Part shown: positions 1 to 64,000 of the stretch, in pieces
Position numbering within the stretch: the first letter of the stretch is position 1
Layout of the letters: every line of letters begins with the position of its first letter
Virus record (IMG/VR): IMGVR_UViG_3300031603_000003
Coordinates: 15,542-79,541 of that record
Length of the DNA stretch: 64,000 nt
Strand: one strand, 5' to 3'
Origin: a virus
Made by a program: the position numbers and the translations under genes
Notes under the pieces: model-generated
What the model saw: the letters and a program-made list of their open reading frames with translations, nothing else
Told to the model about the DNA's origin: nothing
Database searches by the model: none

Positions 1-1295
1 TCTGACACATTGTTAGGTACTGCCAGAGTTGCAACCCCAGCTCTAACATTGACGGTATTAGAGAAGTCGGTTAACTCATCCTCGTACCCGATGTGTATCT
101 TGGCAGTTGTTACGTTGTTAGGTAAATCTTGCCATACAATACTCGTATCTCTTAGATGTAGATTAGCTCCACCTATATCAGTTGCATAGTGTTCAGTTAA
201 CTGAGTCTCGGTCAACTTAGCGTACGAGATCTGTACTGAAGTGCCAGCTGGTTGGTATACCTTGGTGTCTAGTAGATAATGTCCCACCAATGGACTACCC
301 ATTGTTGAGTTTGCGCCAGGAGTGAGGTACAGGGGTAGGGAATAGAACGTTCCAGAACTATTATAGCTACCACTCTGGAACTCGACATTACTTACTTTGA
401 GATTCATGTCGTGCCCTGGGACTAAGAATCTTAACCGTACAGTTTGTGTTTGTATGTTCATAAAGTAATTTAGATTGCCGTTGCTGGTTACGGTGTCCAG
501 GTCTACCCACTGTTCAGTATTCGGATCGATGTACGATATAGATATAGTAGCCGGTGTGCTTGCCACCTTGATGGCCTGCAGTGTTGGCATGAATTTTAGT
601 ATATCAAACTCTTCCATTTCTAATATGTCTGGCGGAATATTATCAAGCCCTGGTACTGGAAACGCAAAGAACAGATCGGTACCTACCCACGTGGAGGAGT
701 TCGATCTAACACTGGCGGTAAAAGTCTTATGTTGTTTGAGACCAGTAGGATTGCTTAAAGTTTCCCGGGTCAAAGACCCGGACTGACTAACCGGTGCAGC
801 TGTAACAGTCCACGCGGCGTCAGATGAAGTTGGTAGTGGTGGTGGGAACTCCTTTAGGGAGTTCTTCAACGTAATGGATGCTTGGTCTTGGGCTATGTTA
901 GTGGAGCAGCTAGCCTGCGGAGGAACACCAGAGTATATTACCGCGACGGCAGACTCATTGTCTGACACTGCTTGCACATAGTCCATGACTTCTGCTGCTT
1001 TAAGCTTTATATCTTCGTGCTCCTTCAGGAATGATAGTTCCAGCGCATCTAAATCGTAGGTGTACGTACGTAGCAGTTCGACGATGTCTCTGGTGTCTAC
1101 TAGTAATCCGGACAGTACCTGGTGAAGCTTGGCCGCACTCGACGTTGCACCTTGTAAAGGTAGTAATGGTTTAGTTTGAAACTTAAAAGGAGTGGCAATT
1201 GCTTCGTCAATTTCTCTAGCTGTAGGCATACGGCCATTCTTATGTAGATATGCTTCTATGTATATTTGAAGTACTTGTTCTTTACGCTTACCCAT
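1..1295 (-). CDS. Virion structural protein, 3'-truncated by window edge (>431 aa; missing from ORF track)
   Basis: ATG at 1295 overlaps the upstream TAA (TAATG). Reads MGKRKEQVLQIYIEAYLHKNGRMPTAREIDEAIA... with no stop seen before base 1. Helical N-terminus resembles that of 6076..7719. Confidence 0.85.
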   Translation of the reverse strand, partial: MGKRKEQVLQIYIEAYLHKNGRMPTAREIDEAIATPFKFQTKPLLPLQGATSSAAKLHQVLSGLLVDTRDIVELLRTYTYDLDALELSFLKEHEDIKLKAAEVMDYVQAVSDNESAVAVIYSGVPPQASCSTNIAQDQASITLKNSLKEFPPPLPTSSDAAWTVTAAPVSQSGSLTRETLSNPTGLKQHKTFTASVRSNSSTWVGTDLFFAFPVPGLDNIPPDILEMEEFDILKFMPTLQAIKVASTPATISISYIDPNTEQWVDLDTVTSNGNLNYFMNIQTQTVRLRFLVPGHDMNLKVSNVEFQSGSYNSSGTFYSLPLYLTPGANSTMGSPLVGHYLLDTKVYQPAGTSVQISYAKLTETQLTEHYATDIGGANLHLRDTSIVWQDLPNNVTTAKIHIGYEDELTDFSNTVNVRAGVATLAVPNNVS

Positions 1296-3325
1296 TATAA
1301 TACTTCCTGATCTGCATAAATAATACGTGCTCTAATACCGGTTACTACTGGTGTGATATTGATATCCGCCGCTGGGCGTGTAATACGCACCCGCACAGTA
1401 CAATGTTGTGTTTCATCTGTGTCTACGAATCCCTGCCCTGACGCTCGTGTGCGATCAACCTCGGACAATATACTGTTGTAGTAGTATAGCGAAGGAGCAA
1501 CACCATCAAGGTTGAGTGGAGAAATCTCATGTTCGATGCCATCCACTACTAAGTAGTATGATATAGATGGTACTACGAATGGATTAAATCCTTCTACGGA
1601 TATACCTACCGCGCTGATATGTTTGTTATCAGCTATATTGAAATCTATGTCATGATCAGTAGCACTTTCATATACTACCCGGGACGCGGCGAAGGGTCCA
1701 CTAGTTTCTATAGTTCTAGTGGTATATACATTAGTACTAGGATCTGCTACTAAAGTTGTGGGTTCGGTGTCCGAGATAGAAGAGAAGACGCCTGAAGCAT
1801 TAACTTGTAGAGAACCTATCGCATCGGATCCAATCGCGTAAGCAAAGCTAATGGCGTTATTAACATACGTACCAGTGATGGTCCAGTTACGTTCTAGTTC
1901 AGACTCAGTGAGGTTCGTGAACGCTACAACAATGCTACTAGCGCCACCGCTATTGTCCTCGGTGTGGGTAGAGGAGCCGGACGAGACAACCAGTTCCGTG
2001 ATATTAGTAGTACTGTTAATAGTAAAGTCTAAGTTAAACCGATCCGTGTTATCGGTGTTAATACTTATGGCATAGTTGATATCATCGGCAGTAAGACGTT
2101 CGAGTAATTTGAATACTGGTGTATCTAAAGGTACTGTTCCTGGGTCGTCGATAAGGGTTACGTACGGTACGGCCGAGGCGCCACTGTATAGGTTCTCGAG
2201 TGCAGTAGCAAAACTAACGTCACCGTATCCGGCACCATTGTTATCGATACCTTGGTACACGTATGTTTCTCTACCGTCCCCATCGATTAAGGAGGTTTCA
2301 GGTACTACCATGATACGGTACTCTGTATTAGGTATTAGTCCGTTGAAAGTTTGAGCTGCAGCTGCGGCTGGGTTAGTAGTGTTGATGGTTTTAGTAGCGG
2401 CGGTGCTCCACGATGCTCCATCCAACTTTTGTAGTGTGAGTGCAGCTTGAATTCGCTGTGATACTTCCGATGCTGATACCACGGTGGATGGTGTTGAACT
2501 GTATGTCTCTGAATTAAAGTACCAACCGTACAACTGATACTGCATCATTGTTCCATCGTAGTCGGAGGCAGGAAAAATATAGAAGATAGGGTAGGCACCG
2601 CTACGGTCAATGCTATCTACATTGAGTGGTTTAGTACGTATCCTGGAATTTAGTGTAGACACATCCGCACCGGTTAACGTAGAAGCAATTGCAGTGGCGA
2701 AAGCTTCCGGTTGATCATCATTAGCAGATAGGAATGGCGTTAAGCCTGACATGTACGCAGAAGTCGCGGAGTACACTTGGTACGCGCCGTCATCTGATTT
2801 TAACAACTTAATATCTTGTGCGTTACCTGAGTTATCTACAACTTGTGCTAGAACAACGAACCTACCTGTAATCATTTCGCCATTAGGTTGTATTAGGGAA
2901 ACTGGTATATCGGAAAAAGTTTGTAGATCAGTCCGCGCACCGTCATATGTAGTGTCGTTTAACCAGCCAACAAGTCCTTCTCCGCCTGCGGATAAATAAA
3001 CAGGAGACGGCCATAGATCATTACTCTTATTTTGTACTTGGTTTACAGGTACTACTGCGAAGTATACATTACCAGTATACGTATTAATTTGTTGTATTGT
3101 ACCGTTGTGTAGTACAGTCACAGAATCTGGAGTGCCTAATTCAGATGGAAATAATTGATTAAGCGCTGCAGTGCCAAAATCATAGTCGACTATGGATACT
3201 AAAATGTTTGGAGTCGTTAATGTTGGTGTGTTCTGTGAACTGTATGATCCATCTACCTTACGTGGACGTATCCAGGTAGGATCTATTAAGGTTGGATCAC
3301 ATACACTTACTCTGTTACTAGCCAT
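1295..3325 (-). CDS. Putative baseplate/appendage protein with FN3-like domain (676 aa)
   Basis: Long beta-rich, S/T-rich ORF coupled at both ends; FNGLIPNTEYRIMVV resembles the FN3 L-x-P-x-T-x-Y motif. Confidence 0.65.
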   Translation of the reverse strand: MASNRVSVCDPTLIDPTWIRPRKVDGSYSSQNTPTLTTPNILVSIVDYDFGTAALNQLFPSELGTPDSVTVLHNGTIQQINTYTGNVYFAVVPVNQVQNKSNDLWPSPVYLSAGGEGLVGWLNDTTYDGARTDLQTFSDIPVSLIQPNGEMITGRFVVLAQVVDNSGNAQDIKLLKSDDGAYQVYSATSAYMSGLTPFLSANDDQPEAFATAIASTLTGADVSTLNSRIRTKPLNVDSIDRSGAYPIFYIFPASDYDGTMMQYQLYGWYFNSETYSSTPSTVVSASEVSQRIQAALTLQKLDGASWSTAATKTINTTNPAAAAAQTFNGLIPNTEYRIMVVPETSLIDGDGRETYVYQGIDNNGAGYGDVSFATALENLYSGASAVPYVTLIDDPGTVPLDTPVFKLLERLTADDINYAISINTDNTDRFNLDFTINSTTNITELVVSSGSSTHTEDNSGGASSIVVAFTNLTESELERNWTITGTYVNNAISFAYAIGSDAIGSLQVNASGVFSSISDTEPTTLVADPSTNVYTTRTIETSGPFAASRVVYESATDHDIDFNIADNKHISAVGISVEGFNPFVVPSISYYLVVDGIEHEISPLNLDGVAPSLYYYNSILSEVDRTRASGQGFVDTDETQHCTVRVRITRPAADINITPVVTGIRARIIYADQEVL

Positions 3326-5061
3326 TATAGTACCGGCATTGGGTAGGGGTTAGTCATGCTGAAGTTAACAACCATAGCTTGGGCTGAAAGACTTGTATAG
3401 GGGTCTGCAACTGCTACGTGTGCTATACTGTTAGCGGTAGTGTAAAAAGGTGAACCGTTGTTCACATCGGATACATTGAATGGAGCGTTGGGCCACACGA
3501 ATGATCCAAATGTTTGTTCAGCACCGTCTGTTATATTAAAAGTTTTAGGTATAATGTCCATAGTTAATCCATATGTCTCTGGGTTCACCGTAGCTGACGC
3601 GGCGCGCGTCACGCTGTACAGGTTACCTTGCTTTCCTAAGAATGATATGGCAGAGGCTTCTAAGCTCATAGCCGTGGTGCCATCATTGTCTACAAGCTCA
3701 TAGGTGTCAGTTAAAAGGTAAGCGTAACGTACGAAGATGTATAATTTATAGGAAACATCAATCAAAGATATACTTGGAATTTGCTTTACGTAGTTCTCTA
3801 CCGCTGAACCGACAACCTCATAGATTGCAGAGTTTAAGTTAATAGCGGTGAAATATGGTGTAATCCATTCTCCAACGCCGGCTACGGCGTAGTCCGGTGT
3901 AACATCGGTGGGGGAATCATCTACCCGTGTGTACGGCATCAAAGTAGTAGGCCACTCCCAAGTAGACGCGAATGGTAATGTACCGGTGACGAATAAGAAT
4001 GGATTATTATCGCCATTGTACTGGAATGCTGGGTTAGGTGTATACACTTTAGACATAGGTTCTGAAGATATATCCCACCATCTATCGGTGTTCATGTTTA
4101 CAAAGTTTTGGCTTTGAGCGTACAACGTATGTGTTACTTGTGTTGTCCAGTCAGTATCACGCATTGGGTTACGAGTGTAGTGCATACTACTCTTGTCCGT
4201 TGCTAGGCGTCTGTACGTGAATACGGACTCTCCGTCTACCAGGGCTGATCCTACTTTAATCCACTCTTCTAAACCGGCTGGCAATACCCCACCGTCTGCG
4301 GGGTTCCATGGTGTATTAGGTGCTATGTTGCCAACAAATATAGAAGTAGATGTGGCGAACGTCTGAGGTATAGTTATAACGTATGGTTTATGTGAAAATG
4401 GATCACTTCGTACTAATGATGCGACGTACGTAACAACGTCACTATATACTGTTTCGCCTGCTGCAGTTATTATCTGTGATCGAAATTGATTACTATGTGT
4501 AGGCGATAAGTCTTCGAGTACAAACTCGTGTGTTCCTACCGCAGGTTGCCACCAAAATCGTTTAAGTTCCCAAGCACCAGCTGATCCGACTCTGTGCCAC
4601 AGTGTCATGGACAATGCGTCTGTTAGTACAAGGTCAATGCTTATAGCCAGAGTACCATCTAAGTATGTATCCCATACTGGAAATGTATTTGAAGCGTACG
4701 GTACTGGAGCAGAAAATGCACCCAGTGTCCACAGCGTTTGTAAACTTGTTTCCTGTGTCCATACGTTGGTATACTCGCTACCCTGTCCCGTGTACGGATC
4801 TTCGTCCTCGATGGTGGTTGAGAAGTTTGCTCTTAGTGCGTATTGATATCTGGTGAGTACAGTAGCAGCGTCGCCTAATATGGTGGCGGATGTGTATGAT
4901 ACCGCGGTGGGGGATATACCACTGACTACAGTGCCACCGGCGGCGTCGAGTATATCGAAGCTATCCAAATACACAGCGTCAGCGTTAGTAGGTATTTGCC
5001 ATTGAAGACTAAAGGAAGTAGGTCCAATATTTGTTGCTCTAAAGTTTACACTTAGACTCAT
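3325..5061 (-). CDS. FN3-domain virion structural protein (578 aa)
   Basis: N-terminal VNFRATNIGPTSFSLQW...TRYQYALRA is FN3-like; second FN3-like segment LEDLSPTHSNQFRS. Confidence 0.7.
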   Translation of the reverse strand: MSLSVNFRATNIGPTSFSLQWQIPTNADAVYLDSFDILDAAGGTVVSGISPTAVSYTSATILGDAATVLTRYQYALRANFSTTIEDEDPYTGQGSEYTNVWTQETSLQTLWTLGAFSAPVPYASNTFPVWDTYLDGTLAISIDLVLTDALSMTLWHRVGSAGAWELKRFWWQPAVGTHEFVLEDLSPTHSNQFRSQIITAAGETVYSDVVTYVASLVRSDPFSHKPYVITIPQTFATSTSIFVGNIAPNTPWNPADGGVLPAGLEEWIKVGSALVDGESVFTYRRLATDKSSMHYTRNPMRDTDWTTQVTHTLYAQSQNFVNMNTDRWWDISSEPMSKVYTPNPAFQYNGDNNPFLFVTGTLPFASTWEWPTTLMPYTRVDDSPTDVTPDYAVAGVGEWITPYFTAINLNSAIYEVVGSAVENYVKQIPSISLIDVSYKLYIFVRYAYLLTDTYELVDNDGTTAMSLEASAISFLGKQGNLYSVTRAASATVNPETYGLTMDIIPKTFNITDGAEQTFGSFVWPNAPFNVSDVNNGSPFYTTANSIAHVAVADPYTSLSAQAMVVNFSMTNPYPMPVL

Positions 5062-6092
5062 GTCATACTCCCTAGGGTGTTCAAAATAACATCAGTTAAC
5101 TGTGCGTACGTAACACGTCCACCTGCTTGTGCGCCAATGGTAAACAACCAGCCTTCATATACACCACCGAATGCCTCGGCTGTTATAGAATCTGTAGATA
5201 TATTCCATACTATAGATTGAATCATTGATGAAGGATTATCTACGAATATTAGTTGTTCGACATTCGGGTACACAAGAGTTTGTCCTTCCATCGTATTAAG
5301 TTCTACACTGCAATAAATAGATTCAGGTATAGGCGTGGAAATTAGTGATATTAACGAAGGTGTTTCTAACGTGGCTACTATCCTTAGAATACCATCTACA
5401 TACGTGTCAGCCATGTATGTTAGTTTAGGTTCGAGCTCCAAGGGTTCCTGGACTACAGGCTGCGATTCAGTCATCCCAACTTGCAAATCAATTACAGATA
5501 AATCTTTGTTCCGTTTAGCAAACTGTAGCTGTAGACCGGCTACGTTAGGTATGGATACGTTATTCTCAGTGAGCGGTATTACGGATGTTGACTGTATGTT
5601 CTGTATTTTACCTAGCATTAATGTTGGAAATGTAAGTACATTAGGTATCTTTACTGTAGAAAAGGGTAGGATCTCTACGTTAGTAGGGGTCAAGGTAAGT
5701 GGTTGTTCCAATATCTTATCGATGAAGCTTACAGCACCATTACCGGTACGCATAAGACGTTCTTGTACCTTAAGTCGGAGGCTCTCAACGATATAGTCTA
5801 ATTCATTAGTAGATATACCAGCTTGTAATATTGATACTCTAGTATCCAGGGCACCAAGGGCGGTAGTGGCTTCAACTAATGAGGAGTGTACTGCTGTGAA
5901 TATTGCATCTAATGGTTCTGGGCGCGCGATCTCCCCATCCACTGGTATGTGGAAGTATTCTTCCGCATCGAATAGTTCGTACAATCTGGATAGGATTAAC
6001 ATCAACCGCTGTTCGGTAGACTGTAACTGTTCGGACTCGAACGTGGTTAACGCTGATAAGTATGCTTCTTTTACTTTATTGAACGTGGTCAT
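5058..6092 (-). CDS. Virion structural protein, helical N-terminus (344 aa)
   Basis: ORF in the baseplate array, overlapping both neighbours; function inferred from position only. Confidence 0.6.
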   Translation of the reverse strand: MTTFNKVKEAYLSALTTFESEQLQSTEQRLMLILSRLYELFDAEEYFHIPVDGEIARPEPLDAIFTAVHSSLVEATTALGALDTRVSILQAGISTNELDYIVESLRLKVQERLMRTGNGAVSFIDKILEQPLTLTPTNVEILPFSTVKIPNVLTFPTLMLGKIQNIQSTSVIPLTENNVSIPNVAGLQLQFAKRNKDLSVIDLQVGMTESQPVVQEPLELEPKLTYMADTYVDGILRIVATLETPSLISLISTPIPESIYCSVELNTMEGQTLVYPNVEQLIFVDNPSSMIQSIVWNISTDSITAEAFGGVYEGWLFTIGAQAGGRVTYAQLTDVILNTLGSMT

Positions 6093-7719
6093 GTAAGTTC
6101 ACCATATATGCTTGTACCCATGAGTCGTAATCTGTAAACGTAAGCGTATAACTTACCGCAACAGCTTTAACATAATATGTTATGGCAAGGGTTTGCGTAG
6201 GGTCTAGTGCAATTGCATCCTTGAAGACAATTAATGATCCGAGTACAAAACATTCCAATGAGTTATCCGGAGAGAACTGTGGAAGCTCCCCGGGAGTAAG
6301 CGGCATGACCCTATAAGGTTCTGCGTCAATCTCATCTCCTGTAACGGTAACGATGTTCACGCTTAATTCGTTATCATTATCTACATACGGAAAATGCTCT
6401 AGTTGTACCGTGGTAGTACTATCTTCGATAGTTTCTACTACTTGTGTCACACTTGATGATGAATCAATATCTGTTACGCTACCGTTTGGTTGGTAATATG
6501 TGACTACTGGGTCTGGTACACCAGAGCCGTATACAACTATACTGCTAGACTCTAATGCTCCATTATAACTATAGAACTTAGGAGTTGTAAGCGTACCACT
6601 GCTAGTATCAGCTGGCGTCTTCAAGAACTTAACGTTATATAAACCCAATTCGTAATGATAATAGTCTGGCTGTTCTGCAGCATTACTGAATCCATTTGGA
6701 TCCTGCATGGCACCCACATACACATCTTGTTCCAAGTACTGATCGGCTAATATGGAAGCGTACGGTTTACGATCTGTGAAATGCATTACTTGCAAGTACA
6801 CTACTATGCGCTGTACCGCACTATCCGGTAAGCTAACCGTGATGTCTTTCTTAGGCAGTATAGTTCCAACAAGAACACCTCTGCTATCTTTGTGGATAGC
6901 TAGCGTACTACTAAGTGAATTACTGGATAGCACACTCAGTACACGTACAGGTTGCTGGAACTTTAGTTCCATTTCCTTAGGTGTTATTGTTGTGTCGCTG
7001 TTCTGGAATTCTATTCGCGCTACTGTGCCCGTAACACTGTAGAGATCTGCAGCAGTATCTGTTATTGATTCTAAGGTACTAACGTATAAAGGATAAGCTG
7101 GAATACTTTTCGTATACATATCTATTGACCAGGTAGCAGTACCCGGCCCTGACTTGAGTACACTCTGTACATCTCCGTTAGTAGACAACAGTACGCCATT
7201 GTTTAAATCAACGGCTGGATAAAAAGTTGTGGTGATGTCCATGTTAGTTAAATCCTGAGTTGGGATTCGATCCTTAGGAAGCCGTATAATATCACTGGAC
7301 ATGGTTACATTGGTGTACTCGGTATTTGCCAGCAAGTCTGGACCTTGAATAAAACGTATGTTGTCCTTATCACTATTGGTTAGTTGGGAAACAATACGTG
7401 TTAACCTGTAACTATAGTCGTCTACTATTGCACGCATACTTCCTTCGATGGCGAGGTATGAATTGTATATAGATTTCAGATGACCAAAGGACGCTATTAG
7501 ATCGACGAGTACGTTACGTACGTCACCTCTAAACTTTGAAGAGCTGGCAAGATTGCTGGAGTTATACTGAGATACTAAGATATTACCATTAGCATACCGT
7601 GCTAATAGTTGTGACTCAAGTGCTTGTACATCCAACGGATTAGTTATCTTAAACTGTTGGGCCATAGACTGCGCTAGCTTGCGCAGCTCTTGTGCTCTTA
7701 TTTCACTGTGTATTGGCAT
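6076..7719 (-). CDS. Virion structural protein, coiled-coil N-terminus plus beta-rich body (~547 aa)
   Basis: Long ORF; start placed at MPIHSEIRAQ (7719), ORF track start is 7737; function from context. Confidence 0.6.
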   Translation of the reverse strand: MPIHSEIRAQELRKLAQSMAQQFKITNPLDVQALESQLLARYANGNILVSQYNSSNLASSSKFRGDVRNVLVDLIASFGHLKSIYNSYLAIEGSMRAIVDDYSYRLTRIVSQLTNSDKDNIRFIQGPDLLANTEYTNVTMSSDIIRLPKDRIPTQDLTNMDITTTFYPAVDLNNGVLLSTNGDVQSVLKSGPGTATWSIDMYTKSIPAYPLYVSTLESITDTAADLYSVTGTVARIEFQNSDTTITPKEMELKFQQPVRVLSVLSSNSLSSTLAIHKDSRGVLVGTILPKKDITVSLPDSAVQRIVVYLQVMHFTDRKPYASILADQYLEQDVYVGAMQDPNGFSNAAEQPDYYHYELGLYNVKFLKTPADTSSGTLTTPKFYSYNGALESSSIVVYGSGVPDPVVTYYQPNGSVTDIDSSSSVTQVVETIEDSTTTVQLEHFPYVDNDNELSVNIVTVTGDEIDAEPYRVMPLTPGELPQFSPDNSLECFVLGSLIVFKDAIALDPTQTLAITYYVKAVAVSYTLTFTDYDSWVQAYMVNLHDHVQ

Positions 7720-9268
7720 TATCGAAGATGTCCTCATGTGTAAATATAATAGACTTAGCTGGATCTACGATTAGAACATACGAACCAACGGCAAGTACAT
7801 GTGATAAAATAGTATAGAAGTATTCTTTGTACGCATCCTTGACTAACTTCGCTGGGACTTCATCGTAAGCAGGTACTAACACCTTAGTAGAGCGTACTGT
7901 GTTCGCAATATCAATTGGTAGTTCGATTATCATTACCATAGATGGCACCGCTTCGCCTCCGTAAAACCCATAGTGGCTGTGTGATCGCCAGTCGATAACT
8001 TCTTTGTTTGCTGGGAGCTTAATACCGAGGCTTTGTTTACGTACATCTATCAAGCTTGGTGTAGTACGCTCTAAGTGTATTCTACCTAATGATAGGTCCG
8101 CAGTGGTAGGCCATGCTTCTTCCGCCCAGTCTGCACCTGCGTGTAGTTTGTTAGAGTGATGAGCATATCTGTAATATACTTTATTAGGACTACGTACGCT
8201 TATATACATATCACCATCAATTAGATTACGTTCTAGTTCTGCGCGATCATATGAACCACCGTGTATGTACAGCGGGTTGAGGTTGTCCGCAATTTCTCCC
8301 CACTTGGTGGAATCTATACCGTAACTAACGGTGAATGTATCGGTAGTAGTAATGTTCAGGTTGCGCAGAGATATTAACCCATAACGAGAACTGGCTGATT
8401 CAAATTCTATATCCGTTACCGGTACGCCGTTTACTTTGACGACGATGCCAGCACCTGCGGCGGCTAGAGCGGTAAGTGTGGGTTGCACCTTAAGTACACC
8501 ATTAACTTTGAATACGCAATCATCCTCGTCTAATTCTAAGATACCGTTACGATGAATGATTGGTACCTCTTCAAGCACAACCGAAGGACGTGGGTTTAAA
8601 TCAACAAGTGCCAGTGTAATAGGAGTGCCGTTAATTATGTGTGATCCTTTACGGATACGCGCTTTGTGAAATTGAAACTTATCAGGGGTAGACACCTTAA
8701 TGTTTACACTGTCCATGGGGGATAACGTAACCAACACTTCTGTACCCGGAGTTGGAGAAAAACCATCAACTGCACTGATGTCTTGCTGCGCAGAAGCTGT
8801 AGCAGTGTGTGGAAACTCAGGTAGCGGGTCAAGTAAAGCTTCACTGGTATTCAAAAGCGTGGTAACACCATCATCTGCCACCGTACTACACTTATATCTA
8901 ACTCGTATAGGCCCAACATATACCGAGGAGTCTATACTTATAGACGCTCCAGATACTTTAGCGTTAATGCGTAGTCCATTGACCGGGTGATAAACATCAG
9001 CGGATACAGGAAGTGCGGGTAAAGAATACATTATGTTAATTGCCGCAGTTCCTAACATCAATTCCATACCAGCTGCTGGTGTGAATGGTAACGTTATAGT
9101 ACCGTCTACGTTCACAGCCACAGAGTACTGCTGCGAAACTGGTAAGTCATGCACTGTAGGTTCGGAAGAAGTAAGCGTTACCATTGCAGCAACCGGGACA
9201 TTCAGCTCTGGGGCAAAAACGTCCTGGATACGAAAGCGAAGGTTAGCTGGTATTGCTGGGTTAGCCAT
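7703..9268 (-). CDS. Putative baseplate-associated structural protein (521 aa)
   Basis: Long beta-rich ORF within the baseplate array; function from context only. Confidence 0.6.
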   Translation of the reverse strand: MANPAIPANLRFRIQDVFAPELNVPVAAMVTLTSSEPTVHDLPVSQQYSVAVNVDGTITLPFTPAAGMELMLGTAAINIMYSLPALPVSADVYHPVNGLRINAKVSGASISIDSSVYVGPIRVRYKCSTVADDGVTTLLNTSEALLDPLPEFPHTATASAQQDISAVDGFSPTPGTEVLVTLSPMDSVNIKVSTPDKFQFHKARIRKGSHIINGTPITLALVDLNPRPSVVLEEVPIIHRNGILELDEDDCVFKVNGVLKVQPTLTALAAAGAGIVVKVNGVPVTDIEFESASSRYGLISLRNLNITTTDTFTVSYGIDSTKWGEIADNLNPLYIHGGSYDRAELERNLIDGDMYISVRSPNKVYYRYAHHSNKLHAGADWAEEAWPTTADLSLGRIHLERTTPSLIDVRKQSLGIKLPANKEVIDWRSHSHYGFYGGEAVPSMVMIIELPIDIANTVRSTKVLVPAYDEVPAKLVKDAYKEYFYTILSHVLAVGSYVLIVDPAKSIIFTHEDIFDNANTQ

Positions 9269-9273
9269 TTACG

Positions 9274-12180
9274 TTAACGTTCTGTTGGGGCTTCTGGGGG
9301 TGCTGCTGATGCAACACTCTCTACTAAGTAAGATGGTTTCTTGTATACTGGTAGATCATTCTGTTTCTCGATAGTTACATTACGATCATAACCAAAGGCT
9401 ACAGAAAACTTAGTGTACTCACCTGCTGAGTTGGCGGGCCAGTATCCTTTACTACTCCAATCTGTGTCCCACATAGATATAATAATTTCCTCACCGGCTG
9501 GTACATACAAGTCAGTAGGCATTATAATGGAACTAGGTTCATATATTTGAGGCCACAATGCTACGCTCTCAGATATACCAGGTACGCTAATGGATAATGG
9601 GTAACCTGCTGTTACCTGAGCTTGTTGCCATGTTCCACTACTTTCGTCAGAAACATAAACAGCAGCGATGGTAAAGTTATTATCATCTACAACTTCAACT
9701 ACGTAGTCTTCGCCGTTATAGTTTAATGTACCCCGAATAGTGACGAGATTATCGTCCGATAAACCATGATCGGTAGATAGGATATTGATTCTACCTGCAT
9801 TGGCTGTTATAATACTAGATATGGCAGCACCGCCTATGGTAGCAGCACCACCGGTCATGTACATAACTTGAATTTGTAAGGATGTGATGTGAATGTTACT
9901 ATCCAGGGCAACTACACCTAGTTTCATACGATCAGTATCTGGAGTAATCCACTTAGTGACATCCTCTTCAATGGTAAATGTACCTACTTGGTGGGTAAAC
10001 CCGGCATCGTCTATAGTAAGTGATCCACCTGTACCGCTACCTAAGGTAGCGGAAGACAAGAGATTACCTTCACCTATAGAGAAGACTTCAACATTCATTG
10101 TACGTCCATTGTCACAATTGATAGGAAAGAGTACTGTGTTACCTTCTGGTCTGTCGATGAATAAAGTTTGTACGGCGTTGGTTATAGTTCCCCACTTCTC
10201 GTACGCTTTGCACATATAACCTACGGCACCTGTTACTTGTTCAAGAGATACTACTAGTCCATAGGTAGTTCCGAACATTGTTATGGTGCCTGGGGCTGCT
10301 GGCGCTTCGACGGCGGGGGAGAACGCAACGGTATTTACTACCTTAGCTGCGTAATCGATACCAGTTGCCATAGTAACTGAGGCTACTAAGCCAACGTCAG
10401 CCGGTACATCGTAGAATCTAGTGTACGTGGAGGCGATTGCTTCCCTAGTACGTGATACAACTTTACGACGGAAGTAAGTATTCCCATCCACTGTCCATGT
10501 TAGTTCAACGTGTGCGCGCTCTCCTGCTGCACTGATAGTGAATGCTACATTCTGGCTAGGCCATGGCCCAGACACTCCGAAGTAACTCATAGGAACTTCA
10601 ATGTAATTAATCAAACTCTGGTAACCTACTACCTTGCAAGGGGTGGCTAGGTTAGGGAAATATATGTAATCACCAGTACGATCTTCTGTAAGTATGGATG
10701 ATACTAATTTATAGAACTTGAAACCAGCACGAGGCTTAAGCTCTTGCTCTTTGTCGTCTGGATCATCTAAATTACCTGTAATAGTAACATCACCATCGGT
10801 GCCTTCGTCTCCCCATTTGACCTGAATATAACGTTTACCGTTCTCAATAGGCACGGGCCATTCAGTGTCCGTGACTATTTCAAACCCATCACTGATAGTA
10901 ACAGAGTTGGGTCTGGTTATTAAACCGCCATTTGGTAAGTGTACATCATCAAATGCTGGATCAATTCGTATTGGTATATCGAATGTATTACTCTGTGGTA
11001 TCCATGTTGGTACAGTAGCAGTCTGCCTTATTATATATGCACCTTCGGTTGCGAAATCTAACTCTAACTTGTCCGTAGCTTCTTGGTAAGTCCAACGGTA
11101 AGACATGCCAGCAAGTTGTATAGCCTGAGCACTCCCAACATCGTTAGTAATTTCAATGCGAAAATCACCAATCGTAGGGTTAAGTTCAAAGATCATTAAT
11201 TCAGCATCTAACATATCATTACTTAGTAACGTGGTAGTGTAATTGCCTATTGCTTTAACAGTAACTAAATCACTAGGTACTGTGACATCTAGTACTAGTT
11301 CAAACGTATCGTAATCTATAGGGGAACTGGGCATTGTAAAGCCAGTAGATGTTCCCTGGTTGCGCCAGCATGTAGCTGTATCCGCTACTGCGATTTCAAT
11401 AAATGCACTAGTAATAAGTGTATAAGTACCATTCCAGTGGTCAGTATCACTATCAGTATCCCACTGTAAACTATTAATTAGGTTGTCTGGGTAGCCCATG
11501 TGAGAGCCCGAGCGTAATGTAAATGCACTTCCAGGTAAAATCTGTGCGTCAGTCTCAGCGTCGAGTATGTCCCACTGCCAAGTAGTTACTGGGTTGATAG
11601 AAGGATAGACGCTAAGGTTAAGAAAAGTCATAGCTGCTACTGGACTAACGGTATTACTGATACGCATTGTTTGATCCATAGTCCAGGCCCGTACAACTGG
11701 CCCATCTAAAGTCTCAAGGTATGCGAGCTTATCTATTACTGGGAGTACTATGTACACCCATTTAGTCTTAGCTGTACCATCATTCCAACTTAAGTTCGCA
11801 CCGACGGTAACGAATGTGATAGGATTATTTGGAAAGGTCGGAACACCGCTTGGTGTGAACATACGTTCAAAGTCTGCCGGTACTCCGCCAAGTGCACCGG
11901 TTATACCGGACACACTCCACTCGGTTATTGCTCCACCAACTGTGGCCTCTTGCCATATAGTAGCATTGAATATATTAATAGTGCTGGGTTCAAATGTTTG
12001 GGAGTCAGAATCCCACCATATAATATCTGTGTCGCTACGCAACATCGGAACTACATCGAAATCATCAGCTCCTGCGTTGATGTAATCAAAATATTGGTTC
12101 CACATTTGTGCGGTAATAGTTGTTGGTTTATCTGTAGCTAAGTACACCGCTTGTGGTATTACTGGATAAGTTATTGGCAT
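9274..12180 (-). CDS. Multidomain virion appendage protein (PKD-like, FN3-like and FCCH-like modules; 968 aa)
   Basis: MTFLNLS...TWQWD and FATEGAYIIRQT are PKD-like; PAAPGTIT...VTGAVGY is FN3-like; DHGLSDDNLVTIRG..NYNG is the shared small beta module. Confidence 0.65.
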   Translation of the reverse strand: MPITYPVIPQAVYLATDKPTTITAQMWNQYFDYINAGADDFDVVPMLRSDTDIIWWDSDSQTFEPSTINIFNATIWQEATVGGAITEWSVSGITGALGGVPADFERMFTPSGVPTFPNNPITFVTVGANLSWNDGTAKTKWVYIVLPVIDKLAYLETLDGPVVRAWTMDQTMRISNTVSPVAAMTFLNLSVYPSINPVTTWQWDILDAETDAQILPGSAFTLRSGSHMGYPDNLINSLQWDTDSDTDHWNGTYTLITSAFIEIAVADTATCWRNQGTSTGFTMPSSPIDYDTFELVLDVTVPSDLVTVKAIGNYTTTLLSNDMLDAELMIFELNPTIGDFRIEITNDVGSAQAIQLAGMSYRWTYQEATDKLELDFATEGAYIIRQTATVPTWIPQSNTFDIPIRIDPAFDDVHLPNGGLITRPNSVTISDGFEIVTDTEWPVPIENGKRYIQVKWGDEGTDGDVTITGNLDDPDDKEQELKPRAGFKFYKLVSSILTEDRTGDYIYFPNLATPCKVVGYQSLINYIEVPMSYFGVSGPWPSQNVAFTISAAGERAHVELTWTVDGNTYFRRKVVSRTREAIASTYTRFYDVPADVGLVASVTMATGIDYAAKVVNTVAFSPAVEAPAAPGTITMFGTTYGLVVSLEQVTGAVGYMCKAYEKWGTITNAVQTLFIDRPEGNTVLFPINCDNGRTMNVEVFSIGEGNLLSSATLGSGTGGSLTIDDAGFTHQVGTFTIEEDVTKWITPDTDRMKLGVVALDSNIHITSLQIQVMYMTGGAATIGGAAISSIITANAGRINILSTDHGLSDDNLVTIRGTLNYNGEDYVVEVVDDNNFTIAAVYVSDESSGTWQQAQVTAGYPLSISVPGISESVALWPQIYEPSSIIMPTDLYVPAGEEIIISMWDTDWSSKGYWPANSAGEYTKFSVAFGYDRNVTIEKQNDLPVYKKPSYLVESVASAAPPEAPTER

Positions 12181-12197
12181 GACTGGGTCCTTTCACC

Positions 12198-14567
12198 CTA
12201 GGTGGTCTTGTAAAGATCTACTGTCAATGTTATGGCATCACTATCTGGGTTGAGAACGATAGTGATCTGTTGCATTGTAGTTCCGTATGGGAAGTTAACA
12301 GTATATGGAATAAATAGTAAACCGTCGAGGCGGCTCTTGATTATGGTATCAGGTTCTTGTATAGCTACTAATGCATCGGTGTAGTCCAAGGCATTAACAT
12401 TAGCTATGTCATCGGCGTACATTGGGCCGTGTCCGTTACGTCCTGTAACTATATGTTCACCGTTTATATTACTAGCAATACCTCCACCGTTAGCTACACC
12501 GGTGACTACCATGATATCTCCATTAACAAAGATGTCTTTATCTACAGAATATGCCAACGCAAGTGCGACGTTAACAGATTCATCTTCAACTCCAGAGAAG
12601 ACTATAGTATCACTGGTAGACCGTACTATAAAATCCGTGCCGGCTACTCTGTTTGAATCTGCATCAAATGGTTTAACAACGATCAGAATCTCAGTGCCGC
12701 TTGGAACTACGGGGGTGGTAGCGTGAACCTCAGCACTAGTAAGGACAGAAGGGTCGGCTAGTGATATAATAGCACGTTCGAGATCATACTTCTGTGTGTC
12801 CTTGGGTATACCGGTACTTACTAATCCATCTAGTGCACGCTCATAAAACCAAGTAGGTTTAGCTACGGTGAACGTACCAGTCTGTGTATGATCCATGGTT
12901 ATAGTTATCTCACCGTCGGAATCAATATCTTCGTAAAAGATCAGTGCACCTTCTGTGCCATTAACGGTCCAGTCGTCTAGGGATTCATTTAGATGTTGCA
13001 TGTACGTAGACATAGTAGCTGCTTCCTCTGCGGAGTATACAGCCTTAGTATGTTTGGCAAATATCTGACGTGGATAACTAAGCAAATCCACTATGTTTGG
13101 GTCGTACGCGCCGGCTTCGTCCACTGCGCCATTGATTGCGTTTGCATAATTAATTTGATGTTGGTGCTGGAATAGAGGGTAGTACCCTCCATCTTCTAGA
13201 GCGGTAGTACTGTCTGCGGGAACCGTCATGGTGTGCCGTTTGTACACAGCTACTTCATCGTAAAGGGCCCAGTTCGTGGATTCAACACTTAGATCTAATA
13301 CAAGTACACCAGTACTGTAGTTAAAACTAAACACATCATGTACTTCTTCGTCCGACAAACCACCTATAGTATCTACTAGGAAGAATCCATAAAACCCCGC
13401 GGCAGTCACTGGATGAGTACTTGGACTCAAGGTTACAGTTAACCTATTATTAACCACATCTTCGGCGATATCTCCATCGGTAAATGATACATAAGGCATA
13501 AACTCTACGTAACCATTTGTACCGAACGCTGGTAAAGGGAACGCAAGAACAGAAGTAGGAGCCTGAGTGTGTATAGTAGCAGGTGTAACCTGAAGAGGGT
13601 TATCCACTTGGCTATCCTGTGTGTATACATCTTCTTCATTGTCTTTAATACCTAGTGCGCCGGCGATGAATAGTTTAAGTCCGTCCCACATTACTTGCCC
13701 ATGTGTGAGCATAATGTTGCCATCCGCTGATAGTTCTACTTGCGGGACTAGATCTGTATGTTTACGGAGCACGCCGTTGTAGTGATTACCTTGGCCGGCT
13801 TCTAGTGACAAGCTGTCGAACCGCGTTGGGTATAGACCAGCCGGTTGTGGGTTATCCCAACGATGTGTGTCCCATTTAAAACGACCCCAGGTAAAACCAT
13901 AACCGCCGGCGTTCATGATTAATTCATATATTTCACTAGTAAGCTCTGTCCGTATGACTTCGGGATCGTCGAACGCGTATACTTTAATCTGATCGTCAAG
14001 TGGTGTTTGTTTGCCAGCTACACTTGGGTAATTATATTCTAACTGTAATGTTTCAGTATCTAACAGTTCAATTGTGAATGTCACATCATCGCCGTCATCA
14101 ATCTGCACGTCGGGTTGTCCATATATTAAACCAGAGTCAGCGTACGTTCCAGCTGTAACCCAAGGTGCTGCTGGGGCAATGAACTTTCCATTAGCGTCAA
14201 ACTCCATTTGTTCAACGCCTACATAGTTTACTGTATTTGTATTCCATCCTGCAGCAATTAAGTCATCCCTCGATGGTAACCTGAAATCTTGGTTATCTGG
14301 TATGTCAATATAGACACCACGTCTGGGGTACGGGTCGTAAGGTACAGTATCAAAATGTGCTGCTAGGGTATTGATTATACCCTGGTGCGTGGAATCTGAC
14401 GGTGATAGAGTTAATCTCTTGAATAAATCTTGGAGGTTCATAACTGTGTATGTACTACCAGGTTTCTCTGGTATTCCGAAGATGAATTGATCACGGTTGA
14501 TCTCCATTTGAGTATCAACGAAACGTTTAAAGCTACTACCCTTATCTACTATTGGTGCATAACTCAT
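12198..14567 (-). CDS. Putative baseplate wedge/structural protein (789 aa)
   Basis: Long ORF downstream of baseplate J; aromatic motif FTWGRFKWD; C-terminal FVNGDIMVVTGV..NINGEH module. Confidence 0.6.
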   Translation of the reverse strand: MSYAPIVDKGSSFKRFVDTQMEINRDQFIFGIPEKPGSTYTVMNLQDLFKRLTLSPSDSTHQGIINTLAAHFDTVPYDPYPRRGVYIDIPDNQDFRLPSRDDLIAAGWNTNTVNYVGVEQMEFDANGKFIAPAAPWVTAGTYADSGLIYGQPDVQIDDGDDVTFTIELLDTETLQLEYNYPSVAGKQTPLDDQIKVYAFDDPEVIRTELTSEIYELIMNAGGYGFTWGRFKWDTHRWDNPQPAGLYPTRFDSLSLEAGQGNHYNGVLRKHTDLVPQVELSADGNIMLTHGQVMWDGLKLFIAGALGIKDNEEDVYTQDSQVDNPLQVTPATIHTQAPTSVLAFPLPAFGTNGYVEFMPYVSFTDGDIAEDVVNNRLTVTLSPSTHPVTAAGFYGFFLVDTIGGLSDEEVHDVFSFNYSTGVLVLDLSVESTNWALYDEVAVYKRHTMTVPADSTTALEDGGYYPLFQHQHQINYANAINGAVDEAGAYDPNIVDLLSYPRQIFAKHTKAVYSAEEAATMSTYMQHLNESLDDWTVNGTEGALIFYEDIDSDGEITITMDHTQTGTFTVAKPTWFYERALDGLVSTGIPKDTQKYDLERAIISLADPSVLTSAEVHATTPVVPSGTEILIVVKPFDADSNRVAGTDFIVRSTSDTIVFSGVEDESVNVALALAYSVDKDIFVNGDIMVVTGVANGGGIASNINGEHIVTGRNGHGPMYADDIANVNALDYTDALVAIQEPDTIIKSRLDGLLFIPYTVNFPYGTTMQQITIVLNPDSDAITLTVDLYKTT

Positions 14568-17500
14568 ACTAATCCTTCCTCGAATAATCTGTATCCCGCA
14601 TACTGCTCAATAGCAAAATCAGTATTTAATTGTAAGTCTTCGTACTCGTACTTAGTATACATAGTATAAATACGATGGGTGGATTGGTCGACATCTAGTT
14701 CCCAGGAACTAAGGTAATAGTCATAGCTAGGATCATATTTAAGAACTTGGAAGTCTGACGAACCATCCAGCCCTAGAACATATAAAGTATTATCAGCGCC
14801 AAATGTAAAGCCCTGTATTGTATAACCTTCTGGCGGTGTTACGGCGTACGCCCACTTAATAGAGCCATCTACTGGAGATATGCAATATAGATTACCTAAA
14901 TCTGTTAGTACTGCCCAGTGGTCGTAGAATTCACGTATCCATAATAGTGTTTCGTTGGCTATAGCTGGCGAAATAGGTATGAATTCAGCATCAGAGTCTT
15001 GGTGCTGATCGATCTTGATAAAGCTTCTAGCGGATGTATTGATTACTTGTGCCCTAACTTTGCCCATAGTACCATCTATCTCGTACTGCAGCTCACCATT
15101 TGTCAAAGGTGAGTATGTAATATCGGTGGTTAGTCTAAGGTTATCAATTACTAACCGGTCTCGGCGTACAAAGTTTATTATGTCTGAAGCCGACAAGGCT
15201 ACACTAGCAGGTGCTGGACCTGTTCTAGAAAAGACTTTAGTAACTGTACGCTTGGCCTTGTACCGTACATCCACAGTTAATGGGCCGGCTGTGATTACTG
15301 GTTCAACTGTAACGAACCCAGAGTAAGCTTGTACCTCTACGCTAACACCTACACCAGAAGCATCAGTAACTTTAACATTCTCCGGTACTACATCGAATAA
15401 CTCTGCATCACTGGTTAGATCCTTAGTGAACTGTACAGTAGGATCAGCCCAAGTAGAAGAGCTGAGCTTAGCTCCAGTTATATCGAGGTCAACAGACTCA
15501 CCTTGTTGTACTCTGATGTCTGCTATAAGTAATTTGTTACCAACACGCTGAGTTAATTCGAGTGGTACTTCAGCAGTTAAGGAGTCTGGGAATAACGCAG
15601 GGCTACTTTCAAAGTTTAGACCAGCACGTTGCTTATTGCCATGGAAATATGGAGTAATATTAAAGCCACCGGCTGTTGCCTTTGCTTTAGTATACTCTAA
15701 TGCTAATCCATTAGGTGAAAGCACTTGTGTTAGCTCACCGTCCTGCATGTACGGGTAGTGGTGTATTCTTCCGGGTATTCCGGTAGCGGACTGGTAAGTA
15801 TGGTCAGCCTGCTGGAAAATATGAATGTATTGGTAAGACGCTACGTTACTAACAGCTAGGTGATATGGGCTGTCAGTTAGGTTAAAAAGAACGTCCTGAT
15901 ATACGTCGTTTACCCATTGTTGTGTGAAGCGGTCAACTGGTCTTGCGGTTGGTGCTTCTACTAAGGCTGCAGTAGCTACGTGCCCTGGTGCAATAGCGAG
16001 CAGCGTTAGATAACCAGTGAAAGTTTGGGCCAAGGCTTGGTCTGATCCCCAGGCGATACTTAAGTCGAAGGGTCCAGCAACTGGAGCGCCAGCTTGTGTT
16101 ACCGCAGCGCCGTCGTCCACTTGTAAGCTGATTTCATCAGACTTAATTATAATACGAAAATGGTGATCAGTGTTGACATCAAATGTTAGTGATGATACAA
16201 CGACAGATGTTAAGCCAGTGTACGACAGGGTAGCAGTATCGGCACCTAGTGCCAGCTTTACGCTTAGACTTTCAGTGGTGTTATACAGTTCGACAACTGT
16301 ATCACCGTTATCTCCACCTGTCCATCCGCCTTCTATAGTCATACTATTAGTAATGGTATCTGCTAACACTGAGGATGTGTACGCACGAAGACCGTAGGCA
16401 GAGCGGACAAAGTTGTTTACGGTTACGGCTGGTATTTCGGTGGACGCTTCCCATGTGTACCCTGTAAATAAGCTTAAGTCTATATCATTAACCTGTGTAC
16501 TATCATGTACTATATCACCAGCACCCTCTTGTAATGTATATCTAGCTAATAAGTTAGAAGCTTCTACTAATAATGAACCAGGGGCATACGCCACTGACGT
16601 ACCTGCATGTGCAGTGTCGAACGCAATTTCATTACCTGTCCAAGGTAGTGTCCAATATTCGGTAGGACCAACAGCGCCGTTATCTCCTCCCCATTTCTTA
16701 ACCGGTACGACGGAAATAGCAGCAAGTACGGCATCTTCACTAGCTCGTAGTACGCCATTGACGTATAGCTTAACTGTTACATTATCGTAAGTTACTACAA
16801 CACGATAGAATTCCAAGCTAGCTGGTAATGCGGTAGTTAGAGTAACGGTATCGAACACTGTGTTTAAGTAACCAGAGGTATCCACATAGCAATGTCCAGA
16901 CGCATCCCTACCAGAACCGGGTCTTAATGTTGTAGCAAATGTAAAGCCGTCCATGGATGTATCGTATAATGATATTGGAATTTCTACAGTATCGGTCAAC
17001 TCGACTTTAATGTCATCCATGAATGCTTTTTGTGTATTAGCAACAGAGCTGTAACCATCTATTGCCACGTAGTATGTGGCCGTAACTGGTGGCGTAATCT
17101 CCATAGAATAAGAGGCGTAGGTAGTACTTAAATTAAAACTCGTGTTACTATCCCACGAAGCGTACGTAGGGGTCTCCTGCAGACCTACGCGAAATCTATT
17201 GGCGGTTTCGCCTTTACCTTTGAAGCTAAACGTGTACGTCATTCCTCCTATTAATTCAATACCAGGAGAGTAACAGGGATTAGCAAATACATTACAATGA
17301 AATTTCATATGCATTAGACCGGTAGGTGGGTTCACGTAAGGTGCGGCACCAGCTGCACCGTCATCCCAGTAATCTTGGAAACCATTCTTGGTCCAGCCAG
17401 ATGTAGCATTAGGGTAAGTGCCAATAACATGATCTTCGGATGTCTCTTCATACACTATGTCCATCGGTGTAAATGCACCCGTAATGACAAAGGTTTCGTA

Positions 17501-18226
17501 GGTATCTGCAGTCTCGATGTTCGCAACACGTTGTTGTATCAAGATGTCGGTAGTACTGTTCATTAAATCTATAAGGAATATATCCTGATACACATTAGGA
17601 GATCCATTGACAGTGTACGAGAATGTATCCTCGCCTGTGGTGATACGCTCATCTCTACCGGTTGTGCGGTAAGACTGTATGCTCTCAGTAATAGGCACAT
17701 TAGCAGTTGTATAATCAACAAAGTATATCTGGAAAGACGCATCGAGATCGGCTGTTTCTTTCAGTAGTAATACCAAGGCGTCCTGTGCTACTGCATCTTC
17801 GCTACGTTTTAGTTCGTGTACGTACCTTATGTCCAGTACTACTCTGCCTGCAATCTCAGCGAAGTCCCAACTACTGAATGTACTATCTGTATCATAGTAT
17901 GTAGGTGGTGCTAACCTGAAATCTAATAGGGTCGACACGGGTGTAATATATCGTGATTTATTTGCATCCATCAGAGTGGGCTCTGTGTTAATAACTTCAG
18001 ATATTGGTACTGAAAATCTAGATCTATACCACCCTCGCATAGCGTACGGTGGGGTTTTACGTAATGAGGCAAGGTTAACCTCAGCGTTTATAACTCTGTC
18101 TAGTCTGTCTAGTTCTGCACCTAGTATATCAAAGGGTTTAATAATGGCTGATGTTTCATATAGATTAGTCCAGACCGGCATACGCCCAAGTACTCTGTTT
18201 ACTACATGTTTACCTCTGGACGGCAT
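14564..18226 (-). CDS. Baseplate protein with inserted carbohydrate-binding (CBM-like) and two LamG/ConA-like domains (1220 aa)
   Basis: Follows baseplate J. GGMTYTFSFKGKG...MDDIKVE is CBM4/9-like; FYRVVVTYDNVTVKLYVNG and DHHFRIIIKSDEISLQVDD are LamG-like. Confidence 0.7.
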   Translation of the reverse strand: MPSRGKHVVNRVLGRMPVWTNLYETSAIIKPFDILGAELDRLDRVINAEVNLASLRKTPPYAMRGWYRSRFSVPISEVINTEPTLMDANKSRYITPVSTLLDFRLAPPTYYDTDSTFSSWDFAEIAGRVVLDIRYVHELKRSEDAVAQDALVLLLKETADLDASFQIYFVDYTTANVPITESIQSYRTTGRDERITTGEDTFSYTVNGSPNVYQDIFLIDLMNSTTDILIQQRVANIETADTYETFVITGAFTPMDIVYEETSEDHVIGTYPNATSGWTKNGFQDYWDDGAAGAAPYVNPPTGLMHMKFHCNVFANPCYSPGIELIGGMTYTFSFKGKGETANRFRVGLQETPTYASWDSNTSFNLSTTYASYSMEITPPVTATYYVAIDGYSSVANTQKAFMDDIKVELTDTVEIPISLYDTSMDGFTFATTLRPGSGRDASGHCYVDTSGYLNTVFDTVTLTTALPASLEFYRVVVTYDNVTVKLYVNGVLRASEDAVLAAISVVPVKKWGGDNGAVGPTEYWTLPWTGNEIAFDTAHAGTSVAYAPGSLLVEASNLLARYTLQEGAGDIVHDSTQVNDIDLSLFTGYTWEASTEIPAVTVNNFVRSAYGLRAYTSSVLADTITNSMTIEGGWTGGDNGDTVVELYNTTESLSVKLALGADTATLSYTGLTSVVVSSLTFDVNTDHHFRIIIKSDEISLQVDDGAAVTQAGAPVAGPFDLSIAWGSDQALAQTFTGYLTLLAIAPGHVATAALVEAPTARPVDRFTQQWVNDVYQDVLFNLTDSPYHLAVSNVASYQYIHIFQQADHTYQSATGIPGRIHHYPYMQDGELTQVLSPNGLALEYTKAKATAGGFNITPYFHGNKQRAGLNFESSPALFPDSLTAEVPLELTQRVGNKLLIADIRVQQGESVDLDITGAKLSSSTWADPTVQFTKDLTSDAELFDVVPENVKVTDASGVGVSVEVQAYSGFVTVEPVITAGPLTVDVRYKAKRTVTKVFSRTGPAPASVALSASDIINFVRRDRLVIDNLRLTTDITYSPLTNGELQYEIDGTMGKVRAQVINTSARSFIKIDQHQDSDAEFIPISPAIANETLLWIREFYDHWAVLTDLGNLYCISPVDGSIKWAYAVTPPEGYTIQGFTFGADNTLYVLGLDGSSDFQVLKYDPSYDYYLSSWELDVDQSTHRIYTMYTKYEYEDLQLNTDFAIEQYAGYRLFEEGLV

Positions 18227-19356
18227 TATCCACCTGCCTCACATACTTCAATGTACTCATCTGCTGTTACCCATTTCTGGTTTAAGGATGCTGGCTGGTT
18301 AGTATTTCCGATAGTTTGTTTGAATTGCACTGTTTGATTTTGTACATCATATACCCCGCGTTCTACTAAGGTAAATTGTGCGTCAATGACTCCTGGTACT
18401 GAGATTACTTCTGCTTTAAGTTGAGAGAATATTAGAATCTCACCAAGTGCTAGTTTGTTTACATACTCACGTACGGCAGCACGTACTAACGGTTTAACAC
18501 TAACCAAGTCTTTAGTAATAACTTCAACTGTACAAATGTAAAATAGATGATCTGGGTATTCAACGAACACGCGTACGCCACCGGCAGTACCACGTTGAGC
18601 TTCAGCCTGTACTTGTGCTATAAGTGCGGGACCAGTAATAGGATTGGTAGATTGTATGAACGCCGACACAGAACCAACACCATACGTATGAGGTTTAAGC
18701 GACAGTACAGCTACATTTGGGATAGCTCGGAGTCTAGCCTCCAATGCGATTAGGTTAGTATTACGGAGAATACTCCAATATCTCAACAGTCTAGGTCTAT
18801 AGTCATCGTCTACTTCAACACTGGACCCTGTTTCTATTGGCAATACATTACCTACAATTAATTCTTTATTCGTTGAGTCGTGAAACTGAAGGGAATTGGC
18901 TTCTATATTGTACCCATCACCTATACCTGTAGCTTTAACTTTAACATACATTCGTCCGTCTGGTCCTGCTGTGTCAATGGTAATGGATTCAGTAGTAGTG
19001 TACTCTATGTTAGCGGCGGTACGTACACGAGTATTAACCGGTACCGTGTAGCTAACATCACCACCTGCGGATATCTCGAAGTAAACATTCTGTCGTGTAG
19101 CGTCAGTTGCCACTTGTGCTACTGCTCTGGGCATACCTCTAAGTTCACCATATGCATCCAAATCAGCCCCGTGGCTTAACGAGGGGTCAAGGGAATTAAT
19201 TAGATTATAAGCTTGATTGTAAGCATTGAACTGCTCAACCGCTATGTTCTCGATGAGAATATATTCCGGCGAAGCTGGGTCCGGTGCTGCAGTAAACCCT
19301 GCATCCATGAATTGTTGTGTGATACGTTCTCGTAGAATGTCTAGTGTAGGATACAT
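18226..19356 (-). CDS. Baseplate J-like wedge protein (376 aa)
   Basis: GADLDAYGELRGMPR, VKATGIGDGYNI, EVDDDYRPRL, and YVNKLALGE...VISVPGVID are typical of the baseplate J/gp47 family; follows a gp25-like gene. Confidence 0.9.
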   Translation of the reverse strand: MYPTLDILRERITQQFMDAGFTAAPDPASPEYILIENIAVEQFNAYNQAYNLINSLDPSLSHGADLDAYGELRGMPRAVAQVATDATRQNVYFEISAGGDVSYTVPVNTRVRTAANIEYTTTESITIDTAGPDGRMYVKVKATGIGDGYNIEANSLQFHDSTNKELIVGNVLPIETGSSVEVDDDYRPRLLRYWSILRNTNLIALEARLRAIPNVAVLSLKPHTYGVGSVSAFIQSTNPITGPALIAQVQAEAQRGTAGGVRVFVEYPDHLFYICTVEVITKDLVSVKPLVRAAVREYVNKLALGEILIFSQLKAEVISVPGVIDAQFTLVERGVYDVQNQTVQFKQTIGNTNQPASLNQKWVTADEYIEVCEAGG

Positions 19357-19357
19357 A

Positions 19358-19786
19358 TTAGCGACCCATTAAGTTGTTTGGTGGAGGAACTGAAAGTTCT
19401 ACCGTGGTTGTAGTGTTGCCGGCCATGTGCCAAGATCCACTCTTGTACGCGAATCCAAATGTTTCATCGATCTCGGTTGTGCCGAATATAACTATGGCTA
19501 CATCAAAAGTGTTTGGTTTTGTGGTGCTCACTGTTACTTCAACCGGGTAATCTAAAAATAGATTATAGTCTAGGTAACGAGCTAATTGTTGTTCAAGCAT
19601 TCTTGCTTTTGCTGGTGTTTGTACGCTACCTATGTAGTCGCTTATACGGAATTGATTATCAAGGGCGGTGGACTGTCTTAAGAATACATATATTCTATTG
19701 TTCAGAGCTTCGTGTCCAGCGGCAGCGCGTATACGTGTGCCAGTCATCTCAATATCCCCGTCAACTGTCCAAAGCAATGTGCGCAT
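19358..19786 (-). CDS. gp25/gpW-like baseplate wedge (sheath initiator) protein (142 aa)
   Basis: Size, N-terminal DGDI motif and position directly upstream of baseplate J. Confidence 0.65.
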   Translation of the reverse strand: MRTLLWTVDGDIEMTGTRIRAAAGHEALNNRIYVFLRQSTALDNQFRISDYIGSVQTPAKARMLEQQLARYLDYNLFLDYPVEVTVSTTKPNTFDVAIVIFGTTEIDETFGFAYKSGSWHMAGNTTTTVELSVPPPNNLMGR

Positions 19787-20580
19787 TATTGATTCCTATT
19801 ATTCAACTTATCAAGAGCCACGGTTATAGTTCCGAATATGGTTGCAGCGATGATGCCCATGTTAATAAACTTAATCAAATCTGGCATCTTAGCTTTACTC
19901 GCGGGCCATGTAACAATTGTCTCGGGTAGCATATGGTTCATACTGTTCTCAAACACAATTGATTCTTTTCGAATGCTGTCTCCGGTATCGAATATATCAA
20001 CTCCGAGCATGCTAATGTCACCACCATCTACAATAAGCCCACTGGCATCAGTACCTAGGTACAAGCTGTCTTTAGCAAAACTAATTCCAACATCAGGAGT
20101 ACCTACCCTGTCTCTTATTGTTATGTCATTGGAGCTGGTGTCCATATCGGTTGTAGGACGATCCTTTATGAGCCTGGATGGACGTGCTTTGTGATCGAAA
20201 CTCGCCATGGCTTCGTTCACATAACCATTGTCAATATGGAAACGTATGAAATCTTTATCCACATATGACTCTTTCTCTTCGCCGTCAGTAGGCACGGCTA
20301 CTTCTTTACGTCCGCCATCGGTGAGGTACTCTTCTAAGCGTACACGACGATCTACTGGTGCATCAACATCTACTAAAATCTCCGGTACACCTAACACTAC
20401 ATATTCACGAAACTTATCTACCATGTACCCTGGAGCTTTGATTATATACAGGTCACCGTCGGATGTCTTGTCCGATTCCCCACGCATCCGTACGCATAAC
20501 CACAAGATATCTGTGTCTTTACTTACTTGTACGGTACTAGCATTTATAACCCTGGCATTCTTGTATATGTACTTGCTCAT
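19786..20580 (-). CDS. Putative central spike (gpV/gp5-position) protein with C-terminal hydrophobic helix (264 aa)
   Basis: Lies between hub and gp25-like genes. Start reassigned to MSKYIY at 20580 (ATGA overlap, AGGA upstream). Short beta-repeat stretch VGISFAKDSLYLGTDASGLIVDGGDISM. Confidence 0.55.
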   Translation of the reverse strand: MSKYIYKNARVINASTVQVSKDTDILWLCVRMRGESDKTSDGDLYIIKAPGYMVDKFREYVVLGVPEILVDVDAPVDRRVRLEEYLTDGGRKEVAVPTDGEEKESYVDKDFIRFHIDNGYVNEAMASFDHKARPSRLIKDRPTTDMDTSSNDITIRDRVGTPDVGISFAKDSLYLGTDASGLIVDGGDISMLGVDIFDTGDSIRKESIVFENSMNHMLPETIVTWPASKAKMPDLIKFINMGIIAATIFGTITVALDKLNNRNQ

Positions 20581-23500
20581 AGTCCTATTTCTCCGTTCAT
20601 AAGGCCCCATTGTGTAACAATACCATCCCAATAATTAGCATCAATGATATCACTTATAGCTATGGTGGATGCATTCCTATTGTATTGTATGCCTTCTAAC
20701 CCTGCACTGTATGCTTTACCATTGTACTGCAGTAACGACATGATGATCGGTGCATTACCTAGTTGCATGTTAGCGGCATTAATAAACTGTTTCATTTCCA
20801 TCGTCTTATATTTAATACCACCTGCTGCTATCGTAGTACCTACTATGACGAACATACTGGTAAATGCTGTTAGGAAAGACACTGCTCGTTTACCTAACTC
20901 TGATGCAATACCCTTTTCAACTAACCACTTGAAGCTAGTCTTAACGGCGTACTTAGCACCTGCTAATTCTCCACCAACTTTAAGCACAGTCCATGCGGTG
21001 CCTACTTTTCTAGTAAGACCGTTGAGTGTTGCGTTCAAGCCCATCAGCTCTGTATCAATGGCTGCTGCGGTGTTGCGCATAGAAGTAACTAAGTTGGGCT
21101 TGATAGTTGTTATGAATCCACCTGATGAACTCATGGAGTGGATAACTTCTTCCACTTCTATTACACCGCTCATTTGTGATACGGCATCCGAGATGTGAAT
21201 GTAATGCCAAGGGCGTATGGTAGCATCGCCTCTAAGTACCAGACTGCCCTGGTACATAGGTTTGATTTGATTCATCAATATCTGATCAGCTAGCATTTTA
21301 GCCTGAGGTTGCGCGTGTTTCCACCCGGCCGTGGCGTCTACGAAGTCCTCGCCTAATGTGTTAAGTCCTGTAAAATCATAGAAGATACTTGTATCACAGT
21401 TCTTCTGAAAGGATACGTACTCCCGGATATAATTAGCATCCAACTCGTTGGAGATAGATGATATTACCTTGTTCTCCTTATCCCATTCGTGTGGAGCTGA
21501 AACACCTGAGTCTTTTACGCTAGTTGGGTAATACACTGATACTTTATTTGACAGTAGATCCTCTGTGACTGTTATCTCATTAGATATGATGTGCGAGTCA
21601 CTACTGGCGAAGTGATGTTCCACGATTGGTTGGTAACTTTCGGATCCAGTTTGTCCATCATCATCCAGGAGTTGGATCAAATCTTCAAGATGTTGAGATT
21701 TAGTACCAGTTACTTGATAATTATTTGATTTAATATTAGCTAGGAACTGTGGCATATCTGCACGAAGGGCTATTGCCCATTCAGCTTTGACGGCGGTGAA
21801 TATAACTAGACGGCGTGCGCGGTTACCAGCAAGAAATCTATCTGTAAGTGTAACTGGGCCGCTAAGTGTTTCATCCAATGCAGAGTAGAACTGAGGTATT
21901 ATATTACCCTTGATATCTCCCATGTTCCAACATAACAACTGCGTAAATACTGACACTGGGTGTGTCTTAGAAGTGAATGATTCCTCTTCCATTATCTTGC
22001 TTGCGTACTTCAGGGCGAACTGTGCTAAGTGCGGTAACCCTGCATTACTTAATCGTTCAGCGGCTTGCTTTAATGGTGGACTATAATAATCATTGAAGAG
22101 GTTATCGAAGCGGCTCTTTACTGGGTTAAATTTAGAAGCCCACAGTGCGGCGTTACCTAACTTACGCGCGGCATCTTGCATATCCTGTTCTAAGTTATTT
22201 AAGCCAGTCAATGGGTCAAGCTCCCAATCTTCTTGGTTACTATTAGTTAATTCTTCTTCCGTTTGTAGTATGCGCTGTCTGATAGCGGTGGCGAACTCAT
22301 CACCCTTACCTGTAATGTGGTAGGGATCATCACTAGCTTTGTATTGTCCATCACGTGGGCCAAAGTATAGCGTAGCTCGTGGCGCTGTGCCTCCAAATAA
22401 GTAAGCACCTTCATTGTAAGGTAATGGTCTAACGATGTAGTCACCAAGATACAGTGCTTGTTCCCACAATGCATCCCATGTTGTTTGATTATTAATATGC
22501 CAGTAGAACGAGTCTTTATCGTCGAAACGATTAAAGAAGGGAACCATGTTTACAAACCCATAGTATTGTGGTCTCTTGTTGTTAACATAAATGTTATCGT
22601 ACAAGGAGTTGCCAAAGTTTAGCAGCATAGCATATTGGTTCGTACCATCTATGAGTGAATCCACGAAGTCTTTCGTACCTGCACCTACATCCCCATCGTA
22701 TAGTCCTAGTACATCTTGGGAGGCAGCAGAACCACCTACTACTTTCTTCTTCACTTTATCTAATAATCCCGAATCAACATCACTTACACCTGTACCAGAG
22801 AGCCCTGCTATACGGCCGAGCGTGTACAAGTGTTTAGTTAAATCATTTGAAGCTGCGATAAACTCTTCCGACTTTCCGTGGTGAATAGACCAACGTCCAA
22901 AGTGTTTTAAGCCAGATGTCTCACTTAAGGTAGTAAGTACGGCTTCACCTATATGTGACTCCATACTGCCGGAGGTTATACTACGGCTCATTTCTGATAA
23001 TAGTTCTACGCCGAAGCTTTGAATCTTTATCTCCAATATAGGACCTGGTATAACTTCAGTAACGGCACCGTACATTACAACCGGCAGGTTACGGTAGTCA
23101 GGCCCATAACCAAGGCGTACCATCACGGTGGTACCGGGTTGGATACGGAAACGTTCAAGGTTCTTAGGATCATCGGTGTCACGAAATAACTGAGAGATAC
23201 CTGGTGAAGTTAACTTACCAGTGACATTCGACAGGCGTATTATAGCTGTGGAGCTAGCAGAGTGCTTAGAGTCGATAACATCGATACTTTGTATACCATC
23301 GTACGTGTAGAAGTCATCGAATAAACCCCAGTCCGTGGAGTCTTCTTCGATCAAGAACATCTTAAACGCAGGGAATGCTTGAATAAAGTGATTATCCCAG
23401 TTATTATGTACCTGACTAGCGAGCTTCTTATCCAAACTTACATTCAGGAGTTCGGCGTCAATATCTGTGTACCCAAAACCTGCTAGTGCGGTATCTATGC

Positions 23501-26500
23501 TACGTGTATCACCTGCACGAACTATAACCTCGCCAATATCATTGATCATCTTGCCAAGTACCGTAGTTACGTGGGTTTTATCTTTAAAGCTACGGTTATT
23601 CAATATCTTATCTACCGCTGAGCGTACACCCTCGGAGTTTGGATTTCCCATGTTATTTATTGCTGGGAATAATACTTTTAGTCCGGGCATATCGTTCCCT
23701 AGGGTAACACCTTCTACTAACACCTTACCTCTGTTGAGTACGGTGACATCGTTTTCGACTTCACCTTCTACTTGTGTGGCTTGGTTGAGTAATGCTGCTA
23801 AGAAGAAATACTGCAATAGATGTACAGCTAGAAAGTATCTTAACATTTGTTCCTTCTGGAACTGTAGGTATTCACCTGACCTATCGGCTAATAGTTTAGC
23901 CATGTTCTCGTCTTCTTTCATTTCCTTGAACATATCTAACGTAGATATGTTGACTAACATAGCAGGATTACCAGTGCTGACTCCTTTACGATCAACAGCA
24001 CCATTGCGTAATGCTTCATAAAATGCACTATCTTCATACTTAGCAAGTCCGGAGGTGGCTTTACCTAATTCCGCACGATACATATCTTTAACTACTTCAG
24101 CAGCACCGGCTAAGCTGTCTAAGTCTTCGTTGTTGATTAGGTTACTCATGTTTAATGCGAGTTCTAACCGACTGTGATCATTAAATATCTTGGCATCCAG
24201 CAATGCAGGGGGTATCCTAGTAGCTGCGAAATACCACGCTGGGTGTAATATCTTATGAAAGTCCTGCGGCTGTGGGTCTACTTCTTTGCCATCATCCTCG
24301 TGTACACTAGCCATTAGGTCTTCTGGGAAGCTGAAGTCTGTGTAATTATTACGTACGAGCTTACTATTATTCTCTATCCATTTAGCATAGTAATTAGGTA
24401 AGTACCCGCGCCACCCGGTGAAGCCTTTCTTAGCTAAGTTCTTCATAGCTCTGTTGAAGTCAGCGCGTACGAACAATATACGCATGAACTCTCGACTATG
24501 TTCTTGCAGAGAGTACGCTGCTGCTATGGAAATACCATGTACATTGGAGTCCGTCAAGGAGATGGATGTTGGGATATCACTCTTCTGGAACACATTTGGT
24601 AGCAGTGTACCGAGGAACAGAGACGCTGCTTGATAGACGTACTGCATGTACTGATACGTACTACGTTCTATAAGTTGTGTAAGATTAGTAGCATTAAGCG
24701 TATCACTATCTCCTAGGTCACTAACTACAGCTTTACGCCAGGCATATATTTGGTCTCTGGTGGGGGTAACTATATCATTTAACAACCCGGATGCAAATAT
24801 AGCATTAGCACTTAAGTCTGGGGATACAGCTAGGAGTGTATCAAAGTCTACTGAGTACGCGAGGTCTTCCCTGAAGTACTTATTTATCATAAGTTGGAAG
24901 TCACTCTTCAGGTAATCGCGATCAACAAATATACCCGGTTTAGCTTTAGGCGCTAGGGTACGATTTGGATCTATCTTTAGCTTAGCCATTATGAGCTTCG
25001 CGGTATACTTATCGAATACGAGATTCGTTGGGAAGAAGTCCGGAGCTACCTTCTTCACATATTTAATCGAGGCACCGCCCACTGTACGTAGCTTCTCTTG
25101 CTGGTCGATGGTATTAGGATTGTGAATCATATCCAGTTCTACTGCGTACCATCCAGTTGTTCCTGGTAGGGTCTTAATCACTACGTTACGTACGGTAAAC
25201 TCTGTAGCACCGATAGCCTGTAACATTGGGTCATTGAACTCAACACGATCAGTGCCTAGGCTAATCATCGTAGCGTACGCGGCCTGCATAGCGACACCTG
25301 TTTGTGTTAATCTGATATCATTTAATCTTTCGATGAAATTGAAATCATTAGTATGGAGTGCCATGCTAACATTGAATTGCCCCATACCCATGTGTTGGTA
25401 TGTTGGGGTGTTGTACTGCGTTATATCTATAGGTACTAACTTGTTAGTGTACGAGACACTAACAGATTGAATAACTGTCTTATCTGTAGTTGGAGCCATG
25501 TCCGATGTGGAGCTAGCGAATACATAAGTCTTGGATTTAAGTTCGAGTTTCCCTACTTCACTATCGGCGGTCTTAGTGAACCTGGTTTCTAGTGAGTTTA
25601 TAAGGTTACTTAGTATACCTAGGCTACCGTCGCTGGTATCTGTTGGTAATTCAGCACCTAGCATGATAGACAAATCTTTCATAGTACTTGTCTGCGGGGC
25701 GATAGTATGCGCTAGTGGGTTGTTAATCCAAACTGTTTGAAGGTTATCGAACATGTCGGTGGCTCCCTGTAATTCTCCACGTATGGATGAATCGGGGAAC
25801 ACTTCTTTGGCAGTAGCCTTGTACAGGTTATTAGCTTCGGTTACGAGACGACGAAGCCCTGTGATAGTGCTAGCGGCGGCTTCGAATATGTCCAGTGGGA
25901 TATACTGGATGCCGGGCTTGGCCTCTAACCCTTTACGTAAGTCACTGCTGGGAGAGAATTGCTGAAGGAGTTTTAAGTTATCCAACATAGCGTCAAGGTC
26001 TAAACGTGCGCTCTTGATAAAGTTCAAAACACGCGTGGCTGGGGTATCCAGATTAGTAATCTGGTTGTATATCATTGTAACACCGCCAGCGCCGTCTGGA
26101 TTGTACGTGTCCCACCTTGAGTTCTTGCTGACCATGATAGGGTCTTCAAACTCTAAGAGTTGTGAACGATAGAATCGTATGAACTCCGGAGATTGACCTA
26201 GATCATCAGTAGTGTACAGCTGTACGCCTGCAGGTTCTTTGAGAGTTATAAGTTCTCCAGTCTGTGTAGCGAAGATGCCAGACTTAGCACTTACAGGACT
26301 ATACGCACGAGATCTGTGCAACACATCATAAATCTTATTGTTACTGATCATCTCCTGACGTCGCGGATTGGAGGTAGCCTCGTACCCTCGCATTTCTCCA
26401 TAGGGAAAGAAGTTGAAGAAACGGATCGTAAGGTACAGTTGTATTGAGTCCGGGTAACCGGGCACGGTATGAAACGATATACTATCAATAACTATAGGGA

Positions 26501-27830
26501 TTGGGAAGATAGCAGGTACTACCTCATCTTTGTTAAACTCGGCAGATATAGCTCTATCGATAAGTAGCTTACTGATTATCTTACTCTTGACCTGGGTAAA
26601 GGGTGCACGTTTAGCCATGGCTACTAAAGGACGTAGTTGTTCGTTGATAGCAGTCTTGCCGTTGATGTATAACGTAATGTTTATAGAAGGGCGTTGCGTG
26701 CTAACCGGTACAATAGGGTTACCATCCGTACGCATGCTATCAAACCCATAAGTTTGTCCAGTAGCATTATACCTTATAGCAGTAGGTGGTACGACGAATT
26801 CAAGATCACCTATACGGAATACATCTTCATCGTCTGCTATTTGGCTCTTAACTAAGCCGGGAGACGCGGCGTGCATACGATCTAATTTCTTATTGTACTT
26901 GAAGACGGTAGTTTGACCACGTGATACTTGTGGGGATGGCGAATCAGTAAGATCAGTACCTTCAGGTTCACGCATTATACGGTTTATCGCTTCTGGGTCG
27001 TTAATCTGGTTAAGCGCATTCTTCATGAATGTTCTGCCAGGATTAGGTGAGTCGAAGAAACCAACAGATGCGTTTAGAGCGTCGATGCGCTTTATTACAT
27101 ACCGATAAAATTCATTAACATCAATTACCCAGTCTGACTTATCTTCTGGTTGTATGTCGGTGTACACTGCTTTAGTACCGTCTACGACTTTACCTAAATG
27201 CCCATCAATACCGCGTTGTAATGTGTACCCCATGCCGTGATTGTAAGTAGCAACTTCGTTCAGGTACCACTGTACACCATTACGTCCATCTATAGTAATA
27301 TTCTTCCACTTATTATATATGTCGGTATGCGCATTGTTAAAGTCTTCGACTTCATATTTATGTGGTGTACCTTTTAACTCTTTAAACGTACACAGGACAT
27401 CGAACAGTTCATCGTCCATTCTGGCTGCTAACTCGTGCAGGATATTTCCCAGTATTATACGTCTACTGTCGTACTCACCGTCAATATTCATATTACCGAT
27501 GACACGGTATTCCTTAGCCCATATAGCAGCCACTGACCACAGGAGCCACATTAGCTCGTCCATGTCGGCCGGGAGTGCTGTGTTTGGATTCACGGCAATA
27601 CGCTCATAGGTATCAACTACTAGAGGACCTACTGTTAGGTTAATACCTAAACCTTTTAATGCTGTTTGGAAGTTCTCTGTCTCTCTTTGTGCCATAAGTA
27701 TAGCGTACTGGGGGTTCATCTGGTATCGACCTACTTGTCCGGCTCTATTCTCGTTACTAGTAAGTCTTTTACCGGTCTCAATAAAGGCCGCGGTCTTAAT
27801 TACGTCTTCTGGTCTTATGTATATAGGCAT
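20577..27830 (-). CDS. Giant baseplate hub protein with N-terminal lytic transglycosylase-like domain (2417 aa)
   Basis: FIETG...GQVGRYQM...ATYNHG match SLT motifs. The C-terminal half has gp27/gpD-like hub signatures (RIQPGTTVMVRLGYG; YQGSLVLRGDATIRP...VEEVIHSMSSSGGFITTI). Confidence 0.8.
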   Translation of the reverse strand: MPIYIRPEDVIKTAAFIETGKRLTSNENRAGQVGRYQMNPQYAILMAQRETENFQTALKGLGINLTVGPLVVDTYERIAVNPNTALPADMDELMWLLWSVAAIWAKEYRVIGNMNIDGEYDSRRIILGNILHELAARMDDELFDVLCTFKELKGTPHKYEVEDFNNAHTDIYNKWKNITIDGRNGVQWYLNEVATYNHGMGYTLQRGIDGHLGKVVDGTKAVYTDIQPEDKSDWVIDVNEFYRYVIKRIDALNASVGFFDSPNPGRTFMKNALNQINDPEAINRIMREPEGTDLTDSPSPQVSRGQTTVFKYNKKLDRMHAASPGLVKSQIADDEDVFRIGDLEFVVPPTAIRYNATGQTYGFDSMRTDGNPIVPVSTQRPSINITLYINGKTAINEQLRPLVAMAKRAPFTQVKSKIISKLLIDRAISAEFNKDEVVPAIFPIPIVIDSISFHTVPGYPDSIQLYLTIRFFNFFPYGEMRGYEATSNPRRQEMISNNKIYDVLHRSRAYSPVSAKSGIFATQTGELITLKEPAGVQLYTTDDLGQSPEFIRFYRSQLLEFEDPIMVSKNSRWDTYNPDGAGGVTMIYNQITNLDTPATRVLNFIKSARLDLDAMLDNLKLLQQFSPSSDLRKGLEAKPGIQYIPLDIFEAAASTITGLRRLVTEANNLYKATAKEVFPDSSIRGELQGATDMFDNLQTVWINNPLAHTIAPQTSTMKDLSIMLGAELPTDTSDGSLGILSNLINSLETRFTKTADSEVGKLELKSKTYVFASSTSDMAPTTDKTVIQSVSVSYTNKLVPIDITQYNTPTYQHMGMGQFNVSMALHTNDFNFIERLNDIRLTQTGVAMQAAYATMISLGTDRVEFNDPMLQAIGATEFTVRNVVIKTLPGTTGWYAVELDMIHNPNTIDQQEKLRTVGGASIKYVKKVAPDFFPTNLVFDKYTAKLIMAKLKIDPNRTLAPKAKPGIFVDRDYLKSDFQLMINKYFREDLAYSVDFDTLLAVSPDLSANAIFASGLLNDIVTPTRDQIYAWRKAVVSDLGDSDTLNATNLTQLIERSTYQYMQYVYQAASLFLGTLLPNVFQKSDIPTSISLTDSNVHGISIAAAYSLQEHSREFMRILFVRADFNRAMKNLAKKGFTGWRGYLPNYYAKWIENNSKLVRNNYTDFSFPEDLMASVHEDDGKEVDPQPQDFHKILHPAWYFAATRIPPALLDAKIFNDHSRLELALNMSNLINNEDLDSLAGAAEVVKDMYRAELGKATSGLAKYEDSAFYEALRNGAVDRKGVSTGNPAMLVNISTLDMFKEMKEDENMAKLLADRSGEYLQFQKEQMLRYFLAVHLLQYFFLAALLNQATQVEGEVENDVTVLNRGKVLVEGVTLGNDMPGLKVLFPAINNMGNPNSEGVRSAVDKILNNRSFKDKTHVTTVLGKMINDIGEVIVRAGDTRSIDTALAGFGYTDIDAELLNVSLDKKLASQVHNNWDNHFIQAFPAFKMFLIEEDSTDWGLFDDFYTYDGIQSIDVIDSKHSASSTAIIRLSNVTGKLTSPGISQLFRDTDDPKNLERFRIQPGTTVMVRLGYGPDYRNLPVVMYGAVTEVIPGPILEIKIQSFGVELLSEMSRSITSGSMESHIGEAVLTTLSETSGLKHFGRWSIHHGKSEEFIAASNDLTKHLYTLGRIAGLSGTGVSDVDSGLLDKVKKKVVGGSAASQDVLGLYDGDVGAGTKDFVDSLIDGTNQYAMLLNFGNSLYDNIYVNNKRPQYYGFVNMVPFFNRFDDKDSFYWHINNQTTWDALWEQALYLGDYIVRPLPYNEGAYLFGGTAPRATLYFGPRDGQYKASDDPYHITGKGDEFATAIRQRILQTEEELTNSNQEDWELDPLTGLNNLEQDMQDAARKLGNAALWASKFNPVKSRFDNLFNDYYSPPLKQAAERLSNAGLPHLAQFALKYASKIMEEESFTSKTHPVSVFTQLLCWNMGDIKGNIIPQFYSALDETLSGPVTLTDRFLAGNRARRLVIFTAVKAEWAIALRADMPQFLANIKSNNYQVTGTKSQHLEDLIQLLDDDGQTGSESYQPIVEHHFASSDSHIISNEITVTEDLLSNKVSVYYPTSVKDSGVSAPHEWDKENKVISSISNELDANYIREYVSFQKNCDTSIFYDFTGLNTLGEDFVDATAGWKHAQPQAKMLADQILMNQIKPMYQGSLVLRGDATIRPWHYIHISDAVSQMSGVIEVEEVIHSMSSSGGFITTIKPNLVTSMRNTAAAIDTELMGLNATLNGLTRKVGTAWTVLKVGGELAGAKYAVKTSFKWLVEKGIASELGKRAVSFLTAFTSMFVIVGTTIAAGGIKYKTMEMKQFINAANMQLGNAPIIMSLLQYNGKAYSAGLEGIQYNRNASTIAISDIIDANYWDGIVTQWGLMNGEIGL

Positions 27831-27997
27831 TAGCTCATCTGTGCTAGTTTAATTATGTTAAGTAAATCAACATCGTTGATATATATGTCTGCGTTTACGC
27901 CATAACGCTCAAATAACATTAAACGAATACTGTCAATCTGTTCTTGTACGTCAAGCTCATATGGCACATCAGTTAACTTTATCATTATCGTAATCAT
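27830..27997 (-). CDS. Small hypothetical protein, 55 aa (missing from ORF track)
   Basis: MITIMIKLTDVPYELDVQEQIDSIRLMLFERYGVNADIYINDVDLLNIIKLAQMS*. ATGA overlap with the RNAP stop and TAATG overlap with the hub start; fills the gap exactly. Confidence 0.8.
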   Translation of the reverse strand: MITIMIKLTDVPYELDVQEQIDSIRLMLFERYGVNADIYINDVDLLNIIKLAQMS

Positions 27998-30900
27998 CTT
28001 ACTAAAGAGCCAGCTCTTCGGAGGTAATCTGATGAGCTAATAGCTGTGTGTCTGCGCTTCTTATTATTATATTCGTAATGTGGACGTTCAGGTACACGCA
28101 TACCTTTAACCAATTGTGGTGCATTGTCTGGTGAGTTCTTCAGTTTGTCCATCAACTTATCCTTCAATGTGGCACTCTGCTCTTTTAGGTGCACGCTCTT
28201 GCGATTACGGTACCCTTTGGTAACCTCCGACATATTTGGTGTGTCATACTGTTCGCCGCCTTTTCCGATTGTCTCCCCTACGATCTGGTTCCCAGTGTTG
28301 GGATCGAAGAATAAAGCCAGTCCGGCAACAGTTAATACTTTGCGTCCATGGTTACGTAGGAATGAGTTCTGATCTAAGGCAAAAACTGATTTAGTATATT
28401 GCTTAATCTTCTCTGTAAAGATACGTCTAGAGTTGAATTCCTCTGCCAGGGCACCACCAACGTGCCCTTCCAATTCTAATAGTGTCTGGAATACGCTAGC
28501 ACTACTACGTGCAAGACCCATACGCTTGAGCTCTGGCGCTATCATCTGGGACATCTCAGTACGTAGTACCTGATCTCTGGAGATTTGACTTTCAAGGGAA
28601 CTTACGGTGATACCTTTAGTTTTATTAGCTAGATCATCCGCCGCCCCTACTGCTTGCATTAAATCTCCTAGTTTAGCGGCATATGTATCGTCTCCTCTGC
28701 TGTTAGCATCTGTTTGTAATTGGACAAGTGTACTTCCAAGCTTATGTACAGCTATACTAGCAGTATGCCAGGACTCTAATAGTTTACCGGCTCGTAGTTG
28801 TGCTTTCTCCAGGGTAGCATCATTCATGGATGCTAGATCTTGCCTATTAGCGTGGTACGTTAATGTTAGTTTACGATCTTCACCCATACGTTTAGTAAAG
28901 TAATCTATGGATGCGTCTAGAGATGTTCTATCTTCTCCCCAGGTAACTGTATTAAGATGTCCCATCATCTTGATTAGAGATGTAACAGGGTTGCTACTAG
29001 TCTTTTCTATACCCGTACGTTGCCCTAGTTCAGCTACAAATAGGTTCATTACGTGCATGTTGCTATAACCACCCATCAAATCACTAGGAGAATGCAAGTA
29101 ATCGAGAGCTTCAAGTACTGAGTTAGATGTTATACCTTTGGCGTGTAATCCTACCTCTTCCATCATTCTATTAAACATACCGCTAGCAGCTTCACGCTGT
29201 GGGCCTTCATTTAATAAGCTACCAAGTTGACGCATGACGGAGTTCGGGCCGTACGCGGCGGCATATAGTTTCTTGTGGAACCCACCAATAACTTGCGTGA
29301 ATGACTTCTGTGTCATGTACGCCAGCTGCGTGTCAACCCTGCTATCCATCTCTAGTTGTTTCTTGAAGAAACTAGCAGACAGCGCTTCGGATGGATCGAC
29401 AAACAAGTGTGGATTAGTACCCATAGCGGCTTTATCGAGCTTGTAGAGCTGTCTGGTTCCTCCGGGAGAACTTTCAGTGGCGAAGTTTGCTTCATCGAAT
29501 ATATCGGCTAGGTATGGTGTACCGCCATCTCGTTCAATCTGTATCTTCTGCCAGTCGATCAACATATTGGTATGGTTTTCGTGACTCTGTTGGTACATTG
29601 TACGCTTGATGCCAATCTTACCTTCGCGGTCTCTCCATCCACCTATGTTGATGATAGCGGCAGTATCACCATCCTGATCAGCTCGTAGGAACTTCATCGC
29701 TAGTGGGTCTAGGAACACAGATGAGCGGGTGGAGAATCCTGCACCACCGTCATACACGGCACCGACTTGTTCTGGAAATATGTAAGTACCTCCGGCCAGC
29801 ACCATTCCTTGGATGTGGGATGGGTTACGATCACGTAATTGTTTACCACTGATCTCAGCAGTAAAGAATTGGTAAGCTTCCTGATAACTAAGATCTCCAG
29901 TCTTAACTGCTTCTTTTAGCTGTCTTGCGCCTGCTTTTCCGAATACAAAACTCTCGTTTACACCAAGTCCACGTGCACGTACTACGCCAGTTACTGGGTC
30001 TATCGGGCTACCGCCTCCAGTTATTCTGTTTAGTATAGTAGATAACTGAAGCTCGCTTTGTTTGCTAGCGACAAACTCTTGACCGAGACCCTTCTTTAAC
30101 CAACCGGGAAGCTTAATCTTGGAGTCTTCTAGTACGCCTAGTGATAACTGTTCTTGCATAGATATGAGTGTTGGGAGGATACCCATGCTATTCATGATCT
30201 TACCGTGTGACATGCTTACGGTACTAGCTGTAGATCTGAATTTAGATTGCTCGAATAAGTGACCTAGTATGCCTAAAGATGCACGATCTACTATCTCGGA
30301 GGTGAGTTCACGGCGTCTGTTGTACTCACGCATGAAGTCTTCTTCAGCTGTTTCTTTAATACCAACATGGAAGGCAGTCTGAAAGGCACTAATAGCTTCT
30401 GCACCTTCGAGGAACTTAGAACTAGCACCTGCCATAATAGCTAACCCATCTTTGTCGTGTGGCCTGAGTATACCTGTTAAGGCTGGGAAGATGACTTCAT
30501 CTATAATGTTGGGCCCGCGCTTGTCGGCGTTGCTTTCTATAAATTCACGGAATGCTTTGAATTTAGCCTTGTCCATACTACCTGCGGACTGTAACTCTCC
30601 ATGTATAGCGAGATCTTTGACTGCACCCATGTGTTTTATGGAGAGTGTCATGTTCTCAGTGCCGATACGCTTCTTGATAGCCTTACGGAACGCATCACGC
30701 TCTTCATCGTTGAACTTAGACATGTCGATCTTATCCAACATTTCATCTACACTGTCTAGTTTGAAACCTCTGTACGCTGGATCATTCTTCTCTAGTGCTC
30801 CGAACAGATTATCGCTGTCGAAGAACGCGGCACGTACTTGACTGATACGTGATTCAGCCATACCAGCAAGTTGTATATATTCTCCGGTTTGTGTATCCTG

Positions 30901-33900
30901 AAACTCTTGCCCAAACTGTGCCAGCATGCCGGCTGCTTTCATCTCCGGCGTAGCCCCGGCCCATTCCTGGGTAGTGAAATCAATATCAAATATAGATGCT
31001 TTACGTAGCTTTTCGAGTGACTCCTCTAGAGCCTTGGATCCAACTTTAGTAATCTTCTTCTTTAGTACCCTGTTACTCTCACCCTGCATGTACGCGGAGA
31101 TGAGTTGTACGGTCTTGGCTGCGTCGCGGACTGGTTGTTTACCTTCCCTGTTGACATAATTAAAGCCTAACTTAGGAGCATAGAACCCTGCCAAGTACCC
31201 GAAGTCTTCCATTGATCTTATATCATTGTGGCGGTTGCCGATACTGTCCATTACGATGGTGTTGAACATAGCCAGAGCTTTAGGTTTAAGACTAGGTAAG
31301 CCGTTGGCTTGTTCTGGGCGCATGTACATCATCCAGAAATCAGTGGCATCACTTGTTACGGACATCGACGTTAGAATACGTAGTGCTTGTGAGGTCATGC
31401 TCAGATGACCGTACTGTACGGGAACTATATCAAATAGTGCAGCTGATGTATCATCACCTACCTGGCTTTTCCAACGCTTGAAGTGTCTAGCTTTTAGCTT
31501 ATCGCCGCTGTTAGTAGCTTGCTCTAGTAATGTACCTAATGCTTGTTTCTGTTTAGTAAGACCAGCCGCCCATTGCGATACTACCTTGGCATCATTATTC
31601 CACAGCTTTTTGGCGGACTTGTTAAACTTATCCTTTACGTAACCCCAGGTTACACCGGCTTCCTCGAGCATGTTCTCAAGGACATGTAGGTCCACCCGCT
31701 CAAGTACAGTTGTCTCAATCTTAGCTGGGATCTCTGGTACATATATTATATGATCAACCAGGTTACCGGCAGCATTAGTGGTTTTAATCTTGCGTTTTAC
31801 ATACTTTACCTGTGATGCTACATCAGGTCCTAGTAAGGTGGAGAATGCTTTCTCAAGTGTACGTTTAGTGTGGTCTGGTTCAGAACCGTCAAGTACTAAC
31901 TTGAGTTGTATACGATTAATCTGGTGTATGATATTGGAAGCTATCTCATTACGATTACCACCAAGCTTAATGCCAGATGCAGCTTGGGTGTACAGTGGAT
32001 CTATATTTAGTCCACGACCAAAGCCCATGAGTGCGTTAATAGAAAACTTAGCTGTCTTATCACCGTAGAATGCCTTGGTACCTACACCTCCGGGGACGTA
32101 CTGCGCTAGGTTAACCGTCAGGTACCCAGTATCTGCATCATAATGAAGGGACTGTGGTATACCTGGAATTTGACCATGATACCTAGTGTCCGCGGCTATG
32201 CTTCCTATAACAGCACCATCAGCCTTAGCGCCGAGACTGGAGCGCGTCATTCCGCCGAATACTCTATCCTTATTGCGTACTGCTATGTCACCTCCTGGAG
32301 CCTTACCAGTTTTGATCCAGTTATTAACTAAATCCCAACCCTCTTGTTGACTATTTAGTCCAAGAGTAAAACTTCCATCAAGATGTAAGTGTAATCGTTC
32401 TTGTAGTAAGCCATCAGCTATGACCCTGTTAATGGCATTACCTATTGCTTTGTGCTTACCGATGCCTGACAGTACTTTAACTAACTCTGCTTCAGGTAAA
32501 GCACCTGCAGAGACTGCTAGGCCGGCAGGGGATGCGGAAGATAAGTTAAGTTTAAACTGAGCCTTAACTTGCTTGATACCTTTGTACGAACTAAGGTTTT
32601 GACGTAATTCGTCCGTCACTACGAGCCCTGATTCAAATACAGGTGCGAAGCTCTCAGGCATGAGCGTCATGACTACCATTTGGTGTGTGTGAGCGAGCTT
32701 GTTATCACTATTAATGTTATCAAGTACTCCGTACAGTGAAGAGGCTACACCTTTAGCCATTAAATTGTAGTTAAGCTTTTCACTAGTACCGAGGCGGTCA
32801 CTAATGAACTTATTAAACTTATCAGTATCATCAAATGATCCACTATACTGCGCAGATACATATTGTCTGATAGTAGCACTAGCCTCTGTCTCTAGTACAC
32901 CACCATGTCCATAGATACCAGTCATTGGTCCATTGGGGTTCAAGACACGGGCGGAGAGTACCTGGTACTTTTCACGAGAGAAGTTGTTCAGCAGACCGAA
33001 GGGCATTACACCCTCCAGTGAAAGTAATGTACCGCGAAGGTCGGAGGCTGAATGTCTAGGTTGGGACATCAACGATAGACCTAGGCTATGTGCCGGCGCG
33101 CCGTTGACTCCCCACTTGTCATAGATACCGAAAAGTTCTTGATTCTGTGCAGCAATATCTAGACTACGATGCCACTCGGCGCTTTGTCCACCCTTCTGCA
33201 GGTAGTTGGCTGCTACTTCAGTGTACTCCCGTATTCTACGTTTCTCCCTGGAGCCCATATCATTGTACAGTCTTTTAATACCGAAGTAATTCAGTACAGA
33301 TACCATGGAGTCAAATTGTGCTAAGTGACCAGTAGCCGTACCATCAAATTTGAGATGTAAGTCGTTGGCTTGAATAAGTCCTAGTATACGATTAGCATCC
33401 TTTATACGTCCCTGGTCAAACCCGCGCAATACACCTGCTTTATTCTGGTGTGTTGATGGGTTAGCTATATTCTGCGCGTACTGCAGTATATCTGAGAACT
33501 CATCCGTGGACACATTGTAGATATCTTTGAAGATGTCAGTCTGTGACTCAGCTTTATTCTGTCCCATCTTTAGTACATGATAGGCACTCTGTATATTAAA
33601 ATGAGAAAAGGTTTCACTTCGTGGATCAGTATTAAATAACTTACTAAGTATATTCTTGAACTTGGTCTTAAGCTTTCTAGTTAACCCTAACTCCGAGTTC
33701 AAGGCTCTTTCCATCAACGGGATATCAGCTTGTGTATGTGCTTGTCCTATGAAGATTACAGGGAATAGGTCATCCCCTCTATCAGCAGACATGGCGTTTA
33801 TACCGGTAGACATGTTATCCAACATCTGTATTAACATCTTCGCCGGTGTACTGGTGGTCTCTTCAAGTGCTTTAATTATCTTATTAGCTTCGCCGCGGTC

Positions 33901-36252
33901 GCCTACTTGTTGTAACACCCAGTCCTTGACACGTTGGGTTAACACTTCATCCATACCAAAAGCGTTAGGTTTAGCTAATAGGGCCGTCTTGCCCTTTGGC
34001 ATGAACGTGACTCTGTCCTCAAAGAGGTTGATAGTTGTTTGCCCACCCTGCCATATCTCAGAACTAGGATGTCGAGCTACCTGCTGCAGTCCAGCGGACT
34101 GAGAGGCCATGGAGTGAGAGAACTCCATATCAAATGCAATTCCTATTCCACCTGTATCTAGTAATTCTAAACCACGTTTACCTTCTAACACTTTTACATA
34201 GTCGTTGTATGAGGCTGCGTTTCTACGAAAGTCCATCTCTTGCGACTGTACGGTCAAAGCTGTACGGAAATCAGCTCCAGTAAGTTCAGCCGGTGACAGC
34301 TTAGTTGAGTCCTTACGTGCTAATCTGTTCCATAGTCCCTCCGTACGGTCAGGGTTAGTAAACGTTTCAATGAAATCATTTAATGCTTTTTCCGCTGTAC
34401 GCTCGATAGAATCCATACGGCCGGCTGTATAATCCACGAGACCATCTAGATCTGGATTGAACCCGCTAGCTCTATTCAATACTGTGCGCTGGTACAGTGT
34501 TGAAACCTGTGCTTGTCCGCCAAGAGTAGGAGTCACGACGCCACGTACGTTTATAGGTACTAGTACACTAGCGTTTAACCCACCACTAATGTAGCTTAGT
34601 TTTAAGTGTTGTTGTGTTATTCCTGCGTTATCAAACGTATAACCTTCTACTTTGAATTGCAGTTTCTCTAGCAAATCAGTTAATACTTTTAGCTTCTTCT
34701 GATCTGCGCCGGCACCAAGTACGGCTCTATTCTTGGCGTCAGCCTTAGCTCTTAGTACAACCTGCTTTATATTATCTAGTTGTTTACCAAGACGTTCAGC
34801 TACGACACCTGGATTATGAAACTTATCATATACAGCACCTTGCCCTAAGACCCTGTACATATCTTTGTGCAGTCTCGTGCGCAAACGTTCTAGATGATTG
34901 GGGTTTCCATTAGCTAAGTCTAACCAGTTACGTATATCTCCAGATGATCCTAGAGTGAACGCCTGCGGTTTACCGAACTTTACCTGTGGATTCACTACCT
35001 TGGTGAAGGTATCGACTAGCCTTTCTTTGTTAGCTTGGTTAAGTTTCTGCGCTGTCTTCTTGAGAACCTTCACAACCTGTGAAGACGGAGCCTGCGATGC
35101 TTGCATCTCGGAGAATCTAGTCTCCAGTGCGACCGCGTTTTGCCGGATATCATCCATCGTAACGAACCCAGCTTCTAATGTAGCGATAGGTTGTCGACCA
35201 TACACTTCGGAGTACGCGTTAGCGAAAGCGATTAGCTTACTATACTGTGCCATTTCTCCGGGAGTTTCGGCAGCCTTGTATAGATCTACAGCTAGTAGTT
35301 CAGCTACGCCACGTACGGATGATTGTGTAGTTTTGTTAGTGGACATGCCATCTACGAGTATCTTCCGTGTTTGCATGTACTGTTCTTTACGAAATGCACT
35401 AAGCTTATCGGCTGCCTCAGACTCTACGGTCTCAATTACCTGTCCAGGTAATTTACCAGCATCGATATGTTTCTTAAGTTCCATGACCATGATGGCATTT
35501 TGTAATGCCTCATCACTGGCGGTTCTGAAATTGTATACTACGTTACCGTAGCTCTTATCCTTTAGTACTAAAGCTAAGCCTGCCTTTAACCTAGCGTTAT
35601 ATCTCTTATTTTGTGCAGTATTTGGGGTAAACAACTCATCTTGTATAGCCAAGGTGGTATGTTCGTCCATGACGTGCTCGCCGCCTAGAACTTGTGTTGC
35701 TAGATTATTGGGTAAATCACCAATAATACCCTGTAATTTCATCAACTTAGCAGAGCTTTTAAACAGTATTTCATTAGCATCATTATTAACTAACGGATGC
35801 GCGCTGTTCACTCCGTAAACATTAGCCCAATAGCTGGAGATTGGATTAGCTAGTGTGTGTGCATCGCGTTTACTGATCTGTTCTACGAACTCACCAGCTG
35901 CGTTGCGTTTCTTACCGAACTTTCGTATATTCTTTTCTTGTTCTCGTGCTCGTTTATACCCAGCAATCATCATTGCCGTGTTGGATCCATCTGCCTTAAC
36001 ATACGCGGCGTTAGTCTGGATACCAGCGTTTGCGAAGATTTGATCGGCGGGACGATCTCCTGCTTTTAATACTTCCGGTACATCTATGATACGACTTAAT
36101 ATATCGTGTACGGCTGACTTAAATGATCCAGGTTCCTGGGCCGCCCACGCTTGGTGAATAGCTCTAGAGCCTTTGACTATACCAAGAATAGCTGGGAGCG
36201 CTAACGCCGCCGACAGTAGTACATCTTTAGTCTCTTTTTGCTTATTAGCCAC
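27994..36252 (-). CDS. Single-chain two-barrel (DPBB) DNA-dependent RNA polymerase, probably virion-packaged, with embedded DEDDh exonuclease (2752 aa)
   Basis: Beta'-like LRDRNPSH and VFLDPLAMKFLRADQDGDTAAI; beta-like LLSLEGVMPFGLLNNFSR, MVVMTLMPESFAPVFESGLVV and VGTKAFYGDKTAKF; exonuclease FDMEF / ADIPL / HLAQFD. GTG start preceded by AGGAG. Confidence 0.85.
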   Translation of the reverse strand: MANKQKETKDVLLSAALALPAILGIVKGSRAIHQAWAAQEPGSFKSAVHDILSRIIDVPEVLKAGDRPADQIFANAGIQTNAAYVKADGSNTAMMIAGYKRAREQEKNIRKFGKKRNAAGEFVEQISKRDAHTLANPISSYWANVYGVNSAHPLVNNDANEILFKSSAKLMKLQGIIGDLPNNLATQVLGGEHVMDEHTTLAIQDELFTPNTAQNKRYNARLKAGLALVLKDKSYGNVVYNFRTASDEALQNAIMVMELKKHIDAGKLPGQVIETVESEAADKLSAFRKEQYMQTRKILVDGMSTNKTTQSSVRGVAELLAVDLYKAAETPGEMAQYSKLIAFANAYSEVYGRQPIATLEAGFVTMDDIRQNAVALETRFSEMQASQAPSSQVVKVLKKTAQKLNQANKERLVDTFTKVVNPQVKFGKPQAFTLGSSGDIRNWLDLANGNPNHLERLRTRLHKDMYRVLGQGAVYDKFHNPGVVAERLGKQLDNIKQVVLRAKADAKNRAVLGAGADQKKLKVLTDLLEKLQFKVEGYTFDNAGITQQHLKLSYISGGLNASVLVPINVRGVVTPTLGGQAQVSTLYQRTVLNRASGFNPDLDGLVDYTAGRMDSIERTAEKALNDFIETFTNPDRTEGLWNRLARKDSTKLSPAELTGADFRTALTVQSQEMDFRRNAASYNDYVKVLEGKRGLELLDTGGIGIAFDMEFSHSMASQSAGLQQVARHPSSEIWQGGQTTINLFEDRVTFMPKGKTALLAKPNAFGMDEVLTQRVKDWVLQQVGDRGEANKIIKALEETTSTPAKMLIQMLDNMSTGINAMSADRGDDLFPVIFIGQAHTQADIPLMERALNSELGLTRKLKTKFKNILSKLFNTDPRSETFSHFNIQSAYHVLKMGQNKAESQTDIFKDIYNVSTDEFSDILQYAQNIANPSTHQNKAGVLRGFDQGRIKDANRILGLIQANDLHLKFDGTATGHLAQFDSMVSVLNYFGIKRLYNDMGSREKRRIREYTEVAANYLQKGGQSAEWHRSLDIAAQNQELFGIYDKWGVNGAPAHSLGLSLMSQPRHSASDLRGTLLSLEGVMPFGLLNNFSREKYQVLSARVLNPNGPMTGIYGHGGVLETEASATIRQYVSAQYSGSFDDTDKFNKFISDRLGTSEKLNYNLMAKGVASSLYGVLDNINSDNKLAHTHQMVVMTLMPESFAPVFESGLVVTDELRQNLSSYKGIKQVKAQFKLNLSSASPAGLAVSAGALPEAELVKVLSGIGKHKAIGNAINRVIADGLLQERLHLHLDGSFTLGLNSQQEGWDLVNNWIKTGKAPGGDIAVRNKDRVFGGMTRSSLGAKADGAVIGSIAADTRYHGQIPGIPQSLHYDADTGYLTVNLAQYVPGGVGTKAFYGDKTAKFSINALMGFGRGLNIDPLYTQAASGIKLGGNRNEIASNIIHQINRIQLKLVLDGSEPDHTKRTLEKAFSTLLGPDVASQVKYVKRKIKTTNAAGNLVDHIIYVPEIPAKIETTVLERVDLHVLENMLEEAGVTWGYVKDKFNKSAKKLWNNDAKVVSQWAAGLTKQKQALGTLLEQATNSGDKLKARHFKRWKSQVGDDTSAALFDIVPVQYGHLSMTSQALRILTSMSVTSDATDFWMMYMRPEQANGLPSLKPKALAMFNTIVMDSIGNRHNDIRSMEDFGYLAGFYAPKLGFNYVNREGKQPVRDAAKTVQLISAYMQGESNRVLKKKITKVGSKALEESLEKLRKASIFDIDFTTQEWAGATPEMKAAGMLAQFGQEFQDTQTGEYIQLAGMAESRISQVRAAFFDSDNLFGALEKNDPAYRGFKLDSVDEMLDKIDMSKFNDEERDAFRKAIKKRIGTENMTLSIKHMGAVKDLAIHGELQSAGSMDKAKFKAFREFIESNADKRGPNIIDEVIFPALTGILRPHDKDGLAIMAGASSKFLEGAEAISAFQTAFHVGIKETAEEDFMREYNRRRELTSEIVDRASLGILGHLFEQSKFRSTASTVSMSHGKIMNSMGILPTLISMQEQLSLGVLEDSKIKLPGWLKKGLGQEFVASKQSELQLSTILNRITGGGSPIDPVTGVVRARGLGVNESFVFGKAGARQLKEAVKTGDLSYQEAYQFFTAEISGKQLRDRNPSHIQGMVLAGGTYIFPEQVGAVYDGGAGFSTRSSVFLDPLAMKFLRADQDGDTAAIINIGGWRDREGKIGIKRTMYQQSHENHTNMLIDWQKIQIERDGGTPYLADIFDEANFATESSPGGTRQLYKLDKAAMGTNPHLFVDPSEALSASFFKKQLEMDSRVDTQLAYMTQKSFTQVIGGFHKKLYAAAYGPNSVMRQLGSLLNEGPQREAASGMFNRMMEEVGLHAKGITSNSVLEALDYLHSPSDLMGGYSNMHVMNLFVAELGQRTGIEKTSSNPVTSLIKMMGHLNTVTWGEDRTSLDASIDYFTKRMGEDRKLTLTYHANRQDLASMNDATLEKAQLRAGKLLESWHTASIAVHKLGSTLVQLQTDANSRGDDTYAAKLGDLMQAVGAADDLANKTKGITVSSLESQISRDQVLRTEMSQMIAPELKRMGLARSSASVFQTLLELEGHVGGALAEEFNSRRIFTEKIKQYTKSVFALDQNSFLRNHGRKVLTVAGLALFFDPNTGNQIVGETIGKGGEQYDTPNMSEVTKGYRNRKSVHLKEQSATLKDKLMDKLKNSPDNAPQLVKGMRVPERPHYEYNNKKRRHTAISSSDYLRRAGSLVR

Positions 36253-39200
36253 GTGTTCTCCTTGATATCTCGCGAGCAGAGTCTCTCTGGATTTCTACTT
36301 CTAGCTTGATACCTTCAGCCCCTGCTGATGGTGTGTCCGTAACTTCGACGGTAAATGTCATGCCAGACATAGTTAATTGCTGAGTGATATATCCTTGTAT
36401 CTCTGGTATATCTATATCTACTGAGCTTTGCCCTGAAGAAGGTGCATGTATATCTAATGCCCTGGACTTTAACAGACTTTGTTCAGCGGCTTTAACCTGG
36501 TCACGCCAACCTAACCCAAAGTCATGAGAATCAAGGCCGGCTGATTCCACCGTCTTCATTTCAAAGAAGTCCATGTTAGCGGACGGTTGCATTATTGGAT
36601 CAGTAGCTAATGGGCGTTGATGTGTTTCGAAGTATTGAGTAGCATCGAAGGCACTGTCTCTGCTCTCGTTCCAGGTCTTGGATAGTACGCGCGCCATGCT
36701 GGCATCAACCTTGCGTAAGATCTGTTGTCGTCTTTCCGGATCACGTTCGTTCATGAACGCTGTAAAGAATGGTCTATCCCAGTACGGGATGGCGGAGAAG
36801 GTAACTCCTAGATCTAATTGTGCACGATATGATGTGTCACCGGCGGTATCCTGACCACCCCACGGTGAGTGGTGCCCGTAGTTAGGTGTGCCCTGCATAT
36901 TGTACGCTTGATACGCGTAGCGGTTAGTTTGATTCATCTCTTCCGGGTTCTGGGCGAACGCACCAAAGCCAACAGCAGTCTGGCTCATTTGTCTCAAGTA
37001 CCTACTATCTTTCGTGAGGTCATACATCCGTGAAGCTTTGTCGTACTTAACGACATCGAAGTATTCAGAGTATTCACTGAGTTCTTCGAAGTGGTCAGGT
37101 TTGTATTCTGTACCGGTGATAGTTCTAGCGAGTCCGTGCGCTGTACCGTATGCAGCACCTACGGCTGCTCCAACAGTGGCACCGAATGGTCCACCGACTA
37201 GTGCTCCACCAGCTCCCCAACTCAGAGCTCCCTGTACGGGCCCGGTAGCTGATAGCGCTCCGCGTGTCCATGGCTTGATGAATGATTCAACTGGGTTTCC
37301 CCATCCTTGAAAGCCTTTACCTAATACCACTTCGTTATCGTACATTTCCTCTGGTGAATACACACCGAAAAACTTCGTATGTAACGGAGTACGATAACTC
37401 ATGAGCTTTTCCCAAACAGCACCAACGGCCCGTTCGGTTAATGAATATTCAGCTGCAGCTCTGATGTTCTCATTCAAGTTGTACGAGGTGTATTCAGCAC
37501 TGGGTGCAATCCAATCTGTACCTTGGAATCGTTTGTCATACATTTCATACTTGTTAACTACACCTTTAGCATGTCTCTTTAACATGTCTAATCTATTGAC
37601 CTGGCTATCAGTGAGCATACCGCGTTCTGCTTGTTCTTCGACGATTTGTCCTATTTCACGAAACTCTTTACTGAATGGGGATGTATTAAGTAATACTTCG
37701 AAGCGATCAGTGTAACTATAACCACCGGCAGCTTGACCGTATCCTTCTTCTAGATAACCGGCCGCCATACCGCGCGCTTGGTTAAGCGTGTTGATAGAGT
37801 CGTCCCACATGTCCGCGTTGTATCGGGTGAAAAACGACTTAACCTGTGAAGGATCATCTCGATTGACGTAGATTATCTTACCTGACTGTGCACCCATGAT
37901 GTGCATATAAGCATTCAACTGCACAACATTTGCTCGTTTTGGTGCACGGAGTTTACTAAAACCTGCGGCGCTGATAGATTTGATTTCACCAGGTGAGCCG
38001 ACTTTGTCCACTGTAGGAAAAACTAAATCAACATAGGATGATAATCTGTTCTCTGGGTCAGTGATTAATGCTTCTGTCTTGATTGCGCGGTTCTCTGCTT
38101 TCAATGCGGTCTGCACCATACGATGAATAGCAGTACCACCCTCCATAATCTCAATGGCATCCTCATCGAATTGGTTTAATCCTAAGAACCCCATAGCCTG
38201 ATCAAATGCGCTGGAACCTAATCTCGAGATACCGGACGGGAAATCAATGGTTGTTTCGTGTGTAGCTTCGTAGCCAGATCCTGGAAGAATATATTCCCCT
38301 AAAGGACGTTTGGTATTGTGTGTACAAACACAGCCCACACAGAAACTATCATCGGTATCTACTTCGAATCCGTATACGAGACCATCGTAACGTTCTCTCT
38401 TGATCCATTCGATACCTAGACTCATATATTGTTTGTTACCGATTACGCGCAATATAGTGGAAGGTAATTCATTACCTGTAATCTGTCCTCTATCGTATAC
38501 ACGTTCGCCTGTTAATATATGGTGTAACGTAACTGCTGATTTACCATATACTTGCACAGTGTTGCCTTCGAGAACTCCATGAATATGAAGTTGTGCTAAG
38601 TGACTCCAGATCTGATATGCTAAGTTTCGTGTAGGCATTTCAAACGTAAGTTCCATGCCTCTCATGTTAGTAGTCAGAAACTGTCTAGTGAACTGCAGTA
38701 ATGCAGGAGTACCCACAGCGTACAATTCATCTGGTATACCGTACGTCTGCATCTGTTCTAGTAACTCAGCTACAGCGCCGGAGCGGAAGCTATTATCTCT
38801 GTTTACTGATACTCCAAAGTATGTATCTACTAGGTGTACAATCTCTCCATGATCTATCGGGCAGTTGATTAACTTTATATGTTCATCTTCATACTTACCG
38901 TACGCCAGTATGATACCTAGTGTAAACGCATACCCACCTGTGACTACACCAGAACGTCTAGTAGACATTTCTGTGTGCACAGCTGGCGCTGTTGTACGTA
39001 AGTCACGCAGTGGGTATCTTACTCTATGTTTCTTGGTAAGATTCTCCGCTTTAACATAATGTCCATTGTCACTTACTAGGAATGGATGTTCACTAGTAAC
39101 ACGGATTAATGTATCAGTATGTTTTAACTTAATAACATATACGCGTTCCTTGACTGGTCTAGGTAGAATAGCGGATACCGGAACGTAACGACCACGTGTG

Positions 39201-42200
39201 GTACGTACTAGATCTCCCTCCTCTATTTCGTCCGCGCGCTTGAGGCCGCCGAGTACTTCAATTTCAGTGTCATCGGTAACACAATAAGGGTCACCAGTAC
39301 GGAATTCCTCAGGTAACCATGTTGGCATCTGATTAGGTATAGGGTTAGCCTGGTTGAAAGATGTACGTGGTCTAGGATAGAGTCTACGAATACCTTCATT
39401 AAGAAATAGTAAATCTCCAAGGTTAGCGTCCCATAATTTACGGGCCGTGGAGTCTATGGCGCTAGAGCTGGTTAAATATGTTTCATCTACAAATGGCTCG
39501 TCACCGCCCCAGAATGCTTGAGAGCTTAGGAACCCAGTTAACCCTGGTGCCTCGATTAAACCACGGTACACTGATTCAGATATAATAGCACGTGGGCTAG
39601 TAGCTCTGGCAATATATTCATCAGCTACTACTCCCATACCTGGTATAATTCGCGGGGCATCAGTGTCGAATCCCCCAAGTACACCTTTGTACTGTGAGAA
39701 CCCTGCTAACGCTTTACCCTCATGTGCACCTTTGCCTTTACCTGTGACGCCGGCGCCAAGTTCGGAGCGGGCATCCTCTAGGTGCATTAATGAGTTTGTG
39801 CCCATTGGATGTAGGAAGTTATACAATCTACCTGCAGTGGCTCCTAATATAGGACCAACCAGTGGTACTTCACTGAACGGTACATCAGGTTCCATATACG
39901 GTCTATCGAAATAATGTTTACGTGTTAGGTACTGTGGATCAATCAGATCGCCAATTGAGAAATCAATTATACTTCTGTCTTTGAATATGAACTCTTCCCA
40001 TGGTGAACCGTACTGTACCGGTGATGATGATACTTGTGCTTTCATACGGGCATACCAGTTTGGAAGAACGGCCATGGTGCGTCCACCTTCTATGGGCGTA
40101 CTTCCCAAAGTCCAACCGGCACCCTTACGTACGGGAACTAATTCTTTACCTGAATAGATATCACGTAATTCATCGTATGACTTAGTCATATCCGTGACGA
40201 ATGGAGCTGCTAGCGGAATGATAGATAGAAATCCGAGAGGACCTTCAGCCATTGTGGGTTGCAACCACCGGTTAATTACAGCTCCTGCTAACGCACCGGG
40301 TGCGCCTCCAATGGCGAATCCTATAGCTGCGCCTGGTAAGGTGGATGTAGACTTAGGCATCAACCCTTCTAAGTACTTGGCACCCGCTGTTACACCTGTA
40401 ATGTCATAAACTTTTGCAGCTAACAATCTCAAGCGTACGGCTTGATCGGCGACGCCTACGGTAATACCCTCATCCAGGGCAGTACCTTCGAACACTGGTA
40501 ATGTATCAGTAACAGTGTCAGCAAAGTCGTACGTGAGTTCTATTCCAGCCATTAACGCAGCACGGCGACCCATCAAACCAAGCCAAGAGCTGTGACCTTT
40601 GTCGCCTCTTTGTGGTAATATATCTTTATATTTACCACGGTCCCACCCAAGTCCAACCCAGTCCAGGACTGTACCGAATGTTTCATAAGTGTATGTGGAT
40701 CCAAACTTAAACCAACCACCTATGGAGTTGTCCACTGCTACGAACTGTGTCTCGGATGTGAGTTTCTTAATCTCCGATAGCTGGGCTGCACGACCCACGT
40801 GCTGATCATTGAACTGTTTAAGTGGATGGATTTGTTTTAGATAGGCAGTCGCTTCGTCGCTGTGTTGTGCTTCTTGGACTATTTCGATTAGCTTGTTTAC
40901 TGTAGGACGGTACTCAGACTGTGCCTCGGTATTGGTCTTCATACCCATTAACGGTCCAAGGTCCTCTGCCTGCAGAAGTTTCTTGTACGTTTTGGAATGT
41001 TTAACCATTTGAACTAGGCTTAGTTCTTTATCACTAAAGCGTGAACCGGTTCTGGCTTTAACTGCAGCTATAGCTCTATCTACAGCTGTAGACCCATCAG
41101 GAGTAGAGAAAGAGAGCTCGAAGTTAGTACTTACATCTGCTATGTACCTCAACATCTTTTGATGTGGACTCTCGCCTCTACCAGACCCTTGAAGGAAACT
41201 TTCAGGACTATCTAATAAATGTTCTTTGATGTATGCACTATTGGATACACTAATACTAGCCTTGCTGACGGGGCTATCACCAGTCTGGGCCATTAAATAC
41301 TTTACTACCTTACGAGACTTTACTACATCATCTTGTATCTCAGCGAGGAAATCTTCCGTAGAGAGTTTAGTACGGTTACCGCGTATAGCGCTGCGTATGT
41401 CTACGTTTGGTATGTTATCTAATAGTAATGATCCATGTCCGGTAGTTAACAGTGTTGAATATATAGAATCACTACCAAGGAATACCTTGTCGTACGCTTC
41501 TTTCTCAATACCAGCGAACATAGTACCAGCACCTGCTAACTCAACCATTAGTTGCTTGCCCATGAGCGGTGATATCTTAGCCTTACTATCGAATTTTGCT
41601 ATGTTACTCTTTATCTTATCTAGCATGTAGTGGGGCTTAGTAGGATCATTTGGCATTAGTGCGGAAGATACCATCTCGAAGATAGAAGCGTTAGCACCTT
41701 GGCTAGCTCCGAGGTCGAACTTCTGATGCAACCATTGTCGGAAAGGACTTGTTTTGTCCATTCTGTCTGGATCTCTTGGTGGAAGGAACCCTGCAGATTG
41801 GTAAACTATCTTTCCACCCTTCTTTGACAGTGCAGATGCGAAAGGCCGTATGTTGTTAGCGAGCTCAACGGTATTCTGCATAGCTAGATCTGGACCAAAC
41901 AGTGTGTAAGAACGCTTACCTGGAGTTCGAATTAGTACGCCAGGTAGGTTACCTTTACCTCCAGCTTGTCCACTAAACTTAAATGCTTGGCGTGGGCTGT
42001 CCGCGTTCATCAAGTACGCACCAGACTTTAAGCCCTCGTCCGTTACGTTTGCACCAGTCATACCAGATATGGGTAATGTATTATGTATAGGTATGAACAT
42101 TGGTAGATCTTGACCTAGCAATCCGCGTATTGGGTATAATGTATCAAGAGCAGGACCTAGGCGTGTCGTCTTACCTAGACTACTTATAGCTTTATCTGCT

Positions 42201-43660
42201 ATAGCTCCTGGGCTGTAGTTACGAATATCAACTATTTTACCCTTACCGCCGAACCTACCTGGTAGGTTCTTGGCATAATAGATATGTCTATCCGCTAATA
42301 ACTCTTTAAGTTTATGACCATCCTTGGCGGCCGTGTTAAGGTGTGGAAAGATTCGTGATAACTTCGCCTGCTGTTCTAGTCCTACTGTAGGCTGTTGCCT
42401 TATATCGTGGAAAAAGCTAGCTGTCGTCATTTGTACACGTTGTTGTGTACTGTAATCATAGTGTTTTAATCTTGCACGTTCGAAGCCTAAGTACTTACTA
42501 ACTAATCGTTCTGTAAATGTTGATGTCTTCTTAGCATCGAACAGGTTAGTCTCAATGTGATTAAGATAATCATCGGACATTCCAGGAGTCGCGAATGACT
42601 TAATTAGTTGTTGTTGATCGTCCTCGCGGCGTGACGCTATAGGTCCCATCCACCGTTTGAAATGACTAACACTGAAGTCGTCCATGGCGGACTTACGAGA
42701 TCGGATGACCTTAGCTTGTGTCCTTACCTGCTCTTTGTACAGAGCACTTATGTCCTTCGCACCCTCCTTCTTACCAACAAACTTTAGGTGGGAAGTTTTA
42801 GTCCTATCCATGTGTACGCGGTAAGACTCACGTTCCTTAAGTGTTGTTTTGAGCGCGGCTTTGTGGACCATCGCTTTGTCAACGTACGGACGAATCTTGT
42901 TCTTATCTGATTTCCACCACTCTAATGCTTTGTTTACAGTAGCGACTACGGATTTCGTCATACCATCTGGGTTAAGTTTGTTGTTTAAAAGCTTTGTTCC
43001 TATTATCTGGGCTCCGCCCATCATACCACGAGACATTGCATCATACCCGATGAACTCAGGAACGTACGTAGCTATGTCCCAGGCTCGTCCTGGTAGATTA
43101 TACCATGCGATATCTCTCTTTTGTCGCTGAGCCGCAGTGTCGGTTGGGTGTCCGATGATACGGTCTACTCCATAGAAGAACGGGAATGCTACAACTGAAT
43201 CCTTGGCGTACTTACCGGCCATACCCAATGCAATATCTGGGCGTCCCATGCCTGCTGTTTTGAATGTATCCCAACGTTCAACTATGTTCTTACCGTCTGT
43301 ACGTCTTAAGTATTCTTTGTAGTGTGTATTAGTAACAGCTTTGTGTAATGCCCCGGCGGCTTTACCTCCAGGTAGCTTACCTCTGCTGAGGAAAACAGAT
43401 AAACTATCATCGGCTTGGTGTGCCGCGTTGGCGGCTGCACGTACAGTCTTGGATACATTACGACTTACGGCCGCTGATGCTATTAGTTTCTTCTTACCAA
43501 CATTGAATGCGCCTTGAGCGCCCATGAATAGTACACCCCAAGTCGCGAACGACTTGACCATACCAGTTAGCCCACTAGTTATAGCGGACGATACACCGGA
43601 GTCTTCGTAACCCTCCAGGGCTAGGGCAATATCTCTTGGATCAGCGGCCATTACGTCCAT
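36245..43660 (-). CDS. Tape-measure-position giant virion protein with intein and PD-(D/E)XK (Cas4/RecB-like) nuclease domain (2471 aa precursor)
   Basis: Directly after the tail chaperones; helical, with Gly/Ala hydrophobic segments (GAAIGFAIGGAPGALAGAVI; GAGGALVGGPFGATVGAAVGAAYG). Nuclease motifs GTAIH..E..YVDL..EIKS..QLNAY. Confidence 0.8.
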   Translation of the reverse strand: MDVMAADPRDIALALEGYEDSGVSSAITSGLTGMVKSFATWGVLFMGAQGAFNVGKKKLIASAAVSRNVSKTVRAAANAAHQADDSLSVFLSRGKLPGGKAAGALHKAVTNTHYKEYLRRTDGKNIVERWDTFKTAGMGRPDIALGMAGKYAKDSVVAFPFFYGVDRIIGHPTDTAAQRQKRDIAWYNLPGRAWDIATYVPEFIGYDAMSRGMMGGAQIIGTKLLNNKLNPDGMTKSVVATVNKALEWWKSDKNKIRPYVDKAMVHKAALKTTLKERESYRVHMDRTKTSHLKFVGKKEGAKDISALYKEQVRTQAKVIRSRKSAMDDFSVSHFKRWMGPIASRREDDQQQLIKSFATPGMSDDYLNHIETNLFDAKKTSTFTERLVSKYLGFERARLKHYDYSTQQRVQMTTASFFHDIRQQPTVGLEQQAKLSRIFPHLNTAAKDGHKLKELLADRHIYYAKNLPGRFGGKGKIVDIRNYSPGAIADKAISSLGKTTRLGPALDTLYPIRGLLGQDLPMFIPIHNTLPISGMTGANVTDEGLKSGAYLMNADSPRQAFKFSGQAGGKGNLPGVLIRTPGKRSYTLFGPDLAMQNTVELANNIRPFASALSKKGGKIVYQSAGFLPPRDPDRMDKTSPFRQWLHQKFDLGASQGANASIFEMVSSALMPNDPTKPHYMLDKIKSNIAKFDSKAKISPLMGKQLMVELAGAGTMFAGIEKEAYDKVFLGSDSIYSTLLTTGHGSLLLDNIPNVDIRSAIRGNRTKLSTEDFLAEIQDDVVKSRKVVKYLMAQTGDSPVSKASISVSNSAYIKEHLLDSPESFLQGSGRGESPHQKMLRYIADVSTNFELSFSTPDGSTAVDRAIAAVKARTGSRFSDKELSLVQMVKHSKTYKKLLQAEDLGPLMGMKTNTEAQSEYRPTVNKLIEIVQEAQHSDEATAYLKQIHPLKQFNDQHVGRAAQLSEIKKLTSETQFVAVDNSIGGWFKFGSTYTYETFGTVLDWVGLGWDRGKYKDILPQRGDKGHSSWLGLMGRRAALMAGIELTYDFADTVTDTLPVFEGTALDEGITVGVADQAVRLRLLAAKVYDITGVTAGAKYLEGLMPKSTSTLPGAAIGFAIGGAPGALAGAVINRWLQPTMAEGPLGFLSIIPLAAPFVTDMTKSYDELRDIYSGKELVPVRKGAGWTLGSTPIEGGRTMAVLPNWYARMKAQVSSSPVQYGSPWEEFIFKDRSIIDFSIGDLIDPQYLTRKHYFDRPYMEPDVPFSEVPLVGPILGATAGRLYNFLHPMGTNSLMHLEDARSELGAGVTGKGKGAHEGKALAGFSQYKGVLGGFDTDAPRIIPGMGVVADEYIARATSPRAIISESVYRGLIEAPGLTGFLSSQAFWGGDEPFVDETYLTSSSAIDSTARKLWDANLGDLLFLNEGIRRLYPRPRTSFNQANPIPNQMPTWLPEEFRTGDPYCVTDDTEIEVLGGLKRADEIEEGDLVRTTRGRYVPVSAILPRPVKERVYVIKLKHTDTLIRVTSEHPFLVSDNGHYVKAENLTKKHRVRYPLRDLRTTAPAVHTEMSTRRSGVVTGGYAFTLGIILAYGKYEDEHIKLINCPIDHGEIVHLVDTYFGVSVNRDNSFRSGAVAELLEQMQTYGIPDELYAVGTPALLQFTRQFLTTNMRGMELTFEMPTRNLAYQIWSHLAQLHIHGVLEGNTVQVYGKSAVTLHHILTGERVYDRGQITGNELPSTILRVIGNKQYMSLGIEWIKRERYDGLVYGFEVDTDDSFCVGCVCTHNTKRPLGEYILPGSGYEATHETTIDFPSGISRLGSSAFDQAMGFLGLNQFDEDAIEIMEGGTAIHRMVQTALKAENRAIKTEALITDPENRLSSYVDLVFPTVDKVGSPGEIKSISAAGFSKLRAPKRANVVQLNAYMHIMGAQSGKIIYVNRDDPSQVKSFFTRYNADMWDDSINTLNQARGMAAGYLEEGYGQAAGGYSYTDRFEVLLNTSPFSKEFREIGQIVEEQAERGMLTDSQVNRLDMLKRHAKGVVNKYEMYDKRFQGTDWIAPSAEYTSYNLNENIRAAAEYSLTERAVGAVWEKLMSYRTPLHTKFFGVYSPEEMYDNEVVLGKGFQGWGNPVESFIKPWTRGALSATGPVQGALSWGAGGALVGGPFGATVGAAVGAAYGTAHGLARTITGTEYKPDHFEELSEYSEYFDVVKYDKASRMYDLTKDSRYLRQMSQTAVGFGAFAQNPEEMNQTNRYAYQAYNMQGTPNYGHHSPWGGQDTAGDTSYRAQLDLGVTFSAIPYWDRPFFTAFMNERDPERRQQILRKVDASMARVLSKTWNESRDSAFDATQYFETHQRPLATDPIMQPSANMDFFEMKTVESAGLDSHDFGLGWRDQVKAAEQSLLKSRALDIHAPSSGQSSVDIDIPEIQGYITQQLTMSGMTFTVEVTDTPSAGAEGIKLEVEIQRDSAREISRRTRG
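38315..39283 (-). mobile_element. Intein (323 aa, residues 1460-1782) with degenerate LAGLIDADG-type endonuclease region
   Basis: Starts CVTDDTEI, block B VTSEHPF, ends VYGFEV...THN followed by Thr. Removal restores GDPY-TKRPLGEYILPG. Central LGIILAYG is a degenerate endonuclease motif. Confidence 0.93.
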
Positions 43661-44255
43661 GCTTTATAGCTTCTGCGAGTACATTGGTAGTTTCCGCGAG
43701 CTTCTCGGGTGTGATACCACGTTTAGCCATAGACTCTGCGTCCATGGTGACAGGTTTAGAAGTAAGCTCTTGTGTCTCGGTCAAGATAGATTGCTTCGTA
43801 GCTAGTTCAAGTACAGCCACGGTACGGAATAGATGTTCAGGTGTCATTTTAAGTAACTGAAGTAGATCTATACCGGGGTACACAGCGGCTGCCTTGACCG
43901 CTATGGCGTACGTGACGGCTTTCTCTGAATGTTCTGATGCCCACGTACGGGAAACCTCCACGAGAGCATCATATGCTTCCTCTGAGAGTCCAATATTAGA
44001 GGTTGCGGATTCAGCTATGGTCGAGTATGAACCGGCGAGAGTTAACGGAGCGTCGGGGCCATGTAACACTACGGTCTTAAAGATCGCTTCTGCCCAATCT
44101 GATGTTGGTAGAGATGTAGATAAATCCATAAACGCCAAGTACTCCATGGTGTTAAGGGATCTATAATAAATACGTTGTGATTCTATAGTCACCGCGTGTA
44201 CGGCACCGTATTCAAACTTCCACTTTAATAATTGTGTTTCGTCTACTTTAGCCAT
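43641..44255 (-). CDS. Tail assembly chaperone, long paralog (204 aa)
   Basis: N-terminus WKFEYG...IYYRSLNTMEY aligns with the upstream chaperone; position before the tape-measure-like gene. Confidence 0.75.
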   Translation of the reverse strand: MAKVDETQLLKWKFEYGAVHAVTIESQRIYYRSLNTMEYLAFMDLSTSLPTSDWAEAIFKTVVLHGPDAPLTLAGSYSTIAESATSNIGLSEEAYDALVEVSRTWASEHSEKAVTYAIAVKAAAVYPGIDLLQLLKMTPEHLFRTVAVLELATKQSILTETQELTSKPVTMDAESMAKRGITPEKLAETTNVLAEAIKHGRNGR

Positions 44256-44260
44256 GATAT

Positions 44261-44299
44261 AAAAAGAGGCGAGAATCGACGTATGCCGAGCCTCGCCTC
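44261..44299 (-). terminator. Intrinsic terminator-like hairpin
   Basis: Minus strand GAGGCGAG-GC-TCGGC-ATAC-GTCGA-TT-CTCGCCTC followed by TTTTT. Confidence 0.75.
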
Positions 44300-44323
44300 A
44301 ATACTCCTACTTGGACGTTTGGT

Positions 44324-44707
44324 TTAAAGCGTGACTGGTTCCGCCGCATTTCCAAAACCTGCTAAGATCAGCATGTTCTGTGATAGGGTGGACGCTAGTC
44401 CTGCTGCACGTTCGAAGTCGATGTCCTTATAGACTGGGAACAGAATTAGTTGCTGTACAACATTCTCTTCCGCATCTGCGCCTGTAAGTAATCCGTCGGT
44501 TAGCATTTGTGTATGCTCACTCTTAGATAGTTGTCGGTAGATATAAGCTTTAGTTCCTACTACTGACATCTGTAGAATACCAAACTTCTCCTTCCAGCCG
44601 GCGATCACCTCTTTAGAGGGTGTGTCCATTGCTGGTTCCACTGCTGCTGCTGTTACTTCCTCGGTAGGAGCTGCGGTGTTGTCTTTCTTTGCTACTTTGT
44701 CACTCAT
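44324..44707 (-). CDS. Tail assembly chaperone, short paralog (127 aa)
   Basis: WKEKFG...YIYRQLSKSEH and AGLASTLSQNML..AGF; strong AGGAG RBS; position after the tube genes. Confidence 0.8.
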   Translation of the reverse strand: MSDKVAKKDNTAAPTEEVTAAAVEPAMDTPSKEVIAGWKEKFGILQMSVVGTKAYIYRQLSKSEHTQMLTDGLLTGADAEENVVQQLILFPVYKDIDFERAAGLASTLSQNMLILAGFGNAAEPVTL

Positions 44708-44748
44708 ATGAGATCTCCTTGTTATGTTCGATTAATGGTATGGCAGGG

Positions 44749-45567
44749 TCAAAGTGTGAGTTTGTTCGCGAGAGCATTAAACGCAGCCCCGCCAAATGGT
44801 GTTGGTATTATCTTATATAATACCCCTTGAGAATTGGCTTCATATACATACCATATAGTATGCTGTCCAATCTCTTGGATTATAAGTTGTTGTGGGGCTG
44901 TCTCTCCGTCGTCATTTGCAAACTGCGATGTGGATGACAGATGTTGTAATAGTGCTGTAAGATCGGTCCAGCTATCTGACGGTAACTGTACTTGTACTGA
45001 GGTATTATCTACATTGGTAATTGTATATATAGGGTCACCAGCTGTGAGTATTGGAGGTGTCCATACTATGTTCCAGACTTTATATACATTACTTGGTATT
45101 TGTGATACTACTAATTGTTCGTTTTGGTCAACAGGTACTGCTTCTGAGAACGGTGTAGTGATAGCTTCGTAATTGGTTAGCATACTCCATGCTATGAATT
45201 GGTATGCCGTTTGTATTGGTTGTCCGTCGGAGTTCGTCACCATCTGCGTACCGGTGACACGAATTGATAGTAAATCAACGATGCGCGATAGTCCGCCAGT
45301 AAACCTAGGAGTAAACAATAACTTAAGATCTGCACCTTCGAAGTTCACGGGTTGTGTGGAATTCAACGCAAAAGACCCACTAACCAAGGCTTTACCTTGT
45401 GCGTACCCTACTGTGTTACCTTTAAAGTACGTGTACTGTGGTATAACTTCGGTATTTACTTGAAAAGTTAGGGAAGCACAATCCAGAGTGGAGAGTACCC
45501 CATCGACTGTGGTTGCTTTGACTATCAGGTCGGCACCAGTAGCATGTATATTAATCATTAGGTGCAT
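44749..45567 (-). CDS. Tail tube-fold paralog with C-terminal extension (272 aa)
   Basis: TGADLIV, GYAQGKALVSGSFALN and GQPIQTAYQFIA align with the major tube protein. Confidence 0.7.
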   Translation of the reverse strand: MHLMINIHATGADLIVKATTVDGVLSTLDCASLTFQVNTEVIPQYTYFKGNTVGYAQGKALVSGSFALNSTQPVNFEGADLKLLFTPRFTGGLSRIVDLLSIRVTGTQMVTNSDGQPIQTAYQFIAWSMLTNYEAITTPFSEAVPVDQNEQLVVSQIPSNVYKVWNIVWTPPILTAGDPIYTITNVDNTSVQVQLPSDSWTDLTALLQHLSSTSQFANDDGETAPQQLIIQEIGQHTIWYVYEANSQGVLYKIIPTPFGGAAFNALANKLTL

Positions 45568-46573
45568 GTCCGTATAATATAGCTCTAAAATGATGGAGCA
45601 ATTCTGTTAGGTCTGCGGGTGCACCTATATTTATGTAGTCAACGAATCCAATTAAATCGTAATATACTCCGCCAGCGGCTTCTATGAACATCAGCCAACA
45701 TACTCCTGGTTGATCGATGTCAGCTAGTGGTGTAGTATATTGTTCCATGAACATACTTATAGCCTCAGCCCGTAGATGACCAAGGTTTGGAGGCCCAATA
45801 ACATTCTCTAACATCGGAAGATTAACGACTATCTCTTTGTGCTTTGTTGCGGTATATCTATTGTCTTCTTGCCGATACCAGTTACCCGTACCTGAGTCAT
45901 TACGGAAATCAACACCTGCTTCGGCGAAGTCAGTTGCGAGTGTTTTGAGTTGTAAATAACTAACTGTGACTGGGTGAGGGTCTTCTGTATCGTTGTCTAG
46001 TATTTGCCATAAAGATATATGTGTATTCATACCTACAGGCACGGGGTCGGGTACAATTTCTATGATCGCAGGTACTACGGCTTCGGGTTCTACTTCTACT
46101 TCTACTTCTGGTTCTACTGGTGTGCGTACAACCTCTGGTACAGGTATGGCTATGAACGAGTCATCCACCACGGAGTTTCCTATTACGCCTATGAAGTTGT
46201 AGATAGTACTGGTTGGACCGCCGTCGGCGGTGACCTGAACCTGCTGACTCTGTATATGCACGTGGTTAATAATTAGAATCTTCGCTTTACCGTATATTGG
46301 TAGCGGTTGTACATATAAATTAAATAATACTGTATAAGGATAATCATTGAACCATTCAGGTTCTTCACCAAGGACAATGGCTATGGTACCTTGAGTCAGG
46401 CTCTCACCGTCGGCGAATGCTCCAGGTACGACGGTATTATGTCCGAAGATAGCTTCTTTAGATGTTACTTGTGATACGTTAAAGTATGGTGCAGAAAGGG
46501 GGATAGGGGCATCTTTATTTAATTGAATCCCTACCTGTATATCGGCCCCGCAGTAATATTCCGGCTCGTACAT
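45551..46573 (-). CDS. Tail tube-fold paralog with Pro/Glu/Val linker and C-terminal domain (340 aa)
   Basis: YCGADIQV, AFADGESLTQGTIAI and GGPTSTIYNFIG align with the tube protein; linker PVEPEVEVEVEPE. Confidence 0.7.
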   Translation of the reverse strand: MYEPEYYCGADIQVGIQLNKDAPIPLSAPYFNVSQVTSKEAIFGHNTVVPGAFADGESLTQGTIAIVLGEEPEWFNDYPYTVLFNLYVQPLPIYGKAKILIINHVHIQSQQVQVTADGGPTSTIYNFIGVIGNSVVDDSFIAIPVPEVVRTPVEPEVEVEVEPEAVVPAIIEIVPDPVPVGMNTHISLWQILDNDTEDPHPVTVSYLQLKTLATDFAEAGVDFRNDSGTGNWYRQEDNRYTATKHKEIVVNLPMLENVIGPPNLGHLRAEAISMFMEQYTTPLADIDQPGVCWLMFIEAAGGVYYDLIGFVDYINIGAPADLTELLHHFRAILYGHAPND

Positions 46574-46578
46574 GGGAC

Positions 46579-47133
46579 TTATTCTTCGTCTGGTTCTTCA
46601 TTATTGTAGGGAGCCAACAAATCTTCAATATAGTCGGTAGTTGCTTTTCTAATATCTTTCATATCTCTTGCTAGATATTGTACTACCGTCTCTGTGAATC
46701 CTTCATCGATTCCTAAGGTAACTCCTGGATCTATGAATGTTACATCCGTTAACTCGAAGTGTAGTAGATTACCAGTTGGTCCTACTATGATACCAATTAC
46801 GTTGCATGGAGGTAATTGATCAAGTTTTGTATAGTTATGAGCCTTACCGGTAGTTGCATCTATATCACTGAAAAGATCGTGTATTAAACCTTGATCTACG
46901 CTATTAATGAATATCATACTGCCCGCTATAGTACGAGGGCCGTACGTAAAGCCAGTGGCATTAACTTGTCCAAGTGATCGTACTGGAAACTTCTCCCTGT
47001 GTACTGAAATTGAAAGTGTTGCGAGATTCTCTTGCCGTACACCTATGTCTGACCACTCGAACATAACTTGAACATCAACGCCAGAGTATGCCATTAATGT
47101 GTTTTCACCTGTGGTGTATTCGAAGTCAGCCAT
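46579..47133 (-). CDS. Minor tail tube-like protein (184 aa)
   Basis: YSGVDV, LSISVHREKFPV, GPRTIAGSMIF and DQLPP are closely similar to the major tube protein. Confidence 0.85.
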   Translation of the reverse strand: MADFEYTTGENTLMAYSGVDVQVMFEWSDIGVRQENLATLSISVHREKFPVRSLGQVNATGFTYGPRTIAGSMIFINSVDQGLIHDLFSDIDATTGKAHNYTKLDQLPPCNVIGIIVGPTGNLLHFELTDVTFIDPGVTLGIDEGFTETVVQYLARDMKDIRKATTDYIEDLLAPYNNEEPDEE

Positions 47134-47146
47134 GGTAGTCCTAAGC

Positions 47147-47182
47147 GGACGTTCCCCTCACAGTGTGTGAGGGGATTAGTCC
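47147..47182 (-). promoter_or_regulatory. Stable hairpin after the major tube gene (3'-protective or atypical terminator)
   Basis: Perfect 10-bp stem TCCCCTCACA/TGTGAGGGGA (47153-47175), extendable by GGAC/GTCC; no U-tract. Confidence 0.55.
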
Positions 47183-47201
47183 TTTATCGAGGGAGCAGCG
47201 A

Positions 47202-47831
47202 TTATGTAGTTAAAGCCTTCCACCAGGTTACACCTGTTGCCACGAATGTCAACTGTGATTCCTGGGTTGCATCGTCTACAGATACTCCAGTACCTTCAGA
47301 AATGAGGATGACATTATGAATCGTCATGTACATTCCATGTCCAAAGGAGTTGCGAGCCACTAATGTGATCTCGAATGGAGGTAATTCATCTGCGTATTCT
47401 GGACGTTTCGTAGACTGGTTACCTAACTGTTCGAACTGTATAGCTAGATCCGAGGTGGCAGTAGCATTTTCTAACTGCTCATCTGTTAGGTTAGATGCAT
47501 TTAGTACAGCTGACCTGTCGGTGCCTAGATCATTGTGCTTTTTATCATGAATCCAGGCTTCTTCAGTCAAGATATGCCCAAGAGCGTGTCTATCGAAAGT
47601 GTTAAGGATGATTGAACCAGCAATACCACGTTTACCGCGGCTGAAAGATACAGCATCTTCATTACCCATCACGAAGATGGGACGAACCTCACGGTTCACT
47701 GAGACGCTTAATCCCTGCAGGTTACCAACTTCAACATTACCGAAAGCAGCTTTAATATCAGAACCGGCAAAAGTTGTGTAGGATGCTACGGCACCTTTTG
47801 CTGGGTCACTTGTGATGTCAAAATTACTCAT
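47202..47831 (-). CDS. Major tail tube protein (209 aa)
   Basis: Directly after the sheath; FAGSDI, LSVSVNREVRPI, FSRGKRGIAGSII, YADELPPFEITL. Confidence 0.88.
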   Translation of the reverse strand: MSNFDITSDPAKGAVASYTTFAGSDIKAAFGNVEVGNLQGLSVSVNREVRPIFVMGNEDAVSFSRGKRGIAGSIILNTFDRHALGHILTEEAWIHDKKHNDLGTDRSAVLNASNLTDEQLENATATSDLAIQFEQLGNQSTKRPEYADELPPFEITLVARNSFGHGMYMTIHNVILISEGTGVSVDDATQESQLTFVATGVTWWKALTT

Positions 47832-47841
47832 TGTTGTTCAA

Positions 47842-47936
47842 CCTTATTATAAGGGACATTGCCCGGTTTCCCGGGCTTGTCCATATCTAATAGCTCAGGG
47901 GCTGTATTCAATTTGTCAATCCTTACCATTATGGTA
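47842..47936 (-). promoter_or_regulatory. Structured sheath-tube spacer (three hairpins, two YATAAY motifs)
   Basis: Minus strand TACCA-TAA-TGGTA, GGACA-A-GCCCGG-GAAA-CCGGGC-AA-TGTCC, and CCTTA-TAA-TAAGG. Confidence 0.5.
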
Positions 47937-47940
47937 TGTC

Positions 47941-50808
47941 TTAGACAAAGTCGGCTTCAGCGGCGCGCAATGTTGTAGTAACATTAAACGCACGTACTTC
48001 GCCGGCAGGTGCAACCTGCAGCTGAACATCAATTGCTTTCATTGCTTTGGCTAGAGGATCCACATTGATAGCTAGGCGGAAAGCCGTTACTTCGTTAGGG
48101 ACCATTAAGTCATAGGCACTTCTTAGCGCATTGTCTAGTGCGGTGATTGCTAAGCGATCTGGGGATTTACCCAGGTAACTACGCCCAATAGCTGCAGCAC
48201 TGTGGAGCATCTTCTCGACCATCCAGAATGTACTGATTAACTGGTAATCAGACGACTCTGCGGCGAGTAAGAGTCCGTCGGATAGACGGATTCCACCGGC
48301 TTCAGCGATACCAACATTGATGCGAGCATCAGATAAGGCATCTACTTGGCTGGTACCTGCAGATGTACGTTCCGTGAAGGCCCCGCGTAATCTACGAGCA
48401 TTGCTCAAGTACTTGGTGTATACAGCTTCTGAAGAGTCAGAGGCTGCTAGCAAACCAGCAATTCCAGCTCCGGCTTGCGCGTAGTACGCTATACCGTCAC
48501 TTGCGAACTGAACTTCCATGTCCACTAACGCTAGATGCAGATCGCCGATGGCGCTGATCTTGTTAGAGGCACGGGTTGAATTCAGTGCGGAGACAACTGC
48601 TAATTCGTCAAAACGAGCATTAACATCAGCACGACTGATATTGCCATTGTTCCCAGTACCTACTATAGGCGATGGAGACATGATAGCCATGGCGTGACCG
48701 CCATACTGATCGCTTAAGAATGAACTTAAGACATCAGAGTATCCAGCATTGGTGATAAACTCTTCACCAGTGGTTTCATCGTACGTAGTCATTACTGTAT
48801 CGATGTAGAACTTAGGAACATTCACGACAGCGAAGTCCAGGTTCTCTACTTCATTAAGAGCCTTGGCTACTTCGCGTTTGAAATAGATCGGACTGTTCAC
48901 GACACCGAGACCAGCAGAACCGCCGGCGAGGGCAGTTATTGTGTCTGCGAATGCATCAGGAACATAATCGAATTCAAAACCGAAATAGATCTCACCAGAT
49001 AATGCTCCAGAATTATAACCAGGACGTGCACCCATTAGAGTGATTGTACCAACGTCATTCAAGAACATGGCATCTGCTTCGTCATAGTCTATACGACTCA
49101 GGTGTCGTACGAAACGACGGCGAGAAGATAGAGCACCAAAGATCAGTTTATTGTTGATGAAACGATAGTCAGTGCTAGCTGCTAATACAACACCAGTTGC
49201 GACTTCATTCAAGGAGCCGGCTAGTGAAATACCAGTTAACTTTACACTTGTTACCAGACCTGACAGTCCACCATCCACGGTGAGCTCTATTGTAGCAATC
49301 CCATTAGCCCATCCAGTCCATTCGAATTCAGCTAATGCTACGGTTTCACTAGCACCGGTTGAAAGGATATAAACTGCCTTCATTGATACGTCGAACTCCG
49401 AGGGGAGTACGGGCAGCAAGTCAGCTGAAGCTGGATCACCTGTTAGACTGTGAGCATCTTTAACGGCAGCCGCATACAGGACGAATCCTGCATCAGTGTC
49501 GTTAGAAACTGGCAGTCCGAGGGGAGCTGGTATAGTTACCGTGATTGCTGCGCTTACACTATCGTCGAATGTGGTTACTTCTTCGGCATCGAATGCTTCA
49601 AAAGTTTGTCCACTCACAGCAGGAGCTACATCATTCGCAGCTACCTTAGCCATACGTGCTAGACCGAAATCAAGCGTAGCAGTTGGATTAACTCCAGCTA
49701 CTTCGTCAGTCCAGGCAACGAGTGCTTCAACCTTGTCCGCATCAACAACACTTGTTACAGTAAGCTCAACACCATTTGATAGTTCAGGTGCCGTACCGGC
49801 GTCAGCTACCGCAGTAAGACCAGGAGTGAACTTGTCGCCAGCGACCATTCCATGGTTTGTGATTTCATACTCAGTATGTGTAGCAACAGCACCGGTACCC
49901 ACGGCGACGATTACTCGTTCGTTGTCTACGGGCTGTGTAACACCAAGTAAAGCATCAAAGCTAGCATGAGCTGTCTTATGTACGATACCAGTTGGAATCT
50001 CGTGTGTACGGGAGTTAGCTGGGATCTCAATGAAGTCAGAAGCGGTGATGGCATAAAGTTTATCGATGGAACTGACGGACTTTAGTGAACCACTGCTAAT
50101 CATGGAAGCTAGGTTTTGTGCCGCAACAACGGCACTGTTATCATAAATCAAGTTAGAGGCTTGCTCTTCTGGAGAACCGGTAAGATCAATTGTGACCTCT
50201 CCGTTGCTATCCACGGCATCGCCTGCACCAATGATAAGTTCGTAACGAGCTTTCTGGTAGTTAACCTCGGCCTGAATTACACCGCTAGAAATCGTATTAA
50301 GATTAATAGCATCGGCTAGTTCCGTTACGTCATTATATAAACTGGGATTTACACCAGTGAAGTCTATCTGAAATAGTGCCCATTGTTCTAAGATTGGATT
50401 GTAGATCTTGAACTGATCGGTCTTCGCTTGTACAAGTACATCGTTGTATTCGTTACCAGGGGCAACTGAGTACAGTGTAAGTGCTACGGTAGATCCACCG
50501 GATTCGAGTAATTCCAAGTTAGCTTTTGAGCTTAACTCTTCACCAATTCGAATACAGACGATATCAGGGGATTTCTCAGAGCCACTCTGCGCATCATACG
50601 CTTCGTCAAACGCTCTGACCAATGTTCCAACATTAGAGGCACCATACAAGGAACGTACATCGGTCTTAGAAGCTAAAACTGCAGCTTCTAGCATTGGTCC
50701 ACGACTAGATGTTCCAATCAGAATAATGCGACGGTTCTTGTCTGTTGCTTGACTCTCACGAGGCAGAGTGCCATCGTTAAGAGTGAAATTCATACGGGGT
50801 GTTGCCAT
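47941..50808 (-). CDS. Tail sheath protein with large inserted domains (955 aa)
   Basis: IILIGTSSRGP N-terminus; C-terminal QVDALSDARIN...SDYQLIST...YLGK...IDVQLQVAPAGEVRAFNV; GAGGAG RBS. Confidence 0.92.
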   Translation of the reverse strand: MATPRMNFTLNDGTLPRESQATDKNRRIILIGTSSRGPMLEAAVLASKTDVRSLYGASNVGTLVRAFDEAYDAQSGSEKSPDIVCIRIGEELSSKANLELLESGGSTVALTLYSVAPGNEYNDVLVQAKTDQFKIYNPILEQWALFQIDFTGVNPSLYNDVTELADAINLNTISSGVIQAEVNYQKARYELIIGAGDAVDSNGEVTIDLTGSPEEQASNLIYDNSAVVAAQNLASMISSGSLKSVSSIDKLYAITASDFIEIPANSRTHEIPTGIVHKTAHASFDALLGVTQPVDNERVIVAVGTGAVATHTEYEITNHGMVAGDKFTPGLTAVADAGTAPELSNGVELTVTSVVDADKVEALVAWTDEVAGVNPTATLDFGLARMAKVAANDVAPAVSGQTFEAFDAEEVTTFDDSVSAAITVTIPAPLGLPVSNDTDAGFVLYAAAVKDAHSLTGDPASADLLPVLPSEFDVSMKAVYILSTGASETVALAEFEWTGWANGIATIELTVDGGLSGLVTSVKLTGISLAGSLNEVATGVVLAASTDYRFINNKLIFGALSSRRRFVRHLSRIDYDEADAMFLNDVGTITLMGARPGYNSGALSGEIYFGFEFDYVPDAFADTITALAGGSAGLGVVNSPIYFKREVAKALNEVENLDFAVVNVPKFYIDTVMTTYDETTGEEFITNAGYSDVLSSFLSDQYGGHAMAIMSPSPIVGTGNNGNISRADVNARFDELAVVSALNSTRASNKISAIGDLHLALVDMEVQFASDGIAYYAQAGAGIAGLLAASDSSEAVYTKYLSNARRLRGAFTERTSAGTSQVDALSDARINVGIAEAGGIRLSDGLLLAAESSDYQLISTFWMVEKMLHSAAAIGRSYLGKSPDRLAITALDNALRSAYDLMVPNEVTAFRLAINVDPLAKAMKAIDVQLQVAPAGEVRAFNVTTTLRAAEADFV

Positions 50809-50820
50809 TGTACACTCCTC

Positions 50821-51477
50821 TTATGACAATTCATTAACCTGCTCGATGCTCACCTGGATGGATTGTATTTTATCCATGCGAACGGCAGTCTTCTCTTCAA
50901 ACTGTACGAAGTAAATTAAGCTACGTACATGAAGTTTACTATTTAGTTGTGAGATCTCCTTGTCTGTCTTTCTCTCGTGGAACCACTGTTTGGCAGCGCC
51001 TGCGGCGGGGCCATAGTATTCCATGAAATATTGACGAAACCAGTTAGCAGCATGTTCGGCATCAGCAGCTTTGGTTGCCCAAATATCGAACCTTATCCAT
51101 GCTTGTAGTGTTTGACCGTACACTTCATAAGTGACATCGTCAACCACTGTAGTAGTACGAAACCGTTTTGCAACTTCTCGTACACCGGATTCCGGATTCT
51201 TCGCTGGCTTGCCTCCTAGTTTAGCTGGACTCATACTTTCAAGAGTCCAGGTAATAACAGGTGCTGCGAGTTGAACTTGCTCGCCATTGATGATGTAATC
51301 AGGAAATGCTGGTTCGAGCAGGATGGGTGCATCCACTGGCGTGATTGTATGTAAAGCTCCGCGTAAAAACTCTATATACTCCACGAGCCCCGCACCTTGT
51401 GGGACAGGTTGTCCCTCATAGGTCAAAGTCGGGTACTGCGCTTCCCTATAGTCATCTGTGTAGATGGCTATTTTCAT
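50821..51477 (-). CDS. Tail terminator/completion protein (218 aa)
   Basis: Just upstream of the sheath; IRFDIWATKAADAEHAANWF pattern; start reassigned to MKIAIY (TGATG overlap). Confidence 0.65.
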   Translation of the reverse strand: MKIAIYTDDYREAQYPTLTYEGQPVPQGAGLVEYIEFLRGALHTITPVDAPILLEPAFPDYIINGEQVQLAAPVITWTLESMSPAKLGGKPAKNPESGVREVAKRFRTTTVVDDVTYEVYGQTLQAWIRFDIWATKAADAEHAANWFRQYFMEYYGPAAGAAKQWFHERKTDKEISQLNSKLHVRSLIYFVQFEEKTAVRMDKIQSIQVSIEQVNELS

Positions 51478-51944
51478 CAATAACTCCCTAGTTCCGGATC
51501 TACAATGCAAGCAAAATGGCTAACCATTCCATGCCCCGCACGTTTAGTATCGATCTCTACAATACGAAACGCCTCGACATGCGATGCTCGCAAAACCTCA
51601 TTGGGTGTAATTAAATGAGCCGGCTTGTTAGCCAGGGATACGTTAACTACCGTATCTCCACGCTTGGGCCGGATATTCAAATCTAAATAAAAGATGGACT
51701 GGTCGGTGATCAACCCCTTGGTACCGGTAATACCGGTAGCCTCTTGTCTAGCTAAGATAGGTTCGTCCGTGAACTTCCATCGTTCCGTCCGTGCCAATCC
51801 TTCACCAGTCAGTGCCTCTTGTGCTGCAGGTTCATTCAAGTGATATCTACGGTAGATGAACCACGTGCCATAGTCATGCTGGGCAGCCTTACTGAAGGCG
51901 TTCCTAATGGCTGGTCCACGTTGTTCTCTTAGTCCTAAAGACAT
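51477..51944 (-). CDS. Head closure/neck protein (155 aa)
   Basis: FYLDLNIRPKRGDTVV...FRIVEID beta-barrel pattern; neck position. Confidence 0.65.
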   Translation of the reverse strand: MSLGLREQRGPAIRNAFSKAAQHDYGTWFIYRRYHLNEPAAQEALTGEGLARTERWKFTDEPILARQEATGITGTKGLITDQSIFYLDLNIRPKRGDTVVNVSLANKPAHLITPNEVLRASHVEAFRIVEIDTKRAGHGMVSHFACIVDPELGSY

Positions 51945-53176
51945 TAGTTACCTCTTGGATCCCCGGGTAGGCGTCTACTCATATTAAATGGTCGTAGATC
52001 GTTCGCACTGCCCATGTACGCTTGTGCGCCGCGTTCCGCTATAACAGCGTAACCTGGATCACTAGCATCTAGGGGGATTGTACCTAAGTCTCCGCTTGCT
52101 ACTTTAGCAGCGTATAGGCGTACATACCCGTTGATATCTACAATTGCTTCTGGATCAATATCACGTAACTCGACACGTAGATCACCGATGGAGGTTTTCT
52201 TAGCGCCAGTGGATCTATTGTTACGTTGTATGTCTTTCATCAACTGTTGTAAAACTTTGTAACGTACGTATTCGGCAAGATAGAATGGAGTTGCCGATGG
52301 TACAGTGTTCGTACCTCCGGACCATACTGCCTTGGCCTGCATGCTTTGTTTGAATACATGTAGAGCTAATTCGTAATCTGAGAGATCTTGACTTGCTTGT
52401 CCATACTCTAATCGGATCTCTTCCACTGTGGAGTAAAAGGGACTTAAAGCAGTCATGAACTCAACCTCGGGTATCAACTTATTAGTTGGATGATACACCT
52501 TGAACGAGTAGATCAAGTTTGCACTAAAGGCAATACTCGTGTCCGCCGGCTGTATAGTTGCAACGTGTCCAGTGATAGCTATCGTAGCATTAGCCGACCA
52601 GGGATCAGCACCGTCCAACGGATAACCCATTGGATGTTTGGCCTCTACGGATATATTAGTCACATCGGGGATACCCTGATTGAACGTGAGCTGTACTTTA
52701 TTCCCGGTAACCATGATCGCGTCTGCAATAGGTTGGGAGAATAGAATAGAGAGTTCACTGCCCTGGTAGATATCTTCCGGTGCGGCATTATCTTCTGGGA
52801 GTGCTACTACAGCACCACCTGTGGTAAAGTTTAATATGAAATCGTGTAGTAGGTATTCACCATCGTCAGCCATCACACCTCTAGACCCACCCTTTACATA
52901 TAACCGATACTCGTGGTTCATGTACAGTTTGGATGTAGGTGTAATAACTACCTGTAATAAATCAAACGTCTCAACCTCTGCACCCTCAGCAAGGGCGAGT
53001 CTGAACTCTATACTAGCATCAACTGGAATCAATTGTTCCTTGCGTACGAGGTTAAAGACTATGTCTGTTAGGGAGGTCATATCCAATGCCTTGTTAAAGG
53101 TAACATAGATAGGACTGGTAACAGCCAAGTCACGTTGGTTATCAGTAGGTGAACTATTTAGTACTACAAGTGCCAT
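51944..53176 (-). CDS. Ig-like-domain head-tail connector protein (410 aa)
   Basis: SSPTDNQRDLAVTSPIYVTFNKALD...ITPTSKLYMNHEYRLYV is Big_5-like; helical adaptor-like C-terminus (YSTVEEIR...KKTSIGDLRV). Confidence 0.7.
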   Translation of the reverse strand: MALVVLNSSPTDNQRDLAVTSPIYVTFNKALDMTSLTDIVFNLVRKEQLIPVDASIEFRLALAEGAEVETFDLLQVVITPTSKLYMNHEYRLYVKGGSRGVMADDGEYLLHDFILNFTTGGAVVALPEDNAAPEDIYQGSELSILFSQPIADAIMVTGNKVQLTFNQGIPDVTNISVEAKHPMGYPLDGADPWSANATIAITGHVATIQPADTSIAFSANLIYSFKVYHPTNKLIPEVEFMTALSPFYSTVEEIRLEYGQASQDLSDYELALHVFKQSMQAKAVWSGGTNTVPSATPFYLAEYVRYKVLQQLMKDIQRNNRSTGAKKTSIGDLRVELRDIDPEAIVDINGYVRLYAAKVASGDLGTIPLDASDPGYAVIAERGAQAYMGSANDLRPFNMSRRLPGDPRGN

Positions 53177-53177
53177 A

Positions 53178-53807
53178 TTAGTCTTCTGTTGTCATCACTG
53201 GTGAAATGGACATCGGTCCTTTATTAAAGGGTTTGAGCATTACTTGAATAAGATCGATGATCTTCGTACGGGCTCCTGCGTTAGCATTATAACCGTTACT
53301 TTCAATGTACTCTAGTTCTCTTAAGAATATGCCTTTGTCTTTCTCAGTCGGGCACTTAGCTACTTCGGCAGGTACCAATGCAACGAGTCTACGTTCATTG
53401 GGCTCCTGTAACAAGCGAAACGCTCTCTTGTCTCCGGTGTAGTCTGCTGTGCGTGCTGCGAGGCTCGGTGAGCGAGCTGGTAGTTGCCGTTTGCTCTCAC
53501 GTACTTTATCTAAGGCTGTCCATTCTAGACGGCCGGTGTGTTTCTTGGTGGTGCGAGGGACGCGCTTAGCTTTATCAGCTGCGAGTGCTGCGTACTCTCG
53601 TTTGAGCTTGGGGTCTTTCGCAATACCTAAAATGCCATGTACAATGGCTTTGTTTACTGCGACTAAATCTTCTTCGGAAATACTCTTAAGAGGAGTATAG
53701 TACTCATCCTCTGCTCCGATTGCAGTGAGAGCTACGTCTCCGAACTTCCACTGGTTGCCTTTTAAAAGGACTACTTGTTCTGCTTTTGCCATAATAACTA
53801 CTCCCAT
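53178..53807 (-). CDS. Hypothetical post-capsid protein, basic (209 aa; may start at MAKAEQ)
   Basis: ORF fills the space between capsid and neck genes; no motif recognised. Confidence 0.6.
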   Translation of the reverse strand: MGVVIMAKAEQVVLLKGNQWKFGDVALTAIGAEDEYYTPLKSISEEDLVAVNKAIVHGILGIAKDPKLKREYAALAADKAKRVPRTTKKHTGRLEWTALDKVRESKRQLPARSPSLAARTADYTGDKRAFRLLQEPNERRLVALVPAEVAKCPTEKDKGIFLRELEYIESNGYNANAGARTKIIDLIQVMLKPFNKGPMSISPVMTTED

Positions 53808-53817
53808 GTAGTTGTAT

Positions 53818-53848
53818 AAGTATGGGCGGCCCGCAGACCGCCCTACTC
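53818..53848 (-). terminator. GC-rich hairpin after major capsid gene (possible weak terminator)
   Basis: GGGCGGTC-TGCG-GGCCGCCC on the minus strand, followed by ATACTTAT (poor U-tract). Confidence 0.5.
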
Positions 53849-53869
53849 ATTATGTTACCCTATACTAGC

Positions 53870-55225
53870 TTACGCTGTGATAGGTTTTGCTACGGTTGGA
53901 TCAAGAGAACTCAGTGTTTGACTATTTACATTGTCAAAGATGTAGTTCTTGTCAACTGTAATGTTGCGTGCGACAGCAACGCCCTTGCCTTGCTCGAACA
54001 GAGCTAAGCCCCAACGTTCCTTCATCTTCATCGCCATGATGTCACGTTCTGGATCGTCCCATGAATCAATTGAGACACCTTCTTTTGTAAGAAGTAAACC
54101 GGAACGAGTACTGTCAGCCATAACCAGATTGGTTAATGGTTTTGTAGTACCGTCGGCAGGTGTGTACCCAACGTATGGGGAAACGATAACCTTCAGTGGT
54201 GTAGGTAGATACTTAGGCTGGATCTCCCAGCTAGCACCGATTGGATTCAGAGTAGTAACCCATGGGTTTTGTCCAGAGACCTTCGTAGGATCATCTAGGC
54301 CGACACCGGTGTTACCATAACGAAGTCCAAGACCACCATGAGCTGTGCCGCGGTTAGCGCCAGAGCCAGAAGGTAGACGCTTGGTAGCAAGAGTAGCACC
54401 CTTTAGGATGATCTCCCGTACTTCTGCATCACTCATGAACATACGCCATGACAGCGGATTCATGATCAGTGTATCAGGAACGAAACCGCGCATGTACAGC
54501 CATGTGTACATCTCGAAGATGTCATCAGCTGACATTGTGCCATTTTCAACACCATCAATACCACGACCGGATGTGGAACCCAGTTGTGCAGCATCTACAT
54601 GTGTAGCACCAGCGACGTTATCAAAAGCGGTATAACCGAATTCGTTAATTAACTGGATAGCGGCAGTTTCTTTGTGGCGAGCCATTGCCTTACCGGCCAT
54701 ACGAAGCCATAGACCGAAAACATCAAACAAGTTGTCTTCGATAACTTCTTCAGTAACACGAATCTTAAGACCATGTTTACTGATGCCGACTGCGATCATG
54801 TCGCCTTCTCCATAGTTCCAGTCACTCTCTGGGTATTCGCCACCTTCAGCAACTTCACCAGCATGAAAGGCTCCTACGGATCCAATTTCAATCTGACGGC
54901 CGGGGCCATCGTAGCGTACTTCTTGAAATAGGTTATCAAGCACCATTAGTTCAGGCTCAATAGCTTCCTGAACGATCTTCGTGATCGATGTACCGATCAT
55001 ACGTGTAAGATCATTGGAGTTGATCATATCTTTGGCGTCAAATTCGCCGTCTTTATCTTTATCTCCAGCCAAGATTGTATCTAAATTAAAGAGGTCCTTG
55101 AACCCAAATTCAGCTACTACCTTGTCTACACCGGGCAATCCAACAATACCATTATTGGTCATTGCATCATAGACTAGTTGACTATGGCCTTGAGACTTTG
55201 CGCTTAAATCAGTCAGAATTTCCAT
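53870..55225 (-). CDS. Major capsid protein, HK97-type fold (451 aa)
   Basis: EVAEGGEYPE, KHGLKIRVTEEVIED, DTLIMNP and KMKERWG motifs; AAGGAG RBS; position after protease, scaffold and decoration genes. Confidence 0.92.
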   Translation of the reverse strand: MEILTDLSAKSQGHSQLVYDAMTNNGIVGLPGVDKVVAEFGFKDLFNLDTILAGDKDKDGEFDAKDMINSNDLTRMIGTSITKIVQEAIEPELMVLDNLFQEVRYDGPGRQIEIGSVGAFHAGEVAEGGEYPESDWNYGEGDMIAVGISKHGLKIRVTEEVIEDNLFDVFGLWLRMAGKAMARHKETAAIQLINEFGYTAFDNVAGATHVDAAQLGSTSGRGIDGVENGTMSADDIFEMYTWLYMRGFVPDTLIMNPLSWRMFMSDAEVREIILKGATLATKRLPSGSGANRGTAHGGLGLRYGNTGVGLDDPTKVSGQNPWVTTLNPIGASWEIQPKYLPTPLKVIVSPYVGYTPADGTTKPLTNLVMADSTRSGLLLTKEGVSIDSWDDPERDIMAMKMKERWGLALFEQGKGVAVARNITVDKNYIFDNVNSQTLSSLDPTVAKPITA

Positions 55226-55282
55226 TCTGCTTTCTCCTTGTTTCGCGGATTACGAGGAATCTCTCAATGGAGTTTTTGTATA

Positions 55283-55310
55283 GTGGCGGTTAGAACCATC
55301 TAGCCGCCAC
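55283..55310. promoter_or_regulatory. 12-bp hairpin in the capsid-gene leader
   Basis: GTGGCGGTTAGA-ACCA-TCTAGCCGCCAC (one wobble/mismatch); no downstream U-tract on either strand. Confidence 0.5.
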
Positions 55311-55328
55311 CACACTTCGCAAGTTAGA

Positions 55329-56936
55329 TTATCTTACAGAGAGTTGAATCAGTGCCATTCCCATAGCTCCTGCTTCAACAAACTCTCTAATCTTCTTGGC
55401 TGGATCAACAGCATCTACGCCCGTGGGCCATACATAACCAGCACCGTTTAGCATGTGGTATGCAAAGTAAAATAGATGTTCTGATAAACCTTCAGTCGCG
55501 GCACCAGCAACACGAGCCGTAGGTACGGCCTCGAAGCGCTGAGCTTCAACTGTTTCTAGTAAGTCTTTCGGAAAGCGAGCATCTAAGCCGAGGATACGAC
55601 CAGCTGTCTGCGCTGTACGATAGTTACTAGCATATGTTGTGTACTCTGGAACATAGTTACCATAAGCATCAGACTTAACGAAAGTACCTGACTTACCATG
55701 AGCAGCAAACGAGCTGTCGATGGTTAAGAATGTAAAGTACATTTCAGCCTGCAAGTAACCAGCACCGGATGTGGCACTGATAGCGCCAGATACGAATGTA
55801 GCTGCTGATCCAACTTCATCGTCGTACGCCGCGGCAACTGTGAAGTTGTCAGCATCGATGATAGAAACTATGGTCAGTTCTGTGTTATAGTTAGCTGCGC
55901 CTGTTCCGGTTACTCCAGCAAGAGTTACAAGATCAGCAGCAGAGAAACCATGAGCAACGATATTGATGTTAGCTAAGGAACGATCTGACATTGTTGCGGC
56001 AGAACCGTCTTCAGAGTTGTAAGCTACAGCTACAGTTAAAGCATCTGTACCTATAAGTGCAGTAACAGTAAGTTCAACATCGTTAAAGTTAGCAGGTGTA
56101 CCTGCAGTAACTCCATTCAGGTAGAATGTATCAGATACTTCCAGTCCGTGATCAGCATCAAAGCTAATGTCACTAGTAGTATTTGCAGTTACAACACCGT
56201 CGACGATTGCAACAACAGTACCTGTGATAAGAGAAGCATCAGCGATAGATACAACTGCACCAGCTTCGCTATGAGTGAAACCCTTTGGAAGGAACTTGTC
56301 AATCTCAAGACCGGACATCGATGCTACCAATTCGCTATCAACGAAAGGCATCTGCACTGTGTTCTGTGCTACGATTGCATAGTTCTTGTGAGTATCATAG
56401 TTAAGGTATGCGCCACGGATATCCTGGTAGATGTCCATGAACACTGCACCGATTGGAGAGTTAGCTCCAAAGTCAATGCTACCACTGGCTGAAGCTAAGA
56501 TGTCGCCTGAGCTAGCAGGGACTTCCGCGAGTACATCGTTAGCACTATAAGGCTGTGCACTGTAAGTGGCGTCTCCACCATTTGCAGGAACTAACAGTCC
56601 GATTGTGTTCTTACTGACACCAGCATAACTGGCATCGGGGCTGACCTTTAATGCAACTCCATCGTTATCGAATGCGCCTGTGAATACATCAGCAGCACTG
56701 TTAAGGATGGTTTGTGCAGAAACTAATCTACCCTTAGGAATTACAATCCACTGTTCCGTGGTTTTATCCTTGAACTTCACGGGTAGTGAACGGTGAGGGA
56801 TAAGCACGATTGGTGGACGTTGGCCGTCTGAAATGTCAAATTGCGGACGGAGAGGGGATTCTAGATACTTCTCTGGAACCCGTTTGCTGGGACGCTTGTA
56901 GGCGATCCCGGAATTGAAATTAAGTCTATCAGTCAC
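55329..56936 (-). CDS. Capsid decoration/minor head protein with two tandem inserted modules (535 aa)
   Basis: Between scaffold and capsid genes; WIVIPKGRLVS, GTFVKSDAYGNYV and AGRIL patterns; GTG start with AGGAG. Confidence 0.7.
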   Translation of the reverse strand: MTDRLNFNSGIAYKRPSKRVPEKYLESPLRPQFDISDGQRPPIVLIPHRSLPVKFKDKTTEQWIVIPKGRLVSAQTILNSAADVFTGAFDNDGVALKVSPDASYAGVSKNTIGLLVPANGGDATYSAQPYSANDVLAEVPASSGDILASASGSIDFGANSPIGAVFMDIYQDIRGAYLNYDTHKNYAIVAQNTVQMPFVDSELVASMSGLEIDKFLPKGFTHSEAGAVVSIADASLITGTVVAIVDGVVTANTTSDISFDADHGLEVSDTFYLNGVTAGTPANFNDVELTVTALIGTDALTVAVAYNSEDGSAATMSDRSLANINIVAHGFSAADLVTLAGVTGTGAANYNTELTIVSIIDADNFTVAAAYDDEVGSAATFVSGAISATSGAGYLQAEMYFTFLTIDSSFAAHGKSGTFVKSDAYGNYVPEYTTYASNYRTAQTAGRILGLDARFPKDLLETVEAQRFEAVPTARVAGAATEGLSEHLFYFAYHMLNGAGYVWPTGVDAVDPAKKIREFVEAGAMGMALIQLSVR

Positions 56937-56947
56937 GTTGATTCTCC

Positions 56948-56964
56948 TATTGTATTATACAATA
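56948..56964 (-). promoter_or_regulatory. Palindrome containing TATAAT abutting the RBS
   Basis: TATTGTA-TAA-TACAATA directly followed by GGAG. Confidence 0.5.
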
Positions 56965-56990
56965 ATTAAACGTGTTGGTCTCAAAGGACG

Positions 56991-57626
56991 TTATGCACCT
57001 TCAACAAAGTTGTCGGTGTAGCGCTTGAAGAAATCACCAGCGGTTTTAACTGGCGCAGGTGCTTCGGTATCTTCACCCTTATCTTTACCGTCTTTACCTT
57101 CAGTGCCATTTTCACCGGCGCCTACATCAGTTTGTACAGTTTCGATTGGTTTCTGTCCAAGCGTATTGACCTTAGCATTAAGGTCAGTGAATATAGTTGC
57201 GAGTTCTTCTGGAGTTTTAGCTTCCAGTCCGTCGCGGAATGCCTTCTGTGATGTTTCGAACTCTAATGGATCGATGCCATCTCGTAGGGCGGTTGCGGCT
57301 AATACGATTGCATCTTTCAATGCTGTATCGGCTGTTTTCTTGGCAGCTTTCAGCTCTGTGTCCATTGTGTCAATGGTACCTTGAAGGGCATCGGATGCTT
57401 CCTTCACTTTAGAACTGATATACTGCTCCATGCCTGGGGAGGCAATTGCGTCTTGCAGTGTCATGGGCTCGTTCTCCTTAGAATCTAGAGCGTCGTTGAA
57501 TGCTGTTTTAACTTCATCCGAAACATCGGAGTATTTCACGAGCATACGTAACCTGTCCAGTTGAGTGTCCGTAGCTGTTTCAATTGCTTTTCGGATTACC
57601 GCAATGCGGTCTTCTGATAGCTGCAT
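56991..57626 (-). CDS. Putative scaffolding protein (211 aa)
   Basis: Coiled-coil, charged protein between protease and head genes; start reassigned to MQLSED (GGAG 6 nt upstream). Confidence 0.65.
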   Translation of the reverse strand: MQLSEDRIAVIRKAIETATDTQLDRLRMLVKYSDVSDEVKTAFNDALDSKENEPMTLQDAIASPGMEQYISSKVKEASDALQGTIDTMDTELKAAKKTADTALKDAIVLAATALRDGIDPLEFETSQKAFRDGLEAKTPEELATIFTDLNAKVNTLGQKPIETVQTDVGAGENGTEGKDGKDKGEDTEAPAPVKTAGDFFKRYTDNFVEGA

Positions 57627-57628
57627 AC

Positions 57629-58579
57629 TTATCTCCAATCTGTTGAGCTTACGATAGACATGAGGTCCACGGTATCGGTTTCTTGTTTATCGGCTGCAAT
57701 CTTCGCGGCCTTATCCTCTGCAGACTCTTCATCCTCTTCGGCTGGAACAACAGGTACGACGGGTTTGCCGTCTTTGTCATCTTCTGCTTTTGGGGTTTCG
57801 GTGTCTGGGGGTGTTTCTTCCGGTATCTCTACCGGTGCTAGTTCATCAGTAGCCAATTCTACAATACCATCGGCGGCATTGCAAGCCTTGGAATAACACT
57901 TGACTTCAGTGGTTGGCATTGTATCGCCAATACTGTCCATGGCCGTCCACGAGATTATCGTGGCTGCGTGATTATCATCTTGGTCCGCGGGTTCGTTAAC
58001 GGGAGAACATTCTCTGTACTCCAGGTCACTGAATTCAAAGTAACATAGTTTGATTTCATCTTCTATGCCCTTATCCTCGTCACCTTCGATAACATACTTG
58101 GTACCACGATTATGATCACATCTATCTTGAAGCAAATCGTTTCCGCATATGGAACAGCGTACCGGCCCTGCTGGGCGCTGGCTCGTAGATACAGTTAGAT
58201 AGCGACCGTCCATTACTTTGGCGATTGCATCTGGATCTGTGATTTGTGCTTTAAGACGGATGAAGCCTTGTTCGCCGTCTTGGATGAACTCTGCACCAAT
58301 GATACGTCCGATTGGGTCAACTGCTGTGCCTTCCCAGTCGTCATTCATACGATGATGAATGAGCATGGGTTTGTTATAAGGTTCATTCCAAGTCTTTACA
58401 GACCGTTTCATCCCATCTAAGGAATAGAAGTAGAAGTTCCTATTGACATACCCACCGCGTGTAGCATCGATTGTTACAATGATTCCCTTGCCCAGTTCGG
58501 GTGTCGCTGCTTTCACTTCATCAGAAATGTTAAGCTTGACTCGAAAATCATCTACAAAAGGTTTAGTGTTCGTCTTCAT
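57629..58579 (-). CDS. Prohead maturation protease with Zn-ribbon insertion (316 aa)
   Basis: KPMLIHH...DPIGRI, DGRYLTVSTS, CSICG..C-D-H and ECSPVNEPAD match HK97/herpes-fold phage proteases. Confidence 0.85.
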   Translation of the reverse strand: MKTNTKPFVDDFRVKLNISDEVKAATPELGKGIIVTIDATRGGYVNRNFYFYSLDGMKRSVKTWNEPYNKPMLIHHRMNDDWEGTAVDPIGRIIGAEFIQDGEQGFIRLKAQITDPDAIAKVMDGRYLTVSTSQRPAGPVRCSICGNDLLQDRCDHNRGTKYVIEGDEDKGIEDEIKLCYFEFSDLEYRECSPVNEPADQDDNHAATIISWTAMDSIGDTMPTTEVKCYSKACNAADGIVELATDELAPVEIPEETPPDTETPKAEDDKDGKPVVPVVPAEEDEESAEDKAAKIAADKQETDTVDLMSIVSSTDWR

Positions 58580-58665
58580 ATCATTTACCTTTGTTTAAGG
58601 TACGCTCAAGTGGCGCTGTTCACTGACTGTTATGACAGTGTGTATTAACCGTTTAGCAAATTCCC

Positions 58666-59184
58666 CTACTCGGGGGCAGGAGGACCAATGAAAGTTTCAG
58701 GATTAGGTGCGTCGAGAAACTCCCGCAGATGGTCCATATCTATATTGGGACAGACTTTGTTCTCTGGATTAACAGTCAACAGTTCATCATGTCCATACAC
58801 AGGTATGTTTCCATGGATTGCTCTAAGTTCGCGGACTATCGTCCGTAGGGTAATTAGTTGTGCTGACGTAAAAGAGTCCATGCCCATAAGACATACTCCG
58901 ATACTATCATGATTGTAATTGGTTATAACTTTGTGATCCTCGGACCAGTCAATAGTGTGTGCACCGCCTATTTCGTAAGGACGGCCTTTAACACGAAGAC
59001 CATCTGATGCTACATCTGGCTTGTGTCGTACATAGGACTTCCAGGTTGGGTAACCGTTGTATATAAGTTCTTCATATCCAACGTACGACCAGTAATTCTC
59101 TATGACGTGGATACGATGCATTGTATCAAAGTTCCCGTACTCCAGTTGGCTACGGTGTACGATGATTCTATTGATAGGTCTCAA
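58666..59184 (-). CDS. N-acetylmuramoyl-L-alanine amidase endolysin (T7 lysozyme/Amidase_2-like; 172 aa)
   Basis: IIVH, GRP...GAHT, NHDSIGVCLMG, YGHDEL and KVCP supply the His/His/Cys Zn ligands. Confidence 0.9.
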   Translation of the reverse strand: MRPINRIIVHRSQLEYGNFDTMHRIHVIENYWSYVGYEELIYNGYPTWKSYVRHKPDVASDGLRVKGRPYEIGGAHTIDWSEDHKVITNYNHDSIGVCLMGMDSFTSAQLITLRTIVRELRAIHGNIPVYGHDELLTVNPENKVCPNIDMDHLREFLDAPNPETFIGPPAPE

Positions 59185-59873
59185 CGACTTTCCTCTAGCA
59201 TTAGATTCTTAATGAATATTACTAAGAAGGCACTACTCTGTTGTATAAAGCGTTCTCTCTTCTTATTTGTAGTATCTAGATGTATAACCTCGAGCCCGTC
59301 CATGTACACTTTGAAATCAATTGCGTGTTGGATAGCAAAGCGGGCGGTAGCTACATCACCTATATGATGTGCTACATCTTGCATTGCTACTTTGTAGCCT
59401 GCGCCTAAATGCTTCTCAACATTTGACCATGTGGCTATGGTGAATCCTGGATACGTTTCTAGGATGTACATCATAGCTTCAATGAAGGCTTTGCCTTTGC
59501 TACTTACTGCTGCTTGATATTTAGGGTTTTGGAGTTTGGGGACATAATGTGAAAGTACGGAGGTCACTGCGTCTTTGTACGAATCGAGTTCTCGGTCGAG
59601 ATCGAAATGCTTGACCAGTGTACGAAGTTTATCATTCGTCCTGGATATTGCATCTCGGTTCTCTTGGAACTTAGTAGTAATAGATTTCTGCAAATCAGTG
59701 TATGCTCTTGCGTTGCTACTATTTAACCATTTCCCTACTAGTATTAGCGCGGCCGGAACAGTAATGCTGACAGCAATTGTAATTATGCTAAGCCAGGAAT
59801 TAAAGCTTAAAGGTGCGGAAGCGGCAGCTGCGAGCGTAGAGTCGACGGCGACTTGGGTTAATGAATCCAACAT
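59181..59873 (-). CDS. Single-TM membrane protein, holin/antiholin candidate (230 aa)
   Basis: One hydrophobic helix WLSIITIAVSITVPAALILVG, then a coiled-coil and soluble domain; overlaps the endolysin start. Confidence 0.5.
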   Translation of the reverse strand: MLDSLTQVAVDSTLAAAASAPLSFNSWLSIITIAVSITVPAALILVGKWLNSSNARAYTDLQKSITTKFQENRDAISRTNDKLRTLVKHFDLDRELDSYKDAVTSVLSHYVPKLQNPKYQAAVSSKGKAFIEAMMYILETYPGFTIATWSNVEKHLGAGYKVAMQDVAHHIGDVATARFAIQHAIDFKVYMDGLEVIHLDTTNKKRERFIQQSSAFLVIFIKNLMLEESR

Positions 59874-59894
59874 GTAAAACTCTCAGTGGTCATG

Positions 59895-60092
59895 TCATTT
59901 GGTACTTTCAGGTTTAGGTTCTGCTTCGGTGGGAGCTTCTGGCGCTAACAACATGGTTAGCTTAGTGCGTATGTTCCAATAGAATGGGTGATTACCTAAC
60001 TTAATAGGAGTCGCGTCCATGAGGTTTATCAGGGCCGTGACTTCATCTGGAGTAAATTCGTCTTGTATAATATTTGGCATAGTTTCTGTCAT
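59895..60092 (-). CDS. Small protein, possible fibre chaperone (65 aa)
   Basis: Short helical ORF directly after the fibre genes. Confidence 0.45.
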   Translation of the reverse strand: MTETMPNIIQDEFTPDEVTALINLMDATPIKLGNHPFYWNIRTKLTMLLAPEAPTEAEPKPESTK

Positions 60093-60110
60093 CTCATTCG
60101 TGTTATGTCA

Positions 60111-60140
60111 CGCGGGGAAGTCTCCTCGCGGAAGTCTCCT
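60111..60140. repeat. Short tandem direct repeat/hairpin
   Basis: GGAAGTCTCCT at 60116-60126 and 60130-60140; also folds as CGCGGGGA-AGTC-TCCTCGCG. Confidence 0.55.
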
Positions 60141-61896
60141 ACAACTTTCCTACTAGTTTATCACTTTCGATATATAATATGTTACCATCTTGTGCGTCAA
60201 GTATAGGTTGCATGGCGGCATCGGCGAAGAACCATCTAGTTCTGACTTTATCAGATGCTCCGTATATTGAACCCGTGTTCCACGCGGTCTCAGTACCGTG
60301 GAACCAACCAGAGTCATAATCATTGTAAGTTGTTACGATGGATTGTCCGGTTTGTGTCGGAGCAGACCCATAAGGTTCCCACACCAGCACACGTATGTAC
60401 GCCGCCTCTGCTTCTCGAAATACATTATTATTGCTATTTATTAAAGTAAGCTGGTGAAAAACATCCCCGTTGTCGTCCATTACCAGTATTGAATGTGTAG
60501 GACTTGCGCCTATATCAACTGCCCGTCTATGGGCTGCGTTGTTTAGAGGTCTACCCCAGTCGGCTCCTGACAAGTTAGAAGCGGCGGATGTTTCATGATA
60601 TAGTATTGGGCGCGTACCTGAGGGTGTATTTTGTCCGGCCCATATTTGAGGCCACTCTTTAGCATGAAAGTCGGTGGGATCTCCGTGTACTATTAATCCG
60701 GATAGATTGCCATCTAATGTATTAACTGGATTACTATTCATCAAAGGAGAACGTGGTGCTATGGTAGCGTTGCCGGCTGTACCTACAGTAGTGATAGCAG
60801 CGGAACCCCAAGTATCTCCATCATCGCTGATTACTTGCCGAGCTATACTATACGTGAGTCCACCTTCAGACCAAGTATTTGGAATGTAGTATGTGCAAAT
60901 AGCCCCACCGTTGCCGTACGGTGCTACCATCTGTTGGTGATTACCGTACTCGTACGTACTTACATCATCTTCTATCCAGCTTTGGGATACAGCATCGAAT
61001 GTATCTCCGGAAGTACCAACGAAGCTAACCCGGGCCATTAGTATTCTGTAGTTTGTACCACTATTCCACCACTTCTTTATTGCAACTAGGATTGTACCAT
61101 CCGCTAACAAGGTACCAATCATCCCGTATACTTTATATCGGTTATTTTGAGAATTAGGATCATCTAAATTACCGGTGGTATGGATTAGTGTCCATGTAGA
61201 CGTTGGATCTGCAGATATAGGTCTACGGTATATGAGTAGATAAACATTATTACCAGAGAGGACTTTGCTAGTAATTAAATATAGATAACCTTTGCGACGT
61301 ACCAAGCACGAGGCATGTGTCGAGCCTAAGGTACCTGTAACAACATTTGCGTTTACAGACCACGTTGTCCATGAATCCTCTGGGTAATGCCAAGCCATTT
61401 GTGTGATACCATTTCCGGAGTTATTACGTGTACCCCACGTGGCGTGTACTATACCAAACTCATCCATATACATAGCTGTTTTGCCTTGGGGGTACGACCA
61501 GGTATATGTCAGTGTTGTAATTGTGTTTTCCGTACTCACGCTTGTACCGACTGTCCATACCTTACTAAATGTACCATCGTCTTTTCTGTGGTATACAAAC
61601 AGAATCTGGTCGGGTGCTATCCACATACAAGCTGCGTAGTAATGACTGTCATTGGTTTGATTTTGTATATTAATTTGATGATAATCTGTACCACTTGTGG
61701 GGTCTGGTGGCATAGCTGATCCGCCTATGGACCAGTAGCTAGCCTGTATCGTACGATTCATATCAGCAATAGCGAGGTACTTATAGAACGGGTTAGCTGT
61801 ACCGTCGGCTTTTAACTGGTATGGATTTCTATGAGCTGTACCGCCGGGTAAGAATTGGTCTCTACCCTGGTAACCTGTATCCGCGACCCAAGCCAT
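60139..61896 (-). CDS. Beta-propeller (BNR/Asp-box) receptor-binding or fibre-tip protein (585 aa)
   Basis: Trp/Tyr-rich blade-like repeats; Asp-box SDDGDTW; coupled to the fibre gene. Confidence 0.65.
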   Translation of the reverse strand: MAWVADTGYQGRDQFLPGGTAHRNPYQLKADGTANPFYKYLAIADMNRTIQASYWSIGGSAMPPDPTSGTDYHQINIQNQTNDSHYYAACMWIAPDQILFVYHRKDDGTFSKVWTVGTSVSTENTITTLTYTWSYPQGKTAMYMDEFGIVHATWGTRNNSGNGITQMAWHYPEDSWTTWSVNANVVTGTLGSTHASCLVRRKGYLYLITSKVLSGNNVYLLIYRRPISADPTSTWTLIHTTGNLDDPNSQNNRYKVYGMIGTLLADGTILVAIKKWWNSGTNYRILMARVSFVGTSGDTFDAVSQSWIEDDVSTYEYGNHQQMVAPYGNGGAICTYYIPNTWSEGGLTYSIARQVISDDGDTWGSAAITTVGTAGNATIAPRSPLMNSNPVNTLDGNLSGLIVHGDPTDFHAKEWPQIWAGQNTPSGTRPILYHETSAASNLSGADWGRPLNNAAHRRAVDIGASPTHSILVMDDNGDVFHQLTLINSNNNVFREAEAAYIRVLVWEPYGSAPTQTGQSIVTTYNDYDSGWFHGTETAWNTGSIYGASDKVRTRWFFADAAMQPILDAQDGNILYIESDKLVGKL

Positions 61897-64000
61897 TATG
61901 ACCTGAAGTGGGCACTAACAGTGCCTTCTACGAATGTTGCTGAAGTAAGTTTTAGACGAACCCATCTATAATTGGTACTAACGTCGGCACCGGCTGTACC
62001 ACTTTTATCGTCGGTTACGCCCGAGCTGGTTATGTCTAGTGTGTCACCACATGATGCGTAGGTTCCCCCAATAGTTGCACTATCCTGTACTTGTACTGTA
62101 AATGTTCCGGTTGTTGTTATACCACTGAGTTCAGTAAGTACTGGGTGGTCGTTCTCAAATTCAACATATTTAGGTAGTGTATATACAGTGCCACTCCATG
62201 ACCCAGGAAAGTCCCACGATAGTGTTTGGTGTCCGTGTACGGCCGGGAGGTTCCCGGTAAGCACAACTTCCGCGTCTTCTATGGCCGTATCAACTTGTAT
62301 GTCCCAACCATTATCAAAATCAGATATTTCCCAACTGTCAAACACTCCAGGATACCCTGCCATGAACTCAGTTACTATGACTGTTAGGAATGACCAATCG
62401 CTAGTTGTATCACCAATCCAAATAGCAGCTTCGCCACTAGTTGCTTGTCCAAATGAAATATCATAATCTTTAGCAGTACTGGATGCTATAATCTGTGCAG
62501 ATTCACTATACCACGTACCCCCGTCTCCACTATAGAAACCTGATAATATAACTGTAGAGGATTCCTTATTGGCAGAGTCTATGATTTCTACGCGAATCTT
62601 AAGCATTGCATTATCGGTGGCAATAATATCTGGGAAGAGAATCTTAATTGCAGAGTTCGTTGTAGTATTTCCGCCATAATAAGATGCGCCAGCAGGGTAA
62701 GCTACGTATACAATGTCATTACCTTCTACACTGCCGGCTAGCTGTGAATGACTGTGTGTCGTTGGTGCACGTGCATCCGACAACCTGGAATCATCTCCTA
62801 CACAGACATTAGTTGATCCTGTACCGAACGCTCCAACTGTAACTGTACCCTCGGTAGTGGTAATAAGGGGTAAATTAGCAACCGATCCTATCTTGCCAGA
62901 ATTACCCAAATTACCATGAGTATGGTTTCCCTGTGCAGCTTGGGTAACGCTAGTCCCAAAGTCCAGAGCCCAGGCCGCGGGGGATGTAGATCCATCATAG
63001 TTACCGCCAGTTATACCATCTCCGGCGGCAAGTACGCCGGTACCGGTAATGTCACCGCGGGTTAATGTTGTAGTATATGTAGGTGTGTCCCAAGTAGCAT
63101 TGGCTTTAAGGAATGTTCCCTGAGCACCGGCGGAAGGAACGAGTCCACTATTACCTTCAGCAATAGCCGTAGTGTATGCAACAGTCTGATCACCCGTATT
63201 AGTTCCAGATAAGTTTGATGCCGTGACGGAACCTATTATATACAGATTATAAGCAACCCTAACGTGATTATCACCATTACCAACTGAGAATATTTCTGTT
63301 GCCATATCTGAGTTGTTATAGAATCTGGTACCATTGTAGTTAGAATGGGCACCTAACTTAATACCCGTATGATATGCGATTCTTAAATCTGGGTACGGAT
63401 ACGTCCAACTGCCAGCTTCTTGAAAGATAGCATAACTGTGTGCCGCATTCCCAGAGCTATTCGTTTCAAAATGAATGGCTTTATTCATTTGAATATCACC
63501 AGTCAACGTGCCACCTGCTAAGGGCAGTTTAGTAGCAATATTATTAGTAACAGTCGTAGCGAAGTTGGGATCATCGCCCAGTGCTGCGGCTAGTTCATTG
63601 AGTGTATCTAGTGTCGCAGGAGAAGAGTCAACAAGGTTGCTGATCTGTGTACCAACATAAGACTGTGTGGCGTAGCTTTGGGATGCGTGGTCTCCCCAGC
63701 CGTGGGCTAGGTCCCAGTTTGTTTTGTTATACCCAGATGTTAGTCCTGTTCCACCTTGGCTTACACCTAAGGTACCGCTGTGTACGCTGAAGGCGTGTGA
63801 AGTGGGAGCTGCAGTAATAGTAATATCTGCTGAACCGTTGAACGACACGCCATTAATCGTACGTGCGGTGGTTAGTGTAGCTGCTGATCCTGTGGTACTC
63901 TGGTTCCAGGTAGGAATTGTACCTGTTATAGCGGAGTAGTCTACCTGGCCTGCAGTCGTGTGACTGTGTACTGAAGCGGCTGCTCCGATGTCACTTAGTA
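61896..64000 (-). CDS. Fibre protein, 5'-truncated by window edge (>700 aa)
   Basis: Frame is open to base 64000 (...GSAATLTTARTINGVSFNGSADITI...). Contains fibre motif DSSPATLDTLNELAAALGDDPNFATT and several HxH motifs. Confidence 0.88.
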   Translation of the reverse strand, partial: LSDIGAAASVHSHTTAGQVDYSAITGTIPTWNQSTTGSAATLTTARTINGVSFNGSADITITAAPTSHAFSVHSGTLGVSQGGTGLTSGYNKTNWDLAHGWGDHASQSYATQSYVGTQISNLVDSSPATLDTLNELAAALGDDPNFATTVTNNIATKLPLAGGTLTGDIQMNKAIHFETNSSGNAAHSYAIFQEAGSWTYPYPDLRIAYHTGIKLGAHSNYNGTRFYNNSDMATEIFSVGNGDNHVRVAYNLYIIGSVTASNLSGTNTGDQTVAYTTAIAEGNSGLVPSAGAQGTFLKANATWDTPTYTTTLTRGDITGTGVLAAGDGITGGNYDGSTSPAAWALDFGTSVTQAAQGNHTHGNLGNSGKIGSVANLPLITTTEGTVTVGAFGTGSTNVCVGDDSRLSDARAPTTHSHSQLAGSVEGNDIVYVAYPAGASYYGGNTTTNSAIKILFPDIIATDNAMLKIRVEIIDSANKESSTVILSGFYSGDGGTWYSESAQIIASSTAKDYDISFGQATSGEAAIWIGDTTSDWSFLTVIVTEFMAGYPGVFDSWEISDFDNGWDIQVDTAIEDAEVVLTGNLPAVHGHQTLSWDFPGSWSGTVYTLPKYVEFENDHPVLTELSGITTTGTFTVQVQDSATIGGTYASCGDTLDITSSGVTDDKSGTAGADVSTNYRWVRLKLTSATFVEGTVSAHFRS

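Follow-up and report, generated by a model that had tools for sequence, protein, structure and literature searches.

Three consecutive giant genes of an uncultured giant contractile-tailed phage encode a nuclease, an exonuclease and, in the second of the three proteins, probably an RNA polymerase (RNAP). With moderate confidence we read them as the conserved tail-core trio of jumbo myoviruses that resemble Bacillus phage 0305phi8-36, in which the tail would deliver an exonuclease joined to a single-chain, two-barrel RNAP, a nuclease and the hub.

Gene order and relatives of the giant genes

The window (the whole stretch analysed, 64,000 nucleotides, positions 15,542 to 79,541 of IMG/VR record IMGVR_UViG_3300031603_000003) comes from a jumbo myovirus contig that is 42% complete. 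The three giant minus-strand ORFs that an initial annotation had described, of 2471, 2752 and 2417 aa, are real and lie where it had placed them (Table 1). Genes 1 and 2 overlap by 8 nt, whereas genes 2 and 3 do not overlap, a gap of 163 nt lying between them. The chaperone-position ORF of 204 aa also runs 20 nt into gene 1. The trio does sit in the slot of the tape measure and hub, with the sheath, the tube paralogs and the chaperone-position ORFs upstream and the gp25-like and Baseplate_J-like genes downstream. The 209-aa tube-like paralog has a weak Phage_tube_2 match, and the place of the two paralogs corresponds to that of the tube genes gp140/gp141 of 0305phi8-36. The 127- and 204-aa ORFs were assigned by analogy to gp143/gp144 of the same phage; neither they nor the 281-aa spike-position protein gave a family match. 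The wedge genes matched phrog_2669 (weakly), phrog_6 (E 2.3e-34) and Pfam Baseplate_J (E 9e-21). A crAss-like podovirus, which had been guessed from the giant genes, was ruled out by the sheath and baseplate genes. A megablast search of the region against 50,697 phage records found nothing.

Table 1. Features of the tail module, with coordinates in the window
Feature	Size or residues	Coordinates	Strand	Basis or key residues
Baseplate wedge genes, gp25-like and Baseplate_J-like	142 and 376 aa	18226..19786	-	
Spike-position protein	281 aa	19786..20631	-	Position after hub, like gpV-like gp148 of 0305phi8-36
Giant protein 3 (P0003)	2417 aa	20577..27830	-	Baseplate hub homolog
Giant protein 2 (P0002)	2752 aa	27994..36252	-	Place of 0305phi8-36 gp146, by synteny in loci examined
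Protein 2, C-terminal module	aa 2604-2752	27997..28443	-	Short hydrophobic stretch VLTVAGLALFF
Protein 2, beta-prime-like catalytic barrel region	aa 2082-2326	29275..30009	-	R2142-x-P2144, D2192-Q-D-G-D2196
Protein 2, candidate beta-like barrel motifs		32008..32670	-	FESGLVV, GDKTAK; K1402
Protein 2, DEDDh 3'-5' exonuclease domain	aa 670-1010	33223..34245	-	D708, E710, D843, H976, D981
Protein 2, N-terminal hydrophobic helix	aa 11-29	36166..36222	-	Kyte-Doolittle 1.88
Giant protein 1 (P0001)	2471 aa	36245..43660	-	Homolog of 0305phi8-36 gp145
Protein 1, PD-(D/E)XK Cas4/RecB-like nuclease domain	aa 1796-2010	37631..38275	-	
Protein 1, intein	aa 1460-1782 (323 aa)	38315..39283	-	Cys1 to HN, then Thr+1
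Protein 1, conserved core	aa 1030-1459	39284..40573	-	Gly-zipper hydrophobic helix and motif NPxxNxMPxWLP..GDPY
Two small ORFs, tail-assembly-chaperone position	127 and 204 aa	43641..44707	-	Position only
Two tail-tube-like paralogs	209 and 184 aa	46579..47831	-	Both match phrog_9206
Tail sheath	955 aa	47941..50808	-	phrog_16991 'tail sheath', E 1.1e-13

The initial annotation had staked its reading on a conserved arrangement, and the identical trio order was found in 26 IMG/VR and 35 metagenome loci. Three cultured phages also have the trio: the Bacillus phages 0305phi8-36 (gp145-147) and WH1, and Acinetobacter phage ME3. For the RNAP-bearing form of the middle gene, the order of chaperone-position ORFs, giant 1, giant 2 (with DxDGD) and hub was kept in the related loci examined. 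The same annotation had expected no separate tape-measure gene; none was seen among the listed, partly scanned ORFs of at least 700 aa in the complete 198-kb relative G001. Nothing resembling the giant-trio family was found described in the searchable literature.

Phage 0305phi8-36 (PMC2147016) belongs to the same lineage and has the same order, namely chaperonins, giant 1, giant 2, hub, gpV-like and gpJ-like genes. Its gp145 is homologous to protein 1, with the GDPY core and the nuclease, and its gp147 to protein 3. Mass spectrometry detected both gp145 and gp146, whose place in the trio corresponds to that of protein 2, in virions (PMC2147016). That gp146 is the one middle-position protein with such data, and it is a form that lacks the polymerase motif: DxDxD is absent and similarity to protein 2 is undetectable. 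It was read purely as a 'hypothetical tape measure protein' (PMC2147016); with the middle gene given that role in 0305phi8-36, the label of tape measure for protein 1 is unproven.

Protein 1 and the hub

Protein 1 matched gp145 of 0305phi8-36 by blastp in four blocks, and its ortholog in G001 is 43.5% identical over the full length. The conserved core, whose Gly-zipper helix spans aa 1110-1129, has 29 invariant columns in 12 sequences and is kept in ME3, WH1, a Moorella phage and 0305phi8-36; a profile of this GDPY core had no match in the PDB or Pfam. Directly after GDPY lies an intein, as the initial annotation had recognized, with C1460, a block B TSEHP and a terminal CTHN followed by T1783. 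The Pfam Intein_splicing match has an E value of 4.5e-5 and a score of 23.7, which is below the curated cut-off of 35.8. Among relatives, the gap at this site measures 955-1015 nt in four loci (L032-L035) versus 10-16 nt in four others (L012, L013, L015 and L036), so that the site is occupied by about 320-340 aa in the former and empty (3-5 aa) in the latter. This confirms that relatives differ in whether they have the intein at a single conserved GDPY site. In 0305phi8-36 the GDPY site is without intein.

The PD-(D/E)XK nuclease claimed for protein 1 was borne out by a match to phrog_1706 (E 1.8e-13) and by the motifs GT..H..Q, E, D, E-x-K and Q...Y, which were invariant in 13 sequences. In the PDB the nuclease profile matched Cas4 structures (4ic1_A, E 1.6e-5, and 4r5q_A, E 6e-4). 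Cas4 proper was rejected, because the four-cysteine Fe-S cluster is missing; aa 1796-2010 contain no cysteine at all, and we therefore regard the domain as RecB-like. The gp145 protein of 0305phi8-36 carries the same domain as a D-x-K variant, while the Cas4-like core is missing from WH1, the Moorella phage and ME3, and the BtI1 hub homolog has a staphylococcal nuclease instead (PMC2147016). Nuclease modules are variable within the lineage.

Protein 3 matched phrog_20474 (E 9e-50) and, by tblastn, the hubs of 0305phi8-36 (gp147, E 1e-9) and ME3. It is 34% identical to its relative P0004 over 97% coverage, and 61 related loci were found. The same hub protein is also encoded on a contig of 104 kb. 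A hub profile searched against the PDB found nothing, and phmmer searches with each of the three giants against the PDB were equally empty. The proposal of a muralytic hub with a transglycosylase was not confirmed: it came from one motif, an N-terminal FIETG...GRYQM, and Pfam, PHROG and the PDB lent it no support. Similar motifs occur in two of four hub orthologs, and a Pfam transglycosylase has been reported for gp147 of 0305phi8-36 (PMC2147016).

The initial annotation had also assigned hydrophobic helices to each giant and to the spike-position protein. All five strings exist and four have transmembrane length and hydrophobicity, including those at aa 2316-2334 of protein 3 and at aa 255-273 of the spike-position protein (C-terminal, Kyte-Doolittle 1.95); the stretch VLTVAGLALFF of protein 2, with 11 residues, does not.

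The exonuclease and the putative polymerase of protein 2

Protein 2 is highly divergent. A full HMMER scan of 1.84 billion representative proteins detected just five homologs, and protein 2 alone had no sequence match in Pfam, PHROG or the PDB. Nothing was found with it by tblastn in the 50,697 phage records, WH1 and ME3 included, in a scan of IMG/VR, or, for aa 1700-2500, by a word-indexed protein search. Its N-terminal helix has counterparts in P0015, P0017 and P0019, and G24 is kept in 93% of 27 sequences. The C-terminal module is conserved in P0015-P0019 and is the sole part of the protein that tblastn found in the distant relatives L006-L009.

The DEDDh exonuclease that had been named from the sequence is confirmed. 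The five residues listed in Table 1, which make up Exo I D-x-E, Exo II D and Exo III H-x4-D, are the sole invariant columns among 21 sequences, and although the domain profile had no significant match to PDB sequences, a subsequent fold search settled the assignment by showing an RNase H-like DnaQ fold.

For the RNAP named by the initial annotation, a conserved R-x-P, the DxDGD motif (DQDGD here, encoded at 29665-29679) and profile matches lend support to the beta-prime-like half; confirmation was obtained neither for the beta-like half nor for the fold. The three aspartates D2192, D2194 and D2196 were invariant in 37 aligned sequences, and all 36 middle genes inspected had one copy of DxDxD apiece, about 75-80% along the length. 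Fifty residues upstream of the triad, R2142 and P2144 were kept in 93% and 96%, respectively, of a 27-sequence alignment; the R-x-P lies at about this distance in long forms of the protein, and farther upstream and less surely aligned in short forms. An invariant Arg and Pro upstream of the triad (R446 and P448 of Rpb1) figure in a published list of invariant residues (PMC2919709). When the 37-sequence profile was searched against the PDB, all 59 matches were to RNAP beta-prime or phiKZ RNAP catalytic loops, the best having an E value of 0.0017 over a short stretch. Among named ESM Atlas clusters, the nearest carry PF05183 RdRP (score 0.86), no more than a lead; a search for PF05183 in four genomes, the source and relatives, gave no match, and as the controls were silent as well it carries no information. 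These data support, at the level of motifs and profiles only, a beta-prime-type RNAP barrel in the C-terminal third of protein 2.

The closest known case is gp96 of Thermus phage P23-45 (also in P74-26, G20c and TSP4; PDB 8H2M/8H2N), in which a two-barrel virion RNAP and the tape measure form one protein (PMC10770324); it is also the top PDB match of a broad protein 2 family profile. The two proteins share R-x-P...DxDGD, the tape-measure gene position and giant size with hydrophobic segments. By hhalign, RNP...DQDGD fell in register with FRNP...DFDGD of gp96 (60 columns, E 1.3e-3, probability 18%), and the family HMM matched aa 681-791 of gp96 with 15.8 bits, a match confined to the catalytic barrel. 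The differences are considerable. P23-45 is a siphovirus and the source phage a jumbo myovirus. The RNAP of gp96 occupies the N-terminus, and some 3800 aa of tape that include a metallopeptidase come after it, whereas in protein 2 the catalytic loop lies at aa 2192 of 2752, the DEDDh exonuclease precedes it and two more giants flank the gene. Sequence similarity extends over about 60-110 residues only. Acinetobacter and 0305phi8 entries are absent from the survey tables of PMC10770324.

A second, beta-type barrel would be expected to bring two invariant Lys and one acidic residue. Candidate motifs for it include K1402, which 89% of 27 sequences retain, and, near aa 1207, a semi-conserved E-G. 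For this barrel we found no PDB beta-subunit matches and no profile or fold support, and hhalign of the beta-like region against the N-terminal half of gp96 gave a probability of 0.3%. An AF2 model of aa 1150-2349 of protein 2, built with 23 sequences, had a mean pLDDT of 44 and did not yield a polymerase fold; the best Foldseek match of this model had an E value of 0.5 and carries no inference.

Because neither the fold nor the second barrel is confirmed and the best PDB match covers a short stretch, it could be argued that the role of protein 2 is structural, as a tape measure or part of the tail core, that DxDGD is a metal-binding or relic motif and that only the exonuclease and nuclease are active. 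Phage 0305phi8-36, whose protein at this position does without the motif and whose YonO-like RNAP is a different protein, gp99, would fit such an account. We nevertheless think it improbable: every PDB match is to an RNAP active-site loop, the register with gp96, a proven active enzyme, spans both motifs, and the three Asp are invariant and the R-x-P near-invariant across proteins of 7-29% identity, which points to selection on a catalytic site. The polymerase identity of protein 2 is accordingly graded as supported but not proven. A candidate second RNAP in relatives had no match in phages or in the PDB. Relatives encode a protein with KYP...NTDSDGD that may be a non-virion polymerase.

Two cultured phages have counterparts by position, both very divergent from protein 2. 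In Bacillus phage vB_BceM_WH1, gp095 ('virion structural protein') is the middle giant of the same trio; it has KADHDGD at aa 1996, a barrel profile score of 24.6 bits and matches to the exonuclease ExoII region. In Acinetobacter phage vB_AbaM_ME3 the middle giant is gp36 ('hypothetical protein'), with GGDHDQD at aa 1217 and a weak match. We found no paper that treats either as a polymerase. The crAss-like phi14:2 gp66, YonO and QDE-1 are single-polypeptide two-barrel RNAPs with DxDxD, as proposed for protein 2, and phi14:2 gp66 is a virion protein within a larger polypeptide; unlike protein 2, they are encoded outside tail modules and lack a DEDDh exonuclease fusion.

Short forms of the middle protein (1500-1800 aa) lack the DEDDh exonuclease. 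Together with the differing nuclease modules of WH1, the Moorella phage, ME3 and BtI1, this would suit enzymes that act mainly in host takeover or counter-defence, degrading host DNA, plasmids or defence nucleic acids, with a polymerase that makes primers or decoy RNAs. We judge such a role very unlikely as the main one, since only the polymerase core, of all the elements, has been retained by all polymerase-bearing members, a pattern suggesting that it is the essential function.

A proposed route into the cell and its significance

In the explanation that we favour, protein 1 would be a gp145-type virion protein with the GDPY core, the glycine-zipper helix, the intein and the RecB/Cas4-like nuclease; protein 2, which carries the DEDDh exonuclease, would hold a two-barrel RNAP core between its N-terminal helix and C-terminal module; and protein 3 would be a giant hub of the gp27/gp147 type. 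The two proteins at the upstream chaperone position would help to build the giants into the tail core, sheath contraction would expel them, and their hydrophobic segments would enter the membrane. The polymerase would then transcribe the first genes of the incoming DNA without host RNA polymerase, as proposed for P23-45, where gp96 has been hypothesized to transcribe pre-early genes of incoming DNA at the entry pore or membrane (PMC10770324). Trimming or proofreading of 3' ends is a possible task of the exonuclease, and host or competing DNA a possible target of the nuclease. For the source phage we infer the virion location, ejection, membrane insertion and enzyme substrates, along with a location in the tail lumen and two elements of the initial annotation, a membrane conduit and transcription-driven entry.

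A folded polymerase of about 1200 aa would be a misfit for the tail-tube lumen unless unfolded or unusually flat, which counts against the favoured explanation. The difficulty of fitting three globular enzyme domains into the tube raises the alternative that the giants are virion-borne and ejected but packaged in the capsid, as are the internal or ejection proteins of N4, crAss-like and phiKZ-like phages, the tail-module position reflecting co-expression only. Head-borne virion RNAPs are known in these three groups (PMC10770324, PMC7824862), and AF2 predicted mixed helix and strand for protein 2, with no long coiled coil (pLDDT 44). Against capsid packaging, the genes directly follow the chaperone-position ORFs and lie ahead of the hub, a placement that recurs across the related loci examined, no rival for the tape-measure role turned up among the listed, partly scanned ORFs of at least 700 aa in G001, and the C-terminal module is the most conserved part of protein 2, as expected of the end of a tape measure that docks on the hub. 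We consider capsid packaging as improbable as a purely structural protein 2.

Retaining the tail-core explanation, one may speculate further that a widespread and ancient jumbo contractile-tailed lineage delivers through its tail an exonuclease-coupled single-chain RNAP which, anchored at the pore, starts transcription and helps to pull in a genome of about 190 kb, while the neighbouring injected nuclease clears host or rival DNA. Should its DEDDh domain also edit the nascent transcript, protein 2 would be the first RNA polymerase to possess a dedicated exonuclease domain of the proofreading type. This extended version is tentative, and we hold it to be unlikely in full.

A tape-measure-linked virion RNAP had seemed an oddity restricted to the small group of Thermus siphoviruses around P23-45. 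The present analysis suggests that another lineage, unrelated and far larger, uses the same strategy, namely the 0305phi8-36-like jumbo myoviruses of many environments. The architecture there is different: a DnaQ-type exonuclease shares the chain with the polymerase, and the neighbouring giant has a RecB-like nuclease and an intein. The motif is carried by phages in culture, the Bacillus cereus phages WH1 and probably Edson and Acinetobacter phage ME3, so the prediction can be tested at the bench. If it is true, proteins whose current annotation reads 'virion structural protein', 'hypothetical protein' or 'tape measure' would need a new one. The finding bears on the passage of large folded enzymes through a tail tube and on how phages with 200-kb genomes may begin infection independently of host RNA polymerase.

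Gene order and conservation of the giant genes

The window (bases 15542-79541) belongs to a 79.5-kb IMG/VR virus contig with a CheckV completeness of 42%; its genes lie on the minus strand throughout, and GC content is 42-48% across it. The order of the sheath, tube and baseplate genes identifies the region as the tail module of a contractile-tailed phage, and the giant genes occupy precisely the slot expected for the tape-measure and hub genes. Since the two tube-position paralogs (46579-47831, minus strand) follow the sheath gene, and given the tube annotation in Bacillus phage 0305phi8-36, the label 'major head protein' of PHROG 9206, which they match, is probably wrong for their family.

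Locations of tail-module genes in the window and of the KYP...NTDSDGD protein in two relatives
Feature	Location	Strand	Remark
Major capsid protein gene	53870-55225	-	First of the listed region in transcription order
Sheath gene	47941-50808	-	Downstream of major capsid protein gene
Two tube-like paralogs	47202-47831; 46579-47133	-	After sheath gene
Several small ORFs		-	Between tube-like paralogs and giant ORFs
Three giant ORFs	36245-43660 (P0001); 27994-36252 (P0002); 20577-27830 (P0003)	-	After small ORFs, before 281-aa ORF
281-aa ORF		-	After giant ORFs
gp25-like gene	19358-19786	-
Baseplate_J gene	18226-19356	-
Fibre-like genes		-	Last in transcription order, after Baseplate_J gene
KYP...NTDSDGD protein, G001	L048:4409-7549	-	41% identity between the two
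KYP...NTDSDGD protein, G003	L087:1303-3948	+	41% identity between the two

All three giant ORFs of the initial annotation (2471, 2752 and 2417 aa) are present. They had been described as overlapping or coupled; genes 1 and 2 do overlap, by 8 nt, but genes 2 and 3 are 163 nt apart. Gene 1 also shares 20 nt with an ORF of 204 aa lying upstream of it, and homologs with the same N-terminus support GTG as the start codon of gene 2.

Relatives of the hub protein P0003 align over its full length (34% identity, 97% coverage), and a profile built from them found 35 loci in metagenomes and 26 in IMG/VR, the latter on contigs that reach 230 kb. In the loci with flanks of sufficient length, to which the comparison of gene order was confined, the arrangement was conserved: first a gene resembling P0001, then a middle giant (1500-2900 aa) and a hub giant (2200-5100 aa), and further downstream a gene of ~420 aa in the place of the J-like wedge gene. 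Cultured relatives are the Bacillus phages 0305phi8-36 (gp145, gp146, gp147), WH1, Edson and KLEB27-3, Moorella phage MTATph1 and Acinetobacter phage ME3. The giant genes and their conservation are real. In 0305phi8-36, mass spectrometry detected both gp145 and gp146 in virions. A correlation between its length and that of the tail led to gp146 being named the tape measure; gp143 and gp144 were taken for chaperonins, and gp147 for a hyperplastic hub of the T4 gp27 type that carries transglycosylase and peptidase domains (PMC2147016).

The P0003 protein is also recorded, unchanged, on another contig, which at 103,954 bases is longer and could extend this phage genome. In the closest relative (L002:9797-17237, plus strand) the hub reads as two adjacent ORFs of 1111 and 1367 aa, stop to stop, in place of a single 2417-aa protein; either the gene is split or frameshifted there, or the sequence is in error.

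Nuclease, intein and exonuclease

P0001, the first giant protein, shares four blocks with 0305phi8-36 gp145 by blastp, and its 2486-aa ortholog in G001, a complete 198-kb relative, is 43.5% identical over the full length (blastp). Its best-conserved part across the whole lineage is a core at aa 1030-1459 (39284-40573, minus strand), which contains the glycine-zipper helix AAIGFAIGGAPGALAGAVI, ends in NPxxNxMPxWLP..GDPY and had no match in Pfam and PDB searches. The core end is the target site of a 323-aa intein that directly follows GDPY, with Cys1460, a TSEHP block and ...THN, then Thr. An insert of 320-340 aa is present at this site in four relatives and only 3-5 residues in four others, the pattern expected when a mobile intein occupies a site important for function. 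A further intein (Pfam Intein_splicing, E 6.3e-8) lies in the terminase large subunit of G001 (L049:4930-7194, plus strand), the closest complete relative; inteins are thus recurrent in the lineage.

Downstream of the intein lies a PD-(D/E)XK nuclease (aa 1796-2010), in which GT..H..Q, E, D, E-x-K and Q...Y are invariant among 13 sequences, and whose profile matches the Cas4 structures 4ic1 (E 1.6e-5) and 4r5q (E 6e-4). The domain contains zero cysteines and is therefore RecB-like; a true Cas4 identity was rejected. The proven virion protein gp145 has the same domain in a D-x-K variant; in WH1, the Moorella phage and ME3 only the part flanking it is retained.

In P0002, the middle protein, D708, E710, D843, H976 and D981 are the sole invariant columns of 21 aligned sequences and make up a full DEDDh set. 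The nuclease, intein and exonuclease of the initial annotation are, on these data, established. Short middle genes (1500-1800 aa) are without the DEDDh domain; in this subfamily (L020, L023-L026, L069-L086) the insert separating DxDGD from the R-x-P position is longer and contains a GxGGG motif. The MTATph1 middle giant (L031:10513-17869) is apparently split by a transposase gene (CDS0028); its upstream piece keeps an ExoI-like VLDLETT, and DxDxD was not found in the pieces.

A likely RNA polymerase in the middle protein

As a single query P0002 gave zero matches in Pfam, PHROG and PDB, and only five homologs were detectable among 1.84 billion representatives. Every middle gene examined (36/36) encodes one DxDxD, mostly [GA]DxDGD, at 75-80% of its length. 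The best-conserved positions of a 27-sequence alignment include R2142 (93%), P2144 (96%), D2192/D2194/D2196 (100%) and K1402 (89%); the beta-prime-type barrel is recognised by just such an R-x-P with DxDxD after it (Rpb1 R446, P448, D481/483/485; PMC2919709). A 37-sequence profile of the barrel region matched 59 PDB sequences at E <=5, each from an RNAP beta-prime subunit or from phiKZ RNAP, with the alignment falling on the NADFDGD loop (best E 0.0017). The top-ranked match of a broader profile was the tape-measure RNAP of Thermus phage P23-45, but its E of 0.2 is not significant; hhalign placed RNP...DQDGD over FRNP...DFDGD of this protein, gp96 (E 1.3e-3, probability 18%), and the family HMM scored 15.8 bits against gp96 aa 681-791. 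WH1 gp095, which also has the exonuclease ExoII region, scored 24.6 bits against the barrel profile, and ME3 gp36 matched it weakly.

These motifs and profile matches make the proposed polymerase likely. Profile support for a candidate beta-like barrel (FESGLVV, GDKTAK) was sought and none was found, and the AF2 model of aa 1150-2349 failed (pLDDT 44). Atlas feature neighbours include PF05183 RdRP (score 0.86), a lead only. That P0002 would be an active two-barrel RNA polymerase nevertheless seems to us quite probable.

The family profile did not match 0305phi8-36 gp146 (L028:22624-30237), nor was DxDxD found there; the tail-slot polymerase may have been lost or replaced in this phage. Its gp146 is the sole middle-gene counterpart with virion mass-spectrometry data, and the phage has a separate YonO-like RNAP, gp99, the only one credited to it by Iyer et al. 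2021 (PMC7824862).

G001 and G003, another relative, share a protein of ~900-1050 aa with KYP...(30 aa)...NTDSDGD, spaced as in beta-prime, that had no Pfam, PHROG, phage or PDB match and did not turn up in the present contig, itself incomplete (42%). By comparison with gp64 of P23-45, this protein may represent a further RNA polymerase, one that is not part of the virion. In its G001 version, several hydrophobic helices lie near the N-terminus.

Hub, tail length and genome entry

P0003 hits phrog_20474 at E 9e-50 and is similar to the hub proteins of both ME3 and 0305phi8-36. The transglycosylase attributed to it is unconfirmed: its N-terminal FIETG...GRYQM resembles the lytic transglycosylase E-S...GLMQ, with similar motifs in two of four orthologs, but profile and structure searches gave no support. 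The 281-aa protein after the hub, which had no match in a family search, ends in a strongly hydrophobic C-terminal helix. All five hydrophobic strings listed by the initial annotation exist and four pass a 19-residue Kyte-Doolittle scan (1.75-1.95); VLTVAGLALFF, within a conserved C-terminal module of P0002, is too short to cross a membrane alone.

A separate conventional tape measure was looked for in the complete G001 genome. Its ORFs of at least 700 aa outside the trio include a sheath-position ORF, a fibre protein, a RecD2-like helicase, ribonucleotide reductase, DNA polymerase A and the intein-containing terminase; no alternative was seen among this listed and partly scanned set, in which the other large ORFs that were scanned gave no family match. 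The tail-length role would therefore lie with one or another protein of the trio.

Chaban et al. 2024 demonstrated that the P23-45 tape measure begins with an active RNAP of 1200 aa that is unusually flat, and they propose that this enzyme is located at the tape-measure pore and transcribes pre-early genes during DNA entry (PMC10770324). Their survey tables hold no Acinetobacter or 0305phi8 entries (PMC10770324), and the literature searched, whose coverage is incomplete so that absence is not proof, yielded no description of the tail-slot polymerase family. The entry mechanism of the initial annotation is this published hypothesis carried over to a new lineage. By analogy with P23-45, it is reasonable to suppose that the giant proteins would be delivered through the tail and anchored at the membrane, and that genome entry would be coupled to transcription.

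Follow-up and report, generated by a model that had tools for sequence, protein, structure and literature searches.

The 64,000-nucleotide window analyzed here, to which all positions refer, comes from the ~190-kb genome of a contractile-tailed phage that has not been cultured and whose relatives include Bacillus phage 0305phi8-36. The gene under study lies on the minus strand between two other giant genes (Table 1) and is present as a single ORF with the limits given in the initial annotation. Its GTG start, which shares 8 nucleotides with the end of the upstream giant gene, can be considered correct because the homologues open with the same MADKxK...LPxxLGIVK sequence; further, homologues of 2500-2800 residues have the same N- and C-termini. 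The surrounding structural module is collinear with that of 0305phi8-36, with a match of 1e-41 for the major capsid protein and additional matches for the protease, sheath, tubes, chaperonin, gp145, gp147 and baseplate J proteins. The sheath, tube, capsid and baseplate matches support the earlier view that the gene belongs to the virion-gene block of a contractile-tailed phage. The upstream giant matches 0305phi8-36 gp145 in blastp (5.5e-17), as well as the Intein_splicing (E 4.5e-5) and phrog_1706 (E 1.8e-13) models. The downstream giant matches the endolysin family phrog_20474 (E 8.9e-50) and, in blastp, both gp035 of phage KLEB27-3 (2e-17) and 0305phi8-36 gp147 (3e-14), which carries a T4 gp27 hub domain (PMC2147016). 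Based on this synteny, the gene occupies the slot of 0305phi8-36 orf146, the assigned ("hypothetical") tape measure, whose product mass spectrometry has placed in the virion (Hardies et al. 2007, PMC2147016), and which in the 0305phi8-36 lineage is alignable only over its last ~60 residues (PMC2147016). Thus, rather than having the tape measure on one side and the hub on the other, as had been supposed, the gene itself fills the tape-measure slot.

Table 1. Features of the locus and of the giant protein (window positions; residues are those of the 2752-residue translation)
Feature	Residues	Nucleotides	Strand	Basis or content
Upstream giant, 2471 aa, gp145 homologue, Hint/intein and Cas4-like nuclease		36245..43660	-	Pfam/PHROG, blastp
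Tape-measure-slot giant, whole gene	2752 aa	27994..36252	-	GTG start, TGA stop
Downstream giant, 2417 aa, hub/lysin, gp147 homologue		20577..27830	-	PHROG, blastp
N-terminal hydrophobic helix	~11-29	36166..36222	-	sole Kyte-Doolittle window >1.6
DEDDh-type 3'-5' exonuclease-like domain	~700-985	33298..34155	-	ExoI/ExoII/ExoIII motifs
Beta-like part of putative polymerase core	~1060-1460	31873..33075	-	three motif blocks
Motif 1, LLSLEGVMPFGLLNNFSR	1076-1093	32974-33027	-	contains M1083
LPE...E (ED-type) block, MVVMTLMPESFAPVFESGLVV	1192-1212	32617-32679	-	contains E1207
G-x-K (K...K) block, VGTKAFYGDKTAKF	1390-1403	32044-32085	-	contains K1393, K1402
Long conserved connector between putative barrels	~1461-2084	30001..31872	-	conserved blocks
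Beta'-like part	~2085-2350	29203..30000	-	profile, window and ESM Atlas matches
LRDRNPSH	2139-2146		-	contains R2142
Asp-loop block, LDPLAMKFLRADQDGD	2181-2196	29665-29712	-
Putative Mg-binding triad, D2192-Q-D2194-G-D2196		29665..29679	-	codons
Conserved C-terminal ~110 residues	2641-2752	27997..28332	-	candidate tail/hub anchor

Only 8 relatives (647 to 2793 residues) were recovered when 1.84 billion representatives were searched exhaustively with HMMER; to these we added one IMG/VR relative and the full-length cluster member P0010; no paralogue of the giant was found. In an alignment of nine full-length sequences with 18-30% identity, 57 of the 2752 columns are invariant. Conservation is highest at the two ends: the N-terminal 40 residues, which include the hydrophobic helix, score 0.58 against a mean of 0.38 (K4, K6, S14, P20, G24 and K27 being invariant), and the C-terminal ~110 residues form the maximum of the protein at 0.48-0.59, with P2651, N2652, G2663, G2665, G2666, E2667, D2670, P2672, D2698, P2721 and P2724 invariant. 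Internal peaks fall at 1041-1120, 1401-1480 and 2161-2200. The exonuclease-like domain displays the motifs FDMEF (ExoI), GQAxxxADIPLM (ExoII) and HLAQFD (ExoIII), with D708, E710, D843, D876, H976 and D981 invariant; it has no Pfam match, and comparison with E. coli DnaQ and RNase T gave only non-significant matches. The five polymerase-like motifs of the initial annotation all occur in the translation at the residues where they had been placed, and the beta-like segments precede the beta'-like one as described. Their conservation in homologues holds for the Asp triad, K1393 and the motif-1 core (D2192, D2194, D2196, K1393, P1084, G1086, N1090, R1093, Q1097 and P1199 are among the invariant residues) and fails for K1402, H2146 and E1207, though most members have an acidic residue at the E1207 position. 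Other invariant positions are D1372, G1431, Q1444 and R1447 in the beta-like part and G2095, G2097, D2250 and G2323 in the beta'-like part, while the conserved blocks of the connector include G1533, V1539, F1543, D1608, E1647 and P1653. The beta'-like part comprises a KGFGVNES block, R2142-x-P, a DP...ADQDGD loop and a YLTQKxFTGxIGG block. DQDGD is the sole D.D.D in the protein; the three Asp are kept in all 10 sequences that cover the loop and the Gly is likewise invariant, while the second position is Q, F, L or W. The loop is preceded by R-x-P and D-P at a spacing like that of beta'.

Comparisons with cellular RNA polymerases single out the same loop. In hhalign the best local match of the family to E. 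coli beta' covers the NADFDGD block at beta' 430-468 (E 0.08), as does that to a profile of beta' from 80 species (E 0.023). For P0001, P0009 and P0008, the best site of a block HMM of beta' 418-472 coincides with the aligned loop, at scores that shuffled sequences reach at frequencies of 0.016, 0.003 and 0.025, respectively. We further used a sliding-window test with bacterial-only profiles, in which the positions specified beforehand in the initial annotation were ranked among ~110 windows. The beta' block 2139-2204 ranked first of 106 windows and the beta ED block 1190-1218 first of 111 (z ~5.6 in both cases). Judged by residue frequencies, ~3% of proteins of this length should contain a D.DGD string; being invariant and first-ranked in this test, the one seen here stands above chance. 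The resemblance of DxDGD to beta' is thus borne out by the top hhalign match and the window rank, but not by any significant model match, and that of the E1207 block to the beta ED region by its rank and its conserved acidic LPE...E. The equivalences proposed for motif 1 and the K...K block were not recovered, as neither rose above the sliding-window null with the bacterial-only beta profile (nor did an upstream beta' block), and hhalign pairs motif 1 with a different region, beta 462-495. In an ESM Atlas feature search with residues 2075-2350 the top named cluster was RdRP (PF05183, 0.85), with the PolD DP2 catalytic cluster at rank 16 (0.81), scores which, being below 0.9, are leads only. 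RdRP and PolD DP2 are both two-barrel polymerases. Pfam, PHROGs and PDB sequence searches with the protein gave nothing relevant to RNA polymerase, and PF00623, PF00562, PF05183 and PF24846 found no match in six-frame searches. The hhalign E-values for its links are all weak (0.006-0.5), and two AlphaFold2 runs (pLDDT 47.6 and 41.3) gave no usable model, so that fold searches on them were uninformative.

A second family of slot proteins occurs in cultured Bacillus jumbo phages, namely vB_BauM_KLEB27-3 gp034, vB_BceM_WH1 gp095 and Edson GAKEdson_0920 (2434-2515 residues). These proteins occupy the same slot, flanked by a gp145-like giant and a hub/lysin giant, and their ExoI/ExoII, PFG..N..ARE and NRYPT...AD(Y/H)DGD motifs follow one another as in the present protein and at similar relative positions, but their exonuclease is N-terminal, whereas ~700 residues precede it here. 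Their top match to beta' is at 422-466 (E 0.02-0.037, 33% identity over 45 columns). BLAST with our protein found nothing among them; with hhalign the two families align weakly but collinearly, at ExoI (E 0.12), ExoII (E 0.006), motif 1 (E 0.06-0.19; the top match of our family to KLEB27-3 gp034) and the beta' block (E 0.53). In the literature we found no paper on these slot proteins, nor on a giant that joins an exonuclease to a polymerase.

These observations make a two-barrel polymerase the best, although not a proven, reading of the sequence. An alternative is a structural role in the tail lumen, as a tape measure or ejection scaffold, for a protein that carries an exonuclease and in which DxDGD binds a metal in a nuclease, Toprim-like, HAD-like or structural Ca/Mg site and the beta-like motifs are coincidental. 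The slot is that of an assigned tape measure (PMC2147016), and orf146 of 0305phi8-36, with a collinear tail module, homologous flanks (gp145/gp147), fast divergence and a conserved C-terminus, differs in having no detectable similarity to our protein and in lacking a D.D.D; the latter implies that the structural job of the slot needs no polymerase. The termini are the most conserved regions, as in tape measures, no RNA polymerase model detects the protein, motifs 1 and 3 do not exceed the null, and AlphaFold2 yielded no fold. Nevertheless, we regard this alternative as unlikely: 1) the loop has the DbDGD form, with its Asp and Gly invariant and with R-x-P and D-P upstream at a beta'-like spacing; 2) the best beta' profile match lies at the loop in two independent slot-protein families; 3) the Gly and Glu that EF-hands have at loop positions 6 and 12 are missing, as are the hydrophobic strand and Thr of HAD motif I; 4) no Toprim or HAD match appears in Pfam even at E up to 10; and 5) the language-model matches are to two-barrel polymerases.

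Virion RNA polymerases of the two-barrel superfamily are known, one of them fused to a tape measure (PMC10770324). The initial annotation had cited the crAss-like enzymes, but given the tape-measure slot the closest precedent is instead gp96 of Thermus phage P23-45, a tape-measure-fused two-barrel RNA polymerase that is part of the virion and carries out transcription of the first genes (Chaban et al. 2024, PMC10770324). As with gp96, the phage here is long-tailed and the gene in its tape-measure slot would encode a single-chain two-barrel polymerase, with a beta-like barrel followed by a DxDxD barrel. The two differ in that P23-45 is described as having a non-contractile tail and has a non-virion paralogue, gp64, and in that the polymerase of gp96 is the N-terminal ~1200 of 5002 residues with no exonuclease, whereas the putative core is internal here and follows a DEDDh-like domain. 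The crAss-like phi14:2 gp66 and crAss001 gp47 are giant single-chain two-barrel RNA polymerases that are packaged and ejected (bioRxiv 10.1101/2020.03.07.982082); they too are encoded beside other giant virion proteins, but these phages have short tails, a DFDxD motif and no exonuclease, and tblastn against all phage records revealed no sequence similarity to the crAss-like enzyme. With cellular beta/beta' and YonO/QDE-1 the protein shares R-x-P...DbDGD, an acidic "ED"-type block and the beta-then-beta' order, but it differs in having no identified clamp, bridge helix or trigger loop, no significant model match and a connector of ~750 residues between the putative barrels; K1393 and the Asp loop are ~800 residues apart, far more than in known single-chain enzymes.

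Given that the metal-binding signature of cellular-type RNA polymerases and the exonuclease motif set stay constant across relatives, the protein probably acts as an enzyme that enters the cell along with the DNA. With slightly better than even confidence we propose that it combines a DEDDh-type exonuclease-like domain with a diverged two-barrel polymerase core, and is carried by the virion to transcribe early genes; its fold, catalytic activity, virion presence and ejection are what we infer from the comparisons above. The chain would run from the hydrophobic helix through the exonuclease-like domain and a core at ~1060-2450 to a ~110-residue C-terminal anchor, the core being a very diverged single-chain beta/beta'-type enzyme with beta-like segments followed by a beta'-like barrel bearing the invariant D-x-D-G-D. 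The protein would be made late with the tail proteins, built into the tail lumen or hub together with both flanking giants, and leave through the tail tube upon sheath contraction; as the DNA enters, it would transcribe the earliest phage genes from it with no need for the host RNA polymerase. The exonuclease would trim a nucleic acid at its 3' end. That the polymerase is instead made late and left unpackaged, its gene merely being located in the tail operon, is very improbable. The GenBank label "virion structural protein" of WH1 gp095 and KLEB27-3 gp034 may admittedly be homology-transferred; against an unpackaged enzyme, the gene overlaps its neighbors within a tight late structural operon, the 0305phi8-36 slot protein and gp145 were both found in virions by mass spectrometry, and the conserved termini suggest assembly contacts.

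Alternatively, a genuine two-barrel polymerase might not be the early transcriptase: it could synthesize primers or DNA, use RNA as its template, or function chiefly as a motor pulling the ~190-kb genome into the cell. DnaQ-family DEDDh exonucleases typically proofread DNA synthesis, and an exonuclease fusion of this type is conserved here; the nearest language-model neighbors are the PolD DP2 and RdRP clusters, and the superfamily includes the DNA polymerase PolD and RNA-dependent enzymes (PMC10770324, PMC7824862). We nonetheless judge this decidedly unlikely, as the complete relative G001 already encodes a RecD2 helicase and a DNA polymerase of family A that has its own exonuclease, and no other RNA polymerase is detectable in it. 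Further, the characterized virion enzymes of the superfamily are all DNA-dependent RNA polymerases (PMC10770324; bioRxiv 10.1101/2020.03.07.982082). The distribution of the loop also bears on this: the 0305phi8-36 slot protein has no D.D.D, yet this phage has a separate YonO/RdRP-like RNA polymerase (orf99), while KLEB27-3, WH1 and Edson have the loop in the slot protein and no YonO-like gene was found in them. Hence, in a tiny sample of five genomes, the occurrence of the loop appears to complement that of the YonO-like gene, which suggests that the two have equivalent roles.

The window is drawn from a 79.5-kb IMG/VR contig, rated 42% complete by CheckV, and its long ORFs lie nearly all on the minus strand. 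Matches to PHROG profiles for the tail sheath, tail fibres, baseplate wedge and major head protein mark it as part of a contractile-tailed phage. Three giant ORFs follow one another in its tail module, the middle one encoding the protein studied here (the target). The structural modules of the window and of Bacillus phage 0305phi8-36 are collinear: the major capsid proteins match with E 1e-41, further matches cover chaperonin gp144, baseplate J, the protease, the sheath and both tubes, and the upstream and downstream giants match gp145 (5.5e-17) and gp147 (3e-14), respectively. The initial annotation had placed the target between a tape-measure-like gene and the baseplate hub; because the module is collinear with that of 0305phi8-36, where gp145 and gp147 flank orf146, synteny instead puts it in the tape-measure slot itself. 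The occupant of this slot in 0305phi8-36, orf146, is annotated as 'hypothetical tape measure protein' and is, like gp145, a virion protein by mass spectrometry. Its tape-measure assignment rests on tail length (Hardies et al., PMC2147016), and only its last ~60 residues can be aligned among its relatives (PMC2147016). The target, too, is best conserved at its C-terminus, which is consistent with a tape-measure role. No D.D.D motif and no similarity to the target were found in orf146, and hhalign of the target family against the single sequences of 0305phi8-36 gp146 and the YonO-like orf99 of the same phage returned nothing.

The neighbors of the target have features of their own. The upstream giant contains a Hint/intein signal (residues ~1460-1782), followed by a Cas4/PD-(D/E)XK-like nuclease (residues ~1822-1962; phrog_1706, E 1.8e-13), and its sole tape-measure match is a weak one (phrog_8462, E 0.0027). 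For the downstream giant, matches were found to an 'endolysin' PHROG of 1954 positions (E 8.9e-50), to gp147 of 0305phi8-36 and to gp035 of Bacillus phage vB_BauM_KLEB27-3; gp147 has been described as a T4 gp27 hub of enlarged size that bears cell-wall hydrolase domains (PMC2147016). Between the target and this hub/lysin giant lies a small conserved ORF, whose start overlaps the stop of the target gene and whose stop overlaps the start of the next; its product may serve the giants as a chaperone or adaptor.

Positions of the giant ORFs, the small conserved ORF and the motifs of the KLEB27-3 slot protein
Feature	Position	Strand	Size or remark
Giant 1, upstream	36245-43660	-	2471 aa
Giant 2, target	27994-36252	-	2752 aa
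Giant 3, downstream	20577-27830	-	2417 aa
Small conserved ORF	window 27830-27997; relative (L002) 18004-18177	-; +	55 aa versus 57 aa, clearly alignable
ExoI-type VYDTE	gp034 near residue 95		
TPFGFFNPMAREN	gp034 near residue 1118		
NRYPT...ADYDGD	gp034 residues 1892-1937		

An exhaustive HMMER search with residues 1060-2250 of the target against 1.84 billion cluster representatives recovered eight proteins at identities of at most 31%, six of them 2500-2800 aa long, and a further full-length member (P0010) was added via a cluster look-up. One relative was found in IMG/VR, on the 197,958-bp contig G001, rated 100% complete, and a metagenome scan recovered this contig again. A GTDB genome scan, word-indexed homologue searches and tblastn with three family members (P0001, P0008 and P0009) against 50,697 phage records all gave no match. 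Likewise, nothing relevant emerged from Pfam and PHROG scans of the target and all family members, or from PDB sequence searches with the whole target, the family profile and two motif fragments. A family-core HMM detected no paralogue of the target in G001 or in G000, the genome holding the window. These two genomes are collinear, and no gene of their structural block diverges faster than the target (25% identity versus 30-69% for its neighbors); despite this the target retains its catalytic-type residues and termini. One homologue (P0007/P0011/P0010) is found as two pieces (1949 + 696 aa) on one contig and as a single 2634-aa protein on 16 others, the split copy probably reflecting a frameshift or assembly error.

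Nine full-length sequences sharing 18-30% identity have 57 invariant columns, some of them at both termini, with conservation peaking at the N-terminus, residues 1041-1120, 1401-1480 and 2161-2200, and the last 110 residues. One invariant set, comprising D708, E710, D843, D876, H976 and D981, includes, in the proper order, the ExoI D-x-E, ExoII D and ExoIII H-x4-D motifs of the DEDDh (DnaQ-like) 3'-5' exonucleases. This exonuclease-like region had no Pfam match, found a chance-level match in a PDB profile search (E 2.4), and aligned in hhalign with E. coli DnaQ at E 0.39, with its ExoIII paired to the ExoII motif of DnaQ. Further invariant residues lie in a part likened to the beta subunit of bacterial RNA polymerase (P1084, G1086, N1090, R1093, Q1097, P1199, D1372, K1393, G1431, Q1444, R1447) and in one likened to beta' (G2095, G2097, D2192, D2194, D2196, D2250, G2323). 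The initial annotation had proposed five beta/beta'-like motifs as the signature of a single-chain RNA polymerase, and all five are present in the translation at the residues it assigned to them; in the K...K motif, K1393 is invariant while the second lysine varies. The loop D2192-Q-D-G-D2196 is the only D.D.D of the target, and its three aspartates do not vary among ten sequences, position 2 being occupied by Q, F, L or W (DQDGD, DFDGD, DFDRD, DLDGD and DWDGD). This DbDGD loop form is typical of two-barrel polymerases (see also PMC7824862). An SDFDGD is also present in a G001 head-module protein (6969-8381, +) and absent from its window homologue (55329-56936, -); we read it as a chance occurrence and as a caution that the bare motif is not diagnostic. 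Three other readings of the DQDGD loop were rejected: for an EF-hand the glycine at position 6 and the glutamate at position 12 are missing, for HAD motif I the preceding hydrophobic strand and the threonine, and for a Toprim DxD the upstream E-G strand and any Pfam signal.

The best local hhalign match of the family on the beta' NADFDGD block was obtained with both E. coli beta' and a profile built from 80 bacterial beta' sequences (E 0.023-0.08), and in three members with ~20% mutual identity (P0001, P0009 and P0008) the aligned loop was also where a beta' block HMM scored best. The positions proposed for the motifs were taken as pre-specified windows and set against ~110 others from this family alignment: first rank went to the beta' block (1/106) and to the beta ED block (1/111), each with z ~5.6, whereas motif 1 and the K...K block did not rise above the null, the latter ranking 97/108. 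hhalign pairs motif 1 with a beta partner other than the one originally suggested. An upstream beta' block likewise stayed within the null of the window test, and block HMMs and forced-window hhalign detected neither this block nor any of the beta regions A, D, F, H and I. Protein scans with the models PF00623, PF00562, PF05183 and PF24846 gave no match up to an E-value of 10, and these models together with PF00940 found nothing in six-frame searches of G000 and G001; many accepted phage two-barrel RNA polymerases are also missed by the first four (PMC10770324). In the ESM Atlas residues 2075-2350 retrieved RdRP (PF05183) first among named clusters (0.85) and PolD DP2 at rank 16 (0.81), both below the trust level, and a 1191-residue piece had no usable match. 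AlphaFold2 with 9-sequence alignments returned unusable models (pLDDT 47.6 for residues 1060-2250 and 41.3 for 2075-2350), and Foldseek and VIA-align on the low-confidence 1060-2250 model produced uninformative long-helix or random matches. At the level of sequence, the similarity to beta' around the R-x-P...DbDGD loop is weak in absolute terms, and the statistical support for a polymerase is real but thin. The alternative, that the target is a structural protein of the slot with an unrelated metal site, we regard as unlikely. Taken alone, homology of the target to polymerases is, in our judgment, probable.

Anchoring the search on the upstream giant, we located a counterpart in vB_BauM_KLEB27-3, namely the slot protein gp034 (2434 aa, annotated 'structural protein'), to which WH1 gp095 ('virion structural protein') and Edson 0920, both with the loop ADHDGD, are 27% identical. 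The best match of this family to beta' covers beta' 422-466 (33% identity over 45 columns, E 0.02), and its two best matches to beta are weak (E 0.10 and 0.16) and ordered as in beta. The gp034 family and the target share slot and domain order; hhalign of the two families aligns ExoI (E 0.12), ExoII (E 0.006), motif 1 (E 0.06-0.19) and the beta' block (E 0.53) in the same order, and BLAST between them is negative. We read the two families as likely remote homologues with one architecture. The target differs in that its exonuclease is internal, preceded by ~700 residues, and in the glutamine at loop position 2; it would represent an especially diverged branch of an exonuclease + polymerase slot architecture. 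KLEB27-3, WH1 and Edson are cultured and bear clearer versions of the signature in this slot, which makes the idea open to laboratory testing.

Unlike these phages, 0305phi8-36 has a separate YonO/RdRP-type polymerase (PF05183, E 1e-20; also PMC2147016, PMC7824862), and no PF05183 gene was found in KLEB27-3, WH1, Edson or G001. The DbDGD slot loop thus occurs without a PF05183 gene in four genomes and the reverse holds in one (0305phi8-36), while Moorella phage MTATph1 has neither. This apparently complementary distribution, which rests on five genomes, is consistent with a role in transcription. The slot gene of MTATph1 is interrupted by a transposase. A precedent is gp96 of the Thermus siphovirus P23-45, a tape-measure-fused virion polymerase that transcribes the first phage genes (PMC10770324); tblastn with the target against all phage records, P23-45 presumably among them, gave no match.

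On balance we lean slightly towards the target being a virion protein of the tape-measure slot that combines a DEDDh exonuclease with a two-barrel polymerase that has diverged strongly. As such it would be built into the virion, ejected through the contracted tail and, like P23-45 gp96, start phage transcription. That it is a true polymerase with another task, in spite of the complementary distribution, is a minor possibility, somewhat less probable than the unrelated metal site; an enzyme that is not packaged is highly improbable for a gene in a slot whose 0305phi8-36 occupant is a virion protein. Extended to the whole lineage, the preferred reading becomes more speculative: we tentatively suggest, at less than even confidence, that the slot protein of these ~200-kb contractile-tailed phages is an exonuclease-coupled two-barrel polymerase of a deep clade unseen by family models, passing down the tail tube, starting transcription of the incoming genome, perhaps helping to pull the genome in, and replacing the free-standing YonO-like enzyme kept by 0305phi8-36. 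No publication assigning a polymerase or an exonuclease to these slot proteins was found. To our knowledge two-barrel virion-delivered polymerases have been shown in few systems, namely crAss-like phages, phiKZ-like jumbo phages and one Thermus siphovirus (as a tape-measure fusion), and we know of no described RNA polymerase with a permanent 3'-5' exonuclease partner. If active, the target would extend tape-measure polymerase delivery to contractile tails, add a permanent partnership of polymerase and 3'-5' exonuclease, reveal a polymerase clade invisible to Pfam, PHROGs and BLAST, and raise the mechanical question of how a 300-kDa enzyme passes down the tail tube.

G001 encodes a ribonucleotide reductase, RecD2 and a family-A DNA polymerase of its own. 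A k-mer search of this genome for a promoter-like intergenic motif recovered only tRNA genes. On its minus strand it carries a large tRNA gene array (L091-L093, about 122-132 kb and 150 kb), and its large terminase (L095, 4930-7194) contains an intein-splicing signal.

Follow-up and report, generated by a model that had tools for sequence, protein, structure and literature searches.

A conserved DnaQ-type exonuclease domain in a giant phage tail-module protein that probably also contains a two-barrel RNA polymerase

Thermus phage P23-45 carries in its virion a two-barrel RNA polymerase, gp96, that is fused to the tape measure and is thought to traverse the tail and transcribe the pre-early genes (PMC10770324). 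The crAss-like virion polymerase gp66 of phage phi14:2 (PDB 6VR4) is a single-chain giant carried as head cargo of a short-tailed phage; it has the motif DFDID and is efficient on single-stranded or denatured DNA but not on duplex (bioRxiv 10.1101/2020.03.07.982082). The gp96 paper mentions no nuclease or exonuclease (PMC10770324), and the gp66 paper mentions no exonuclease (bioRxiv 10.1101/2020.03.07.982082). In archaeal PolD, a two-barrel catalytic subunit, DP2, is paired with a 3'-5' exonuclease, DP1 (PMC7281927; PolD is also named in PMC10770324). PolD makes DNA, and its exonuclease is a separate subunit that does not belong to the DEDD enzymes. DP1 is an Mre11-like phosphodiesterase. Coronaviruses offer a functional analogy only: nsp14 ExoN is a DEDDh-type exonuclease dedicated to an RNA-synthesizing polymerase, but it is a separate protein, and its partner nsp12 is an unrelated right-hand RNA-dependent polymerase. 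To our knowledge, exonuclease-based RNA proofreading of this kind is known only from coronaviruses, and we know of no cell-type (two-barrel) RNA polymerase with a separate exonuclease. We found no published description of a DEDDh exonuclease fused to a two-barrel RNA polymerase, in keeping with the suspicion, voiced in the original prediction for this locus, that no such example had been described.

The 2,752-residue protein considered here comes from an uncultured large phage. Its gene occupies positions 27994..36252 on the minus strand of the window (the whole 64,000-nucleotide stretch of DNA analyzed), and its GTG start has an 8-nt overlap with the stop of the giant gene that lies upstream. 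It sits among tail genes, between those for the tail sheath (47941-50808) and a baseplate wedge (18226-19356), and its neighbors include a tape-measure-like giant and one that bears a lysozyme. A neighboring giant has a Cas4/RecB-like nuclease domain, which suggests that enzymes acting on DNA ends travel as a group. Two related phage contigs, L002 and L003, preserve the gene order. Judged from gene position, the protein is probably delivered through the tail.

Like gp96, the protein is a giant encoded in the tape-measure region that has a DxDGD motif and is otherwise unrecognizable by sequence. It differs from gp96 as described in carrying a DEDDh domain, in belonging to a phage whose tail has a sheath (the P23-45 tail is long and non-contractile), and in that the tape-measure-like protein is apparently the product of a separate upstream gene rather than a fused part. 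Neither phmmer nor the family profile matched any chain among the PDB sequences, which should include gp96. The likeness to gp66 is that of a single-chain, virion-carried giant polymerase with a DxDxD motif, where carriage of the present protein is suggested by its gene position, in a tail module rather than with the head cargo. Profile comparison of the family with gp66 gave nothing significant.

Nine full-length homologs were found among 1.84 billion representatives. Identity across the family is low (17-30% over 10-12 homologs, about 20-30% for the 11 distinct ones, mean about 22%), and the common start of the homologs, M-A-D/N-K, aligns with the N-terminus of the protein. A conserved hydrophobic helix was located near this end by a Kyte-Doolittle scan (residues 8-26; 36175..36231, minus strand), and S14, P20, G24, and K27 of the helix region are invariant. 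Invariant positions are densest in the segment that follows the exonuclease domain. The block PFGxLNNxxRxKYQ (residues 1084-1097; 32962..33003, minus strand), which has no assigned function, is the most conserved in the family, with P1084, G1086, N1090, R1093, and Q1097 invariant.

The original prediction had placed a complete DEDDh exonuclease in this protein, and translation of the open reading frame confirmed all five catalytic residues at the positions proposed. Exo I (GIAFDMEF, residues 704-711; 34120..34143) supplies D708 (34129-34131) and E710 (34123-34125), both on strand b1 of the model. Exo II (IFIGQAHTQADIPLM, residues 833-847; 33712..33756) supplies D843 (33724-33726), located at the N-terminal end of the helix that follows b4. 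Exo III (GHLAQFD, residues 975-981; 33310..33330) supplies H976 (33325-33327) and D981 (33310-33312) with the expected H-x4-D spacing. All of these elements lie on the minus strand. The motif alone is weak evidence, not beyond chance, because a loose DEDDh regular expression also matched 43 of 300 shuffles (14%) of the protein. A survey of homologs, as had been recommended, found the exonuclease domain in every member, with D708, E710, D843, H976, and D981 invariant in 11/11 distinct homologs. Only six positions of the 304-residue domain (residues 697-1000) are invariant, and these residues account for five of them; the chance that all five pre-named positions would be invariant is about 2e-8 to 3e-10. 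The Exo III spacing is H-x4-D in seven of the 11 distinct members, including the protein studied, and H-x5-D in four. The invariance of the fifth residue, His976, is indicative of the DEDDh rather than the DEDDy subtype. Exonuclease domains of family A and B DNA polymerases are DEDDy, and the idea that the domain is a remnant of such a polymerase was rejected, as His976 is invariant and no polymerase palm was seen.

The domain (residues ~697-1000; 33253..34164, minus strand) was delineated with AlphaFold, VIA, and Foldseek. The AlphaFold model of the region (pLDDT 70-90 over residues 669-1029) has the topology b1-b2-b3-aA-b4-aB-b5-aC, which is RNase H-like with the elements in DnaQ order. The best VIA match was 3'hExo (Z 14.7, 192 aa aligned, rmsd 3.1), with similar scores for Pol III epsilon (Z 14.6, 173 of 174 residues, rmsd 3.0) and ERI2 (Z 14.5). 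The best 50 entries listed were all DEDD exonucleases, and the matches spanned RNases and DNases at equal Z. Foldseek (PDB, BFVD) likewise matched only DEDD exonucleases and the exonuclease domains of polymerases; the BFVD matches were confined to exonuclease domains of DNA polymerases and free exonucleases, and no giant protein like this one was among them. VIA aligned model residues 104-395 with epsilon residues 7-180, a register that, if the end segments are gap-free, equates D708, E710, H976, and D981 with epsilon D12, E14, H162, and D167.

Described DEDDh enzymes (epsilon/DnaQ, 1J53; 3'hExo/ERI1, 1W0H; ERI2; RNase T, 3NGY) provide the closest comparison. They share the fold and the element order (Z 13.8-14.7), and their five catalytic residues lie on matching elements: D-x-E on b1, D where the helix after b4 starts, and H-x4-D ahead of and within the last helix. 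Identity in the structural alignments is 9-14%, and there is no Pfam or hhalign signal. The known enzymes are small subunits or free enzymes, whereas the phage domain belongs to a tail-slot protein of 2752 aa; it also differs from the epsilon type in two helical insertions (about 120 extra residues) and in the H-x5-D variant of four family members. Coronavirus ExoN was matched at a lower VIA score (Z 8.9). Structure prediction, suggested earlier as a check, thus returned a DnaQ-like RNase H fold (VIA Z 14.7) and not its absence. The modeled fold and the invariant catalytic set in all homologs uphold the claim of a complete DEDDh exonuclease and, at the level of the model, confirm residues ~697-1000 as a conserved domain of the DnaQ 3'-5' exonuclease type.

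Sequence profiles recognized none of this. Pfam RNase_T (PF00929) had no match to the domain alone even at E<=10, matched 0/10 family members, and found nothing at the giant-gene locus in six-frame searches of three phage genomes. Comparison of the exonuclease sub-alignment with E. coli DnaQ by hhalign was insignificant in both global and local mode. The domain is classed in the DEDDh structural superfamily and not in the PF00929 sequence family. The complete genome of a relative, G001, has a weak PF00929 match in a separate ORF. Pfam and PHROGs, searched with the protein, the domain alone, and 10 family members, recognized neither exonuclease nor polymerase. A tblastn search of 50,697 phage records, with the domain and the whole protein as queries, returned nothing, and neither did two pattern scans, one that used the single protein on viral contigs and one that used the alignment on metagenome contigs. 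A word-index search of proteins, queried with the domain and the family alignment, missed even known homologs and has no bearing on rarity.

The C-terminal two thirds of the protein is likely to be a very diverged single-chain two-barrel RNA polymerase. The sequence DQDGD (residues 2192-2196, with D2192, D2194, and D2196; 29665..29679, minus strand) is the candidate Mg-binding loop of a beta'-like barrel, and its three aspartates are kept in every homolog that reaches this region. Upstream, R2142-x-P2144 (29821..29829, minus strand) is the candidate equivalent of beta' NRxPxLH; R/K-x-P is found at these positions in 9/10 full-length members. When residues 2100-2260 were compared with E. coli beta' (1407 residues) by hhalign, the alignment landed on residues 419-512 with P=0.005, though with a probability of only 6.8%; four control comparisons gave P values of 0.26-0.54. 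The register puts LDPLxxxxxxADQDGD on beta' LHPLVCAAYNADFDGD with identical spacing and R2142-x-P2144 on beta' R425-A-P427.

A clamp-like region of the beta'/Rpb1 N-terminal type (residues 1723-2011; 30220..31086, minus strand) was suggested by VIA, which matched the largest subunits of plastid, AR9, archaeal, Pol I, Pol II, mycobacterial, and vaccinia polymerases at Z 4.1-5.6, all under the level that excludes chance. Its location upstream of the DxDGD loop is the correct order for an RNA polymerase largest subunit. Conservation also pointed to a candidate beta-like barrel motif (32047..32076, minus strand) at a place where the low-confidence model is rich in strands; K1393 is invariant there and K1402 near-invariant, but hhalign of the beta-like segment with E. 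coli beta gave no alignment. The AlphaFold model of the polymerase core (1196 residues) is poor, with a mean pLDDT of 55 and values below 50 in the DxDGD part, and Foldseek found no match with it. Features from a protein language model placed phage RdRP (PF05183) among the nearest named clusters, with a score of 0.84 that is a lead only. Six-frame searches of the three phage records with PF05183 and PF00623 found nothing; PF00940 also found nothing in them, but its control was equally silent, which makes that search uninformative. The RNA polymerase named in the original prediction is thus probable, on the strength of the DxDGD loop, the hhalign result, and the weak clamp-like matches, and in spite of the poor core model. 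The description of the exonuclease as embedded in the polymerase held in part: the two share a polypeptide, but the exonuclease lies N-terminal to the polymerase-like part and is not inserted in it.

We reasoned that these parts could serve the start of infection. The giant protein would sit in the tail interior and probably be ejected into the host before the DNA. Residues ~697-1000, if they are the active, metal-dependent DEDDh 3'-5' exonuclease that the model suggests, would, on reaching the linear genome at its leading end, chew back the 3'-ending strand. The single-stranded DNA so exposed could be the template on which the injected C-terminal two-barrel polymerase starts early transcription. 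Template resection was proposed because gp66 prefers single-stranded templates. The complete genome G001 encodes a sigma factor and lacks a canonical RNA polymerase, which fits a scheme in which the host enzyme takes over from the injected one. Resection in the 3'-5' direction would leave a strand that can be read only towards the genome end, and this limits the transcribable range. Genome-end resection is our preferred mechanism, although we put it forward tentatively, as possible rather than probable. The joint reading of a tail-ejected giant that combines an active DEDDh exonuclease, a two-barrel RNA polymerase for early transcription, and template preparation has, in our estimate, slightly less than an even chance of being correct.

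A close rival of template resection is transcript proofreading or 3'-end trimming, in which the exonuclease would clear misincorporated or backtracked nucleotides from the RNA 3' end. Such a role would parallel, by analogy, those of epsilon, of the N-terminal exonuclease domains of family A and B polymerases, and of nsp14 ExoN. The order of exonuclease then polymerase is that of proofreading DNA polymerases, whose exonuclease domains are also among the structural matches, and the best of these matches include the RNA-specific 3'hExo, RNase T, and SARS-CoV-2 ExoN. The exonuclease is moreover present in every family member and is as well conserved as the polymerase-like parts. Against this, the active site of two-barrel RNA polymerases itself already hydrolyzes RNA that has backtracked, and extra fidelity would be of little use to an enzyme with only a few early transcripts to make. 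We consider proofreading rather unlikely. That a two-barrel polymerase, of whatever product, has a covalent DEDDh exonuclease acting on that product is unlikely in our judgment.

The exonuclease might also serve something other than an RNA polymerase, either a different metal-dependent enzyme or a two-barrel enzyme that synthesizes DNA. The C-terminal part is not linked to RNA polymerases by significant homology or by a confident fold; the low hhalign probability and VIA scores below Z 6 are consistent with this reading, and PolD is a precedent for a two-barrel DNA polymerase with an exonuclease partner (PMC7281927). However, the alignment with the beta' catalytic loop is in register (R-x-P, L-x-P-L-x6-A-D-x-D-G-D) and specific relative to the controls, and largest-subunit clamps recur among the VIA matches just upstream of the DxDGD loop, in the correct order. 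We find it distinctly unlikely that the protein is not an RNA polymerase.

Phages commonly inject multi-domain "polyvalent" proteins with unrelated enzymes (PMC5512222), and the exonuclease could be one such module, directed against host DNA or RNA or defense second messengers and unlinked to the polymerase. Oligoribonuclease, the CBASS-associated Cap18, and T4 DexA are among its structural matches; neighboring giants bear nuclease and lysozyme-like domains; and the language-model features lie nearest to LPD domains of polyvalent proteins (0.80-0.82, a lead only). Accessory effectors of polyvalent proteins usually vary between relatives, whereas this exonuclease is never absent from the family and adjoins its most conserved block, so an independent effector seems improbable. 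A chance motif or a decayed, inactive domain was rejected as highly improbable: the loose pattern does arise in shuffles and no HMM finds the domain, but none of the five residues varies among homologs that share about 22% identity on average, and the DnaQ fold was matched at Z 14.7.

The family always joins a DnaQ-type exonuclease to a probable two-barrel polymerase, in a position from which both could enter with the DNA end. It also illustrates that sizeable, conserved enzymatic domains go unrecognized by every standard annotation library in the tail-interior proteins of large phages. If the exonuclease acts on the product of its own polymerase, the protein would represent either the first example of a cell-type RNA polymerase that proofreads RNA in the coronavirus manner, with a separate nuclease, or a case of two-barrel DNA synthesis outside PolD; in both cases, the design of a polymerase with an editing exonuclease would have arisen independently in the two-barrel lineage. 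Under our preferred reading, genome-end resection, the family would bear on how injected phage polymerases that prefer single strands start on a duplex genome.

The source virus record is 79.5 kb long with a CheckV completeness of 42%, and the window is part of it. Nearly all long ORFs in the window lie on the minus strand, and the recognizable markers are a major capsid protein, tail sheath, tail fibers and a baseplate wedge subunit. Three giant genes (2471, 2752 and 2417 codons) lie between the sheath (47941-50808) and baseplate wedge (18226-19356) genes. The middle one, the exonuclease/polymerase giant (27994..36252, minus strand), yields 2752 residues on translation. Its GTG start, which is backed by homolog N-termini, overlaps the end of the upstream giant by 8 nt (36245-36252), suggesting translational coupling. 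In the upstream giant (2471 aa; 36245-43660, minus strand), residues 1822-1962 (~37775-38197, minus strand) match a nuclease of the Cas4/RecB-like type (phrog_1706, E = 1.8e-13), and residues 1495-1782 (~38315-39178, minus strand) give a Hint/intein-splicing match of 23.7 bits, under the Pfam cut-off of 35.8. It also matches tape-measure proteins weakly and has a hydrophobic Gly-zipper segment at residues 1111-1129. The downstream giant (2417 aa; 20577-27830, minus strand) has two hydrophobic segments and a region resembling endolysins (phrog_20474, E = 9e-50), with the strongest match over residues 2057-2258 (~21057-21662, minus strand). It resembles a hub or needle protein that degrades the cell wall. 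Directly after the sheath gene, two paralogous genes of ~200 aa (47202-47831 and 46579-47133, minus strand) match the first third of PHROG 9206 (E = 1e-39 and 2e-17), which carries the label 'major head protein'. Their position suits tail tube proteins better, so that label may be misleading.

The original prediction was of a complete DEDDh exonuclease within the middle giant. All three motif strings were found in the translation at the positions predicted, with the H-x4-D spacing: Exo I at residues 704-711 (34120-34143), Exo II at 833-847 (33712-33756) and Exo III at 975-981 (33310-33330), all on the minus strand. The motif alone is not strong evidence, because a loose DEDDh regular expression matches 14% of shuffles of the 2752-residue protein. 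Residues 600-1100 were searched exhaustively with HMMER against 1.84 billion representatives, which gave nine giant homologs of 1949-2793 residues whose identity across the matching region is 23-29%. Two family members were located on IMG/VR contigs, one of them a complete genome of 198 kb. A new member, 55% identical to homolog P0004, is encoded at one locus; the other locus is essentially homolog P0009. D708, E710, D843, H976 and D981 are invariant in every homolog alignment made, and the domain is never lost. Mean pairwise identity over residues 697-1000 is 22%, and five of the six invariant positions are the catalytic set; the chance of five pre-named positions all being invariant is of the order of 1e-8 to 1e-10. 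Four members have one extra residue between the His and Asp of Exo III. Curated libraries recognized neither the protein nor its exonuclease domain. No part of the family is more conserved than the PFGxLNNxxRxKYQ block just after the exonuclease (residues 1084-1097; 32962-33003, minus strand); five of its residues are invariant, and it matches nothing known.

Residues 600-1100 were modeled with AlphaFold2 from a 10-sequence alignment, and the pLDDT is 70-90 from about residue 669 to 1029. The elements of the model follow the DnaQ-like order. Its first strand carries D708 and E710, D843 is at the N-terminal end of the helix following strand four, and H976/D981 are found where the last long helix begins. 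When the model was compared with 48,161 PDB representatives using VIA-align, all 50 of the best matches listed were DEDD exonucleases, bearing out the predicted fold. These include 3'hExo (Z = 14.7, 192 residues aligned, rmsd 3.1), the E. coli Pol III subunit epsilon (Z = 14.6, 173/174 residues, rmsd 3.0), ERI2 (Z = 14.5), RNase T (Z = 13.8), TREX1, Cap18, ExoX, Cas2-DEDDh, oligoribonuclease and the exonuclease domains of B-family polymerases. The same DEDD families came up, at weak E-values, in Foldseek searches of PDB and BFVD. The epsilon alignment pairs model positions 104-395 with epsilon 7-180; counting in from its ends, with residue identities taken from E. coli dnaQ, would place D708/E710 on D12/E14 and H976/D981 on H162/D167. 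The domain here is ~120 residues longer than epsilon because of two helical insertions. Sequence-profile methods detected no relationship to DEDD exonucleases, which puts the domain in the DnaQ-like structural superfamily, outside every curated sequence family. The exonuclease domain is genuine and complete, and selection acts on it.

The prediction also held that the exonuclease sits in an RNA polymerase. The exonuclease itself stands, on its fold and invariant residues; the polymerase identity is probable, not firm, and we consider it likely that the rest of the giant is an RNA polymerase. The three Asp of a DxDGD motif (DQDGD, residues 2192-2196, minus strand) are kept in every member reaching that region, with R/K-x-P ~50 residues upstream. 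Given the whole E. coli β', hhalign placed the family segment 2100-2260 on residues 419-512 (P = 0.005, against 0.26-0.54 in four control comparisons). In this alignment R-x-P falls on NRAPT and L-D-P-L-x6-A-D-x-D-G-D on LHPLVCAAYNADFDGD, and the spacing is identical. A core model of residues 1070-2265 is of low confidence (pLDDT 55), and Foldseek found no match with it. In this low-confidence model, residues 1723-2011 have the N-terminal clamps of RNA polymerase largest subunits as their best VIA matches, though at a Z of only 4.1-5.6; the subunits are from plastid, phage AR9, archaeal, Pol I, Pol II, mycobacterial and vaccinia enzymes. This clamp-like region lies just upstream of the catalytic loop, the same order as in β'. 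The candidate β-like barrel has K1393 and K1402 as its sole support. Profile comparison with gp66, the virion RNA polymerase of crAss-like phage phi14:2, found no similarity. As a lead only, language-model features put phage proteins of the RdRP family PF05183 nearest among the named clusters (score 0.84).

Two related contigs keep the gene order: a small gene, a giant of ~2500 residues, the exonuclease/polymerase giant and a further large gene. In contractile-tailed phages, the tape-measure/hub slot lies between the sheath/tube genes and the baseplate genes, which is where this giant is encoded. The constant pairing of exonuclease and polymerase-like modules argues that they work jointly, and we prefer template preparation: the giant would enter the cell directly ahead of the DNA end, and its exonuclease would turn the duplex genome end into a single-stranded template for the polymerase. 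A 3'-5' exonuclease acting at a duplex end yields single-stranded DNA, and a second nuclease travels in the neighboring giant; both favor this reading, as does the predicted order of entry. So does gp66, a biochemically studied single-chain virion polymerase of this class that transcribes single-stranded or denatured DNA well and duplex poorly (bioRxiv 10.1101/2020.03.07.982082). The weakness of template preparation is geometric, in that the surviving strand could be read only towards the genome end. Proofreading or RNA trimming, with precedents in the domain order of DNA polymerases and in coronavirus ExoN, is nearly as likely, the two coupled readings being close. An effector unlinked to the polymerase is less likely, because no family member has lost the domain.

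Tail-fused and head-carried virion RNA polymerases have been described (PMC10770324; bioRxiv 10.1101/2020.03.07.982082), as have polyvalent injected proteins (PMC5512222). A full-text literature search of incomplete coverage turned up no two-barrel RNA polymerase described with an exonuclease attached, in line with the original suspicion. The family conserves a hydrophobic N-terminal helix, and all full-length members share a Gly-rich C-terminal block, DPNxGxxxxGETxGRGGExYDxP (residues ~2651-2672; ~28237-28302, minus strand), preceded by a mildly hydrophobic stretch; the block may be a tail-interior anchoring or membrane element. The complete 198-kb relative, G001, encodes a sigma-70 region-2 protein (C1:94704-94847, E = 6.5e-6); a separate ORF of 213 aa (C1:105018-105428) matches RNase_T weakly (E = 0.004). 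Searches of this genome for a canonical multisubunit RNA polymerase found none, a negative specific to that class; a search for the T7-like class (PF00940) was silent, as was its control, and the genome may still encode such an enzyme. Judged from sequence, the slot, the conserved termini and a sigma gene without a canonical polymerase in the relative would fit an injected polymerase for the first genes, and the giant is probably a variant form of the virion-delivered two-barrel RNA polymerases already known.
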